Assembly: GCA_964016885.1 (NCBI GenBank)
Contig: OZ024740.1
Location: 76,012,001-76,076,000, forward strand
From: Eledone cirrhosa
Lineage: Eukaryota
Direction: 5' to 3'
DNA length: 64,000 nt
In this document: positions 1 to 64,000 of the stretch, piece after piece
How positions within the stretch are numbered: the stretch's first letter is position 1
How the letters are laid out: the number at the start of each line of letters is the position of its first letter
Made by a program: the position numbers and the translations under genes
The notes under the pieces: model-generated
Database searches by the model: none
What the model saw: the letters and a program-made list of their open reading frames with translations, nothing else
Told to the model about the DNA's origin: nothing

Positions 1-639
1 CGTGAAAAGAGATTAGGATTTTATTTGCTTTAACATATGTTTCTGTGTCTATTTTAAATTGTCTACATATGCTGACTACAATATATATTGTTCAATCATG
101 TGCAATACTTAATTATTTATCACACTTCTTCAGAAAGCTTATAATTGTGGAAGTGACTATCCACCATGTGGTACAATTCAGGAATGAGAAGAAGTTCAGT
201 ATAAAAATAGTATTTTCATTTAAGAAAATATTAGTCAAAATGACAATAAAAAATAGAATGAAATATTGTGTGATAGTAGAGAGAGTTAAGAGGAGAGGGG
301 GTGGGGGTAAAGAGTTTCACATTATCAATCTTTGTGCTGTTATGTGGAACAATTATTCTTTGACCATTGGTATGGGTGAAGGCTTTGATGTTTGCCATAT
401 ATGGTCACGAGGGTAGAGAGGATAGAAAGAGGAGAAGGTAGAAATTAAGAGTAGGATAGAGTGGATAGGGAGAAAGAGGAATTAAGAAATTGAGATTGTT
501 TTGAAGATTACTGAATTCTTTGGGTGAGTGTGAAAAGTTGAAATGCCACAAGAAATGTACTAAATAGGATGTAGTAAAATCTAGGTATTAGGAAATGTAC
601 TAAATAGGATGTAGTAAAATCTAGGTATTAGGAAATGAA

Positions 640-1270
640 TCTTGTTCTAGTCCAGTTTGTATTTAGTGAAGATTTTTAGAACCTTGTGTTTGCAATTAAC
701 CCCACCACGCTGGGAATTTAGAAGGTCCTTTCTGGTTGCTATTTCAATTACCTCCGCCAGCTATAATTCACAGGGGCGTCTTTCATTCCGGTATGGATGG
801 GCAAATTTCAGCACAGACCATTGTAGTGTGTATTCAATATTAGTGCGCTTCATATCCCAGATTATTTTTTTTGCTAGGGCCATAGATCTAGCTAAACTGG
901 GGTTTCTAAACGTGTGGTTGTGCACATACCATTTTTTCTTGAAAATATTCAAAGTGGCACCCACATATTTATATATTCCCAGTTTAGATTTGACCTCACA
1001 TTGATAAGTGATGTTTTTGTACAAACATTTACCCGATAACGGACATTGCTGGGATTTTTGCTGTTGCAATTTGTCTGTGTAGAGTGTTGTGGTTTCTTCT
1101 CAAGTTCTATGGTGGAGGTGTTATTCCGAGTATCTTGTTGCTCCGGATATGTGCATGGAGTAACTTTTATCAAGGACTGTTTCAACATATAGTGGTTATT
1201 GACTCAACAAGAGGTTTACTTCAGGAGATCGATTGTAGGGTGATCCTTAGAGTAGTTACTAAACAGCAAT
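640..1270 (-). mobile_element. Penelope-like element remnant, GIY-YIG endonuclease region (degenerate)
   Basis: ORF 761-1069 reads CPLSGKCL..YQCEV..YVGAT..FKKKWYVH..F..LAKKIIW.MK..LQWSVL..Y..C.L, the pattern of PLE GIY-YIG C-termini. It is frameshifted. A 40-bp tandem duplication lies at ~552-636. Confidence 0.7.
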
Positions 1271-1339
1271 GAAACATATGTAAAGAAATATGGTAGAAAA
1301 AAATCCTTCTGTATTGCTAATCTGTAAATCTTTATTTAG

Positions 1340-1394
<55 letters not shown>

Positions 1395-1424
1395 TATACT
1401 TACCTCCCCAATCCTCACATACCC

Positions 1425-1660
1425 TCCCCAGCTCACACTGTAAAGTGGTTGTGTAGGTGTCACGACACAAAGCACCCTGTACTCACTGTAAATGTGGTTG
1501 CCATTAGGAAGGGCATCCAGTCATAGAAACCAAGACAAAATCGGTTCTGTATGGGCAACACAATCATCTGACCTTGACTTGCCTCAAATAGGACAACCTG
1601 TCTAACCCGTGCTATCGTTGAAAATGGATGTTAAACAGTGATGATGATGATGATGATGAT
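1425..1660 (+). mobile_element. RTE LINE 3' UTR fragment with (GAT)n tail
   Basis: Matches the 3' UTR of the other RTE copies (cacactgtaaatgtggttg..ttaggaagggcatccag) and ends in (GAT)n. Confidence 0.75.
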
Positions 1661-1726
1661 TATATATATATATATATATCTTTATGTCTCTATATTTATA
1701 TTTACATACATATATATATATATATA

Positions 1727-2265
1727 TGAGGTGGTAACAAAAAGTTCCTGGACTAGTTATGTTTATAAAAACTAATATATTTACCTAAGTTTTAACATCA
1801 TCTTCTTCAAAATAGTCACTTTGCGCAGCAATACACCAGTTCCAGCATTCCGCCACTTTTGGAATCCGGCCTAGAAGCAAGTTTTGGACCTTCTGCAACT
1901 CACTCTGGATCATTGGCAACAGTGTTAAAACAGCAATCTTTGAGTTGCATTTTCAGCTTGGCAAAGAGATGGAAGTTTGCAGGTGCTAAATCTAGTAAAT
2001 AGGGCGGGTCTGGAAGTGATACAATGTTGTTTTTGGTGAGGAACTCACAAGTGAGGAGAGCTTGGTGGCAGTGTGCATTGTCATCGTGAAGAATCCAATC
2101 CTTTGTGCTCTTCAGATCCAGTCACTTTTACCAAATGTCCTCCTTCAAATGCATCAAAACGTTGCAGTAGAACTCTCAATTGATGGTCTGGCCTTGGGGG
2201 ATGAATTCTCGATGCACAATACCGTGGTTGTCGAAAAAAATCGATGAGCATGTTTCTTAACTGAG
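1727..2265 (-). mobile_element. mariner transposon remnant (transposase C-terminal part plus one end)
   Basis: The minus strand reads WILHDDNAHCH..PDPPYLLDLAPANFHLF..LK, a degenerate mariner HDNA / PYSPDLAP motif. The end sits in a TA run at 1727. Confidence 0.75.
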
Positions 2266-2279
2266 CTGCATCTCAGCCG

Positions 2280-2636
2280 TGCCTTCTTCAATGCAATGTT
2301 CTTTCTGCTCAGTGGGTGTTTTTTGTCATAACACCTACACAACCACTTTACAGTACAGACTGGACGCTCGCTTTTGTCATGACACCTACATGACCACTAT
2401 AGTAGCCTGGGCTCTTTTGTTGTGGCTCCAGGGGGAATCACCTTATAGAGGATGTTGGGAATTTGGGCGGGGTGGGGAAGATGCTTTGGGAAATTGAGGA
2501 CGTAGGTATAAGCGAGGTTTATGGGAGGGGAGATGGTAGGGAATGGTGTTGCCTACTAGGTATATGCCTCAGTCTCGGGTCTTCTGTAATACTTCATAGC
2601 ACCAGAGGTCACGGTCCTGTGTCATCACCTTAGTGA
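2280..2636 (-). mobile_element. RTE LINE 3' end remnant
   Basis: The minus strand encodes the RTE C-terminal TKVMTQDRDLWCY..KTR, followed by RTE 3' UTR motifs. Confidence 0.65.
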
Positions 2637-2820
2637 TTAACATGCTTATTTTATTGTTATTAATTAAATGTGTACATTTGTGTGCTTACCATATCTTGTT
2701 CTTGTTCTTATCCCTGTATGTGGTATTATATTCCTTAACTTGTTTTATAACATTTTGTGTTAATAGATCTATAAATAATCTATAAATAATCAAATGAGTC
2801 ATGAATTCTGGCCCACCCTG
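2637..2820. mobile_element. Tc1/mariner-type MITE (one TIR retained), inserted at TA in an RTE
   Basis: Ends gagtcatgaattctggcccaccctg followed by TA. Its internal part is the reverse complement of 51610-51735. Confidence 0.7.
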
Positions 2821-2828
2821 TAGTTGTT

Positions 2829-2976
2829 CATATACATGCATCATACAGTCTGCTTTTCATATACATGCATCATACAGTCTGCTTTTCATATACATGCATC
2901 ATACAGTCTGCTTTTCATATACATGCATCATACAGTCTGCTTTTCATATACATGCATCATACAGTCTGCTTTTCAT
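2829..2976. repeat. 29-bp tandem repeat x5 derived from RTE coding sequence
   Basis: Unit catatacatgcatcatacagtctgctttt. Its reverse complement is the RTE segment encoding MKxRLYDACI. Confidence 0.9.
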
Positions 2977-2997
2977 TTTGTGGGAAAAACCTTTTGT

Positions 2998-4712
2998 ATC
3001 ATCATCATCATCATCATCATCACCAACATTTAATGTCAATCTTCCACACTAGCATAGGTTAGACGGGAGTTGTCCCAATTTGAGGGAAGGTTGGTCGGCT
3101 GACTATGTCTCGCTCATAGGACTATCTGGCAGGTTTTCTACGGCTGGATGCCCTTCCTAACACCAACCACACTTACAGTGTGGACTGGGAACTTTTTACC
3201 ATGTTACCTACACGGCCACATTACAGCGTGGACTGTGTATTATTTTTGTCATGACACCTACACGATCTCGATCTCATTATCTCATTTATTTGGACTGGAT
3301 GTTGTGGTAACAACTTTACAGAGAAAGGGTGGTATTGGTGGGAGTGGAAGGATGGAGTAGGGGTAGTGGGTTGCGGTGTATATTTGGTTAAGAGGTGCCT
3401 ACTGACTGTAGGTTTCGCTTCATACATAGGCAAGGTTGGTCTTCTGTATTACTGCGTGGCGCCAAAGATCTCATTTCAGTGACATTGTCTTAGAGAGGTG
3501 CAAGTGTGTAAGGTCGGAATTTATCAAATCATCCCAGGTTTTACTGTGTCTACCTACTCCGTAACTTCCATCAATTTTGATTGCCCTGCACTTTTTTATA
3601 CAGCTGTCGTCTTTCATGCGCATCACGTGACTCTACCAACGTAGTCTTCTCTCAAGCAAACAGCATCTGATCCCTCTTATTCCTAATTTCTCACTTAGTT
3701 CATTTATGCTTTGCCGTTTGCAATAATAAATAGGAGAGGGCTAAGGACAGAGCCTTGATGAACACCAACTTTTACACTAAATTCATTGTTAATTCTAACC
3801 TTACTGACTGTTTCTTTATACATGGCTTGTATAGCTCTCACAAGCCATTCATCTACACCTAGTTTTCTAAGAGCCCACCAGATAATGGAGTGGGGGACTC
3901 TGTCAAAGGCTTTCTCCAGGTCTACAAAATCTAAGTAGAGGGGTTTACTTTTAGCTAGGTACTTCTCTTGTAGTTGTCGTACAACGAAAAGACCGTTTGT
4001 AGTACTTTTACCTGACACAAACCCAAACTGCATTTCATCTAGATCAATTTGCTCTCTGATTAGTTGCGCTATAACTCTTTCTGTGACCTTCATGAGCTGG
4101 TCAACTAACTTAATGCCTCTATAGTTTCCCCTATCTGGAGCATCCCCTTTACCCTTGTAGCAGTTAATGATGATGCTGCTATGCAAGTCTTTTGGTATGA
4201 CCCCATTCTGTATTACTTGGTTTACTATCCGGGTGACCATAGTATGTCCCACCATTCCAGATGCTTTCAACATCTCAGCAACTATCTCCGAATGCCCAGC
4301 TGCCTTGCCTGTCTTCATATCTTTGATTGCCTTACTTATTATACAACCGCTGGTCCTTCTATTGGATCGATTTGGGGCAGACTATCTTTTTCCCACTTAT
4401 TTTCCTCATTTAGTAGTCTCTCGTAGTGACACTTCCAAGCTACCTTCTTATCAGTATCAGTGATGGCAAGTACACCATTATCATTACGGACATACTTCTC
4501 CCCGACAATATCACGGTTTTCCTTGACATACTGTCTAGCAATCCTGAACACCTCACGTTTTTGGTCCTCACGTTGTAGAACATGCTTGAACTTTCTATCC
4601 TCTGCTTCCCTTTTTGCAAAGTACACTTGTCTCGTAGCTTCTCTCCTGGCCACTTGATAGTCTTCTCTACTTCCCCCATCCTGCCATACTTTTCAAGCCT
4701 GCTTTTTGGCCT
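2998..4712 (-). mobile_element. RTE (BovB-like) LINE, 5'-truncated, internally deleted, pseudogenised RT
   Basis: ORFs 4339-4653 and 3704-4318 carry RT motifs (NYRGIKL, QFGF, DLEKAFDRV, GVHQGSVLSPLLF). There is a deletion at ~3715 and a (GAT)n tail at ~2998-3022. Confidence 0.9.
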
Positions 4713-4950
4713 TGTATGTATATATATATTAAAAATATAGGGAAGAGAAGTTGTTGAGAGTGTAATTGGAGTCTTTGGGAAGATTTATTTGCAGTAGCTT
4801 TGTCAGTTTTGCCGTCTCATGATTTTCAAAACTTTTTCTCCATCTCTTAACTTTCGAAAATTATAAAACTGTGAAACTGGTGAGGTTGTAAATAAATTTT
4901 CTTTTGATTCCAATTGCATTTTAAAATTTCTTTTTCCTATATTTTTAACA

Positions 4951-6377
4951 TATACTAGCAGAATGGCCCAGCGTTGCTCGGGATTTGCTCTAGGGTTCTT
5001 ATATATTTGACATATATTTATCCTTATCGAGCCTCGTGAAATAAATATGTTTGTTTATATTTTGTTATTGTGTATGCAAAAATATATAATTATATATATA
5101 TTAAAATAACAGATTAAAGTTTAAGCAAAGAATCGCTGCTTTCACCCTTAACGGGATCTTCTGAAATTAAAAAAATCAATCTGTGAACGCAGAAGTAAAT
5201 ATTTCGAAAAACGTTACACACTATATATATATATATACCTCTAAAAGGTTCTCCCTAAAAATGAAAGGCAGGTTGTATGATGCCTGCACACGAACAGCAA
5301 TGTTGCATGGCAGTGAGACCTGGGCATTGTGTGCAGAGGATATACACAGACTAGAGAGGAACGAAGCTTGCATGCTCCGCTGGATGTGTAATAGTAATAT
5401 ACGTGAACGGCAAAGCATTAACGAACTAAGGGAAAAATTAGAAATAAGAGGGATCAGATGTTGTTTACTTGAGAGAAGGCTACGTTGGCATGGTCACGTG
5501 ATGCGCATGAAAGACGACAGCTGTATAAAAAAGTGCAGGGCAATAAAGATAGACGGTAGCCACGGAGTAGGCAGACCCAGAAAAACCTGGGACGACCTGA
5601 TAAATTCCGACCTCACACACTTACACCTCTCCAAGACAATGTCACTGGACCAAGATCTTTGGCGGTACTCAGTAATAGAGAAGACCCGCCTTGCCTAAAT
5701 ACGAAGTAAACCTACTACAGTCAGTAGGCATCTCTAACAAAATACGCCCCCGTCACACCACCCCCGCCCCTTTCAATGTAAAGTTACGTTGGTGCCACAA
5801 CATCCAGGCCGAAACAAATGAGATCGTGTAGGTGTCACAACAAAAAAACACACAGTCCACGCTGTAATGTGGCCGTGTAGGCAACACGGTAAAAACCTCC
5901 CAGTTCCACACTGTAAATGTGGTTGGTGTTAGGAAGGGCATCCAGCTGTAGAAAACCCGCCAGACAGTCCTATGCGAGCAAGACAACCACTCTTGCCTCA
6001 AGTGGGAAAACTCCCGTCCAAACCCATGCAAGCGTGGAACATGGACGTTAAACGATGATGATGATGATGATGACACACACTATATATACATGTATACACA
6101 CACACACACACACCATGTCATAATGTTGTAATGCAGACAGCCAGACATAGAGACAAATATCTATCTAAAAAGAGAAAGACTAAGAATTATAGCCAGAGAT
6201 CGCTAAATCGCCTAATGTAGTCCTTAGAGCATTGAAAATTTGAAATATTCTGTTCTCAAAACACTCGCAGGACCATAAGTATTACATGAATAAAGTTTGA
6301 AAACAATCGGTTGGGTGGTTCTCGAGTTTTAGTGAGCTGACAGACAGACAGACATTCTCTGTTTTAGATATATAGAT
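4951..6377 (+). mobile_element. Non-autonomous Helitron/Helentron-like (HINE-like) element with nested RTE fragment
   Basis: 5' end tactagcag..cccagcgttgctcggg; 3' end (caga)n..tttagatatatagat. The same end pattern recurs at 12153-14407. Confidence 0.55.
5238..6073 (+). mobile_element. RTE LINE 3' fragment
   Basis: ORF 5183-5698 (MLHGSETW..RRLRWHGHVMRM..GRPRKTW), followed by 3' UTR and a (GAT)n tail. Confidence 0.9.
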
Positions 6378-6564
6378 AATTGTTTCTACTTTTGGCACAA
6401 GGCCATCAATTACCCAGTACATTACTGGTACTTTATTTTATCGACCCCGTAAGGATGAAAGGCAAAGTTAACCTTGGCGTGATTTGAACTCAGAATGGCA
6501 AGGGCCGTAACTCTATACGTCAATGCATGGCGTCCGACCCTCTACCAATACTACCAATCCACCG
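6377..6564 (-). mobile_element. tRNA-derived SINE (~190 bp) with Deu/Nin-like central domain
   Basis: A-box tggtagtattggtagag, B-box gagttcaaatc, core gcctttcatccttacggggtcgataaa. TSD ATAGATAAT at 6372-6380 and 6565-6573. Confidence 0.85.
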
Positions 6565-8280
6565 ATAGATAATGTGAGTTCATGTAGTATATATATAACT
6601 GCGGGTTGTTGATTTGTTTGTAGTTGTTGTTTTGTGGAGATGCCAGACTAAGTGGTTAGGATATTGAATTTTGGCTGGCCATGTGTTCATATCTTGTCAC
6701 AGGTTTTGTGTCTCTGGGACATTGTCTCATATAGGGGTTCCTCCCTAATTAACCTTAATCCTTAATCACTGTCTTACCTTTATGATTTTATCTGATATTA
6801 CTTTAATTTTCTGAGTTATTCAACAAATTATGAGGTGTCATTTTTGTTTTTCTTTACACGTCCTTGTTTCTTTGTTCCTATTTATTAAAATAATATATAA
6901 ATGGTCAACAAATGTTTTTAGCTCTTAAAACAAAACATAAAAATATACTCTACTTTCGATTTCTATCTCAGCTTCAAATATACTGCTGTTGGTGTTTTAT
7001 GTGTTTCTATATAAAACCACTTTATCCTATATTACTATCTGAGAAGGTTTCCCGTAGCAGACCTGTAATGAGTCCTTATCAGAAATGTCTACATTGAACA
7101 AGTTTTTTTATATTATCCTTCCAAAAGAAAATTGCCATTAGAATCTGCCACATTATGACCACAATGGTGATGACATCTACTGGTATCATGTAACCCAGTA
7201 CAACCTGCTTCGTGGTTGAGTGGTCAGCTCCCACACCTGAGTCTGGTCTGATTAGGGGGATAAATGGAACCCCAGCAGCATAAAAAAACAAGAGCTATTA
7301 AAAAGGCAGATGAGTTAACTTCCATCCACCCCCCAACTATGAGTTAAATAGCCTCACCAACACACAATTGGCCAAGCATGGTGTGTATTGCTACATCCCT
7401 GACATAACCCTACCCCTCCAAAAAAGTGGTAGAGGTCAACCAGGAATGAGAAGGCACTGGATTGGATTGGTGATGACAGATCTGGTGTCTTTTGAAAAAG
7501 CCTTCAGTCTCTTCCTAGAACCATCTAAGCCATGTTCACTACATTGAATAGGTGTTGTCATTAAAATATTGGATTAAATGTCTTGTGGTATTTGTACCAG
7601 CTCTTTGTGTTCTGAGTTGAAATCTTGCTGAGGTCAACTTTCATCCTTTCGGGGTTAATAAAGTACCAGTCCAGGGCAGTGAGTGGATTGGCAGAATTGC
7701 TAAGGTGTTGGACGGGATGTCTTGTGGTATCTGTTCTGGTTCCATGTGGTCTATAGAAAGCTGGTGAAATCTGCACAAATGTGAGCTGTAGCAATAACAT
7801 TAAAAACTGGAGTCAAACACCAGTCATTGGTAAACAGAAGCCAATGTGTGTCATGAGCTGGGATATGCATAATTGAAGTAAAAAATGCTTTGTTTGGTTC
7901 AGTGGCTTATGTTTTATGTTAGATGTTTAGCTTCTTGAGACCTGTGTGAGCTTAAAATAGAATGTTATGTCATGCATACACTGTTGAGGCTCAACACTGA
8001 AATATCTTATGTGTCATGTCCTCTATGAACACTCACACAATGTGCTGTTTTATTGTGGGCTAAATAAAACATAAAATATATCACCCGTCCCACCTGGAAT
8101 GATATCTATGGTTAAATACTTCAGTATATATTATAATCTGACAGTTCTGTTACCTTTAATCTTGAATTTCAACAGACTTTGGCCTGTCTTGAGAAATTAA
8201 GGGTCATGGAGCATGAAGCTAACAACTTTATCTCCATTAATTAAAGCTTGTGCGACAATATTATTATTATTCCAGAATTG

Positions 8281-8465
8281 GCGGTGGATTGGCAGTATTG
8301 GTAGAGGGTCAGACGCCATGCTTTGACATATAGAGTTACGGCCCTTGCCATTCTGAGTTCAAATCCCGCTAAGGTTAACTTTGCCTTTCATCCTTACGGG
8401 GTCGATAAAATAAAGTACCAGTAATGCACTGGGTAAATGCTGGCCTTGTGCCTAAGGTAGAAATA
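8281..8465 (+). mobile_element. tRNA-derived SINE, full length
   Basis: Same family as 6377-6564, flanked by the ~21-bp TSD attattattattccagaattg. Mirror copy at ~49467-49652. Confidence 0.9.
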
Positions 8466-9913
8466 ATTATTATTATTCCAGAATTGTGCAGACTCACTAT
8501 AATCTTACTTCACTATCCTGATCTAGACAGTGCATCATTATAATATTAAATATGTTTTCATTCGCTGATAGTTTCGAGATTCTATGTGATTGCTTTTAAC
8601 TATCTAAACTATAATAAAGGAATGAGTGCGGGACTGCGTCCAGAATATATTTTTTTATCCCGTTTGTAAAATAAGTTGGATTACTTTGAATAAATAATAA
8701 ATGAATATTACATAATTTATCTACTAAATTTTGTTATTCTTCATTAAATATAAATAATATTGTTGCTTATTTTAAGATTCACTTCTTTAAAAATGTCAAC
8801 ACTTCCGGTTAGCGATCGCTTAAATAAACATTCATATATTTCCATCACTAATTTTCTCCTAATGCAGTTTATATATAATATCGTCTTTTTTAATGTATCA
8901 TGGATTACGTTACCGATTACATAAGACAGCGTAACGCAGTCTTCGTTCAATTTCTGTCTATGCTGTCAATTATGATTTTATTTGATGTATCATATCTACA
9001 TGTATATATACTTGCGTATAATATCAATATACACACTACACATGCTAGCAGAAAACCACCCGAAGGGTGGTATTTCTGCTAGTTAAGCTAATAATCGATG
9101 GTGAATGTTTTTATAATCTATTTTCATAAGATAGGAATTTATTTGGCTTATGGTAGGGACGGTAAAAGTCCATTATTTAGTTCGAAAGTTGCTTCCAGGA
9201 AATTCACAACCTCAATAGTTATGGTGATTCCATAATTCTTAAAGAACCTATGCAATAACGATTGAGTCTAACCATAAGGTCGTAAATTTCCTGGATATGC
9301 ATACTTAGAAATAGTTATGTAATAAACAAAAGAATTTTAGGGGAATATTAATATACAAACATAATTATGTCCATTTCTGGCTGTATCACATAGTGTCCCC
9401 ATTAATCAATTGTGATTTAGGGAGTCAAATATGAACTTATCCAAAACTAATTTGTTTAATCCTATAAAATAATTTCTAAGGTTAATTTTCCATGATGAAT
9501 TTTTGTTTGTCTCCTTCTTAAACCAAGATGTCAACATCCAACATTCGTGCGAAATACGAAACCCGACAAAATGTATTTGGTCTATATAGACTTGGTATTT
9601 AAGATGCATAATTAAATAACATATTCTGGTAATCTAATTTTTTCACCAATGACTATCGTTTTCTCACAGATGAGAATGAGCTGTGATCTTATTGAAATAG
9701 AGCTACATCTATAGATTGACTACATAAAACGAATTTTGTAACACTTTGAATAATTCGAGGTCATATCTCATTCGAAATGATTCTAAGGGAATAAATACGG
9801 TTCTTTGACGAAAGAAGATTAATTTCCCATTCATACCTTAGTCTATATTTGCTTTGCATTTATATGTATAACCACTCTTCCACGCTAATATCTCTTCTTC
9901 AAATGTTTATATA

Positions 9914-10691
9914 CAGTAATCCCCTGTTTATACGTACCAGAACCAACCACGATAAATGAAAATCCGCGATATAGAGAGACCCTAAATACAACTGTTGTTT
10001 TCATAGTTTAAGCCTTAAAATACCTCTCCTACATGCTTCAAGTACATATAAACTCATTAAAACACACTTCCGTATCCCTTTAGCATTTACATTACTCTAT
10101 ATATACTATTGTATGTTTGTGGGAAAGCCTTTACCTCACGTAATTATCTCACATAATATAGAATCTATGAGGTTTTGATATTATTTATTTTGAGAACAAT
10201 ACCTTAACATCAGTATAAGCAGCTGGTTACGGCCGGTTCAAAGAGAAAGATTGCCGGTTTAAATTCTAAAGGTTTAAAATACCTCTCCTTCATACTTTAA
10301 GTACATATAAACTCATTAGAAAACACTTGTATTTAAACACCAAAAACAGCCGGTAACTATTTTATAGAAACTACCACTGATTACCAATGAGGACCATTGC
10401 CAGCCATGGTAGCCACTTGGTAATAATACACTGCACATCTCCCGCTAACCTATGAAGGGTTTTTAGTAAAACAGTAATGAAACGAAAAATAAAAACATTT
10501 TTTATTGTTAAAGCCTTAAAGATGCCCCTTCCTTATGATATACACTTCAATCGAAACTTATTTAATAAGTTTAAAATTTAAACACTTTTTATTCAGACGT
10601 ATCGCGATAAGAAAATAGATATGTTCTAACGAAAAATCTGCAATGTAGCGGGATCGCGAAAAGTGAACCGCGATATAGTGGGGGATTACTG
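9914..10691. mobile_element. pogo/Tigger-like non-autonomous DNA transposon
   Basis: TIRs cagtaatcccc / ggggattactg flanked by TA; no transposase. Confidence 0.85.
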
Positions 10692-11024
10692 TATTATAAA
10701 AATGCATTGAGCTATTCCTTTCTCTTAAAAGCTGGTAATTACACTCTATAAGTTTAATTCTCTACTCTCCTTTGAGAATTGCTAATATAGTTCTAACTTT
10801 GATATATATACCCAGTGAGCGCTCTTTATATCTTTGTGTCTGACACAACTAGCACCTTAGAATGGATCTATATGAGCTGGATTACTCTTTGAAGAACATT
10901 CCCACTTCTTTTAACCATGTTTATTCTAAGCTTCTTCTTCCAAAAGCTGATGTTGTGAAACGCTTGACAATATATTTATATCTATATTTACTCCTAATTT
11001 ATATTTTTTCTTAATTTTTTCCTT

Positions 11025-11571
11025 AATGGAAACAGTGCACTTTTCATGTGAATGGAGTACCACTGAAGCAGGTAGAGAAATTGAAGTATCTCAGGGCCAT
11101 GGTCATGAGTGATGGAAGGCAGGAGGCTGAATTAAGTGCAGGAATTGCAAATGCTGGTACAATAATGCACCAGTTTCAACATTCAGTAATCAAAAGAAGG
11201 GAGGTAGGTGTAAAAGCCAAACTTGCTATCTTTAATTTGGTATTCATGCCAACCCTTACCTATGGTCATATATATATCTTGGATAATGTCCAAAAGAATA
11301 TGATCGTGAATACAAGCGGCCAAAATGAAGGGTCTTTGGAGTAACATTACTTGATAAAGTGCATAGCTCAGAGATCATAGTCACTCCAGGTAGAGCCGCT
11401 ACTTCTCTGAATTGAGAGATCACAGCTCCAATTCTATGGGCATGTGGTTAGAATGTCTGTTGAGCAAGATGGTTCAATAACATCCATGAGCTTGGCTGGT
11501 CTCGCTTGGGGATCCAGCTGGATCAGTTGGAGATGGTTGCCTCTGATGAAGAAGAAGAAGAAGAAGAAGAA
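11025..11571 (+). mobile_element. RTE-clade LINE 3' fragment (second family) with (GAA)8 tail
   Basis: ORF 11048-11344 (LKQVEKLKYL..SDGRQE..PTLTYGH); a short GAA tail follows. Confidence 0.7.
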
Positions 11572-12330
11572 ATATATTTATTAGTACAGATTAAAGTTTA
11601 AACAGAATTTCTGCTTCCACCTTATACACCGCTCTGTCGTGCCTGTTAAGGTGTTCAGTTGGAGCTATAGGATGACCCGAAAATATTTGCAAAAAATGAT
11701 GAGCAATTGCAAGGGCTATGAAGCAGTTCAGTGATGATATTAAAATAGAGTTTGGACTAGATCAAAGGTTCTCAACGGGGGGCATATGAAACCCTGGGGG
11801 CGTTTCGGAACTCCAGGCGGGCTTTTGGGGGCAAAGGTTCGTTGGGGGGGGGGCTTTGGGGCGCACTGGTAGGCTCTTTACTTTGGTAAGTTTTATAAGC
11901 CATATTTGTATGTCTCTGAGACAGCCAGTGTGAATGCATTTGAATGAGCATGCAGACAGCATAACTTATGGTCTGACTGCAGCTGTGAGCAGGTGTGCAG
12001 GTGTGTTTAGACATTAACCGGCAATTGAGATCCTAAAAATGGAAAAACCCAGTCAACTGGGTCAAGGACACTTTGAGCACAGCCAGTTAGAATCTTATAA
12101 ATTATTAACTCAACCGAAATGAGTTAACACTATGTAGATCTACTTTATTCCCTACTAGCAGATTTACCCGGCGTTGCCCAGGGTTTGAAATTATGCTAAG
12201 AATATACAGCTAGGAAGTAAAAGAAGAACATTATTTCTCCCCAACCTGTCAAAATATGCAGAAGTCTTCAATAATTAATGCAAACGAAGTATTTTATAGA
12301 TTTAATCGAATTACAATATTCTACGTTGAT

Positions 12331-13705
12331 GTCATCATCATCACCGTTTTACGTCCGTTCTTCCATGCTAGCATGGGTTAGACAGGTTGTCCTGTTGTGG
12401 GCAGTGTCTGGTCGGCTGACCATGCCTTGCTCATACAGGAACTGATTTTGGCTTGATTTCTACAGCTGGATGCCCTTCCTAACACCAACCTCATTTACAG
12501 TGTGGGCTGGGTGCTTTTTTGCTGTGGCACCTCCACGACCACCTTGCAGTGGGAGGGTGTGGGGAATATTGTCTATATGCTTCAGCTTGTACCCATAGGA
12601 GGTCGGGTATTCTATATTACTGCGTGACGCCAGAGTCCACGGTCGCCTTTCAGAGGTGTAATTGGGTAAGGTCGGCTTTTATCACCTCATCCCAGGTCTT
12701 CTTGGATCTCCCCACTCCGCGGTTTCCATTGACTTCTAGTGCTCTGCACATTTTTATGCAGCTGTCATCCTTCATACGCATCACATGTCCATACCAACGC
12801 AACCGCCTCTCCTGCACATAGCATTTGATTTCTCTTATGCTCAGTCTCTCTCTCAATTCATTTATGCTTTGTCGTTCGCGTATATTACTATTACACAATC
12901 ATCGGAGCATGCAGGCTTCGTTTCTTTCTAATCTACGTAAGTCTTCCACCTTCAGCGCCCAGGTCTCACTACCATGTAACATTGCTGTTCGGATACACGC
13001 ATCATACAGTCTGCCTTTCATTTTGAGGGAGAAGCCTTTTGCAGCTAGCAGTGGCAGTAGTTCCCTGAACTTCTTCCATCCCGTTCTTACCCTAGTTATT
13101 GTACTTTCTGAACACCCACCTCCGCTGCTAATTCGGTCACCTAGGTAGCAGAAGCTGTCTACTGTTTCTACAGAGCCCTCCCAGAGATTGGTGGTACTTG
13201 TTTCCTGTGGCTGTTTGCTGCTTGCTGTCCCAGCACAGCTGCTGCATGTGAAGTCTACATTCTTAATTAAGCTTCCTGAGATCCCGCTACATCTCGTGTA
13301 CCCATTGTTTGCATTTGGGGCAGAGAATGGAGTTCCTACCTACACCTTTCCTACATACTGAGCAAGGCCATTTCCCTGAGGGGATCTGGGTTCTGTTTTC
13401 TCGTCTACTTACAAGGACCTTAGTCTTTGTCATGTTGACTTTGAGACCCTTTCTTTCTAGTCCCTGCTTCCAAGTTTGGAATTTCTTCTCTAGTTCTACC
13501 ATAGATTCAGATATAAGTGCGAGGTCATCAGCATACAGGAGTTCCCATGGGCATCCGGTCTTAAACTCCTCTGTTATTGCCTGCAGGACTATGATAAACA
13601 GGAGAGGGCTAAGAACAGAGCCTTGGTGGACACCAACCTGTACGCTAAATTCCTCACTATACTCATTGCTAATCCTAACTTTGCTGACTGCTCCCTTATA
13701 CATGG
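12331..13705 (-). mobile_element. RTE LINE 3' fragment (pseudogenised)
   Basis: ORFs 13287-13703 (QGSVLSPLLF, LLYADDL, WPCSVC) and 12650-12898; (GAT)n tail at ~12331-12343. Confidence 0.9.
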
Positions 13706-13855
13706 CGCATCAAAACTCTTTATAAGGAGTGGATTATATGCAACAACCCATCTGTTGTCAACCTCATGTTTCCCAACCCTCGCTGTGAATCCACCATCTT
13801 TGGGTCTTCTCTGGCGATATAGTGGGTATCCGTCATGACCAGTCTGAGTGTCAAC
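13706..13855 (-). mobile_element. Helitron Rep/helicase coding fragment fused to the 5' end of the RTE fragment
   Basis: Translates TQTGHDGYPLYRQR..DNRWVVAYNPLL..F.A, matching the conserved Helitron DGYPxYRRR..DNRWVVPYNPxL motif. Confidence 0.75.
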
Positions 13856-14479
13856 ATGGCTTATGAAAGTTTTAAAAATGTAAAAGTTGTAGGTCCCAAT
13901 GGTTTGAATGGAAAGCCCCATAACGATTGTTCTAAAAATAAACAAACCATCATCAAAATCTCGTCAATTCGAGACTGCTGCGAGATTAGGCCCTTAACGT
14001 GAAAATTAACACTTAATATAGTGAAACAAGTTAAAACAACAAGTGTTTTTTTAACTTTGAAAGTGCAACAAAGAATAAAGAAACAAATGATAATATTAGT
14101 GATTTATCTTCAAATGAATCTGATGTTTATATTTGTCAATAAAGTTGGTTATCTCCCTTTTTTATAAGGATTGTCAATAAAGTTGGTTATCTCCCTTACA
14201 TCAATTTTGCTACCGATAATTTTGATATCGATTTTTTATTGCTCAACGTGGGTCGATTTGAAAATGTTTTGTGATGTGACCATCTTAGCGACCTGTGCAA
14301 CGCGCACAGAAAATTTGATCAAATTCGGTTGGTAATTGTAAAAGCCTTAGGTATCCAAAGTTGTACACATACACACACACACACACTCTCGCTTTTATAT
14401 ATATAGAAGAAGGTAGAAGATTGTATAAATATTACAAATAAAAAAAGAAAAGAAAAAACAGAGAAGCGGCTAGCACACA

Positions 14480-14620
14480 CACCTAGGACCACATACAACA
14501 CGAGGTAATACACACATCTAAGACCACATACAACACACAAGCAGGTAATACATACATCTAGGACTACATACAACACACAGGCAGGTATTACATACATCTA
14601 GGACCACATACAACATACAT
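14480..14620. repeat. ~39-bp tandem repeat x~4
   Basis: Unit approximately aggtaatacatacatctaggaccacatacaacacacagc. One inverted copy is at ~17222-17262. Confidence 0.8.
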
Positions 14621-16429
14621 TGTATCATGTGCTACGGATGACGCAAGAGCAATTGTCGGCCAACATAAGGTTTTGTCACTCTTATGAAGAGAGAAAATCT
14701 ATCTGTATTTGCTGTTCATTGTGTCATTCATCGACAACACTTGGCTGCAAAGAAACTCAGCAAGCCACTGAGCAAGTCATTGCAGGTGGCCATTGATGTC
14801 ATCAATTTTATCAAACGGCTTTCCCTCAATGAGCGAATTTCCGGCAACTGTGCCAAGATAATGACGAAGAATTCGTCAAGTTGCTCCTTCATACTGAAGT
14901 GAGGTGGCTTTCAAAGGGCAAGTGCCTTACTCACTTCTTTGAACTGTTCAACTCTATCATTGAGTTTCTGCGAGGACGCAACACAGAACTGTACAAGAAA
15001 ACCCTCGATGTGAGGCAAGACCGCCATCCTTGACAAATGCAATGGCGTCATTATGGCTTTGCAGGGAAAGATCACCTTGCTTAAAGCAAGGAATGCTGTG
15101 AAAACATTCCTGGCCAAATTGAATATCATCGAAAGGAATCTTTGTAGATGGGAATTCTATAATTTTCCTAATGTCACCAATGTTTAAAACATTGTGAGCG
15201 ATGACCAACTCCAAATTTATACCACTCACCTCCGTGTTCTACAAGACAATATGAGAGAACGGTTTGTCGACCTTTTGCCGATGGACATCCCAATGTGGAT
15301 AGCAGAACCCTTCATAGTTAATATCGACGATTTGGACATTAAATTTCAGGAAGTATTCATTGAACTTCAAGCAGATGACATGATCAAAATTAGATTTCCC
15401 AAAATAGGTGAACCCCTTTTTTGGATGCAAGAGGAAATTCAGCGTCGATTTCCACTCCTACATGCAGAGGCTAAGAGATTTGCTCTGCCTATTCCAACCT
15501 GGTACTTAGTCGAGAGGAGGTTTGGTGCTGTTTCGAGGCTGCACAGTAAGGCTCGCAACCGCTACAATGTAATTGCATGTGGAGATCTCAGGCTACATCT
15601 TACGAAAATCAGTCTCACGTCAAAGAGTTAACTAGACTCCATGAAGCTCAAGGGTTCTATTGAAATGAGGTCAAAGTTAAAGTAATCCGAAAACTTGGAT
15701 ATGCTATTGTTACAAAGCAAACTAACAACTTTTTTATTTGTAGTTGCAGTCTGACTGGACTGGAAACCATCTACTACAATTCACTTACTCATTTGTTGTA
15801 TATATTTTACCATTTACTAATAAATATACCCTCTTATATGGTCATGAAAACCCTCTTCCATGGTCTCTAAGCTCACAAAGCAGAGGGGACATCAAGTTAG
15901 ATATCAACATTTATTCTGTCCGTTTCATTAAAGGGAAAATTGGAAAGCTTTGAAATGATATAATTGCCACTTTCTTCCAGATAAGAGCACTCTTGGAATA
16001 GACAGAGTTGCTCATGTATAAATGTTCAAAATAGCTGGTATCGCCTGGTGGAAATATAAGAAATTCAACTGGTCCTTATTCATAAAAAAGAACATTTATG
16101 TTCCTTTTTTTTTAAATTTATATATTTCCTTTCAAGGAATGTATTTATACTCTCAGCTGCCTGCAATGGTATCTTTGGAATATTGTTAATCAATCTTTTA
16201 ATAATCTACTGATATCAAAATCAGTAGTATATTGAAAAATGAAAAAAAAAAAAAAGGGTAAGGCGTTTCGTGATTTCGAGGGACAAAAGGGGGCATTTGG
16301 CCCAAATGGACTGAGAACCTGTGGACTAGATGAATGTGCCAAATCCACGTTCATCAGATGCACATAGATATTAATGAACTACATATTTCAGGAGTCCCCT
16401 TTACTGCTGAAATGAAAAACAGAAAAAGC

Positions 16430-16670
16430 AATTGCTTGTTGACATGACCGTTCCTACAGACAAGAATGTATCTATAAAAACATTTGAAAAATTGAGCAAA
16501 AAAGTCCTGGAAATAGAGATTGGAAAAATGTGGAAGTTGAGAGCTAAAACAATACCAGTGGTTGTAGGCGCTCTAGGAATGATAAAGGGTCTAATGATTA
16601 CTTATCCCAAATCTCAGGAAACCTGCGTATAGAATAAATACAAAAGATAGTACTAATGGGAACTGCCCAT
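16430..16670 (+). mobile_element. R4/Dong-like (RLE) LINE 3' fragment
   Basis: LVDMTVPTD..EKLSK..LEIEI.KMW..TIPVVVGALG, the restriction-like endonuclease C-terminus. Confidence 0.75.
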
Positions 16671-16954
16671 ATACATTAGAAGAGTATATATACTTGGAAG
16701 AGGCTTTATAGCCGGTAAGAGTGTCAGACACCACGAGTCAAAACAATTTGAAATCTTTTCCACCATTAGTCGTCCATTCGTAACGTACGTTACGCTTTAG
16801 TTACATACACACACTACACGTAAATACATAAACAGATAGACAACAGAAGGGGTTGGTGAAATGCTATAGCGATGTGTGTTACGTCCCTTTCGGGTTTACT
16901 GGCTACGTAGCATATTCGTATATTAGTACATCTGTTATACGAAGTAAAATGATT

Positions 16955-17400
16955 CTTTTTTTTTTTTAAATAGTCTGCTTTATTCACAGTTGTATAAAAA
17001 TATAATTGTTTCTACTTACCGATACTGCCAAAAATATATAATAATATAACGCTTACAGAACGAAAACAAACAAATATAATATATACAAAAGGGAAAGGAA
17101 AAGAAGAAAAGAGACAAAACATGTCCCCAAAATTATTAGAGAGGCTTCCCAGTGCTTCTCGCGATATTGTTATCTTATGCTCTGGTAGCCGTTCGTTTGT
17201 CCATTCCTTTCGCCTGTTCTTTGTTGTATGTGGTCCTAGATGTGTGTATTACCTGCTTATGTGTTTTTTTCCTCTTTTTTTTTGTCTTTCCCTTTCCTTT
17301 GTATATTATATTTTTTGTGTTTTCGTTCTGTAAGCATTATATTATTATATATTATATATTTTTATACAACTGTGAATAAAACAGACTATTAAAAAAAAAT
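16955..17400. repeat. Imperfect ~130-150 bp inverted repeat (foldback/MITE-like)
   Basis: aatagtctgctttattcacagttgtataaaaatat..gcttacagaacgaaaac is mirrored by gttttcgttctgtaagc..atatttttatacaactgtgaataaaacagactatt. Confidence 0.8.
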
Positions 17401-18097
17401 ATCTTGTATTATCAACCTTTCATTACATTTTATTAAAACATCTTGATACACAATGAATATTATGAATATATTTAATTGCGTATATTATATTATGAATATA
17501 ATATACACAATGAATATTATGAATATAATTTACAAAAATAAAAAAAGACAACAAATGGATAGCGAGAAAGACATGCAGAATCAAGTCTCTACAACAGAGA
17601 ATGAGATAAAAAGAGTGCAAAGAGTTACATTTATTTAACTCGGCTGTAATGAAATAGAGCCAATAATATATAAACAGTTATGATGAAATAAAACTATGAA
17701 TGTAAAATAGTATTCAGGTTATTTATTATGTTGTCAGTAGCAAAAATTTAGGAAATTAATAATCAATTGTCATTTTAATGAAAAGAAATCGCAATTATTA
17801 TCAGCAGAATTGAGGACGTAGTAAAAAGTTCATAAAAGCCCAGCTCTTTGCTGGTATCCGCTGGACAAGGTTGGTCGTCAGCCTTTCAATATTCGTAGCT
17901 GGGCTTTTAAAATGTTTATTTATTAACCCCCCCCCCACCGTATATGTTTATGTGTTGAGTATTTCCGTAGAAAAAGTAAAGGAAAAAAAGAGTGGTCTAT
18001 GTATTGTACAGAGCTATTTAATTACATAATAAACAACACAATATCAGACTATATATATATATATTTAAAAGAATAGAGGTGTAACACACGAGTTGTG

Positions 18098-18184
18098 ATA
18101 TATTAGTAAAAGGAAAAGAAAATGCTGACAAATTTTTCCCAGTGAAAAATTTGTCAACATTTTCTTTTCCTTTTGCTAATATAT
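18098..18184. other. 41-bp stem hairpin in presumptive caspase 3' UTR (left copy)
   Basis: Reverse complement of 39413-39499. Confidence 0.9.
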
Positions 18185-18296
18185 ATATATAATATATATA
18201 TATAAGGGAAATTAAAAAACAACAGAGGAGTACAAGTTACGAAAAGTATTAGGTTCACGCTTATTGATATATATATATATATAGAGAGAGATTTTA

Positions 18297-19148
18297 CTAG
18301 TAAAAGTATAATTCTTTTGTCAACATACTCGCTATGCAAGGGATCTGTTTCATTTTATTCATATACTTGTGGGAGGTATTCGACTCGTATTCATAGGCAA
18401 CCTTACGATTTACTGCAATCATTAGTTGTTGCAGTTCACGTCGGGTTCCGTTTTCTTTTAAAACGGAGGCTAACGCTTGTATGAACCAAGATCCATTAGT
18501 AGAATTTCTCCAAGAGTAAAATCCAGGGACAGTAGAGTAGGCCAGAAGTACGTCAGCCCAAAGAGGTACTTTCTGAGATGTAATTTTTTTATGTTCACGC
18601 ATATCCTCAGCATCGTGTAACAGTTCACCACTGTCTAATTTCGTTCCGCGGCAGGCTTGTACGAAGAATAGTTTGGGTTTACCTGTTAAACTTGGACACT
18701 TATTAGGAAGGAACAATTCAACTAGGTCATCAAGTTTTATCTTTCCGTCCGTTGCATATATATAGTTATCGTCTTCACCGTGGGTCAATATAACACAAAC
18801 GAAGCAGTTATAATTGTCGTAATCCTTCAAGGCTACTTCCGAAAAGAGTGTTTTCATGTTTTTTATTGATACATTCTTACGGTTAATTACATCAAAATGC
18901 AACGTACTCAATGTGGTTTTAATTGCGTTTGCATCTTCATCGGTTCCCTGTCGCTTAGACATGCCAACTGAACTATCGAAACTTTCATTATTGATTAATA
19001 AAGCCAGATTTTTTCTGTCAGGATCCATTTTATACTTTTCAGATTCACTTTTATCAACATCCACCATTTCGACATCTTGAGATGGTAACTCAGGGTCTTT
19101 GTTTATAAAATATATACCTTGAACACCGCGAGCATCTGTGTAATCCAT
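18297..19148 (-). CDS. Effector caspase (caspase-3/7-like), 283 aa, intronless, left copy
   Basis: Catalytic THG (His123) and QACRG (Cys166), plus R.GT, GKPKLFF, YSWRN, GSWFIQ and KQIP..SMLTKELYF. The ORF is complete, with an in-frame stop 7 codons upstream of the ATG. Confidence 0.96.
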   Translation of the reverse strand: MDYTDARGVQGIYFINKDPELPSQDVEMVDVDKSESEKYKMDPDRKNLALLINNESFDSSVGMSKRQGTDEDANAIKTTLSTLHFDVINRKNVSIKNMKTLFSEVALKDYDNYNCFVCVILTHGEDDNYIYATDGKIKLDDLVELFLPNKCPSLTGKPKLFFVQACRGTKLDSGELLHDAEDMREHKKITSQKVPLWADVLLAYSTVPGFYSWRNSTNGSWFIQALASVLKENGTRRELQQLMIAVNRKVAYEYESNTSHKYMNKMKQIPCIASMLTKELYFY

Positions 19149-19409
19149 TGTCGATAGGAATTTGTATTAATTTGACAGAAATTAGTAAAGTATATAACAA
19201 ACTGCAGATTGTTAATGCAGCTAAATCGAAATGTCACAGCAGTTAATAAATGGAATAAACAATACAAAAGCGGAGGTTTTGTTCAGCACCAGAAACGAAT
19301 TCCTTTATCAAATCACGATGGAAGGAATAGTAATGTTAAACGTAGGCTAATAATATCTAAAATAAATTTCCAGATATCTAAAAATAAATGAATAGATGAC
19401 ACACCCCAA

Positions 19410-19470
19410 ACGTCACTTCCGCCCAGTATGTGCATGAAACAAAACCGGAAGAGTCACGGGCACTGACTCA
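19410..19470 (-). promoter_or_regulatory. Putative proximal promoter of left caspase (ETS-CRE composite, ETS, AP-1 motifs)
   Basis: GCGGAAGTGACGT (19410-19422, minus strand), CCGGAAG (19445-19451) and TGACTCA (19464-19470), ~260-320 bp upstream of the ATG. Confidence 0.5.
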
Positions 19471-20489
19471 CAAAATACAATAAATATTCTGAAGAGAAGT
19501 TAAAGGGGAACAACTTTCAAAAACTTTTAAAAAGTTGTATTCCCTTCTTACTATTTTTTTTTAATTATTATTTTTAACATATCGATATATTTTAAATTAA
19601 TTAATTCAAACATAAGCGAATATCATATGGAAAATATGTTAATTCTTATGGAATGTTCTCCACAAATGAAGCTCTTAAATAGCCATGGCGTATAATAAGT
19701 ACAGTGCCACATGTAGAATTTGTGCAGCCCGATATGGTCCTTGAGTCTTCTAAATTTTACTATGAAATACAACACGATACAATGCAAAAAATCTAAGTCC
19801 CAAAAGTATTTGCAGGAACAGAATTATTGTGGTTTTATGTCTATTTGGATTTTTAACTAACAATACTCTTGCTGCAGGTTCAGCTATTTCCCAAACCCCA
19901 CTAGCTACATATCAAATATGATGTTTATGTTTTGTAAATTGACATTCATCAATTGCATCATTTTTACCACTGGATATAATTAGATTAGCATTCAGATAAT
20001 GCAGTGTTAGCTCACTTAGGTAGGACTTCCAGTTAGATAACTGCATTAAGGTCCACAGATATCGAATTCATGACAATCATTTTTCTCATCACTTAATCTC
20101 CAGCCATTGATTATCTCTACTGGTCCTAGTTATCGATTTTTTTAAAATATTCCAATGAAACAAACTTAGATCAGATCCTTGTCTACCACTTTCATTTCCG
20201 TTGAAATTATTCATCGCTGCCCTTACCCCTTCCTTGCAGCCAATCCACACTTCAGTTATTTTACGTCCTTTCCCTTAATTTTCAGTATTCCAGTCACTCC
20301 ATCTTTCTCAGCCACTTCCCCAATCTCCCCTTAGTCACACAGAGTTGCTGCCTCTACTTCCACCCCACCACATACTAATCCTCTTTCATCGCGCTCACAT
20401 TCCCCTGATGTCCTGTATCCTCATGCACGCCAACCCCATTCACCCCTCTCTCAAATCCGCACCATCGACTGCAACCTCACCTAAGTTTT

Positions 20490-21005
20490 GCAGCATAGAG
20501 ATATGGTCCTTTGCGTTCTGAGTTCAAATCCCGCCGAAGTTAACTTTGCCTTTCATCCTCACAGGGTCGATAAAATAAAGTACCAGTAATGCACTGAGTA
20601 ATTGCTGGCCTTGTGTCTATAGTAGAAACAATTATTTCATCGGCTCCGTAAGGATGAAAGGAAAAGTTGACTAGGCGAGATTTCAAATCAAAATTCAGAG
20701 AGCCTTGACAAACCGCACAAGGTAATTTTTTCTGCGCCATAACTATATGCCACAAAGCATGTTTTCCGACTATCTACCGAGACGGCCAAACCACTGTCCT
20801 TAGAAAAATAATTATTGTTTCTACATTTAGTACAAAGCCAACAATTTGTAGGGCGGGGGAAAGTCGATTAAATCGAATACAGTGCGTAATTGCTGCTTTA
20901 TCGACCTCGTAATGATAAAAGGCAAAGCTTACCTCGGCGGGATTTGAACTCAGAACCTAAAAGGCTGTAACTATATGCCCAAAAGCATCTTGTCCGACGC
21001 AAGCG
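20490..21005. mobile_element. Cluster of three tRNA-derived SINE copies (one +, two -)
   Basis: The SINE core recurs at ~20490-20632 (+), ~20640-20790 (-) and ~20810-21005 (-). Confidence 0.75.
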
Positions 21006-21179
21006 CTGTAAAGTTTACATATATTTTCCCCAAGGAACAGACTCTCGAGAATCGTTTCAAAGTTTATCCTCTCACTTTTCGGAAACTTCAAAATGGCTAG
21101 TTTATATTTTGAGGAGAAAGCGGAAGTCAGATATCAACTTGTTTACTATATGTTAGTATCAATAACAACAAACTGAACT

Positions 21180-24100
21180 TAGCCATATGTCTACAGAAGA
21201 CAGCAGAGATAAAATCAAACACAAGAGGCGTCAGTCTCCAGTTGGTCCTCTTTGCAATCCCCACATAAGCCAGGTTACTGACAACCCCAAGGAATGCGCA
21301 GAACTCATTGATGAATGCTATGCAGGCATTTTCACTATTGAAGACCAGAGTGTACCGTCTCCACCACCACTGACATCGGATTCTATTACAACTATGGAAT
21401 TTACACCTGCAATGCTGCGACGTCACCTTAAGAATAAACGCAACCATGCCTCTCCTGGTCTTGATGGTGTAGCAAGAGTTGCCTCCCTTGTTGTGACGAT
21501 CACATCACCAGTAGAGTAACGCTCTCTAGACAGGAAGTAGCTGGAGTTACTTCCCGTGGTGGTTGCCTTCTTTGTCATTTCCGTCCTGGGACCATATAAA
21601 AGGGATAGCTCAGGGCGATCTCACTCTCATTTGCCTTTTCGGCTGCTGGCATTCGGCCAGGCGCGTTCGCCGAGCCTCTACTCTCTGGTAACCCTAACAT
21701 TGTCTCTTGCGAGCTCACTTCAAATAACTTTACTTCATTCTTTCATCTACTCTTGACATGTCAACAATTCAGCACTACATAACTTCAACTTGTTAATTAA
21801 ACTTTATACACACAACTGAGTCTTTTGCTATATTCATACAACCCAGTGTATTCATACAACCCAGCGTTCCGTTATAAGTGGTGACCCCGAAAAAAATAAA
21901 AAAATAATGGGATCTGGTGTTGTGTGAATACGGAAAAAAGAAAATTAATTAGCAGTACCCCATTTTCGTTGGAATGTGTCGACCAACATTTCCAACACGC
22001 AGCAAACTTTATGAACACACGCACATGTGAAATTCTCGTTTTTTACACATTTCAACATGAACATTTATTTTTGCTGAATTTCAACTATTGCTTATTCTTT
22101 CCACCAAGCTTTTTTCATCGTTCACAAAAAATTGAACTCGCCATATTTGTTATACCAAGTGAAGCCTTTCCTTCTTTTTCATCATGTTTTCACGTTCACA
22201 CGCACATTTTTCAAAATGGCTGCCAACGACCTGTTGCACTATCATTTTCGCGCCATTTTCTCGTGCAATAGAAATTTTTTTTTTAAAACTTGATTTTAAC
22301 CTTGTTTCGGCACGTGTGGGGAGCACACATCTCGACTCACTGAGATACCACACGCCATAGATAATGTTTCTTGCCAAGGATTCTCCAGCCTTAAGCTATA
22401 TTCTCCTATTTGCCGATTTAAAAATTTACCACGTAAATTTGCCGTTGAAAACTGCGCATTTATTCAGAATGCTTATTTCTTTGGTAGCTGGCCTCTTGAC
22501 CCTTCCAGGTCAACGCATTCTCAACATCGACCAGCAACTTTGGCTGTTGTTTCTAGCACTTTGCGCAACTCATTTTTTCTGGGAAAATTTTACTGGAACG
22601 GAAACAACATCGAATAGCCTCACACCGCGAGACAACAACATCAACAACAACAACACAGCTTCATCAACAACCAAAACCAGCAGAACAAAACAGAGAATTT
22701 ATTTTTGCAGCACTTCCTGTGAGAAAATCCCACCGAATTTCACGTTGTACCACAGTCTAGAGACCACCTGCATACATTCTCTGGAGGACACACTTTCTTT
22801 CCTGCTGTCATGTGATTGCACACCTGTGAACTTTATTTTTGAACATTTGAATTTTTTTCTTTAATAACTGTGTTCGAGCGCGTTTCCCTGCTCTTTTGAC
22901 CCCTTCTTTTGATTGCATTGTATCTTTGTGTGATGGATAGATAGATGTCCAGTCGTTCTCTGGCCAAGAGCGGTTGGCTACCTTGATATCTATCATTAAT
23001 TTTTGCATGCTTATGTTTTGCTGTTTTTCTTTTGTTGCAAACATTATTTTTTTCGTAATTTTCATGCCTGGACTTTGGTGTTACAACATACTCGCCATCT
23101 TACTTCATACATGGTTCATTCGATTTTTATGTTTTAAAAATCTGGCGGGGGATAATGTAGCAAGAGTTTCCTTCCTTGTTGTGACGATCACATCACCAGT
23201 AGAGTAACGCTCTCTAGACAGGAAGTAGCTGGAGTTACTTCCCGTGGTGGTTGCCTTCTTTGTCATTTCCGTCCTGGGACCATATAAAAGGGATAGCTCA
23301 GAGCGATCTCCCTCTCATTTGCCTTTTCGGCCAGGCGCGTTCGCCGAGGCTCTACTCTCTGGTAACCCTAACATGGTCTCTTGCGAGCTCACTTCAAATA
23401 ACTTTACTTCATTCTTTCATCTACTCTTGACATGTCAACAATTCAGCACTACATAACTTCAACTTGTTAATTAAACTTTATACACACAACTGAGTCTTTT
23501 GTTATATTTATACAACCCAGTGTATTCATACAACCCAGCGTTCCGTTATAATGGTGTTACGTACCTGCTTCTCAAACGTGGTGGGTACTTCCTTCTGCAC
23601 CAGCTATCACGCTTCTTCCAATTCTGTCTGAACAACGGTGCTACTCCAGAACAGTGGAAAACTGCGAGTGTCATTCCTCTGTCCAAAAAGGGTGACCGCA
23701 CATTACCTGTGAACTATCGTCCAGTCAGTCTTATTAGCTGCATTGCCAAACTAATGAAATCCTGTGTCAGAGAAACGCTTTGGAACTTCTGGAACTCTCA
23801 CAGTCTTATCCGGCCCTCGCAATTTGGATTTATCCCTAACTCAAGCTGCTGTGATCAACTTATCGAGTTTCTTGAAGACATCATTCGGATCACTGATGGC
23901 GGCTCATGGGTAGATGTTGTTTTCCTTGACTTTGCTAAAGCTTTCAATTCTGTGCCACACAAAAGACTTATGGCAAAACTCTCTGCAATGGGTGTGAAGG
24001 ATGATCTTTTTAACTGGTTTAAGTCCTTCATTCTCAGTCGAAGAGAGGTAATCACGGTTCTAGGTCAGCATTCCTCACCATATGAGATGTCATCTGGTGT

Positions 24101-24936
24101 ACCACAGGGATCAGTTCTTGGCTCCCTTTTGTTTGTGGCATATATTAATGACATAGATACCAACTTAAAGAATGCCACAGTACTGAAATATGCAGATGTA
24201 CCTTGAGATAAAAAGGACAGATCCTGAACACTATAGATCTTGCCTGCAATCTGACCTGGACACAATGCAAAAATGGATCACAGACTGGCAACTCAAGCTG
24301 GGTGTGGACAAGTGTACCATCATGCATTTTGGGAGTAAAAACCCAGCGTCCACATACTCCCTCCACAGCACTAATATCAAGAAATCTTCTTGTGAACGTG
24401 ACCTGGGCATTACGGTCAGCAGCCATTTGCGTTGGACGAAGCACGTCTCTAAAATTGTCAAGAAGGCCGAGGGTGTCTTAGAATCACTCAGCAAGACCTT
24501 TGTCAGCCGCTCTGGCAACTGACTTGGTAAACACCCACAAAATTATTAACCATCTTGCTAACAACAACCCTGAGTACCTTTTTGATTTCCATGTGTCTAA
24601 CACACGTGGACATGCCCACAAAGTAAGAAAACAGCACAGCTCCCATGACTTTCGGAAACATTTTTTCACGCTCAGAGTTGCTGAAGCATGGAACAAACTA
24701 CATGTATCAGTTGTTAGCTGTCAGGACAATGCATCCTTTAAAACCTCCATGCTTCCTGAGATTCGCCAACACTACACCTAATATTCCCCTTCCATACACA
24801 CGTACATGTGTATATCATGACTGATACACTATTCATTTCCCTGACATTTGTATATTATTCTATATACTATACATGTACCTTTGACGAGTTGTAGTGCACC
24901 TGAGCACTGTACACAATAATTTTATTATTATTATTA
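21180..24936 (+). mobile_element. CR1/Jockey-group LINE, 5'-truncated, interrupted by an LTR element
   Basis: Removing 21468-23550 and one ATGG restores SPGLDGVTYLLLK. RT motifs NYRPVSL, DFAKAF, SGVPQGSVL and KYAD are present, with frameshifts near 24200 and 24515. The element ends in a 3' stem-loop and (ATT)n tail. Confidence 0.9.
21468..23550 (+). mobile_element. Non-autonomous LTR retrotransposon (TRIM/LARD-like, Gypsy-type signals)
   Basis: LTR1 21468-21876 and LTR2 23156-23550. PBS TGGTGACCCCGA (21879-21890) is complementary to the tRNA-Trp 3' end. A PPT-like ctggcggggga precedes LTR2, and the 4-bp TSD is ATGG. The ~1.28 kb interior has no gag/pol. Confidence 0.92.
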
Positions 24937-25109
24937 CAACACCCCATTGTTATGGCTTCAAAATTTAGCCGAGATAAAGACTAAAGCAGCAACAACAACA
25001 ACACCCTCTATTCCATCATCAACACCATTCCTACATCATCACCACCACTGCTAACACAACACCGTGACCGCTACCACTACTATTTTATCACTGCCACTAG
25101 TTTATCACT

Positions 25110-28100
25110 GCCACCGCTACTACTTCACCACCGCTACTACTCCACCACCGCTACTACTCCACCACCGCTACTACTCCACCACCGTTACTACTCCACCACC
25201 GCTACTACTCCACCACCGTTACTACTCCACCACCGCTACTACTCCACCACCGTTACTACTCCACCACCGCTACTACTCCACCACGCTACTACCCCACCAC
25301 CGCTACTACTCCACCACCGCTACTACTCCACCACCGCTACTACTCCACCACCGCTACTACTCCACCACGCTACTACCCCACCACCGCTACTACTCCACCA
25401 CCGCTACTACTCCACCACCGCTACTACCCCACCACCGCTACTACCCCACCACCGCTACTACTCCACCACCGCTACTACTCCACCACCGCTACTACTCCAC
25501 CACCGTTACTACTCCACCGCCGCTACTACTCCACCACCGCTACTACCCCACCACCGCTACTACCCCACCACCGCTACTACTCCACCACCGCTACTACTCC
25601 ACCACCGCTACTACTCCACCACCGCTACTACCCCACCACCGCTACTACCCCACCACCGCTACTACTCCACCACCGCTACTACTCCACCACCGCTACTACT
25701 CCACCACCGCTACTACTCCACCACCGCTACTACCCCACCACCGCTACTACCCCACCACCGCTACTACTCCACCACCGCTACTACTCCACCACCGCTACTA
25801 CTCCACCACCGCTACTACTCCACCACCGCTACTACTCCACCACCGCTACTACCCCACCACCGCTACTACCCCACCACCGCTACTACTCCACCACCGCTAC
25901 TACTCCACCACCGCTACTACTCCACCACCACTACTACTCCACCACCGCTACTACTCCACCACCGCTACTACCCCACCACCGCTACTACCCCACCACCGCT
26001 ACTACCCCACCACCGCTACTACCCCACCACCGCTACTACCCCACCACCGCTACTACTCCACCACCGTTACTACTCCACCGCCGCTACTACTCCACCACCG
26101 CTACTACTCCACCACCGCTACTACCCCACCACCGCTACTACCCCACCACCGCTACTACTCCACCACCGTTACTACTCCACCACCGCTACTACCCCACCAC
26201 CGCTACTACCCCACCACCGCTACTACTCCACCACCGCTACTACTCCACCACCGCTACTACTCCACCACCGCTACTACTCCACCACCGCTACTACCCCACC
26301 ACCGCTACTACCCCACCACCGCTACTACCCCACCACCGCTACTACTCCACCACCGCTACTACCCCACCACCGCTACTACCCCACCACCGCTACTACCCCA
26401 CCACCGCTACTACTCCACCACCGCTACTACCCCACCACCGCTACTACCCCACCACCGCTACTACTCCACCACCGCTACTACCCCACCACCGCTACTACTC
26501 CACCACCGCTACTACCCCACCACCGCTACTACCCCACCACCGCTACTACCCCACCACCGCTACTACTCCACCACCGCTACTACCCCACCACCGCTACTAC
26601 CCCACCACCGCTACTACCCCACCACCGCTACTACTCCACCACCGCTACTACTCCACCACCGCTACTACCCCACCACCGCTACTACTCCACCACCGCTACT
26701 ACCCCACCACCGCTACTACCCCACCACCGCTACTACCCCACCACCGCTACTACTCCACCACCGCTACTACTCCACCACCGCTACTACCCCACCACCGCTA
26801 CTACCCCACCACCGCTACTACTCCACCACCGTTACTACCCCACCACCGCTACTACTCCACCACCGTTACTACTCCACCACCGCTACTACCCCACCACCGA
26901 TACTACTCCACCACCGCTACTACCCCACCACCGCTACTACTCCACCACCGCTACTACCCCACCACCACTACTACCCCAAGACCGCTACTACCCCACCACC
27001 GCTACTACTCCACCACCGTTACTACCCCACCACCGCTACTACTCCACCACCGCTACTACTCCACCACCGTTACTACCCCACCACCGCTACTACTCCACCA
27101 CCGCTACTACTCCACCACCGCTATTACTCCACCACCGTTACTACTCCACCACCGCTACTAATCCACCACCGCTACTACTCCACCACCGCTACTACTCCAC
27201 CACCGCTACTACTCCACCACCGTTACTACTCCACCACCGTTACTACTCCACCACCGCTACTACTCCACCACCGCTACTACTCCACCACAGCTACTACTCC
27301 ACCACCGCTACTACCCCACCACCGCTACTACCCCAAGACCGCTACTACCCCACCACCGCTACTACTCCACCACCGTTACTACCCCACCACCGCTACTACT
27401 CCACCACCGTTACTACTCCACCGCCGCTACTACTCCACCACCGCTACTACTCCACCACCGCTACTACCCCACCACCGCTACTACCCCACCACCGCTACTA
27501 CTCCACCACCGTTACTACTCCACCACCGCTACTACCCCACCACCGCTACTACCCCACCACCGCTACTACTCCACCACCGCTACTACTCCACCACCGCTAC
27601 TACTCCACCACCGCTACTACTCCACCACCGCTACTACCCCACCACCGCTACTACCCCACCACCGCTACTACCCCACCACCGCTACTACTCCACCACCGCT
27701 ACTACCCCACCACCGCTACTACCCCACCACCGCTACTACCCCACCACCGCTACTACTCCACCACCGCTACTACCCCACCACCGCTACTACCCCACCACCG
27801 CTACTACTCCACCACCGCTACTACCCCAAGACCGCTACTACCCCACCACCGCTACTACTCCACCACCGCTACTACTCCACCACCGTTACTACCCCACCAC
27901 CGCTACTACTCCACCACCGCTACTACTCCACCACCGCTACTACTCCACCACCGTTACTACTCCACCACCGCTACTAATACACCACCGCTACTACTCCACC
28001 ACCGCTACTACTCCACCACCGCTACTACTCCACCACCGTTACTACTCCACCACCGTTACTACTCCACCACCGCTACTACTCCACCACCGCTACTACTCCA

Positions 28101-31100
28101 CCACAGCTACTACTCCACCACCGCTACTACCCCACCACCGCTACTACCCCAAGACCGCTACTACCCCACCACCGCTACTACTCCACCACCGTTACTACCC
28201 CACCACCGCTACTACTCCACCACCGCTACTACTCCACCACCGCTACTACTCCACCACCGCTACTACTCCACCACCGTTACTACTCCACCACCGCTACTAC
28301 TCCACCACCGTTACTACTCCACCACCGCTACTACTCCACCACCGCTACTACTCCACCACCGCTACTACTCCACCACCGCTACTACTCCACCACCGTTACT
28401 ACTCCACCACCGCTACTATCCCAAGACCGCTACTACCCCACCACCGCTACTACTCCACCACCGTTACTACTCCACCACCGCTACTACTCCACCACCGCTA
28501 CTACTCCACCACAGCTACTACTCCACCACCGCTACTACCCCACCACCGCTACTACCCCACCACCGCTACTACCCCACCACCGCTACTACCCCACCACCGT
28601 TACTACTCCACCACCGTTACTACTCCACCACCGCTACTACTCCACCACCGCTACTACCCCACCACCGCTACTACCCCACCACCGCTACTACCCCACCACC
28701 GCTACTACCCCACCACCGCTACTACCCCACCACCGCTACTACTCCACCACCGTTACTACTCCACCACCGCTACCACCCCACCACCGCTACTACCCCACCA
28801 TCGCTACTACCCCACCACCGCTACTACTCCACCACCGCTACTACTCCACCACCGCTACTACCCCACCACCGCTACTACCCCACCACCGCTACTACTCCAC
28901 CACGGTTACTACTCCACCACCGCTACTACTCCACCACCGTTACTACTCCACCACCGCTACTACTCCACCACCGTTACTACTCCACCACCGCTACTACTCC
29001 ACCACCGCTACTACTCCACCACCGCTACTACTCCATCACCGTTACTACTCCACCACCGCTACTACTCCACCACCGCTACTACTCCACCACCGCTACTACC
29101 CCACCACCGCTACTACTCCACCACCGTTACTACTCCACCACCGCTACTACTCCACCACCGTTACTACTCCACCACCGCTACTACTCCACCACCGTTACTA
29201 CTCCACCACCGCTACTACTCCACCACCGCTACTACTCCACCACCGCTACTACTCCACCACCGTTACTACTCCACCACCGCTACTACTCCACCACCGCTAC
29301 TACTCCACCACCGCTACTACCCCACCACCGCTACTACCCCACCACCGCTACTACCCCACCACCGCTACTACCCCACCACCGCTACTACTCCACCACCGCT
29401 ACTACTCCACCACCGCTACTACCCCACCACCGCTACTACTCCACCACCGCTACTACTCCACCACCGCTACTACCCCACCACCGCTACTACTCCACCACCG
29501 TTACTACCCCACCACCGCTACTACTCCACCACCGCTACTACTCCACCACCGCTACTACTCCACCACCGCTACTACCCCACCACCGCTACTACTCCACCAC
29601 CGTTACTACCCCACCACCGTTACTACTCCACCACCGCTACTACTCCACCACCGCTACTACTCCACCACCGCTACTACTCCACCACCGCTACTACCCCACC
29701 ACCGCTACTACTCCACCACCGTTACTACCCCACCACCGTTACTACTCCACCACCGCTACTACTCCACCACCGTTACTACTCCACCACCGCTACTACTCCA
29801 CCACCGCTACTACTCCACCACCGTTACTACCCCACCACCGCTACTACTCCACCACCGCTACTACTCTACCACCACTACTACCCCACCACCGCTACTACCC
29901 CAATACCGCTACTACCCCACCACCGCTACTACTCCACCACCGTTACTACTCCACCACCGTTACTACTCCACCACCGCTACTACTCCACCACCGCTACTAC
30001 TCCACCACCGCTACTACCCCACCACCGCTACTACTCCACCACCGCTACTACCCCACCACCGCTACTACCCCACCACCGCTACTACCCCACCACCCCTACT
30101 ACTCCACCACCGTTACTACCCCACCACCGCTACTACTCCACCACCGCTACTACTCTACCACCACTACTACCCCACCACCGCTACTAAACCAATACCGCTA
30201 CTACCCCACCACCGCTACTACTCCACCACCGTTACTACTCCACCACCGTTACTACTCCACCACCGCTACTACTCCACCACCGCTACTACTCTACCACCAC
30301 TACTACCCCACCACCGCTACTACCCCAATACCGCTACTACCCCACCACCGCTACTACTCCACCACCGTTACTACTCCACCACCGTTACTACTCCACCACC
30401 GCTACTACTCCACCACCGCTACTACTCCACCACCGCTACTACCCCACCACCGCTACTACTCCACCACCGCTACTACCCCACCACCGCTACTACCCCACCA
30501 CCGCTACTACCCCACCACCCCTACTACTCCACCACCGTTACTACCCCACCACCGCTACTACTCCACCACCGCTACTACTCTACCACCACTACTACCCCAC
30601 CACCGCTACTAAACCAATACCGCTACTACCCCACCACCGCTACTACTCCACCACCGTTACTACTCCACCACCGTTACTACTCCACCACCGCTACTACTCC
30701 ACCACCGCTACTACTCCACCACCGTTACTACTCCACCACCGCTACTACTCCACCACCGCTACTACCCCACCACCGCTACTACCCCACCACCACTACTACC
30801 CCACCACCCCTACTACTCCACCACCGCTACTACTCCACCACCGCTACTACTCCACCACCGCTACTACCCCACCACCGCTACTACTCCACCACCGCTACTA
30901 CTCCACCACCGCTACTACTCCACCACCACTACTACTCCACCACCGCTACTACTCCACCACCGTTACTACTCCACCACCGCTACTACCCCACCACCGCTAC
31001 TACCCCACCACCGCTACTACCCCACCACCGCTACTACCCCACCACCGCTACTACTCCACCACCGCTACTACCCCACCACCGCTACTACCCCACCACCGCT

Positions 31101-33040
31101 ACTACTCCACCACCGCTACTACTCCACCACCGCTACTACTCCACCACCGCTACTACCCCACCACCCCTACTACTCCACCACCGCTACTACTCCACCACCG
31201 CTACTACTCCACCACCGCTACTACCCCACCACCGCTACTACCCCACCACCGCTACTACCCCACCACCGCTACTACCCCACCACCGCTACTACTCCACCAC
31301 CGTTACTACTCCACCACCGCTACTACTCCACCACCGCTACTACTCCACCACCGCTACTACTCCACCACCGCTACTACTCCACCACCGCTACTACCCCACC
31401 ACCGCTACTACCCCACCACCGCTACTACCCCACCACCGCTACTACCCCACCACCGCTACTACCCCACCACCGCTACTACCCCACCACCGCTACTACCGCA
31501 CCACCGCTACTACCCCACCACCCCTACTACTCCACCACCGCTACTACTCCACCACCGCTACTACTCCACCACCGCTACTACCCCACCACCGCTACTACCC
31601 CACCACCGCTACTACCCCACCACCGCTACTACCCCACCACCGTTACTACTCCACCACCGCTACTACTCCACCACCGCTACTACTCCACCACCGCTACAAC
31701 TCCACCACCGCTACTACTCCACCACCGCCGTACTCCACCACCGCTACTACTCCACCACCGCTACTACCCCACCACCGCCGTACTCCACCACCGCTACTAC
31801 TCCACCACCGCTACTACCCCACCACCGCTACTACTCCACCACCGCTACTACCCCACCACCGCCGTACTCCACCACCGCTACTACTCCACCACCGCTACTA
31901 CCCCACCACCGCTACTACCCCACCACCGCTACTACTCCACCACCGCTACTACCCCACCACCGCTACTACTCCACCACCGCTACTACTCCACCACCGCTAC
32001 TATTCCACCACCGCTACTACTCCACCACCGCTACTACTCCACCACCGCTACTACTCCACCACCGTTACTACCCCACCACCGCTACTACTCCACCACCGCT
32101 ACTACTCCACCACCGCTACTACTCCACCACCGCTACTACTCCACCACCGCAACTACCCCACCACCGTTACTACTCCACCACCGCTACTACTCCACCACCG
32201 CTACTACCCCACCACCGCTACTACCCCACCACCGCTACTACTCCACCACCGCTACTACTCTACCACCGCTACTACTCCACCACCGCTACTACTCCACCAC
32301 CGCTACTACTCCACCACCGCTACTACTCCACCACCGCAACTACCCCACCACCGTTACTACTCCACCACCGCTACTACTCCACCACCGCTACTACCCCACC
32401 ACCGCTACTACCCCACCACCGCCGTACTCCACCACCGCTACTACTCCACCACCGCTACTACCCCACCACCGCTACTACTCCACCACCGCTACTACTCCAC
32501 CACCGCAACTACCCCATCACCGCTACTACTCCACCACCGCTACTACCCCACCACCGCTACTACTCCACCACCGCAACTACCCCATCACCGCTACTACTCC
32601 ACCACCGCTACTACCCCACCACCGCTACTACTCCACCACCGCAACTACCCCACCACCGTTACTACTCCACCACCGCTACTACTCCACCACCGCTACTACT
32701 CCACCACCGCTACTACTCCACCACCGCAACTACCCCACCACCGTTACTACTCCACCACCGCTACTACTCCACCACCGCTACTACCCCACCACCGCTACTA
32801 CCCCACCGCCGCCGTACTCCACCACCGCTACTACTCCACCACCGCTACTACCCCACCACCGCTACTACTCCACCACCGCTACTACTCCACCACCGCAACT
32901 ACCCCATCACCGCTACTACTCCACCACCGCTACTACCCCACCACCGCTACTACCCCACCACCGCTACTACCCCACCACCGCCGTACCCCACCACCGCTAC
33001 TCCACCACCGCTACTACTCCACCACCGCTACTACCCCACC
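25110..33040. repeat. ~8 kb 17-bp minisatellite (YCCACCACCGYTACTAC)n, roughly 465 units
   Basis: The period of 17 is directly visible and explains the 17-aa repeat in the ORF track. The flanks are degenerate (CCA)/(CTA) microsatellites. Confidence 0.98.
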
Positions 33041-33298
33041 ACTGCTACTACTGCTACTACTACTACTACTGCTGCTACTAGTGCTACACTACTACTACTA
33101 CTACTACTAGTAGTAGTAGTAGCACTAGTAGCAACAACAGCAGCAACAGTAGCAACAACAGCAGCATCAGTAACAATAGCAGCAATAGTAACAACAACAG
33201 CAGCAACAGCAACAGTAACAACAGCAGGTACAGCAACAGTAACAACAACAGCAGCAACAGCAACGGTAACAACAACAACAACAGTAACATCAACAAGA
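33041..33298. repeat. Compound trinucleotide microsatellite (CTA/TAG/CAG/CAA)
   Basis: Directly visible. Confidence 0.9.
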
Positions 33299-33334
33299 TA
33301 TACATAGCACGGGAAACATAAACAATAATAATAA

Positions 33335-33508
33335 TAATTGTTTCTACGTTAGGCACAAGGCCAGCAAATACCCAGTGCATTACTGGTACTTTATTTTATC
33401 GACGATGAAAGGCAAAGTTAACCTCGGCGGGATTTGAACTCAGAATGGCAAGGGCCGTAACTCTATACGTCAAAGCATGGCGTCCGCCCCTCTACCAATA
33501 CTGCCAAA
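33335..33508 (-). mobile_element. tRNA-derived SINE
   Basis: Same family core as the other SINE copies. Confidence 0.85.
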
Positions 33509-33879
33509 TAATGGTAATAATGATAATTTCTTTAATGGTGATAATGATAATCCCATCCAATCTAATCAAGGGCCTTCTCACACTTCTTGGAGGAACCCCT
33601 CCCTGGTTGACCTCCACTACTTTTTATTTGGGTTTGGTCATGTCAGGGGTGTAGTTGTACTCATCACCTTTGATAAATTGCAGGTTGATGAGACTATTTA
33701 ACCTATAGTTGGGGTCGATGGTTGTTGACTCTAAGGAGTTCATCAGCCCTTTTAACAGCTTTTGTTTTTTTTGTGCTGCTGGAATTCCACTCACTCTCCT
33801 CACCCGGCATGCTTGCAGCCCTCCTTAACAAGTGATAACGCCTTGGGCGGTAGTTTCCAAGTAACAGATCACATAAAAT

Positions 33880-34115
33880 CTTACTGGGATATCTGCTGAT
33901 AAGGTGGAAGGAATATTACCGAGGGAACAAAAATGATGTAGGAAGAGATAAGACAGTTTTGAGTCATTGCAAAATAACAAATATCATACCAACGTGTCTA
34001 TGGCCTCGTTTGACTTTAAGAAAGCATATGATATGGAGCCTCATTCTTGTATTGTTGAATGCCTGCAGATATTGTTGAATGCCTGCACACATTTTCTTCT
34101 GAATGTGCTAGAGTG
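33880..34115 (+). mobile_element. Old R4/Dong-like RT remnant
   Basis: LPREQK*CRK..DFKKAYDMEPHSCI resembles LPDEQKGCRK..DYKKAFDMVPHSWI in the 53514-54986 ORF. Confidence 0.65.
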
Positions 34116-34223
34116 GAAGATCAAGCTGAAGATCAAGCTGAAGATCAAGTTGAAGATCAAGTTAAAGATCAAGTTGAAGATCAAGTTAAAGATCAAGTTG
34201 AAGATCAAGATGAAGATCAAGTT
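34116..34223. repeat. 12-bp tandem repeat (aagatcaagttg)x~9
   Basis: Directly visible; it produces the KIKL ORF artefact. Confidence 0.9.
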
Positions 34224-34939
34224 CTACCTTAGCAATATATTCCATGGCTGGAAAATTATACAAGTAAAACTGAGTTATTTTAGTCCGTCTAGCTTATAGC
34301 CATCAATTTCGGATTTTGGCTTAAGTTTGATGTTTAATTCCTTCCCTGAGTTGATAATTTATTAATATATCTTATCCTTTCATTGAGATGTCTAAATAAT
34401 ATAGACAGTTAACTATATAAATTAATAACTACTCATTTATTGTTGGTTATATAGACGGTTTTGGCTGCTATTTCCAGTGTCATTGTAAGCCTATCATATT
34501 GTTTTAATACATGATGTGGGATATATTTATATATTAATTCGACGCCATGTGGTCTCTGCAAAGATATGGAATGTATGCTATATATTCAACTACTCTTATT
34601 CCAAAGAATTGTTTTCGTAGTGAAGGAATTGTGATTCTTTCAATATTGGATATTTCATTGTTTTAAAATGACTAATATTGCTTCTTTAATTCCAGAAACC
34701 ATGGTTGGAGAACTACATGGGCAAAACTGACTTATTTTAGTCCGTCTAAGATATACCCCCTCCCCAAAATCGGGATTTGGACTTAAGTTTAATTATTTCT
34801 CTGAGTTAATAATTTATTAATATTCCTTTTCCTTTCACTGAGATAGCTAAGTATTAGAGTTAGATAACTTTTAAAATTAATATATCAATATATCAATATA
34901 TATATATATATATATATTACCTTTTAATAAAAGAGTTTG

Positions 34940-36602
34940 TATACCACAACAAATAGATGACGAAACAGAGGCAGAGTTTACCATAGCTAGAAATAAACTT
35001 AGATAGGTAGAGACAAAGCAGACCAGAAATTCAACAACTTGGAAGAAAACCTATAGAAGGCCTACTCAGCCGCACACAGTGCACAAGGGATGGTGAGGTA
35101 ATGTGTCTACCCACAGATATATCTGGTAGGATGTTAATAGACAGCATGCCGAACTATATCAAGGCTATGCAACCCCACATCATCAACACGAGCGAAACAA
35201 CACAACAAACACATGATGATGTAGACCGACATCCTAAAGCCAAGCAGACGCACAGCCAACAACTTCCAAGCGTCTAACAACGACATACCACCCTTGTATG
35301 AGCTCCGCAAAGACCATAAGACAACCAACGACCCGACGACAGGACCACCAACAAGACCTGTATGCGGAGCTAATATTGCTAGCAACTACAGGATCTCCTA
35401 CTTCCTCTCTATGGTTATACGCCCCATAATTAAGATGTCCCCAGATATATGTGACGACACAGAGGACATCCTCATCAGAATCAATCAATGGAACAACAAC
35501 AGAAACTTAACTAACTGCATAATAGGCAGTATGGATGTAGTATCACTCTACCCATCCATTAACATTGATTTTGCTGTGGAAAAATGTGTGGAAATAATCA
35601 GTCAGAGTGAAGTGCAGTTCTGAGATGTCGACACAGATGACCTGGGCCTTCTACTTAGACTTACTTATGACACCGAGTACCTAGATAACCATGACCTTAG
35701 TTGTTTCTGCCCCAGTAGACCCCTCCACCATAACCTCAATGGCTAAAAAGATTCCCATGGGAAGATAGAATGGATGGACCAAAGCCATACGGACACCCCA
35801 AAACAATGATCAGGTGAAAAAAATGGTCGCACATGCAATAGGGGCTAGTATAAAAACTACCCTAAAGGGCAATATGTTTAAATTTAACGAAAAGATCTAC
35901 ACCCGGAATGAGGGAGCAGCCATTGAAATCAGCATAGCTGGCGATGTTGCCAGTCTATTTATGGTATGGTGGGAAAGGAGACTCAGAGAACTCCTTGAAG
36001 AGAACTCCATAGACCTCGTCATGTACTCTCGTTACGTAGACGATATTAATATAGTAATAAGAACACCCCCACCCACAAGAGAGTACTAATAAACATGACT
36101 TAGAAAATATTACAAAGGATAGCACCCAGCAGATAGCTAACTCCATACACCATAATATAACTGTAACTGTTGACTACCCTTCCAAACACCTTAAAAATAG
36201 ACTACCTGTATTAGACACGGAACTCTGGATTAACACTATAGACGAGAGGGCCCCAAATCTCCACTCACACTATGCTAAACCAATGGCCTCCAAATACCAG
36301 ATACTCAAAAACTCAGCAATGTCCAATAATGCTAAGTGTAATATTCTGATCGCTGACTTGGTAAAAGTGATGAAGAATGTGTTCCGCATGTGCGACCCAA
36401 CTGAAATGGAAAGACACATCCAACACTTCATCAATCGCATGCAGTTCTCTGGCTACAACCAAAGAGACAGAATCAGAGTATACAAAGGAGACGGAGAAAT
36501 ATAAGACCCTCATAGAAATGGACATGAAAGGAATTTGCCCATTATACTGGAGAAAATCATGGAATAGCTTAGATAGGACTAAACATAAGATAGGGAAAGC
36601 CA
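34940..36602 (+). mobile_element. Penelope-like element RT remnant (degenerate)
   Basis: PPLYELRKDHK..TRPVCGA, GSMDVVSLYPSI, YSRYVDDI, LPVLD and HYAKPMASK are PLE-type RT motifs. It has many stops and frameshifts and is cut at 36602. Confidence 0.8.
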
Positions 36603-37294
36603 TGTAACGGAATATTGTGTGGTTGTAACGATAAGTGGATGGATGTAACTGTTGGTATGGTGGTTTCGATGTAAAGAAAAATACCAGGATTGTGTTGTTA
36701 CAAAGTTTATTTTATTATAACACTATTCAATTTGAATATTGAATGATAAAATCAATAACACAAAATATTCATACAATAATTTGGTGGCTCTTCGGGCCAC
36801 GTAAATTCAAGTATCACAGAATACGATTATAATATAATTTGTAATGTATCAGAAATGTACAATATGTGTAAACAGAAATGGTGCGTGTAAAAATACTGAA
36901 CTCACTATGAATGCGTGTGTGCGTATCAGTATATTTACTTATTTGTATTGCAGGAGTCAGCGATCAGCCAGGAAGGTGAGAATTAGTGGCAGACTGGTTT
37001 TTCGTGATGAGAGCGTGTAAATGCGACTTGTCTTGTCTGTATATCACTTCTTTTTCTGTCGGGGCGTAAACAACCCCTGTATTTATAGGAGTTGAAGTTA
37101 GAAGTATAGATATATCCTCTGAACTTTGGTTAGTCTCCCAAGGGATTAGTTTGCCAAGCGTAAACAAGTCAGAAAGATGGATATATCCTCTGACCCATTT
37201 TCTGTCAGGCGTAAACACCTCTGACCTGTGTTTAGTCTCTCCCAAGGGGTTAGTCTCTTGAGCGTAAACAAGTTACCACGGCTTGTCCCATAGG
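36603..37294 (-). mobile_element. Probable truncated LTR abutting the inner end of the right arm
   Basis: On the minus strand it ends ..gttaca at 36603 and has AATAAA (~36706-36716), a TATA-like ctataaatac (~37079-37088) and upstream repeats containing cgtaaaca x4. The other LTR end is missing. Confidence 0.5.
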
Positions 37295-38126
37295 TGGAGT
37301 GACTGGAATACTGAAAATTAAGGGAAAGGACGTAAAATAACTGAAGTGTGGATTGGCTGCAAGGAAGGGGTAAGGGCAGCGATGAATAATTTCAACGGAA
37401 ATGAAAGTGGTAGACAAGGATCTGATCTAAGTTTGTTTCATTGGAATATTTAAAAAAAAATCGATAACTAGGACCAGTAGAGATAATCAATGGCTGGAGA
37501 TTAAGTGATGAGAAAAATGATTGTCATGAATTCGATATCTGTGGACCTTAATGCAGTTATCTAACTGGAAGTCCTACCTAAGTGAGCTAACACTGCATTA
37601 TCTGAATGCTAATCTAATTATATCCAGTGGTAAAAATGATGCAATTGATGAATGTCAATTTACAAAACATAAACATCATATTTGATATGTAGCTAGTGGG
37701 GTTTGGGAAATAGCTGAACCTGCAGCAAGAGTATTGTTAGTTAAAAATCCAAATAGACATAAAACCACAATAATTCTGTTCCTGCAAATACTTTTGGGAC
37801 TTATGTTTTTTGCATTGTATCGTGTTGTATTTCATAGTAAAATTTAGAAGACTCAAGGATCATATCGGGCTGCACAAATTCTACATGTGGCACTGTACTT
37901 ATTATACGCCATGGCTATTTAAGAGCTTCATTTGTGGAGAACATTCCATAAGAATTAACATATTTTCCATATGATATTCGCTTATGTTTGAATTAATTAA
38001 TTTAAAATATATCGATATGTTAAAAATAATAATTAAAAAAAAATAGTAAGAAGGGAATACAACTTTTTAAAAGTTTTTGAAAGTTGTTCCCCTTTAACTT
38101 CTCTTCAGAATATTTATTGTATTTTG

Positions 38127-38187
38127 TGAGTCAGTGCCCGTGACTCTTCCGGTTTTGTTTCATGCACATACTGGGCGGAAGTGACGT
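38127..38187 (+). promoter_or_regulatory. Putative proximal promoter of right caspase (AP-1, ETS, ETS-CRE)
   Basis: TGAGTCA 38127-38133, CTTCCGG 38146-38152 and GCGGAAGTGACGT 38175-38187. Confidence 0.5.
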
Positions 38188-38448
38188 TTGGGGTGTGTCA
38201 TCTATTCATTTATTTTTAGATATCTGGAAATTTATTTTAGATATTATTAGCCTACGTTTAACATTACTATTCCTTCCATCGTGATTTGATAAAGGAATTC
38301 GTTTCTGGTGCTGAACAAAACCTCCGCTTTTGTATTGTTTATTCCATTTATTAACTGCTGTGACATTTCGATTTAGCTGCATTAACAATCTGCAGTTTGT
38401 TATATACTTTACTAATTTCTGTCAGATTAATACAAATTCCTATCGACA

Positions 38449-39300
38449 ATGGATTACACAGATGCTCGCGGTGTTCAAGGTATATATTTTATAAACAAAG
38501 ACCCTGAGTTACCATCTCAAGATGTCGAAATGGTGGATGTTGATAAAAGTGAATCTGAAAAGTATAAAATGGATCCTGACAGAAAAAATCTGGCTTTATT
38601 AATCAATAATGAAAGTTTCGATAGTTCAGTTGGCATGTCTAAGCGACAGGGAACCGATGACGATGCAAACGCAATTAAAACCACATTGAGTACGTTGCAT
38701 TTTGATGTAATTAACCGTAAGAATGTATCAATAAAAAACATGAAAAAACTCTTTTCGGAAGTAGCCTTGAAGGATTACGACAATTATAACTGCTTCGTTT
38801 GTGTTATATTGACCCACGGTGAAGACGATAACTATATATATGCAACGGACGGAAAGATAAAACTTGATGACCTAGTTGAATTGTTCCTTCCTAATAAGTG
38901 TCCAAGTTTAACAGGTAAACCCAAACTATTCTTCGTACAAGCCTGCCGCGGAACGAAATTAGACAGTGGTGAACTGTTACACGATGCTGAGGATATGCGT
39001 GAACATAAAAAAATTACATCTCAGAAAGTACCTCTTTGGGCTGACGTACTTCTGGCCTACTCTACTGTCCCTGGATTTTACTCTTGGAGAAATTCTACTA
39101 ATGGATCTTGGTTCATACAAGCGTTAGCCTCCGTTTTAAAAGAAAACGGAACCCGACGTGAACTGCAACAACTAATGATTGCAGTAAATCGTAAGGTTGC
39201 CTATGAATACGAGTCGAATACCTCCCACAAGTATATGAATAAAATGAAACAGATCCCTTGCATAGCGAGTATGTTGACAAAAGAATTATACTTTTACTAG
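38449..39300 (+). CDS. Effector caspase (caspase-3/7-like), 283 aa, intronless, right copy
   Basis: Same motifs as the left copy. It differs only at codons 71 (D vs E) and 100 (K vs T). Confidence 0.96.
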   Translation: MDYTDARGVQGIYFINKDPELPSQDVEMVDVDKSESEKYKMDPDRKNLALLINNESFDSSVGMSKRQGTDDDANAIKTTLSTLHFDVINRKNVSIKNMKKLFSEVALKDYDNYNCFVCVILTHGEDDNYIYATDGKIKLDDLVELFLPNKCPSLTGKPKLFFVQACRGTKLDSGELLHDAEDMREHKKITSQKVPLWADVLLAYSTVPGFYSWRNSTNGSWFIQALASVLKENGTRRELQQLMIAVNRKVAYEYESNTSHKYMNKMKQIPCIASMLTKELYFY

Positions 39301-39412
39301 TAAAATCTCTCTCTCTCTATATATATATATCAATAAGCGTGAACCTAATACTTTTCGTAACTTGTACTCCTCTGTTGTTTTTTAATTTCCCTTATATATA
39401 TATATTATATAT

Positions 39413-39499
39413 ATATATTAGCAAAAGGAAAAGAAAATGTTGACAAATTTTTCACTGGGAAAAATTTGTCAGCATTTTCTTTTCCTTTTACTAATATAT
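39413..39499 (+). other. 41-bp stem / 5-nt loop hairpin in presumptive caspase 3' UTR (right copy)
   Basis: 39413-39453 pairs with 39459-39499, with one C:A mismatch (39422/39490) and one U:G pair (39440/39472). Confidence 0.9.
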
Positions 39500-39691
39500 C
39501 ACAACTCGTGTGTTACACCTCTATTCTTTTAAATATATATATATATAGTCTGATATTGTGTTGTTTATTATGTAATTAAATAGCTCTGTACAATACATAG
39601 ACCACTCTTTTTTTCCTTTACTTTTTCTACGGAAATACTCAACACATAAACATATACGGTGGGGGGGGGGGGGGTTAATAAATAAACATTT

Positions 39692-39768
39692 TAAAAGCCC
39701 AGCTACGAATATTGAAAGGCTGACGACCAACCTTGTCCAGCGGATACCAGCAAAGAGCTGGGCTTTTA
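39692..39768. repeat. 77-bp element with 13-bp inverted termini (tiny MITE-like); mirror at ~17833-17909
   Basis: taaaagcccagct ... agctgggctttta. Confidence 0.55.
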
Positions 39769-41278
39769 TGAACTTTTTACTACGTCCTCAATTCTGCTGA
39801 TAATAATTGCGATTTCTTTTCATTAAAATGACAATTGATTATTAATTTCCTAAATTTTTGCTACTGACAACATAATAAATAACCTGAATACTATTTTACA
39901 TTCATAGTTTTATTTCATCATAACTGTTTATATATTATTGGCTCTATTTCATTACAGCCGAGTTAAATAAATGTAACTCTTTGCACTCTTTTTATCTCAT
40001 TCTCTGTTGTAGAGACTTGATTCTGCATGTCTTTCTCGCTATCCATTTGTTGTCTTTTTTTATTTTTGTAAATTATATTCATAATATTCATTGTGTATAT
40101 TATATTCATAATATAATATACGCAATTAAATATATTCATAATATTCATTGTGTATCAAGATGTTTTAATAAAATGTAATGAAAGGTTGATAATACAAGAT
40201 ATTTTTTTTAATAGTCTGTTTTATTCACAGTTGTATAAAAATATATAATATATAATAATATAATGCTTACAGAACGAAAACACAAAAAATATAATATACA
40301 AAGGAAAGGGAAAGACAAAAAAAAAAGAGGAAAAAAACACATAAGCAGGTAATACACACATCTAGGACCACATACAACAAAGAACAGGCGAAAGGAATGG
40401 ACAAACGAACGGCTACCAGAGCATAAGATAACAATATCGCGAGAAGCACTGGGAAGCCTCTCTAATAATTTTGGGGACATGTTTTGTCTCTTTCCTTCTT
40501 TTCCTTTCCCTTTTGTATATATTATATTTGTTTGTTTTCGTTCTGTAAGCGTTATATTATTATATATTTTTGGCAGTATCGGTAAGTAGAAACAATTATA
40601 TTTTTATACAACTGTGAATAAAGCAGACTATTTAAAAAAAAAAAAAGAATCATTTTACTTCGTATAACAGATGTACTAATATACGAATATGCTACGTAGC
40701 CAGTAAACCCGAAAGGGACGTAACACACATCGCTATAGCATTTCACCAACCCCTTCTGTTGTCTATCTGTTTATGTATTTACGTGTAGTGTGTGTATGTA
40801 ACTAAAGCGTAACGTACGTTACGAATGGACGACTAATGGTGGAAAAGATTTCAAATTGTTTTGACTCGTGGTGTCTGACACTCTTACCGGCTATAAAGCC
40901 TCTTCCAAGTATATATACTCTTCTAATGTATATGGGCAGTTCCCATTAGTACTATCTTTTGTATTTATTCTATACGCAGGTTTCCTGAGATTTGGGATAA
41001 GTAATCATTAGACCCTTTATCATTCCTAGAGCGCCTACAACCACTGGTATTGTTTTAGCTCTCAACTTCCACATTTTTCCAATCTCTATTTCCAGGACTT
41101 TTTTGCTCAATTTTTCAAATGTTTTTATAGATACATTCTTGTCTGTAGGAACGGTCATGTCAACAAGCAATTGCTTTTTCTGTTTTTCATTTCAGCAGTA
41201 AAGGGGACTCCTGAAATATGTAGTTCATTACTATCTATGTGCATCTGATGAACGTGGATTTGGCACATTCATCTAGTC

Positions 41279-44200
41279 CACAGGTTCTCAGCCCATTTGG
41301 GCCAAATGCCCCCTTTTGTCCCTCGAAATCACGAAACGCCTTACCCTTTTTTTTTTTTTCATTTTTCAATATACTACTGATTTTGATATCAGTAAATTAT
41401 TAAAAGATTGATTAACAATATTCCAAAGATACCATTGCAGGCAGCTGAGAGTATAAATACATTCCTTGAAAGGAAATATATAAATTTAAAAAAAAAGGAA
41501 CATAAATGTTCTTTTTTATGAATAAGGACCAGTTGAATTTCTTATATTTCCACCAGGCGATACCAGCTATTTTGAACATTTATACATGAGCAACTCTGTC
41601 TATTCCAAGAGTGCTCTTATCTGGAAGAAAGTGGCAATTATATCATTTCAAAGCTTTCCAATTTTCCCTTTAATGAAACGGACAGAATAAATGTTGATAT
41701 CTAACTTGATGTCCCCTCTGCTTTGTGAGCTTAGAGACCATGGAAGAGGGTTTTCATGACCATATAAGAGGGTATATTTATTAGTAAATGGTAAAATATA
41801 TACAACAAATGAGTAAGTGAATTGTAGTAGATGGTTTCCAGTCCAGTCAGACTGCAACTACAAATAAAAAAGTTGTTAGTTTGCTTTGTAACAATAGCAT
41901 ATCCAAGTTTTCGGATTACTTTAACTTTGACCTCATTTCAATAGAACCCTTGAGCTTCATGGAGTCTAGTTAACTCTTTGACGTGAGACTGATTTTCGTA
42001 AGATGTAGCCTGAGATCTCCACATGCAATTACATTGTAGCGGTTGCGAGCCTTACTGTGCAGCCTCGAAACAGCACCAAACCTCCTCTCGACTAAGTACC
42101 AGGTTGGAATAGGCAGAGCAAATCTCTTAGCCTCTGCATGTAGGAGTGGAAATCGACGCTGAATTTCCTCTTGCATCCAAAAAAGGGGTTCACCTATTTT
42201 GGGAAATCTAATTTTGATCATGTCATCTGCTTGAAGTTCAATGAATACTTCCTGAAATTTAATGTCCAAATCGTCGATATTAGCTATGAAGGGTTCTGCT
42301 ATCCACATTGGGATGTCCATCGGCAAAAGGTCGACAAACCGTTCTCTCATATTGTCTTGTAGAACACGGAGGTGAGTGATATAAATTTGGAGTTGGTCAT
42401 CGCTCACAATGTTTTAAACATTGGTGACATTAGGAAAATTATAGAATTCCCATCTACAAAGATTCCTTTCGATGATATTCAATTTGGCCAGGAATGTTTT
42501 CACAGCATTCCTTGCTTTAAGCAAGGTGATCTTTCCCTGCAAAGCCATAATGACGCCATTGCATTTGTCAAGGATGGCGGTCTTGCCTCACATCGAGGGT
42601 TTTCTTGTACAGTTCTGTGTTGCGTCCTCGCAGAAACTCAATGATAGAGTTGAACAGTTCAAAGAAGTGAGTAAGGCACTTGCCCTTTGAAAGCCACCTC
42701 CTGTCAGTATGAAGGAGCAACTTGACGAATTCTTCGTCATTATCTTGGCACAGTTGCCGGAAATTCGTTCATTGAGGGAAAGCCGTTTGATAAAATAGAT
42801 GACATCAATGGCCACCTGCAATGACTTGCTCAGTGGCTTGCTGAGTTTCTTTGCAGCCAAGTGTTGTCGATGAATGACACAATGAACAGCAAATACAGAT
42901 AGATTTTCTCTCTTCATAAGAGTGACAAAACCTTATGTTGGCCGACAATTGCTCTTGCGTCATCCGTAGCACATGATACAATGTATGTTGTATGTGGTCC
43001 TAGATGTATGTAATACCTGCCTGTGTGTTCTATGTAGTCCTAGATGTATGTATTACCTGCTTGTGTGTTGTATGTGGTCTTAGATGTGTGTATTACCTCG
43101 TGTTGTATGTGGTCCTAGGTGTGTGTGCTAGCCGCTTCTCTGTTTTTTCTTTTCTTTTTTTATTTGTAATATTTATACAATCTTCTACCTTCTTCTATAT
43201 ATATAAAAGCGAGAGTGTGTGTGTGTATGTGTACAACTTTGGATACCTAAGGCTTTTACAATTACCAACCGAATTTGATCAAATTTTCTGTGCGCGTTGC
43301 ACAGGTCGCTAAGATGGTCACATCACAAAACATTTTCAAATCGACCCACGTTGAGCAATAAAAAATCGATATCAAAATTATCGGTAGCAAAATTGATGTA
43401 AGGGAGATAACCAACTTTATTGACAATCCTTATAAAAAAGGGAGATAACCAACTTTATTGACAAATATAAACATCAGATTCATTTGAAGATAAATCACTA
43501 ATATTATCGTTTGTTTCTTTATTCTTTGTTGCACTTTCAAAGTTAAAAAAACACTTGTTGTTTTAAGTTGTTTCACTATATTAAGTGTTAATTTTCACGT
43601 TAAGGGCCTAATCTCGCAGCAGTCTCGAATTGACGAGATTTTGATGATGGTTTGTTTATTTTTAGAACAATCGTTATGGGGCTTTCCATTCAAACCATTG
43701 GGACCTACAACTTTTACATTTTTAAAACTTTCATAAGCCATGTTGACACTCAGACTGGTCATGACGGATACCCACTATATCGCCAGAGAAGACCCGAAGA
43801 TGGTGGATTCACAGCGAGGGTTGGGAAACATGAGGTTGACAACAGATGGGTTGTTGCATATAATCCACTCCTTATAAAGAGTTTTGATGCGCCATGTATA
43901 GGGGAGCAGTCAGCAAAGTTAGGATTAGCAATGAGTATAGCGAGGAATTTAGCGTACAGGTTGGTGTCCACCAAGGCTCTGTTCTTAGCCCTCTCCTGTT
44001 TATCATAGTCCTGCAGGCAATAACAGAGGAGTTTAAGACCGGATGCCCATGGGAACTCCTGTATGCTGATGACCTCGCACTTATATCTGAATCTATGGTA
44101 GAACTAGAGAAGAAATTCCAAACTTGGAAGCAGGGACTAGAAAGAAAGGGTCTCAAAGTCAACATGACAAAGACTAAGGTCCTTGTAAGTAGACGAGAAA

Positions 44201-45867
44201 ACAGAACCCAGATCCCCTCAGGGAAATGGCCTTGCTCAGTATGTAGGAAAGGTGTAGGTAGGAACTCCATTCTCTGCCCCAAATGCAAACAATGGGTACA
44301 CGAGATGTAGCGGGATCTCAGGAAGCTTAATTAAGAATGTAGACTTCACATGTAGCAGCTGTGCTGGGACAGCAAGCAGCAAACAGCCACAGGAAACAAG
44401 TACCACCAATCTCTGGGAGGGCTCTGTAGAAACAGTAGACAGCTTCTGCTACCTAGGTGACCGAATTAGCAGCGGAGGTGGGTGTTCAGAAAGTACAATA
44501 ACTAGGGTAAGAACGGGATGGAAGAAGTTCAGGGAACTACTGCCACTGCTAGCTGCAAAAGGCTTCTCCCTCAAAATGAAAGGCAGACTGTATGATGCGT
44601 GTATCCGAACAGCAATGTTACATGGTAGTGAGACCTGGGCGCTGAAGGTGGAAGACTTACGTAGATTAGAAAGAAACGAAGCCTGCATGCTCCGATGATT
44701 GTGTAATAGTAATATACGCGAACGACAAAACATAAATGAATTGAGAGAGAGACTGAGCATAAGAGAAATCAAATGCTATGTGCAGGAGAGGCGGTTGCGT
44801 TGGTATGGACATGTGATGCGTATGAAGGATGACAGCTGCATAAAAATGTGCAGAGCACTAGAAGTCAATGGAAACCGCGGAGTGGGGAGACCCAAGAAGA
44901 CCTGGGATGAGGTGATAAAAGCCGACCTTACCCAATTACACCTCTGAAAGGCGACCGTGGACTCTGGCGTCACGCAGTAATATAGAATACCCGACCTCCT
45001 ATGGGTACAAGCTGAAGCATATAGACAATATTCCCCACACCCTCCCACTGCAAGGTGGTCGTGGAGGTGCCACAGCAAAAAAGCACCCAGCCCACACTGT
45101 AAATGAGGTTGGTGTTAGGAAGGGCATCCAGCTGTAGAAATCAAGCCAAAATCAGTTCCTGTATGAGCAAGGCATGGTCAGCCGACCAGACACTGCCCAC
45201 AACAGGACAACCTGTCTAACCCATGCTAGCATGGAAGAACGGACGTAAAACGGTGATGATGATGACATCAACGTAGAATACTGTAATTCGATTAAATCTA
45301 TAAAATACTTCGTTTGCATTAATTATTGAAGACTTCTGCATATTTTGACAGGTTGGGGAGAAATAATGTTCTTCTTTTACTTCCTAGCTGTATATTCTTA
45401 GCATAATTTCAAACCCTGGGCAACGCCGGGTAAATCTGCTAGTAGGGAATAAAGTAGATCTACATAGTGTTAACTCATTTCGGTTGAGTTAATAATTTAT
45501 AAGATTCTAACTGGCTGTGCTCAAAGTGTCCTTGACCCAGTTGACTGGGTTTTTCCATTTTTAGGATCTCAATTGCCGGTTAATGTCTAAACACACCTGC
45601 ACACCTGCTCACAGCTGCAGTCAGACCATAAGTTATGCTGTCTGCATGCTCATTCAAATGCATTCACACTGGCTGTCTCAGAGACATACAAATATGGCTT
45701 ATAAAACTTACCAAAGTAAAGAGCCTACCAGTGCGCCCCAAAGCCCCCCCCCCCAACGAACCTTTGCCCCCAAAAGCCCCCCCCCCAACGAACCTTTGCC
45801 CCCAAAAGCCCGCCTGGAGTTCCGAAACGCCCCCAGGGTTTCATATGCCCCCCGTTGAGAACCTTTG
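41279..45867 (-). mobile_element. hAT transposon with nested HINE-like/RTE/Helitron pieces (right-arm mirror of 11763-16323)
   Basis: TSD ATCTAGTC on both sides; mirrored ORFs. Confidence 0.9.
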
Positions 45868-46058
45868 ATCTAGTCCAAACTCTATTTTAATATCATCACT
45901 GAACTGCTTCATAGCCCTTGCAATTGCTCATCATTTTTTGCAAATATTTTCGGGTCATCCTATAGCTCCAACTGAACACCTTAACAGGCACGACAGAGCG
46001 GTGTATAAGGTGGAAGCAGAAATTCTGTTTAAACTTTAATCTGTACTAATAAATATAT

Positions 46059-46181
46059 TTCTTCTTCTTCTTCTTCTTCTTCTTCTTCTTCTTCTTCTTC
46101 TTCTTCTTCTTCTTCTTCTTCTTCTTCTTCTTCTTCTTCTTCTTCTTCTTCTTCTTCTTCTTCTTCTTCTTCTTCTTCTTC
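46059..46181. repeat. (TTC)41 microsatellite, the tail of the RTE-clade fragment at 46059-46700
   Basis: Directly visible; the left arm has only 8 units. Confidence 0.95.
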
Positions 46182-47037
46182 ATCAGAGGCAACCATCTCC
46201 AACTGATCCAGCTGGATCCCCAAGTGAGACCAGCCAAGCTCATGGATGTTATTGAACCATCTTGCTCAACAGACATTCTAACCACATGCCCATAGAATTG
46301 GAGCTGTGATCTCTCAATTCAGAGAAGTAGCGGCTCTACCTGGAGTGACTATGATCTCTGAGCTATGCACTTTATCAAGTAATGTTACTCCAAAGACCCT
46401 TCATTTTGGCCGCTTGTATTCACGATCATATTCTTTTGGACATTATCCAAGATATATATATGACCATAGGTAAGGGTTGGCATGAATACCAAATTAAAGA
46501 TAGCAAGTTTGGCTTTTACACCTACCTCCCTTCTTTTGATTACTGAATGTTGAAACTGGTGCATTATTGTACCAGCATTTGCAATTCCTGCACTTAATTC
46601 AGCCTCCTGCCTTCCATCACTCATGACCATGGCCCTGAGATACTTCAATTTCTCTACCTGCTTCAGTGGTACTCCATTCACATGAAAAGTGCACTGTTTC
46701 CATTAAGGAAAAAATTAAGAAAAAATATAAATTAGGAGTAAATATAGAAATAAATATATTGTCAAGCGTTTCACAACATCAGCTTTTGGAAGAAGAAGCT
46801 TAGAATAAACATGGTTAAAAGAAGTGGGAATGTTCTTCAAAGAGTAATCCAGCTCATATAGATCCATTCTAAGGTGCTAGTTGTGTCAGACACAAAGATA
46901 TAAAGAGCGCTCACTGGGTATATATATCAAAGTTAGAACTATATTAGCAATTCTCAAAGGAGAGTAGAGAATTAAACTTATAGAGTGTAATTACCAGCTT
47001 TTAAGAGAAAGGAATAGCTCAATGCATTTTTATAATA

Positions 47038-47815
47038 CAGTAATCCCCCACTATATCGTGGTTCACTTTTCACGATCCCGCTACATCGCAGATTTTTCGT
47101 TAGAACATATCTATTTTCTTATCGCGATACGTCTGAATAAAAAGTGTTTAAATTTTAAACTTATTAAATAAGTTTCGATTGAAGTGTATATCATAAGGAA
47201 GGGGCATCTTTAAGGCTTTAACAATAAAAAATGTTTTTATTTTTCGTTTCATTACTGTTTTACTAAAAACCCTTCATAGGTTAGCGGGAGATGTGCAGTG
47301 TATTATTACCAAGTGGCTACCATGGCTGGCAATGGTCCTCATTGGTAATCAGTGGTAGTTTCTATAAAATAGTTACCGGCTGTTTTTGGTGTTTAAATAC
47401 AAGTGTTTTCTAATGAGTTTATATGTACTTAAAGTATGAAGGAGAGGTATTTTAAACCTTTAGAATTTAAACCGGCAATCTTTCTCTTTGAACCGGCCGT
47501 AACCAGCTGCTTATACTGATGTTAAGGTATTGTTCTCAAAATAAATAATATCAAAACCTCATAGATTCTATATTATGTGAGATAATTACGTGAGGTAAAG
47601 GCTTTCCCACAAACATACAATAGTATATATAGAGTAATGTAAATGCTAAAGGGATACGGAAGTGTGTTTTAATGAGTTTATATGTACTTGAAGCATGTAG
47701 GAGAGGTATTTTAAGGCTTAAACTATGAAAACAACAGTTGTATTTAGGGTCTCTCTATATCGCGGATTTTCATTTATCGTGGTTGGTTCTGGTACGTATA
47801 AACAGGGGATTACTG
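47038..47815. mobile_element. pogo/Tigger-like element (mirror of 9914-10691)
   Basis: Same TIRs and TA flanks. Confidence 0.85.
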
Positions 47816-49048
47816 TATATAAACATTTGAAGAAGAGATATTAGCGTGGAAGAGTGGTTATACATATAAATGCAAAGCAAATATAGACTAAGGTATGAAT
47901 GGGAAATTAATCTTCTTTCGTCAAAGAACCGTATTTATTCCCTTAGAATCATTTCGAATGAGATATGACCTCGAATTATTCAAAGTGTTACAAAATTCGT
48001 TTTATGTAGTCAATCTATAGATGTAGCTCTATTTCAATAAGATCACAGCTCATTCTCATCTGTGAGAAAACGATAGTCATTGGTGAAAAAATTAGATTAC
48101 CAGAATATGTTATTTAATTATGCATCTTAAATACCAAGTCTATATAGACCAAATACATTTTGTCGGGTTTCGTATTTCGCACGAATGTTGTATGTTGACA
48201 TCTTGGTTTAAGAAGGAGACAAACAAAAATTCATCATGGAAAATTAACCTTAGAAATTATTTTATAGGATTAAACAAATTAGTTTTGGATAAGTTCATAT
48301 TTGACTCCCTAAATCACAATTGATTAATGGGGACACTATGTGATACAGCCAGAAATGGACATAATTATGTTTGTATATTAATATTCCCCTAAAATTCTTT
48401 TGTTTATTACATAACTATTTCTAAGTATGCATATCCAGGAAATTTACGACCTTATGGTTAGACTCAATCGTTATTGCATAGGTTCTTTAAGAATTATGGA
48501 ATCACCATAACTATTGAGGTTGTGAATTTCCTGGAAGCAACTTTCGAACTAAATAATGGACTTTTACCGTCCCTACCATAAGCCAAATAAATTCCTATCT
48601 TATGAAAATAGATTATAAAAACATTCACCATCGATTATTAGCTTAACTAGCAGAAATACCACCCTTCGGGTGGTTTTCTTCTAGCATGTGTAGTGTGTAT
48701 ATTGATATTATACGCAAGTATATATACATGTAGATATGATACATCAAATAAAATCATAATTGACAGCATAGACAGAAATTGAACGAAGACTGCGTTACGC
48801 TGTCTTATGTAATCGGTAACGTAATCCATGATACATTAAAAAAGACGATATTATATATAAACTGCATTAGGAGAAAATTAGTGATGGAAATATATGAATG
48901 TTTATTTAAGCGATCGCTAACCGGAAGTGTTGACATTTTTAAAGAAGTGAATCTTAAAATAAGCAACAATATTATTTATATTTAATGAAGAATAACAAAA
49001 TTTAGTAGATAAATTATGTAATATTCATTTATTATTTATTCAAAGTAA

Positions 49049-49234
49049 GGGCGGTGGATTGGCAGTAACGGTAGAGGGTCGGACGCCATGCTTTGCAGCA
49101 CAGTTACGTCCCTTTACGGACTGAGTTCAAATCCCGCCGAGGTTAACTTTGCCTTTCATCCTTACGGGGTCGATAAAATAAAGTACCAGTAATACACTGG
49201 CATAATTGCTGGCCTTGTGTCAAAAGTAGAAACA
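49049..49234 (+). mobile_element. tRNA-derived SINE present only in the right arm
   Basis: 18-bp TSD ATTATTTATTCAAAGTAA at 49031-49048 and 49235-49252. The left arm has the empty site at 8681-8698. Confidence 0.95.
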
Positions 49235-51609
49235 ATTATTTATTCAAAGTAATCCAACTTATTTTACAAACGGGATAAAAAAATATATTCTGGACGCAGT
49301 CCCGCACTCATTCCTTTATTATAGTTTAGATAGTTAAAAGCAATCACATAGAATCTCGAAACTATCAGCGAATGAAAACATATTTAATATTATAATGATG
49401 CACTGTCTAGATCAGGATAGTGAAGTAAGATTATAGTGAGTCTGCACAATTCTGGAATAATAATAATTATTTCTACCTTAGGCACAAGGCCAGCATTTAC
49501 CCAGTGCATTACTGGTACTTTATTTTATCGACCCCGTAAGGATGAAAGGCAAAGTTAACCTTAGCGGGATTTGAACTCAGAATGGCAAGGGCCGTAACTC
49601 TATATGTCAAAGCATGGCGTCTGACCCTCTACCAATACTGCCAATCCACCGCCAATTCTGGAATAATAATAATATTGTCGCACAAGCTTTAATTAATGGA
49701 GATAAAGTTGTTAGCTTCATGCTCCATGACCCTTAATTTCTCAAGACAGGCCAAAGTCTGTTGAAATTCAAGATTAAAGGTAACAGAACTGTCAGATTAT
49801 AATATATACTGAAGTATTTAACCATAGATATCATTCCAGGTGGGACGGGGGATATATTTTATGTTTTATTTAGCCCACAATAAAACAGCACATTGTGTGA
49901 GTGTTCATAGAGGACATGACACATAAGATATTTCAGTGTTGAGCCTCAACAGTGTATGCATGACATAACATTCTATTTTAAGCTCACACAGGTCTCAAGA
50001 AGCTAAACATCTAACATAAAACATAAGCCACTGAACCAAACAAAGCATTTTTTACTTCAATTATGCATATCCCAGCTCATGACACACATTGGCTTCTGTT
50101 TACCAATGACTGGTGTTTGACTCCAGTTTTTAATGTTATTGCTACAGCTCACATTTGTGCAGATTTCACCAGCTTTCTATGAGGTTGCAGCTCCCCTATT
50201 TTTCCAATAACAGGAAGCAAGATTTGAACTCAGACCACATAGAACCAGAACAGATACCACAAGACATCCCGTCCAACACCTTAGCAATTCTGCCAATCCA
50301 CTCACTTCCCTGGACTGGTACTTTATTAACCCCGAAAGGATGAAAGTTGACCTCAGCAAGATTTCAACTCAGAACACAAAGAGCTGGTACAAATACCACA
50401 AGACATTTAATCCAATATTTTAATGACAACACCTATTCAATGTAGCGAACATGGCTTAGATGGTTCTAGGAAGAGACTGAAAGCTTTTTCAAAAGACACC
50501 AGATCTGTCATCACCAATCCAATCCAGTGCCTTCTCATTCCTGATTGACCTCTACCACTTTTTTGGAGGGGTAGGGTTATGTCAGGGATGTAGCAATACA
50601 CACCATGCTTGGCCAATTGTGTGTTGGTGAGGCTATTTAACTCATAGTTGGGGGGTGGATGGAAGTTAACTCATCTGCCTTTTTAATAGCTCTTGTTTTT
50701 TTATGCTGCTGGGGTTCCATTTATCCCCCTAATCAGACAAGACTCAGGTGTGGGAGCTGACCACTCAACCACGAAGCAGGTTGTACTGGGTTACATGATA
50801 CCAGTAGATGTCATCACCATTGTGGTCATAATGTGGCAGATTCTAATGGCAATTTTCTTTTGGAAGGATAATATAAAAAAACTTGTTCAATGTAGACATT
50901 TCTGATAAGGACTCATTACAGGTCTGCTACGGGAAACCTTCTCAGATAGTAATATAGGATAAAGTGGTTTTATATAGAAACACATAAAACACCAACAGCA
51001 GTATATTTGAAGCTGAGATAGAAATCGAAAGTAGAGTATATTTTTATGTTTTGTTTTAAGAGCTAAAAACATTTGTTGACCATTTATATATTATTTTAAT
51101 AAATAGGAACAAAGAAACAAGGACGTGTAAAGAAAAACAAAAATGACACCTCATAATTTGTTGAATAACTCAGAAAATTAAAGTAATATCAGATAAAATC
51201 ATAAAGGTAAGACAGTGATTAATGATTAAGGTTAATTAGGGAGGGGCCCCTATATGAGACAATATCCCAGAGACACAAAACCTGTGACAAGATATGAACA
51301 CATGGCCAGCAACAATTCAATATCCTCACCACTTAGTCTGGCATCTCCACAAAACAACAACTACAAACAAATCAACAACCCGCAGTTATATATATATTAC
51401 ATGAACTCACATTATCTATCGGTGGATTGGTAGTATTGGTAGAGGGTCGGACGCCATGCATTGACGTATAGAGTTACGGCCTTTGCCATTCTGAGTTCAA
51501 ATCACGCCAAGGTTAACTTTGCCTTTCATCGTTACAGGGTCGATAAAATAAAGTACCAGTAATGTACTGGATATTTGCTGGCCTTGTGCCAAAAATAGAA
51601 ACAATTAAT

Positions 51610-51779
51610 CATCTATTAACACAAAATGTTATAAAACAAGTTAATGAATATAATACCATATACAGGCATAAGAACATGAACAAGAAACGGTTACCACACA
51701 AATGTACACAATTAAGAATAAAATAAGCATGTTAAGAAATATAACTAACAAGCGAGTCATGAATTCTGGCCCACCCTGT
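51610..51779. mobile_element. Tc1/mariner-type MITE (other TIR retained), counterpart of 2637-2820
   Basis: The internal part is the reverse complement of 2637-2768. It ends gagtcatgaattctggcccaccctg and is followed by RTE sequence. Confidence 0.7.
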
Positions 51780-51781
51780 TG

Positions 51782-51990
51782 TATGTTGCACAGCAGCGAA
51801 ACCTGGGATCTGTGTGCAGAGGACCTGCATAGATTGGAAAGAAAGATTGGAAAGAAAGATTGGAAAAACCTCCATGCTTCGAGTGATGTACAATAGCAAT
51901 ATACTCGAACAGCAAGGCATAAATGAACTACGCGAGAAATTAGGCATAAGAGGAATCAGATGTTGTGTGCAGGAGAGGAGATTGCATTGG
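51782..51990 (+). mobile_element. RTE LINE fragment
   Basis: MLHSSETWDLCAEDLHRLER..INELREKLGIRGIRCCVQERRLHW. Confidence 0.85.
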
Positions 51991-52162
51991 TAGAACGAGT
52001 GCTGTAGTCTGTGGCTGCAATTGATGACCATATAAATTTAGGAAAAATTGCCAGCTCTGCCTAATGGAAACATACTATATAGTGAACTCACCCCAGGAAC
52101 TCATTAATAGTCGGACTGAAACGGTAATTAATTGCAGCCACAGATTACAGCACTCGTTCTAC
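51990..52162. mobile_element. ~173-bp MITE-like element with ~40-bp inverted termini
   Basis: gtagaacgagtgctgtagtctgtggctgcaattgatgacc vs ggtaattaattgcagccacagattacagcactcgttctac. Confidence 0.75.
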
Positions 52163-52526
52163 GCGTGGTCTCCAGAACAGGAATAACATCCTATCCCCGC
52201 AGCTATCTGCATCGCACCACCATTTAGTCCACCTGCAATAAGTAGGCCAAAGTGCAGTGTCTAATGACGCTATTAACCAACCATCAGATTTTTACCATCA
52301 CCTATTGAGTTAGGCTCGCTCTGCTAAACCTTCCCCCAAGCTGGGATAGGTTAAAATACATTTTAGGGTAATTTATTGCCTAGCACCATACAGTTACCTC
52401 CCCTAGTGGATTATGCCCTTTTCACTGTTGTTATTTTTTTTCGCTTATCATGCAAGACGACGTGAAACCGAGGAAATGATTCTCAACGGTATTTATACTT
52501 ATTGATGACATTATATAATCAATTAT

Positions 52527-52564
52527 TTCTCTGACGGGCCGTAAGGGCGAAACATGTGTAAGAG
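52527..52564 (+). ncRNA. Minimal type I hammerhead ribozyme-like motif (PLE/retrozyme type)
   Basis: ttct-CTGACGG-gcc(gtaag)ggc-GAAA-ca(tg)tg-TA-agag. Helices I and II form, helix III is short with a palindromic acatgt, and the cleavage triplet is GUA. The core has G instead of the usual A9. Confidence 0.55.
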
Positions 52565-52819
52565 CTATATAAAAAATTGGTTTTAGCGGCTTGTAACTAC
52601 TTCATTCATTCGTTTGCATATTCTCGCTCTGCTTGAACAATACACTAAATATTAAATCTCCTCTAATATTTAACTCTGCTAACCCAGGCAGTGGGCACAC
52701 TCCGCTTCGGCTATTGGCATTTAGTAATCTGTATCGCACCTCTTTGTATCTCTCTGCTTCCTCCTCTCCTACAATATTTATACCTATTATTATTATTATT
52801 ATTGGTGTTGTTATTACTC

Positions 52820-55800
52820 TTTGAGTCTCAGTCATTGATGTTAGTTAACTGGAAAATTTGTTGAAATGAATATCAAGCCACTACCTGAAGCCTCAGATAT
52901 TCAGGACGTATCGGAGGGTTCTTGCTGTTCCCAGCAAGCATGCCTTTTGAAGCGTTCCAAAAAGCGTGAAGGGGCCAATTTTCTTTAACCATCCCTGGAA
53001 ACGTTTTGAGATAGTCCCTAGTGCGCCTATGACAATCGGGATCACTTTGACTTCATGGCAGTTCCAAATCCTTTTTACCTCCCACTTTAAGTCCTGGTAC
53101 CGGTTAATTTTCTCCCTCTCCTTCTCTTGCACTCTCGTGTCGAATGGATAGGCCACATCCACAATCAGGCACGATCTTTTTTCTTTGTCCACAACCACCA
53201 GGTCAGGTCTATTGTGTTCCAGTTTCTTGTCCGTCTGTATCCTAAAATCCCACAGCACCTTCACCTGATCGTTTTCTATCACCGCCTCTGGCTTATGCTC
53301 ATACCACTTCTCAGAATGTGGTAAATTGTTTACTTTGCATAGGTGCCAGTGGATCACCCTGCCCATCACATCATGTCTCCAGCCCTTATAGTGAGTCTGG
53401 GCTAGGTGTTTACACTCGGATACAATGTGAGCCACAGTCTCCTCTCTCTCTCCACAGATCCTGCACAGTGGGCTAGCCTCCTCCTTGTAAATATGGTGTT
53501 TCAACCACTTCGTTTAGAGGGCCTGCTCCTGCGCAGCCATTAACATTCCTTCTGTAGCCTTTTTAAGGTCTCCTCTTTTCAACCAGTTCCATGTCTGTGG
53601 ATCTCTAAATTCAGTTTTCTCAAAGAAGGTACTATGAAGGGATTTTTCATGAAGGCTGCTCTTTCTCCTTGATGTTATTTCCTCCTTGGACATCCCCTGG
53701 CCTATTGTCCCCTCCTTCAGTACAGTTCTGTACACGTATTTGTGTAGGTTGTTTTTCTCCATCTGAACACAGTCCTCTATGCTGATAAGACCTCTTCCAC
53801 CCTCAGATCTCCTTAAGTAGAGTCTATCGACATCACTCCTCTTGTGGAACATGTTGTAGATAGTCAATAGCTTCCTAGTCTTCCTATCCATTTCTTTCTG
53901 TTCAGCAACATTCCATCTCAGAATTCCCGCACTGTACCTAATAATAGACACAGCTCGGGAATTTAGTGTACTTATGGCATTCCTACTGTTCAGATGTGAC
54001 TTTAATACGCTCCTTACTCTCCGAATGTATTCAGTTCTTATCAATTCCTTCATTTTTTTGTTCTTGATGTCATCAGCCTCCAGAACGCCCAAATACTTGT
54101 ATCCTTCTTCAGAGTCAATTTCCTTTATCATCTCACCCGTTGGTACCTGGATTCTGTTACTTCTGCTCAACTTACCTCTCTTCATCACAATGACTCCACA
54201 CTTACTAATACCAAATTGCATACATATATCATTGGCGAAAATACGGACAGTGTCAACAAGCACATCCAACTCCTTCTCACTCTTCCCGAAGAGCTTAAGA
54301 TCGTCCATGAAGAGGAGGTGATTGATGGTAAGCCCTCCCTTTCCCAACCGGTATCCTGCTCTCACTTTTCGCAGTACACTGGTCAGGGGCATCAGGGCAA
54401 GGACAAACAACAGAGAGGACAGACTATCTCCCTGGAAGATACCTCTCTTGATCTTCACGCTTCCCAAGGATTCTCCAGTTGATGTTAACTCTGTTTCCCA
54501 GGACTTCATACTTTTGCCCAACAACTGTCTGATGTTATCTGCCACCTTGACGATCTCCAGGCTTTTGGTGATCCAAGAATGAGGCACCATGTCAAATGCC
54601 TTTTTGTAGTCTATCCATCCAATGGCAAGACCAATGTGTCTCCTCTTGCAATTCCTCATTACCATCTTATCAATAAGTAACTGGTCCTTTGTACCACGTG
54701 AGTTCTTTCGGCATCCTTTCTGTTCGTCCGGTAACAAGTTGTTTGTGTGGAGGTGATGGTAGATTTCCTCAGACATAATGCTTGTCAACAGTTTCCACAT
54801 TACGGACAGACATGTGATAGGTCTACAGTTGGTAACATCATTACCCTTGATTCGGTTTTTCATTATCAGAACTGTGGTACCTTTTGTCAACCACTCTGGT
54901 ACCTCACCTGACATCAAGCAGTCATTGAACATGGTTGTCAGTTTCGGGTGGAGGGATGTTATATTTTTAATCCAATACCCCTGCACACCATCTGGGCTTG
55001 TGATTTCCAGTTGGTTAGTTTTTTGGCTTGCCCCTTAAGAGTTTCAACTGTGATACTCAAATTAGTTTGTTGGTGTGCCTGTTCACTAATCTCCTTCTGT
55101 ACTGTCTCAATCCACACTGCCTGGTCATTATGTTTAACATCCTGCTCCCATATTCCTCTCCAGAATGTTTTAGTTTGTTCCGCCTCAGGGATCAAGTCGT
55201 TGCCTCTTTCTTTCCCTTCAAGCTGTCCAAACAGCATCTTCTGGTTGTTGTCGAACATGCGGTTCTGTCTATACTGGCTGACTCTGTTCTCGTATCGCCT
55301 GATTTTTGCACTCTTTGCTAAAATGCGTTGCTTCAGTTCCTCTATGATAATATTTAGCTTTTTCCTCCTAGTTTTGTACTTTATTTCCAGTCTAATTTTA
55401 GTGTCTATGTTTTTTAGTGTCCCATTCAGTAGGGACTCAAGCTTTCCAATGTCATTTCTCATTTCCCTGATTTGACCACTCAGTCGTTTCTTCCACCAAG
55501 GCTCTGCTCTTTCTTGTCTGTTGTTTCCTCTCGCTTTTATACCAAGTAGTTTCCTCACCGTATTTGCTGTTGCTTTGAGGATATTGTTGCACTGGTGAAG
55601 GCTCCTCGCCTCAAGGTATGGGATGACTTTGTTTACCTTAGCTGTTGTTTCTTTTAACTTTTTCCTGTCTACAAATCTTAGGTTCATAGGTCTCCCACTA
55701 TCATTGTTCAATTCATCTACCACTAAGTTTAGGATATCAACCAAATCTTGTCCTAGCCCATCAGCATTCATCTCCTCAGTGGCCGTATCTCTGTTCCAGG

Positions 55801-56340
55801 TATTATTTATCTCAGCATTCAGATCATTGTCTGCTTCGGGTGGTTCCTCCTTTCCCTCGACCTCTTCACCTTCATTTCCCACTGGCTCGTTTGCCTGGCA
55901 TACTCCACTCTCCATCTCCAAGCTAATCTCTCTGCTCAGTTCCTCCAGTTCCAGCTCGCTTATCCACCCATTAGTTCTTATTACCCGAGCCTGCCCGGCC
56001 AATTTTTGTTCATCTAATTTAAATAGACCAATCTCGTTCCAGATGCTATACATCCGTTTCCTATAGCCTTTTTCCTTGGGGTTACTCTTCAGGTAACATT
56101 GGATAACAGTTCTATTCAATTCTTTCGTCCAGTTGGTTCTGGTCCCTTTCCTTCTTCTTCCTCCGACACCAGCAGTATTTGGTTGACAGCCAGGTCCCTG
56201 CTGCTGAGCCAGGGAGCACCTGTTGGGTGAGAGTCTGTCACATGACATTCTAGTCTCCATTTCACCGTTATTCGAACTGTTTAGGTTCGACATTTAAACA
56301 CTCTTATCGAGGATTGGCGAATGTATGGTTACATAACCAC
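52820..56340 (-). mobile_element. R4/Dong-clade RLE LINE, near full length, single ORF broken by a frameshift (~54986) and a stop (~53514)
   Basis: RT motifs (DYKKAFD, RGIFQGDSLS, HLLFMDDLKL), the CRIC..ETVAHIVSEC zinc motif and the NRPDLVV..IVDVA..EK RLE domain. The 3' end lies in (TAA)n; the 5' UTR may extend to ~57250. Confidence 0.92.
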
Positions 56341-57252
56341 CGGTAAATTCATCGTCTCCGGTGGTTCCGTCACGCCACGTGATTTTTGTGTGGCATTATC
56401 ACGCTGTAGACGAACATAAATAAACAAACAAACAAACAGGCAAAAAACCCCCCAAAAATGAATAAGCATAAGTTTTATTGTAATGTAGTGTTTGAATGTC
56501 TGACTTAGTTTTTCCCTTCCCTTCTCTGTCCGTCCGTTTGTTTTTCTCTTCATTCTTATTTTCTTTACGTTTTTCGTTGTTGCTGTGCTGCTTTGATTTT
56601 GATTTTTGTTTTTTTGATTTTGACCGGGTCATCAATTCAGTCTATTTATATATTTTGATGCCTTACTCTTTTAGTTGGGGTTCTACGATGTAGCAGGGGG
56701 TAGCGGGAGAGAATAGCGGCGGTAGTGATAATGAGGCAGTGGTGGTGGTGGTGGCGGTGCTGTGCTAACAGCAACTAGCAGGAGGTAGTGGGAGAGAATA
56801 GCGGCAGTAGCGATAAATCATTATTAGGCAGTGGTGGTGGTGATGTGATCGTATTACTGTAGTGATGGTGTTGAAGTTGGAGTAGAAATAGCGGTTGAGT
56901 CGACTTAACCAGAGTTTTGATCGTGGTAGTGGTGGTGGTGTTGGTGGTGAAATTATCTTTAGTTATTTAGTCATTTTGTCATTTTCCTCCTTTTCGACTC
57001 TAACATTCCTGATCCAAAATTAAATATTAATCTTGTTTATTAATATTGTCTAGTGATACCGCCATCTTCCCCTTTCGTAAGTTAACAGAAGGTAATGGGG
57101 GGATAGCGGTGGTAGCAATGAAGGAGTGGTGGCGGCGGTGATGGGATAGTGGTAGTAATGATGGATGGGCGGCGGTGGCGGTGACTGTAGTGATGGCATT
57201 GTCGTTACTGAGTTTTGTTGAATGAACTGTATTTTTGTTTGATCGGTGAATC

Positions 57253-57310
<58 letters not shown>
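57253..57310. repeat. (TTA)n microsatellite
   Basis: Directly visible. Confidence 0.95.
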
Positions 57311-58067
57311 TTTTGAGTCTCGGTCATTGATGTTAGTTAACTGGAAAGTTTGTTGAAATGAATATCAAGCCACTACCTGCAGCCTCAGATATTCAGGACG
57401 TATCGGAGGGTTCTTGCTGTTCCCAGCAAGCATGCCTTTTGAAGCGTTCCAAAAAGCATGAAGGGGCCAATTTTCTTTAACCATCCCTGGAAACGTTTTG
57501 AGATAGTCCCTAGTGCGCCTATGACAATCGGGATCACTTTGACTTCATGGCAGTTCCAAATGCTTTTTACCTCCCACTTTAAGTCCTGGTATCGGTTAAT
57601 TTTCTCCCTCTCCTTCTCTTGCACTCTCGTGTCGAATGGGCAGGCCACATCCACAATCAGGCACGATCTTTTTTCTTTGTCCAAAACCACCAGGTCAGGT
57701 CTATTGTGTTCCAGTTTCTTGTCCGTCTGTATCCTAAAATCCCACAGCACCTTCACCTGATCGTTTTCTATCACCGCCTCTGGCTTATGCTCATACCACT
57801 TCTCAGAATGTGGTAAATTGTTTACTTTGCATAGGTGCCAGTGGATCACCCTGCCCATCACATCATGTCTCCAGCCCTTATAGTGAGTCTGGGCTAGGTG
57901 TTTACACTCGGATACAATGTGAGCCACAGTCTCCCCTCTCTCTCCACAGATCCTGCACAGTGGGCTAGCCTCCTCCTTGTAAATATGGTGTTTCAACCAC
58001 TTCGTTTTGAGGGCCTGCTCCTGCGCAGCCATTAACATTCCTTCTGTAGCCTTTTTAAGGTCTCCTC

Positions 58068-58068
<1 letters not shown>
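57311..58068 (-). mobile_element. 5'-truncated R4/Dong copy, near-identical to 52820-53578
   Basis: ORF 57385-58038 differs from 52893-53504 at ~5 aa and reads through the other copy's stop (AQEQALKTKW). It is flanked on both sides by (TTA)n. Confidence 0.92.

Positions 58069-58120
<52 letters not shown>
58068..58120. repeat. (TTA)n microsatellite
   Basis: Directly visible. Confidence 0.95.
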
Positions 58121-58334
58121 GAATGCCATGGTTGACGGAGGCTCGGCTCTGTAAGGTATTGTAAATTTTGACCGCTATAACAATTGTAAATTGTTTAAAA
58201 CTTTAACCGAATTGTAGATAAAAACACCCTCCTCCTCGTGAGAGGGGTCTTTCTGCCCGTTATTTGGCCCTTCGGGGTTAAATAATAGCTTATTGGGGTT
58301 TTGTGCCCAATATTTATTTTAAACTGAAAAAAAC

Positions 58335-60443
58335 ATGGCTACGAAAAAGAATTTTCATAGGTCACTCCCACTTATTCCGTCTTCTTCTTCCTCAATCGTC
58401 ACTACAGCAGAGAGAAGATTGTCTCTCTCCCTCCCTTCTCTAAATGTGTCTCTCTCCCTCCATTCTCTTTCGCAAGCTACGCCAGTAAAGAAAAATCACG
58501 TGCAAAGCGTGCAACATTTCTCCACGACGACGACGACAACGACGAAAAAGGTGTGCGGGAAATACGAAAACCCATTTCATTCGTCTGACGTCATGAATAA
58601 TAGCAGTAGCAGCCGTAATAACAGCAGCAGCAGCAACAGTGACAAGGAAGACAACAGTAGCAGCCGCAACAGCATCAGCAGCAGCATAAACAACAGCAGC
58701 AGCAGCAACAACAACAACAACCACAGCAACAGCAGCGGCGGCAGTAGTCGTAGTACCTGCAGCAACAACAAAAGTAACAGCAGCTCTGACGACAACAACA
58801 ACAACAACAACAGCAGCAAAGAAAAACCAATCTCGTTTGCAGGTATCGCAAAGAACCTGGAAACCATCATCATAACAAATGAGGAATTAGAGGAAGCGAA
58901 GAAGATGGTGACTAAAACGGGACACCGAGCAATCTGCAAGGCAGCCGAAACATTTTTCGAAACCCAACAGCACTATACGGTCACGTACCGTACAGTAAGC
59001 ACAAAATCCCGTAGGGTTGAAAGAGCCACAGAGGCTAAAATACAAAAAGCATTAGGGTCTGTGTGGCAGCGGAAAACGCACATCACCCGAGGCAAGTAAT
59101 ATGCCACCGTAGACGTACTTTTTGCCACACCCCAGGAGGCAAAGGCTCAATACTTAGTGAACCTAAGGAGCGAGGAAATGGTGTTGGTGCCCTCCTACTG
59201 CGGGCAAAAAATTGTGAGGGTCAAACTGACCCACATCCCCCCCCCGGGATGGCCCCTTCTTGGCTGGCCGCGTCTGTCCTCGTCGGAATCGAGGACAAAA
59301 CAACTGTACTGCAAGTACAGAAAAAAGTAAGAGAAAATTGGGTCGGCACCTCTATTGAGATGTTAATCCAAACCAACCAGGAGTGCATCGAACCTATCCC
59401 GGATGTGATAGATTTCGATAACGGCACTCAACTGCCCATAAGTGTTGAGGGCAAGCGCCCGAAATGCTTTCGCTGTGGATCGAAGACTCACCTCAGGGCC
59501 TTCTGCAACGAGAAGACCCTGAGAAAGGAGAACCCCCCCTCTTTCCGAAACCGGCTCCACGGCTACCAGCAACAGGACAAGCGGCAACCAGGAACGATAG
59601 GTCCGTGCCACCCATACCCACGCCACGGAAATCAAAGACAGCAGCAGCAGTGGAAATATTAAAAACAACAACAGCAATACCAAATGCAGCTGCAACAGAG
59701 ACTCCAGTGCAAACATCACCAACAACAACAAGTGAAAGAGTGGAGCTGGTACCCCTCCCCGACCTTACAGAATCAGACATGGAGTGTGAGGTAGGAGAGG
59801 GATGGCAAAAGGTCGCAAGAAGGCACAAACGCAGAAGCAGCGCATCGTCGCCTTTGAAAAGGGAGGAAAGAAATGAGAAAAGGGTAAAGTCTACTGCAAA
59901 GAGACCCACAGCAGCAACACCACCAACACCATCACCACCCACACCAGCACCACCATCACCACCGGCGACAACCCCACCGCCAACAACACCTTCAACACCA
60001 CCACCACAAGCACCAACATCGCAAACACAACAACAAAACACACACACCCAGCAACAACGACGAGAAAATAGCAGAACCACACCCACCCCCAGAAAAACAA
60101 ATGCACGGCAATAAACACACACAACAAGAAACTAATGACTTACATAATTGAACACACAGACATTTCACAACAGGACTACATAATACCAGCACCAATCAAA
60201 ACGCCAACTAACATAAGACTGCTAAAAATAGCACAGAAACAATACACAAACATTAAAACGAAATTCCCCAACGCAGTTGGTGATTTCAGGGACCTAGGAG
60301 GAACCATCAATCGAAGAGTATATTCAGACATTCTCTTAGAAGAGCCGACGACCAGCCGAAGGGACGATTCAACGGTCCCTTCACCAGACGATCAAGTGAA
60401 AAGGGATGTAAAAACCATCCCTCCTCTACCAAAAGTACGGTAA
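58335..60443 (+). pseudogene. LINE ORF1 (gag-like, zinc knuckle), disrupted
   Basis: Stop at 59097-59099 and frameshifts between ORF pieces 58335-59099, 59063-59662, 59464-60114 and 60135-60443. Confidence 0.7.
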
Positions 60444-60478
60444 GTGGTCTTTCCCATCTTTTCCACTCTATTTTAAAC

Positions 60479-63400
60479 ATGACCTCACTCAGAATAGGCA
60501 GCATAAATGCGCGTGGCTTGGGGTCGTCATGGAAGCAGGGTCACCTGCTCAACGACCTCAGGTCACTAAACATAGATGTAGTGGCCATCAGCGAGACCAG
60601 AATCTCCGAAGCACGGGCCTTCGCACCGATCTTCGGCGGCTACGATGTGTACGCATCTCCCAGCCGTCCTGGATCGGGTGGAGGAGTTGCTGTGCTTTTT
60701 CGGAGAGGTTTGGATCTCGCCATACGGGCCATCTTCCTGGACCCAGAGGGTAAGCTGGTGGTGCTGGACGTGACCAGCGGAGACGGGCAAGCTTTCAGGC
60801 TAGTGGCCGTCTATGCCCCGACAGGAGCAGGGCGGCCTGATTTCTTCCGGCGTCTGGAGACCTTTCTTGGAACGTCGCGCTCTTTAGTGTTAGTGGGCGA
60901 CTGGAACGGGATCTTAGATGCACGCTGGGACTGTGTGGGATTAGCGGATAGGGGTGGAGGGTGCAAGAGCCTCACCAACCTGCTCAGGCGTTTTGAACTG
61001 TCTGACAGGTACCGATTGGATTTCCCGAATGTGCCAATGTGGACTTGGACAAACCGCATAGGGTCATCCAGATCATATCTAGATAGAGTATTTTGTAGGG
61101 AAATAGATAGGTCTAGCATAGGCTGTCCACAATTCAAGATAGTCAGCTACACGGACCACAAATTCGTGACCTGTGTGCTTGACTTAGATAGGCTTCATAG
61201 ACGAGGACCCGGCTACTGGAAGCTAAACGCGTCCTTACCAGCGCGCAAGGCCTACAGAGACCGGATTAGCGAACTAGTTAAGCGGGCGTTGACGGGGGCC
61301 ATCGTCAACAACAAGTGGTGGTTTGCTCTGAAAAGAGCGATTAGAATAGAATCGATTAGGTTTAGTAAGGCTTTAGCAATAGAGAAAAATAGAGCAGAGT
61401 GAGAACTAGTTAGAAAATTAGACGAGGCGCTTAGCAAAGGCATTGCGACCGACGTGCTTGCGGCGAAATTGGCCCTTGACCAATTCTTCAATGCAAAGCA
61501 CGAAGGCTGCGTTGTCAGAGCTAGGGTGCGTGCTCTCAGACACGAGGGGACGAAAGCCGTTCAATGGGCCCGAGTGGCGGAGGCGCGTCGTGGCAACAAA
61601 GCCACGATCCGGTCTTTGGTGGACCACGACGGGCGCATGCTACTCGATCCCGGGCAAATGTGTGAAGCTTTTCAGCGACACTTCGCTCAGCTGTTCGGGG
61701 GCAGCGGGGGGCCGGGTAGAGGGATGGACTTTAGTGTCTACCTCGACGGACTGCCGCGGCTCTCGGCCACTGAGGCGAAGTGTTGCGAAAAGCCGATAAC
61801 AGCCGCTGAAGTAAGGGAGGCAATGACTGGCTGCACAAGGGGTAAATCGCCTGGTTTGGATGGTCTGCCCTATGAACTTTACGTACAGATGCCAGACTTG
61901 TTCGGAGGCCTCTTGGCGGACGTCTACTGCAACTGGCAACAGAACGGGAGAATTCCCAGTTCTGTGAGCCGAGGAGCGGTGGCACTGCTGAGAAAGGATC
62001 CGAACAAGGGGGATAACATAGACAATTTCCGGCCCATAACTCTGCTAAACACAGAGTTTAAGATTTTGGCCAAGGTTCTAGCAAAGAGGTTGGCGCTTGT
62101 CGTTGGTGGTCTGGTGGGAGAGGCGCAGACATGCGCCATTCCCGACAGATCCATCCACGACAACCTCCACCTCATGCGATACATCGTAGAGAGGGTAGCT
62201 AGGGAACCTGGCACGGGTGGGTCCTTGATCAATTTAGATCAGTCGAAAGCTTTCGATAGGGTCGACCATCGTTACCTAGCGGCAGTCCTGAGGGCGGCTG
62301 GCTTTGGGCCCGTCTTCAGAGGCTGGATCGCTGCCATGCACAGCGACATCTGCTCTGTAGTGAGAGTGAACGGTCACCTGTCGGAACCGTTCAACATCAT
62401 GCGCTCGGTCCGCCAAGGATGTCCCCTCTCGTCCCTCTTGTACGTATTGACTCTCGAGCCATTACTGCACAAACTGGAGACGTTGAGGGGAGTTCCGCGC
62501 GAACTAGGATGCGGAAGATCCGTGTCAGCATATGCGGACGATGTCACCGTAGTGGTGTCGAACGCCAAACACATCGAGGCGATCGGCACTACACTAAGAG
62601 AATACGAAGCGGTGACAGGAGCAATGATCAACCAGGAAAAGTCAGTGGGCCTGCAGCTCGGCACCTGGAGAGGCAGGTCCATGCCGTCCAACAGCGTCGT
62701 CGGGCGCTGGACGGACGGACCGGTTAAATTGCTAGGGGTCTGGTTCGGTCCGGACCTCCAGACGGACAAAAACTGGGACGAGGTGACGAGCAGGGTGGCT
62801 TCTCTCACCCAGAAATGGGCGGAGAGGAAGCTATCCCTGAAAAGTCGAGCGGAGGTGGCTAACGCGTACATCGCGTCTGTCATCTGCTACCGCCTAACCG
62901 TCGTACCTTGTCCTAAGCCTCGCCTGACTGCGCTGGAGCGTTTGCTCTTTCGCTTTTTGTGGAAGGGACGCGCTCCGATGGTCAGGCGGTCCATCTGTTG
63001 TCAACACCCGCTACGTGGAGGGCTGGGCATGCCGTGGCTGATGATGCGCAGGCACGCGCTCAGGCTACGACATCTCCACCTCTTCCTCGACGGTGATCAG
63101 GTGTGGTCGCCGTTTGCTAGACGCGTTTTTCCCCAGCTCGTTTCTTTGACGGAGCTGCAGTCCTGGGTCAAGCGAAGACCGAGAGGGAGCGCCTGGAGAC
63201 TGGAATGTCTTCAGGCGCTCACAGCCCTCGACCAATCGGGCAATGTGATCGGTGGAAACTCCACCTCGGCGTTCTATAGAGGATTAGTGGAGGGGAAGAG
63301 CGACGACGTACTTGGGGAAACTCTAGGCGTCGACGAAAATCAACTAGCCAATCTCTTCGGAAGAACTTTCGGGCCAGGGCCTATGGACAACTTCCAGAAA

Positions 63401-63898
63401 TCTCTGGCCTGGCAGTGCTACCGAGGAGCCTTGCCAGTTCGGGATAAACTCTACAGGCATGGAGGTGCCGTCAGCCGGGCATGTCCGAGATGCGCGCAGG
63501 GCGACGAAACCGTCCTGCACGCACTCGTCCAGTGTCCGAAAATTGCTGACTTGTGGGTTTATGTCGAACACCTGCTGTCGCGTTTAGGACGGATCCAGCT
63601 ATCATCTGAGTCTATCGTGAGGATTGCCCCGCCCTCCTCCTTTAGCCGGGAAGGGCAGGCAGTTTTTATCTGTCTGGTGGCCATGGCGAAAGAGATAGTA
63701 TGGTGGACACGTTTGAAAGGGCTGAAGACGAGCACTTACCTCTTCGGTGATGCTCTGATTGACTTTTTCAAATTTCATTTGAAAAGGAAAATCAGAGTAG
63801 AGAAGGAAGTGCTCTCTTCCCAGCATTTTGTTGAAAGATGGGTGAGAGAAGCAAGAATGGCCCGAGTGAATGGGCCGACTCTGAGTATATATCTGTAA
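60479..63898 (+). pseudogene. LINE ORF2 (APE-RT-zinc finger) with one in-frame TGA at 61400-61402
   Basis: ORFs 60479-61402 and 61454-63898 are in the same frame (offset 975 nt) and separated by a single stop. Confidence 0.88.
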
Positions 63899-64000
63899 AC
63901 TAAAGGTGGAAAACTGGGAGAGGGCACTTGCCTTGGTGGTCAGGGTCATTGTGGCTTTTTACTGGGCTTTCTCCACAAATGTCCCTCCGAAGTCTCCCCC

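Follow-up and report, generated by a model that had tools for sequence, protein, structure and literature searches.

The window analysed here, a single sequence of 64,000 nt from Eledone cirrhosa, contains two homologous 14-kb arms inverted around a unique spacer, the left at 6377-20304 (+) and the right at 51607-37292 (-), and each arm carries one intact single-ORF caspase-3-like gene. The arm interiors are 99.7% identical; the outer edge is more diverged, and a broken transposon is common to both flanks beyond it. The features discussed below are as follows.

2575..2636 (-): remnant of an RTE-type retroposon 3′ end, with 71-76% matches to further RTE 3′ ends in the window
2637..2822 (+): left MITE piece, with the shared core (2637-2768), one terminal repeat (core 2796-2820) and TA
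2769..6371 (no strand): 3.6 kb present on the left only, with the MITE end, RTE pieces and a Helitron-like element (4955-6376) containing a nested RTE
6377..6771 (+): putative older edge of the left arm, a SINE whose target duplication is ATAGATAA, together with 207 bp; 15/395 sites differ
6772..20304 (+): left arm, putatively homogenised interior; 45/13,527 sites differ, spread evenly
18297..19148 (-): caspase-3-like gene, left copy; one ORF, 283 aa, QACRG, Pfam Peptidase_C14 E 7e-64
20305..37291 (no strand): 17-kb spacer with SINEs, reverse-transcriptase fragments, a minisatellite and an LTR-like piece
25111-33052: 8-kb minisatellite in the spacer, 17-bp unit
37292..51607 (-): right arm, inverted
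38449..39300 (+): caspase-3-like gene, right copy; intact, E71D and T100K relative to the left copy
49049..49252 (no strand): SINE found in the right arm only, flanked by a perfect 17-bp target duplication
51611..51782 (-): right MITE piece, with the shared core (51611-51735), the other terminal repeat (core 51754-51778), three extra bases and TA
51783..51988 (+): RTE sequence in register with the left flank, interrupted at ~51990-52162 by another MITE-like element

Both gene copies are predicted effector caspases (caspase-3/7-like), having a Peptidase_C14 domain, a short prodomain, the His and the QACRG Cys. The LTR-like piece lies at the right inner join of the spacer. When the spacer halves were compared with each other only SINE family copies matched, and no inverted relic was found. 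Comparison of 1-6400 with 51600-64000 for further relic sequence returned only MITE, RTE family and SINE family matches.

On the left flank, the RTE 3′ remnant is joined straight to the MITE core, and RTE sequence resumes at 2823 and runs into a 29-bp tandem array; on the right, the MITE core meets the arm end via four extra bases. The left core (2637-2768) aligns with the inverted right core (51735-51611) over 132 columns with 10 mismatches and one 7-bp gap, a divergence of 10/125 or 8.0% (CI 3.9-14), in agreement with the original prediction of about 10 substitutions plus an indel in some 125 bp (~8%). An identical 25-bp repeat core is found on both pieces with TA in register, as in Tc1/mariner-type MITEs, the superfamily to which the element presumably belongs. 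The flanks outside both terminal repeats align to both RTE copies tested (5243-5700 and 12604-13060), and between the aligned flanks are exactly two bases, the TA target; both MITE pieces therefore sit at the same RTE nucleotide, as had been claimed for these two inverted pieces. Two details of that claim need amendment: in the rebuilt RTE peptide, given as DACIxTAMLH, the TA site is in register but the residue after T is T, not A; and the TA read directly after the right MITE is present, but three extra bases separate it from the terminal repeat. The right piece directly adjoins the end of its arm and shares that arm's orientation; the left lies 3.6 kb beyond. Given these positions and the shared RTE nucleotide, it is very likely that one MITE-in-RTE composite was duplicated together with the region. 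The MITE repeat pattern had 0 exact matches in metagenome contigs. The element at 4955-6376 we class as Helitron-like from its ends (TC / CTAG) and A-T target; its 3′ end folds weakly (-5.5 kcal/mol).

The right side has no equivalent of about 2769-6371, and ATAGAT stands at both ends, as first described; a shared word of at least six letters occurs at 0.2% of random local junction pairs. The clean microhomology join that accompanied this description was rejected, because four extra bases follow ATAGAT and ATAGAT (6372-6377) is also part of the target duplication of the edge SINE.

Divergence along the arms falls into two strata. The outer edge differs at 15/395 sites (3.8%) and the interior at 45/13,527 (0.33%; p 8e-11), and the non-SINE part of the edge alone has 8 differences in 207 bp (p 1e-6). 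A change point at 6761 was matched in 0 of 2000 simulations and places the step near 6761-6772. Inward of 6771 the substitutions are evenly distributed (KS p 0.62), a second change point finds no support (p 0.83), interior counts per 500 bp show no overdispersion (p 0.38), and the 1000 sites next to the edge, with 6 differences, are not above the interior rate (p 0.14). The earlier counts for the arms (15/395, 6 in the next 1000, 2/870 in the caspase ORF) were reproduced. The least diverged stretch is an outer one and not that beside the caspase, 7772-11771 having 8/4000 differences (0.20%) against 31/8527 further in (p 0.17), the wrong direction for a gradient. The interior also contains 11 length differences. 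Its longest identical run is 1104 bp (P 0.52), the differences are spaced as random points would be, and the spacing analysis showed no mosaic of identical and diverged tracts along the arms. Events per 400 bp number 2 at the inner arm end and 12 at the outer (p 0.013); divergence is raised at the outer arm edge and not at the inner one.

A free step with three free parameters reached a log-likelihood of -332.4, nearly equalled by a conversion model with an outer edge effect (-334.4, two free parameters; tracts of about 1.1 kb, with divergence in the absence of conversion set at 8%). The two-edge conversion model (-336.4) was worse than the outer-edge-only model, and a linear gradient (-346.1) and a flat profile (-348.3) were both far worse than step or edge effect. 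The profile is matched by a step, or by an edge effect spanning a few hundred bases, and not by a linear gradient. The arm-wide outward gradient of the original prediction, against which that prediction had itself set a flat profile, was rejected: identity is flat over 13.5 of the 13.9 kb, uniform beyond 6771, and the linear model lies 14 log-units below the step. That the 3.6-kb indel stopped homogenisation, as proposed, is at most a possibility: the step is 385 bp inward of the break, and the inner arm end lacks a comparable edge. Three of four large indels had no divergence halo. The private SINE of the right arm has none (nearest substitutions at 597 and 369 bp), and the 51-bp indel has 5 substitutions within 312 bp outside it, with no significant change point. 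Three proven strata were rejected, since 8% in the MITE and 3.8% in the edge are not significantly different (p 0.09). The contrasts between the MITE (8%), the first 80 bp of the edge (6 changes) and the next 315 bp (9 changes), each at p ~0.09 and post hoc, hint at nested levels of divergence.

The two edge SINE copies have 6 derived letters in common and so represent one insertion. Of the polarised changes, 6/7 fall on the right copy (p 0.125), with five within 80 bp of the join; from this bias and clustering, repair at the junction or SINE chimerism may account for part of the edge divergence. Examined with a view to dating them against the duplication, the shared SINEs differ by 5-6% from sibling copies, overlapping the range of the relic (8%, CI 3.9-14).

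With the relic at 3.8-8%, the interior at 0.33% and a single-origin MITE insertion, the duplication is very likely older than its 99.7% core identity implies, which upholds the original prediction; this is seen directly in the outer part, and we infer it for the caspase-bearing interior. An older duplication later re-homogenised is likely. Our preferred explanation, to which we give a probability of about 0.45, is that the arms descend from an old and longer inverted duplication, and that repeated gene conversion went on re-homogenising their interiors until recent times. The original duplication would have reached at least to the MITE, after which the left side would have lost the RTE middle and one MITE terminal repeat, and the right side 3.6 kb. 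Copying between the arms, in tracts of roughly one kilobase, would have reset the interior, seldom reaching the last 0.4 kb beside the right-hand break, and the 45 substitutions and 11 length differences, including the new SINE on the right, would postdate the last reset. The inner join would need to be younger than the outer join. This explanation draws on what is observed, namely arms in inverted orientation, a drop from 3.8% to 0.33%, an interior free of trend and MITE pieces that complement each other, and is supported by the same-nucleotide insertion in register (2/2 RTE copies) and by the right piece abutting the arm end. Counting against it are the inner end, which has neither diverged edge nor relic, the worse fit of the two-edge model, the right-copy bias among the polarised changes of the edge SINE, and the random spacing free of mosaic, such as a single reset would give.

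Conversion need not be ongoing, as originally claimed: an inner end free of a diverged edge accords equally with a single long copying event of recent date, primed in the old relic. Tentatively, we entertain the possibility that 13.5 kb of one arm was created, or completely overwritten, in one recent round of one-ended copying: a break would invade the older inverted relic, copy inward past the caspase and rejoin at 20304/37292, so that the relic would be old and the caspase pair may be young. This predicts a sharp step, as in the best-fitting model, a Poisson-flat interior, and a relic at the outer end with none at the inner end. It would nevertheless need invasion into homology diverged by 4-8% and a 13.5-kb tract, and it predicts a relic diverged to one level throughout, against a weak difference between 8% and 3.8% (p 0.09). 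Conversion tracts of >9 kb have been inferred in the Y palindrome P6, according to the report on it (PMC3723533), and replicative template switches primed by inverted repeats are described in human rearrangements (PMC4352052). As far as that description goes, those rearrangements have one junction in older inverted homology and the other at unrelated sequence, as here; they differ in that no triplication is seen here and that the event is evolutionary, not de novo (PMC4352052).

It is improbable that a single recent inverted duplication made the arms, with the MITE piece an independent copy of a multi-copy MITE-in-RTE unit and the edge a SINE-SINE chimera plus an error-prone join repair. Mutation is raised near indels and breakpoints, the join has four extra bases, the derived changes near it are biased to the right copy, and three of that copy's derived changes match letters in other SINE copies. 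Against this reading, 8/207 differences lie past the SINE, at distances from the join of up to 385 bp, and both SINE copies have 6 derived letters in common; the window holds no third MITE copy, and a composite of independent origin would need to have inserted right at the arm end and in the correct orientation. An assembly artefact joining two alleles of one locus head to head has very little probability, even though 0.33% divergence and a SINE present in one arm only could be allelic and the spacer includes the 8-kb minisatellite: that array runs in a single orientation throughout with 4-5 kb of unrelated sequence on either side, and on both sides neither arm's flank has homology to that of the other arm, with no N in the window, which makes a plain haplotype join unlikely, as the original prediction had argued.

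Paralogous divergence elevated at the edges of converted duplicates has been described for duplicated blocks in Drosophila (Amy, Bob; Osada and Innan 2008; PMC2588116). By that description, the blocks are like the present locus in their near-identical middle, raised edge and an identifiable block smaller than the original duplication; they are unlike it in having orthologues of both copies in sister species and both edges raised, whereas here there is one edge and one species. Large indels are reported to disrupt gene conversion (PMC3924837). The human Y palindrome P6, as reported, likewise has inverted arms, a unique spacer, >99% identity, an arm gene and a need for multi-kilobase tracts, but its conversion was shown by genotyping variants on a phylogeny (PMC3723533). 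Mammalian sex-chromosome palindromes are given there as >99.9% identical, in contrast to 14-kb arms at 99.7% here. Possible conversion in tandem clusters is noted for an argonaut genome (PMC9635652). With the principle established in flies and mammals and this hint from argonauts, the octopod locus would extend rather than change knowledge. A literature search, with most subscription journals and supplements outside its scope, returned no publication on this locus. A search of sequencing runs gave 9 rows, in which three runs from a single sample hold 55-59% of words and two from other organisms 5%; these shares carry no weight as evidence. A gene pair 99.7% identical would be misdated as brand new; the nested transposon split between the flanks reveals the older homology. 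The locus is a tractable one for measuring inter-arm exchange in a cephalopod: it offers some 60 differences that can be scored, four joins that are unique, and an effector caspase in two copies.

The closest proteins belong to an octopod caspase-3-like cluster (O. vulgaris CAI9722923-35 and Argonauta hians GAB1610139/40, 69-71% identity). In a quick tree of 38 rows picked from 120 listed plus the two window copies, its backbone mostly open, the window copies are each other's closest relative. A metagenome scan for caspases gave 9 loci, 29-53% identical each, none of them informative. The cluster, too, has within-species pairs, which stand at 96% in both O. vulgaris and A. hians. There is an outside chance of a long-lived, palindrome-like octopod caspase pair whose identity is maintained through spacer inversion and subsequent ordinary allelic crossover, or else through conversion over several kilobases. 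In that case the within-species pair of Argonauta would be a second lineage of this kind, the original span would be preserved in the reciprocal transposon relic, and both orientations of the 17-kb spacer would be expected within the species. In the cluster, 7/13 O. vulgaris copies are nearer to another species' copy than to any paralogue of their own, from which much of that cluster appears not to be in concert.

Self-comparison of the window, which is free of any N, reveals a single long inverted match, 6377-20304 against 51607-37292, flanking a 17-kb spacer. Each arm carries one caspase gene, the two being divergently transcribed and pointing apart:

18297-19148, minus strand, left caspase copy; single intact ORF, 283 aa
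38449-39300, plus strand, right caspase copy; single intact ORF, 283 aa

The two proteins differ by E71D and T100K, match Pfam family Peptidase_C14, and have as top relatives the caspase-3-like proteins of Octopus vulgaris, O. sinensis and O. bimaculoides (67-71%). A near-perfect 87-bp hairpin lies immediately 3′ of the stop codon in each arm (18098-18184; 39413-39499). Our literature search found no paper on this Eledone cirrhosa caspase locus.

The arm alignment contains 60 substitutions in 13,922 aligned columns, plus 11 indels. From the outer to the inner end the substitutions are distributed as 15/395, 6/1000, 8/4000, 17/4225 and 14/4302, the first two segments bearing out the original prediction of about 15 differences in the outermost ~395 bp and about 6 in the next ~1 kb; within the caspase ORF, 2/870 differ. 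A change point at 6761 is very strongly supported (reached by 0 of 2000 simulations) and a second one in the arm profile is unsupported (p 0.83). Inward of 6761 the substitutions are spread evenly (KS p 0.62), their counts fit a Poisson distribution (p 0.38), and the longest stretch of identity (1104 bp) is no longer than expected by chance (P 0.52). Log-likelihoods over 53 events were -332.4 for a step, -334.4 for outer-edge conversion, -334.5 for an exponential edge of 237 bp, -336.4 for two-edge conversion, -346.1 for a linear gradient and -348.3 for a flat profile. The arm divergence is thus a step or short edge effect, and the outward gradient that had been proposed is contradicted both by these fits and by the uniformity past 6761. 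An effect of the SINE present at the outer end of both arms was ruled out as the source of the excess, since 8/207 sites differ in the non-SINE part of this edge (p 1e-6). The arms also differ in the length of a GAA microsatellite, with 8 units on the left (11547) and 41 on the right (46059-46181).

Two MITE pieces, each inside RTE sequence, are split across the outer flanks; the alignment of 2637-2768 to 51735-51611 shows 10 mismatches and a single 7-bp gap. The left piece carries one terminal repeat, then TA and RTE sequence; the right has the other terminal repeat and three additional bases before its TA and RTE sequence. When each RTE flank is aligned on its own to RTE copies from the window, the two lie exactly two bases apart in 2/2 copies compared, which indicates that the pieces come from one insertion at one nucleotide, confirming the claim of inverted pieces at the same RTE position, ~8% apart. 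The right piece adjoins the arm end in the orientation of the arm, and the left lies 3.6 kb outside its arm. Comparison of the outer arm flanks found no homology farther out, and the window holds no third copy of the MITE. On the simplest reading, the duplication would have extended at least to the MITE, each side then undergoing different deletions. The MITE divergence of 8% (CI 3.9-14) and that of the edge, 3.8% (CI 2.1-6.2), are indistinguishable (p 0.09). Where the right RTE remnant ends, another MITE-like element occupies 51990-52162; it is flanked by TA, and its 40-bp terminal repeats agree at 92.5%.

We favour, at a probability of roughly 45%, repeated conversion between the arms that would fade over the last 0.4 kb before the outer break. 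For converted duplicates, Osada and Innan (PMC2588116) report divergence elevated towards the edges and identifiable blocks that shrink. According to Fawcett and Innan (PMC3924837), conversion is disrupted by TE insertions and large indels, and converted regions appear too young; for a Y palindrome, Hallast et al. (PMC3723533) infer a mean tract length of 2068 bp, tracts of more than 9 kb, and inversions as rare events. A more tentative alternative is a single recent copying event, one-ended and primed in the MITE relic. Replicative rearrangements primed by inverted repeats are described by Beck et al. (PMC4352052). Within 400 bp, the inner (spacer) end has 2 events and the outer end 12 (p 0.013), and apart from SINE family copies the spacer yielded no relic. 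The 204-bp SINE found only in the right arm (49049-49252) is flanked by a perfect 17-bp target duplication and lacks a halo, and so probably postdates the last reset. With these three observations, one long one-ended copy fits as well as repeated conversion plus a young inner join; the right inner join meets a putative LTR-like piece. Both accounts share the core claim that the homology is older and that copying from one inverted arm to the other has since overwritten it. To that extent the original prediction is supported in part, with ongoing conversion a hypothesis; the inner-end count and the relic-free spacer speak against a steady process.

At the outer join, ATAGAT brackets the 3.6 kb that the right side lacks, as had been noted, the chance of at least six letters common to random local junctions being 0.2%. 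The right join, however, has four additional bases after it, and the left-side ATAGAT belongs to the target duplication, ATAGATAA, that flanks the edge SINE. The two copies of this SINE share 6 derived letters; among their seven differences, 6/7 are derived on the right copy (p 0.125) and five lie within 80 bp of the join. A few may stem from SINE-SINE recombination or error-prone repair. A recent duplication, combined with an independent MITE-in-RTE unit and mutagenesis at the junction, is improbable. An assembly artefact is unlikely, because the four arm flanks are all unrelated and the minisatellite in the spacer is oriented one way. This minisatellite (25020-33105) spans 8 kb with ~468 copies of a 17-bp unit at 94% match, and its 1875-codon stop-free frame is probably not a gene. 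The element at 4955-6376, presumably a non-autonomous Helitron-like one (TC and CTAG ends, A-T target), holds a nested RTE, and its last five bases fall in the edge SINE target duplication.

Octopus species possess a large lineage-specific caspase-3-like cluster (13 O. vulgaris sequences compared), for which our search found no dedicated paper. In O. vulgaris a series of such accessions, CAI9722923-35, lies on one long contig; 7/13 copies are nearer another species than any paralogue of their own, 6/13 are nearer within species, and two pairs reach 96%. Consecutively numbered caspases of Argonauta hians, whose genes the numbering suggests are adjacent, share 96% identity with one another and ~71% with Octopus. 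A quick tree groups the two window copies together on a mostly unresolved backbone.

A fragment at 13589-13963 and its right-arm mirror resemble, by a putative motif, a Helitron Rep/helicase stretch, with no Pfam match; an RTE reverse-transcriptase fragment adjoins it. Broken frames at 14669-15631, likewise without a Pfam match, give the impression of a hAT-type transposase. The spacer holds a 416-bp LTR-like direct repeat (94%; 21468-21883 and 23156-23556), each copy followed by reverse-transcriptase-related sequence. A long minus-strand non-LTR retroposon with an ATT-repeat tail (52785-56300) is accompanied by a 793-bp truncated copy (57277-58069), and their 97.9% identity points to a recently active family.

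Follow-up and report, generated by a model that had tools for sequence, protein, structure and literature searches.

The 64,000-nucleotide window analysed here contains two caspase genes, one in each arm of a large inverted repeat (Table 1). Self-BLAST paired 6377-20304 with 51607-37292, boundaries exact, and the alignment bore out the geometry proposed in the first-pass annotation, with ~14-kb inverted arms, a 17.0-kb spacer and genes pointing outward. A quick tree placed the host, previously taken for a probable cephalopod, among the octopods. In a single gapped alignment of 13,922 columns, the arms differ by 60 substitutions (35 transitions and 25 transversions; 99.57% identity) and 11 indels, including a 204-bp SINE, 99 bp of extra (GAA)n and stretches of 51 and 33 bp. 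The core (7744-20304) has 39 substitutions, a divergence of 0.31% that agrees with the 99.7% identity first judged by eye. No third copy of the caspase-bearing part of the arm was found in the 264 kb around the window or among the 40 scored of 8,662 candidates in a genome search. The same 264 kb is free of N gaps. Elsewhere in the assembly, a 10-kb pair at 99.92% identity was met by chance. A literature search, mostly of papers outside subscription, returned nothing on this locus or on any cephalopod nuclear palindrome. The structure most likely belongs to a known kind, a young inverted segmental duplication carrying an intact caspase-3-like gene.

Table 1. Features of the palindrome and its surroundings (positions within the window)
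Feature	Position	Strand	Remarks
5' part of ~235-bp TIR element inside RTE-like LINE	2637..2828	-	Left copy of older duplication remnant
Left-only 3.6 kb	2769..6376		LINE piece, old repeat, presumed Helitron-like element (4957-6376)
Left arm	6377..20304		Donor copy; older repeats cross both its junctions
Outer tip	6377..6761 (right counterpart 51223-51607)		15 substitutions in 385 bp (3.9%, CI 2.2-6.3)
RTE-like LINE fragment, both arms	12332..13706	-	1.3% from column-wise majority of 20 kin; nearest kin 2.4%
Caspase-3/7-like ORF, left arm	18297..19148	-	Single exon, 283 aa; Peptidase_C14 E 7e-64; His123, QACRG Cys166
Putative promoter-proximal region	19400..19460	-	CCGG/GGAAG words in both arms
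Spacer, 16,987 bp	20305..37291		SINE copies, reverse-transcriptase and presumed Penelope-like fragments, minisatellite, LTR-like repeat
17-bp minisatellite, 467.8 copies, 7.9 kb	25111..33052	+	Single orientation
Young LTR-like repeat	36603..37297	+	2.7-2.9% from 5 fetched kin; last ~40 bp missing
Right arm	37292..51607		Derived inverted copy
Second caspase ORF, right arm	38449..39300	+	283 aa; Peptidase_C14 E 6e-64; His123, QACRG Cys166
Right-arm-only SINE	49030..49234	+	Target-site duplication ~18 bp
3' part of same TIR-element insertion and continuing LINE	51611..51980	+	11 differences in 125 bp (8.8%) from left

Both caspase ORFs are intact, as first described, and the left ATG lies 1,156 bp from the inner edge, close to the earlier figure of ~1.15 kb. 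The Pfam domain Peptidase_C14 spans residues 47-281, and the closest solved relatives are caspase-3 and -7. With this domain, the catalytic His, the Cys of the QACRG motif and a short prodomain, the arm genes are predicted to be effector caspases of the caspase-3/7 type. The right copy differs from the left only by E71D and T100K (two nonsynonymous and no synonymous differences; 99.3% alike at the protein level), and at residue 100 the left copy has T where most relatives have K. No substitution separates the arms from 19172 to 19737, and the CCGG/GGAAG words of the putative promoter-proximal region are, we assume, ETS-like. A sigma-70 promoter scan gave chance-level counts, the motif being inapplicable to a eukaryotic host. 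Apart from the caspases, the long ORFs of either arm encode fragments of reverse transcriptase or match nothing in Pfam.

The ~17 kb that separates the arms is more than unique sequence; 7.9 kb of it is minisatellite, and retroelement fragments, some of them presumably Penelope-like, are also present. The minisatellite core words occur 353 times on the plus strand and never on the minus strand, and long ORFs at 24985-33307 were rejected as genes, being minisatellite read-through. Neither a host gene nor a transposase was found among the spacer ORFs scanned, and a comparison of the two spacer halves for an inner remnant matched only SINE copies.

The arm pair ends at 6377/51607, as originally delimited, but homology formerly extended further, leaving remnants at 2637-2768 and 51611-51735. 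The LINE reaches the 5' TIR on the left and resumes past the 3' TIR on the right, and the two remnants are the only copies of this TIR-element family within 264 kb. The left and right TIR elements therefore stem from a single insertion into the same LINE, which means that an older inverted copy was once present. The remnant copies have only one private letter in common, and some other family members are as close to them as they are to each other. The left-only 3.6 kb, which includes an element that we take to be Helitron-like from its TC...CTAG ends, would have been deleted from the right side at an ATCTAT microhomology, and such a deletion explains the outer boundary. In the outer tip, nine derived letters fall on the right arm and six on the left, and raised divergence runs 197 bp past the tip SINE (8/197 differences). 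Recombination between SINEs was considered as the only origin of the outer boundary and dropped, as both arms have private SINE letters in common and the raised divergence outruns the SINE. A giant TIR element or mobile caspase cassette was rejected, as the 264 kb and the 40 scored genome candidates yielded no further copy of the unique arm sequence and no target-site duplication was found; the outer flanks of the arms are not duplicated targets.

The left arm is the donor and the right arm the derived copy, since older repeats span both left junctions and a young repeat is cut short at the right inner junction. A copy of repeat C5 (20285-20371) crosses the left inner junction, and a copy of repeat C13 matches 4806-4954 and 6565-6869, across the left outer junction. 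The new inner junction is the one at which the right arm is joined to the LTR-like repeat, with 3-bp exact (5/6) microhomology at 37292-37297. The missing tail of this repeat is absent near either boundary in the 264 kb, where only two 22-24-bp matches were found, near 98.7 and 99.8 kb. A staggered-break inversion was dropped given this absence and the resumption of the LINE beyond 2637. A template switch of the type considered below has one junction inside pre-existing inverted homology, here marked by the outer remnants and the divergence step, and a second at microhomology or blunt, here the microhomology at 37292-37297.

From the outside in, divergence falls in steps of 8.8, 3.9, 0.61 and 0.31%, with a step between 6761 and ~7245; at 0.31%, the probability of at least 15 substitutions in 385 bp is 3e-12. 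This stepped profile, with a core far more alike than the outer remnants, indicates that the core was re-copied after the older inverted copy existed. The transposons support the same order of events: the LINE common to both arms, at 1.3% from its majority, is younger than the 8.8% remnant, and the only arm-specific insertion, the SINE of the right arm, is young, as its nearest kin are up to 99% identical. Across the core, the 35 events are spread evenly, as in a Poisson process (KS p 0.41; gap CV 0.92, p 0.57), an evenness reached in only 3-6% of simulated runs of steady conversion with 500-5,000-bp tracts; tracts of 50-150 bp were compatible with the data (p 0.11-0.30). The inner 385 bp contain two differences (P = 3e-5 if as old as the tip), and since the inner edge is not raised, the inner junction fits an age as young as the core. 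A weak test for GC-biased conversion gave no signal, with 12/34 weak-to-strong changes in the arms and 158/501 in other copies (p 0.70); against an assumed bias of 0.7, P was 0.04. The contrast between 0.31% and 3.9/8.8% upholds the arm-to-arm re-copying envisaged in the first-pass annotation, but a single event is favoured by the uniform core, the unshielded inner edge and the missing GC signal. The same annotation had the palindrome preserving the caspase pair; this found no support, as two intact frames are often expected by chance at the age of the core and the two gene differences are both amino-acid changes, none silent. Nor does it gain support from GC bias or from an older shielded inner zone, neither of which is seen.

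The palindrome is located on C1, the largest chromosome of the assembly (443 Mb), and the position of Z markers lends no support to the hemizygous setting earlier suggested as possible. Three of the four Z-marker families searched match C28 within 55-61 Mb (eIF5-family at 55.4 Mb, PRPS-family at 59.0 Mb and FHIP-family at 61.0 Mb) and none matches C1; the PRPS-family match on C28 is weak, with the best PRPS matches on C27 and C1256, and the fourth family, PF16471 (SPAG9/JIP), gave no match. The ortholog of this site in O. bimaculoides is carried by a 127-Mb chromosome, and the Z dotplot axis of that species reaches 55 Mb; for octopus, PMC10925132 reports no W. The chromosome bearing the palindrome is likely an autosome.

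The combined results suggest a model, to which we assign a probability of about 45%, in which the core arose through a single long template switch that an older inverted repeat had primed. In a first step, an inverted copy of the outer part, older and probably shorter, would have been placed ~45 kb from its source, from which it is now 4-9% diverged. Later, a replication fork broken within this old copy would have invaded the left copy and replicated ~13 kb inward, through the caspase, before microhomology in the LTR-like repeat at 37297 brought it back to its original template. The core would be ~0.65 million generations old if a borrowed rate of 2.4e-9 applies. PMC11293582 describes a two-switch mechanism that begins with inverted-repeat homology and ends with NHEJ or microhomology-mediated BIR. 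The model is weakened by its need for two events, where steady conversion takes one duplication and a normal process. The 3.9% of the tip fits the age of the LTR-like repeat, so that a single old duplication is also consistent in time; the age of the shared LINE overlaps the lower bound of the tip; and the remnants show no special mutual closeness. Further, the 0.31% of the core is near the allelic diversity of O. bimaculatus (0.26%), and the GC test is weak.

A long-lived autosomal palindrome, in which steady arm-to-arm conversion keeps the core at ~0.3%, appears rather unlikely to us. It would derive from a single duplication 4-9% ago (~8-18 million generations), its outer edge shielded by indels, and it accounts for a core divergence 12-28 times below that of the outer remnants, for tip changes on both arms and, with tracts of 50-150 bp, for the evenness of the core. 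The needed rate, calculated at ~1e-6 per base per generation, is below the 1.5e-4 given for human P6 in the accessible text of PMC8600007; allelic diversity in two Octopus species (0.07-0.26%) is far under 4-9%; and Argonauta also has a 96%-identical caspase pair at the locus. Against such conversion stand the inner edge without a shielded zone, the uniform core, the GC test, the lone young arm-specific insertion and the absence of synonymous coding differences, and the young 1.4-kb LINE, if later than the duplication, must have been copied across. That this conversion also keeps the caspase pair of an autosomal palindrome ~8-18 million generations old 12-28 times more alike than its age implies is slightly less probable again.

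A recent full-length duplication, followed by an ordinary crossover that put a deeply divergent allele at the outer end of the donor arm, would also be expected to give a uniform core, a young inner junction and one young arm-specific SINE, and the divergent part is indeed the part most distant from the new copy. This would require alleles 4-9% apart, together with independent deletions of 3.6 kb and ~0.4 kb; with divergence between the two Octopus species at 1.2% and the within-species values given above, though the host's own diversity may differ, we regard it as improbable. An assembly artefact, with two haplotypes joined inverted and the switch in the spacer, e.g. in the 7.9-kb minisatellite, is the least probable explanation. 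The core difference is of allelic size, a long tandem array lies in the spacer, the assembly holds the other near-identical pair noted above, and, according to the accessible text of PMC5916493, palindromes of the A. vaga assembly were not found in A. ricciae. However, an assembler would not be expected to create the novel sequence join at the right inner junction, with its 3-5 bp of microhomology; under a simple inversion polymorphism the left spacer sequence should lie beside both arms, which is not seen; the minisatellite keeps one orientation throughout; and the region is gap-free over 264 kb.

The structure can be compared with known systems, in each case as far as the accessible text of the cited papers goes. 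The human X carries 26 palindromes (PMC8327919), with gBGC described in X palindromes (PMC8981503). Like primate X/Y palindromes (PMC8327919, PMC8600007), the octopus structure has arms of at least 8 kb at no less than 99% identity (thresholds from PMC8327919; here 13.9 kb at 99.57%), inverted about a spacer and with a protein-coding gene. Unlike them, it probably lies off the sex chromosome, three of the four Z-marker families matching C28 and none C1, it has no GC-biased signal, and its inner junction is probably as young as the core. Inverted-repeat-primed template switches (DUP-TRP/INV-DUP, PMC11293582) similarly have one junction in older inverted homology and the other at microhomology, whereas the octopus segment is duplicated rather than triplicated, its spacer is single-copy and the stretch that it replaced is lost, the event being reconstructed from one assembly. 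In fold-back inverted duplications with a disomic spacer (PMC3907307), a normal-copy spacer likewise parts the inverted copy from its source, but these adjoin terminal deletions, translocations or rings, whereas the octopus structure is interstitial, its outer end rejoined via old homology.

The site, judged from synteny and sequence, is the ancestral octopod caspase-3-like locus beside GLB1L2, which lies ~92 kb from the left caspase gene. A Pfam scan of 111 of 333 candidate flank ORFs found a single host gene, a beta-galactosidase; one CMD match was below the cut-off, and the others were transposon-type or gave nothing. In O. vulgaris, GLB1L2 (CAI9722922) directly precedes at least 12 caspase accessions (CAI9722923-38), and in Argonauta it adjoins a caspase pair known as adjacent accessions (GAB1604668-69), so that synteny, caspase clade and the presence of several adjacent copies are alike. 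The O. vulgaris copies, known as accessions without orientation, are 68-96% alike (median 79%), whereas the two copies here are inverted and far closer. Elsewhere in octopods the locus is already known as a birth-and-death caspase array, and at somewhat under even odds the palindrome is an ordinary copy-number gain in a family with such turnover. If steady conversion were the true explanation, palindrome arms would here be maintained by conversion on an invertebrate autosome, a rare case of palindrome self-repair outside sex chromosomes in a cephalopod, with datable transposon markers and a measurable rate; concerted evolution of a caspase pair at the GLB1L2 locus might then be recurrent, as the Argonauta pair could indicate. 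If the template-switch model holds, the locus would show in an invertebrate how an older inverted repeat can prime an inverted duplication, and would be one well-resolved gene birth within the caspase-3-like expansion of octopods, with nested transposons recording its history; the predicted effect, if both copies are expressed, would be a higher caspase dose.

The first-pass annotation had described a palindrome with an intact, outward-facing caspase gene in each arm, and this description proved accurate. Self-BLAST of the window returned the inverted pair, and the gapped arm-to-arm alignment holds 60 substitutions and 11 indels over 13,922 aligned columns. Each arm encodes a single-exon, 283-aa Peptidase_C14 protein with His123 and the QACRG Cys166; among proteins of solved structure, caspase-3 and -7 are its best relatives. 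Both genes face outward, and 1,156 bp separate the left ATG from the inner edge. The two proteins differ solely at codons 71 (E/D) and 100 (T/K), and the closest proteins are Octopus caspase-3-like sequences (61-70% identity). A quick tree with 51 rows grouped the copies from octopods in one clade (30 rows, SH-aLRT 99), and the eight E. cirrhosa copies that it included in a subclade (support 96). The minisatellite of the spacer could be a fragile site.

Features of the palindrome, its surroundings and related loci (window coordinates unless a contig or retrieved piece is named)
Feature	Position	Size	Remark
Left arm	6377-20304		
Right arm	37292-51607		inverted
Tip	6377-6761	385 bp	
Core	7744-20304		
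Spacer		16,987 bp	7.9 kb is a 17-bp minisatellite, single orientation
Minisatellite	25111-33052		all three + frames nearly without stops (up to 1,875 aa); opposite strand G-rich, GC skew about -0.8
Remnant beyond tip	2768-2637 / 51611-51735		
Segment lost from right copy	2769-6376		ATCTAT microhomology
Left outer junction matches	4806-4954, 6565-6869		repeat copy on contig C13
LINE pile	52785-63898, on to about 70200		young; includes two almost complete elements from different clades
Repeat within LINE pile	57253-60444 / 64173-67381		97.8% identity
Helitron Rep and PIF1 helicase fragments	L024:8242-9270, L025:3-1258		~70 kb right of right arm
Caspase cluster	C28:80348632-80430016 (L078-L089)		
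Fifth C28 caspase	90.63 Mb		
C3 caspase	C3:235312778-235318873 (L090-L091)		
C3 direct duplicate	C3:252950001, C3:252574053 (L096/L097)	>=10 kb	99.92%, 376 kb apart

Divergence between the arms is uneven: 3.9% in the tip (15/385 bp, CI 2.2-6.3; nine derived letters on the right, six on the left), 0.61% in the adjoining stretch (6/982) and 0.31% in the core (39/12,561). Past the tip, a remnant of inverted homology differs at 11 of 125 sites (8.8%). It belongs to a TIR family with 307 first-look candidates genome-wide and no copies besides these two in the surrounding 264 kb. The sequence of a host LINE extends as far as the left 5' TIR and picks up again past the right 3' TIR, so both elements descend from one insertion; the copies also have one private letter in common, weak evidence taken alone, and the right copy has lost the adjoining segment at a microhomology. 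Since diversity is 0.07-0.26% in two Octopus species (PMC13669787), values that may not be those of E. cirrhosa, the outer divergence of 4-9% is unlikely to be allelic. Together, these sequence comparisons show that an older inverted copy was already present when the core was re-copied.

The left arm is the donor, judging from its junctions. A repeat copy on contig C5 can be aligned through the left inner junction, and the copy matching the left outer junction is continuous once two insertions, a SINE and a Helitron-like element, are taken out. The right arm, by comparison, abuts an LTR-like repeat lacking its last ~40 bp (2.7-2.9% from five fetched kin), joined at an exact 3-bp microhomology, and only the right arm carries a young SINE, which has a target-site duplication.

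How the core was re-copied was weighed between one long template switch, to which we lean, and steady conversion. The 35 core events are uniformly spread (KS p 0.41), an evenness that simulated steady conversion matched in 4%, 3% and 6% of 600 runs at mean tracts of 500, 1,500 and 5,000 bp, and in 30% and 11% at 50 and 150 bp. The inner 385 bp hold two differences (P 3e-5 were the tip rate to apply). Relative to the column-wise majority of 20 kin, a LINE common to both arms is 1.3% diverged. There is no excess of weak-to-strong changes (12/34 in the arms vs 158/501 in 40 other copies, p 0.70); a bias of 0.7, the value in PMC8981503, would give 52%, and the arm count has P 0.04 under it. Together, the uniform core, inner edge, shared LINE and lack of weak-to-strong excess favour a single switch. 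It would have been primed in old homology near 6761-7245 and ended at 37297 by microhomology, much as outlined in the two-switch model of inverted duplication (PMC11293582). The conversion proposed in the first-pass annotation holds in so far as the core was re-copied (0.31% vs 3.9% and 8.8%), but the evidence leans to a one-off event rather than an ongoing process. One old duplication followed by short-tract conversion is the less likely reading, although short tracts are compatible with the evenness. At a rate of 2.4e-9 per generation, borrowed from an Octopus study (PMC13669787), the core, tip and remnant date to 0.65, 8 and 18 million generations, and the tip age agrees with that of the LTR-like repeat, which keeps such a history in consideration. 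Far less probable is an assembly artefact, even though the core difference is allelic in size, no rotifer palindrome recurred in a sister assembly in the data of PMC5916493, and chance discovery of the C3 direct duplicate revealed either a very recent duplication or an assembly duplicate: the 264 kb contain no N, the minisatellite array holds one orientation, and the right inner junction consists of new sequence, which a simple inversion polymorphism would not produce.

The proposal that the palindrome preserves the caspase pair found no support. At 0.31%, ~2.6 coding differences are expected; the two observed are both nonsynonymous. Chance alone gives a probability of ~0.89 for no nonsense change and of ~0.51 for no indel (arm-wide indel rate), so intact frames do not count as evidence of either selection or repair. 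Nor does a hemizygous chromosome seem to be involved. The assembly spans 3.0 Gb; contig C1, which holds the window, measures 443 Mb, and among 20 further contigs measured, sizes decrease from C2 to C27, followed by C28 at 136 Mb. Four chromosomes of 379-443 Mb precede a fall to at most 135 Mb, and the probable Z, at 136 Mb, is well above the 55-Mb axis given for the O. bimaculoides Z. The octopus system is described as ZZ/Z0, with no W found and conserved Z genes listed (PMC10925132). Of four Z-gene families searched for in the genome, those of eIF5, PRPS and FHIP match C28, at 55.4, 59.0 and 61.0 Mb; none has a match on C1, and the fourth, PF16471, has none in the assembly. Those that matched also have matches on contigs other than C28, where the PRPS match is weak (E 5e-4; best matches on C27 and C1256). 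The eIF5 match on C28 is presumably eIF5 rather than eIF2-beta, by its sequence features. Our inference is that C28, and not C1, is the Z.

The size and identity of the arms agree with those of primate palindromes as defined in PMC8327919, but the sex-chromosome feature is absent. The structure also resembles the inverted-repeat-primed (PMC11293582) and fold-back (PMC3907307) inverted duplications outlined in those sources. A literature search at the level of listings returned no paper on this locus or on any cephalopod nuclear palindrome, and the main text of bioRxiv 10.1101/2024.12.09.627507, as available, lacks the words 'palindrome' and 'caspase'. The E. cirrhosa inverted caspase duplication belongs to a known kind of structure.

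Seven further single-exon paralogs (55-64%) occur in the genome, five on C28 and one each on C3 and C14, placing five of the nine copies on the probable Z. In the C28 cluster, three paralogs lie in 1.66-kb tandem units, one with QASRG instead of QACRG; a fourth copy, in inverted orientation and 91-92% identical, lies beyond a 41.5-kb satellite. With this cluster, the C3 caspase has in common the 1.45 kb surrounding the gene (94%) and another 1.5 kb (97.7%), which suggests that the single-exon gene moved between chromosomes at the DNA level. To the left of the left-arm caspase, at a distance of some 92 kb, is a beta-galactosidase exon best matched by O. vulgaris GLB1L2 (83%). By accession order, that gene (CAI9722922) is directly followed by at least 12 caspases within CAI9722923-38, 68-96% alike, and in Argonauta two caspases (GAB1604668-69; 96%) adjoin GLB1L2 (GAB1604670). 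The Argonauta pair beside GLB1L2 was found on two contigs (P0019, P0125, P0126). Caspase copies and GLB1L2 also share one chromosome in O. sinensis and O. bimaculoides. The arm caspases thus sit at the ancestral array of octopod caspases, which holds several copies in all the octopods seen.
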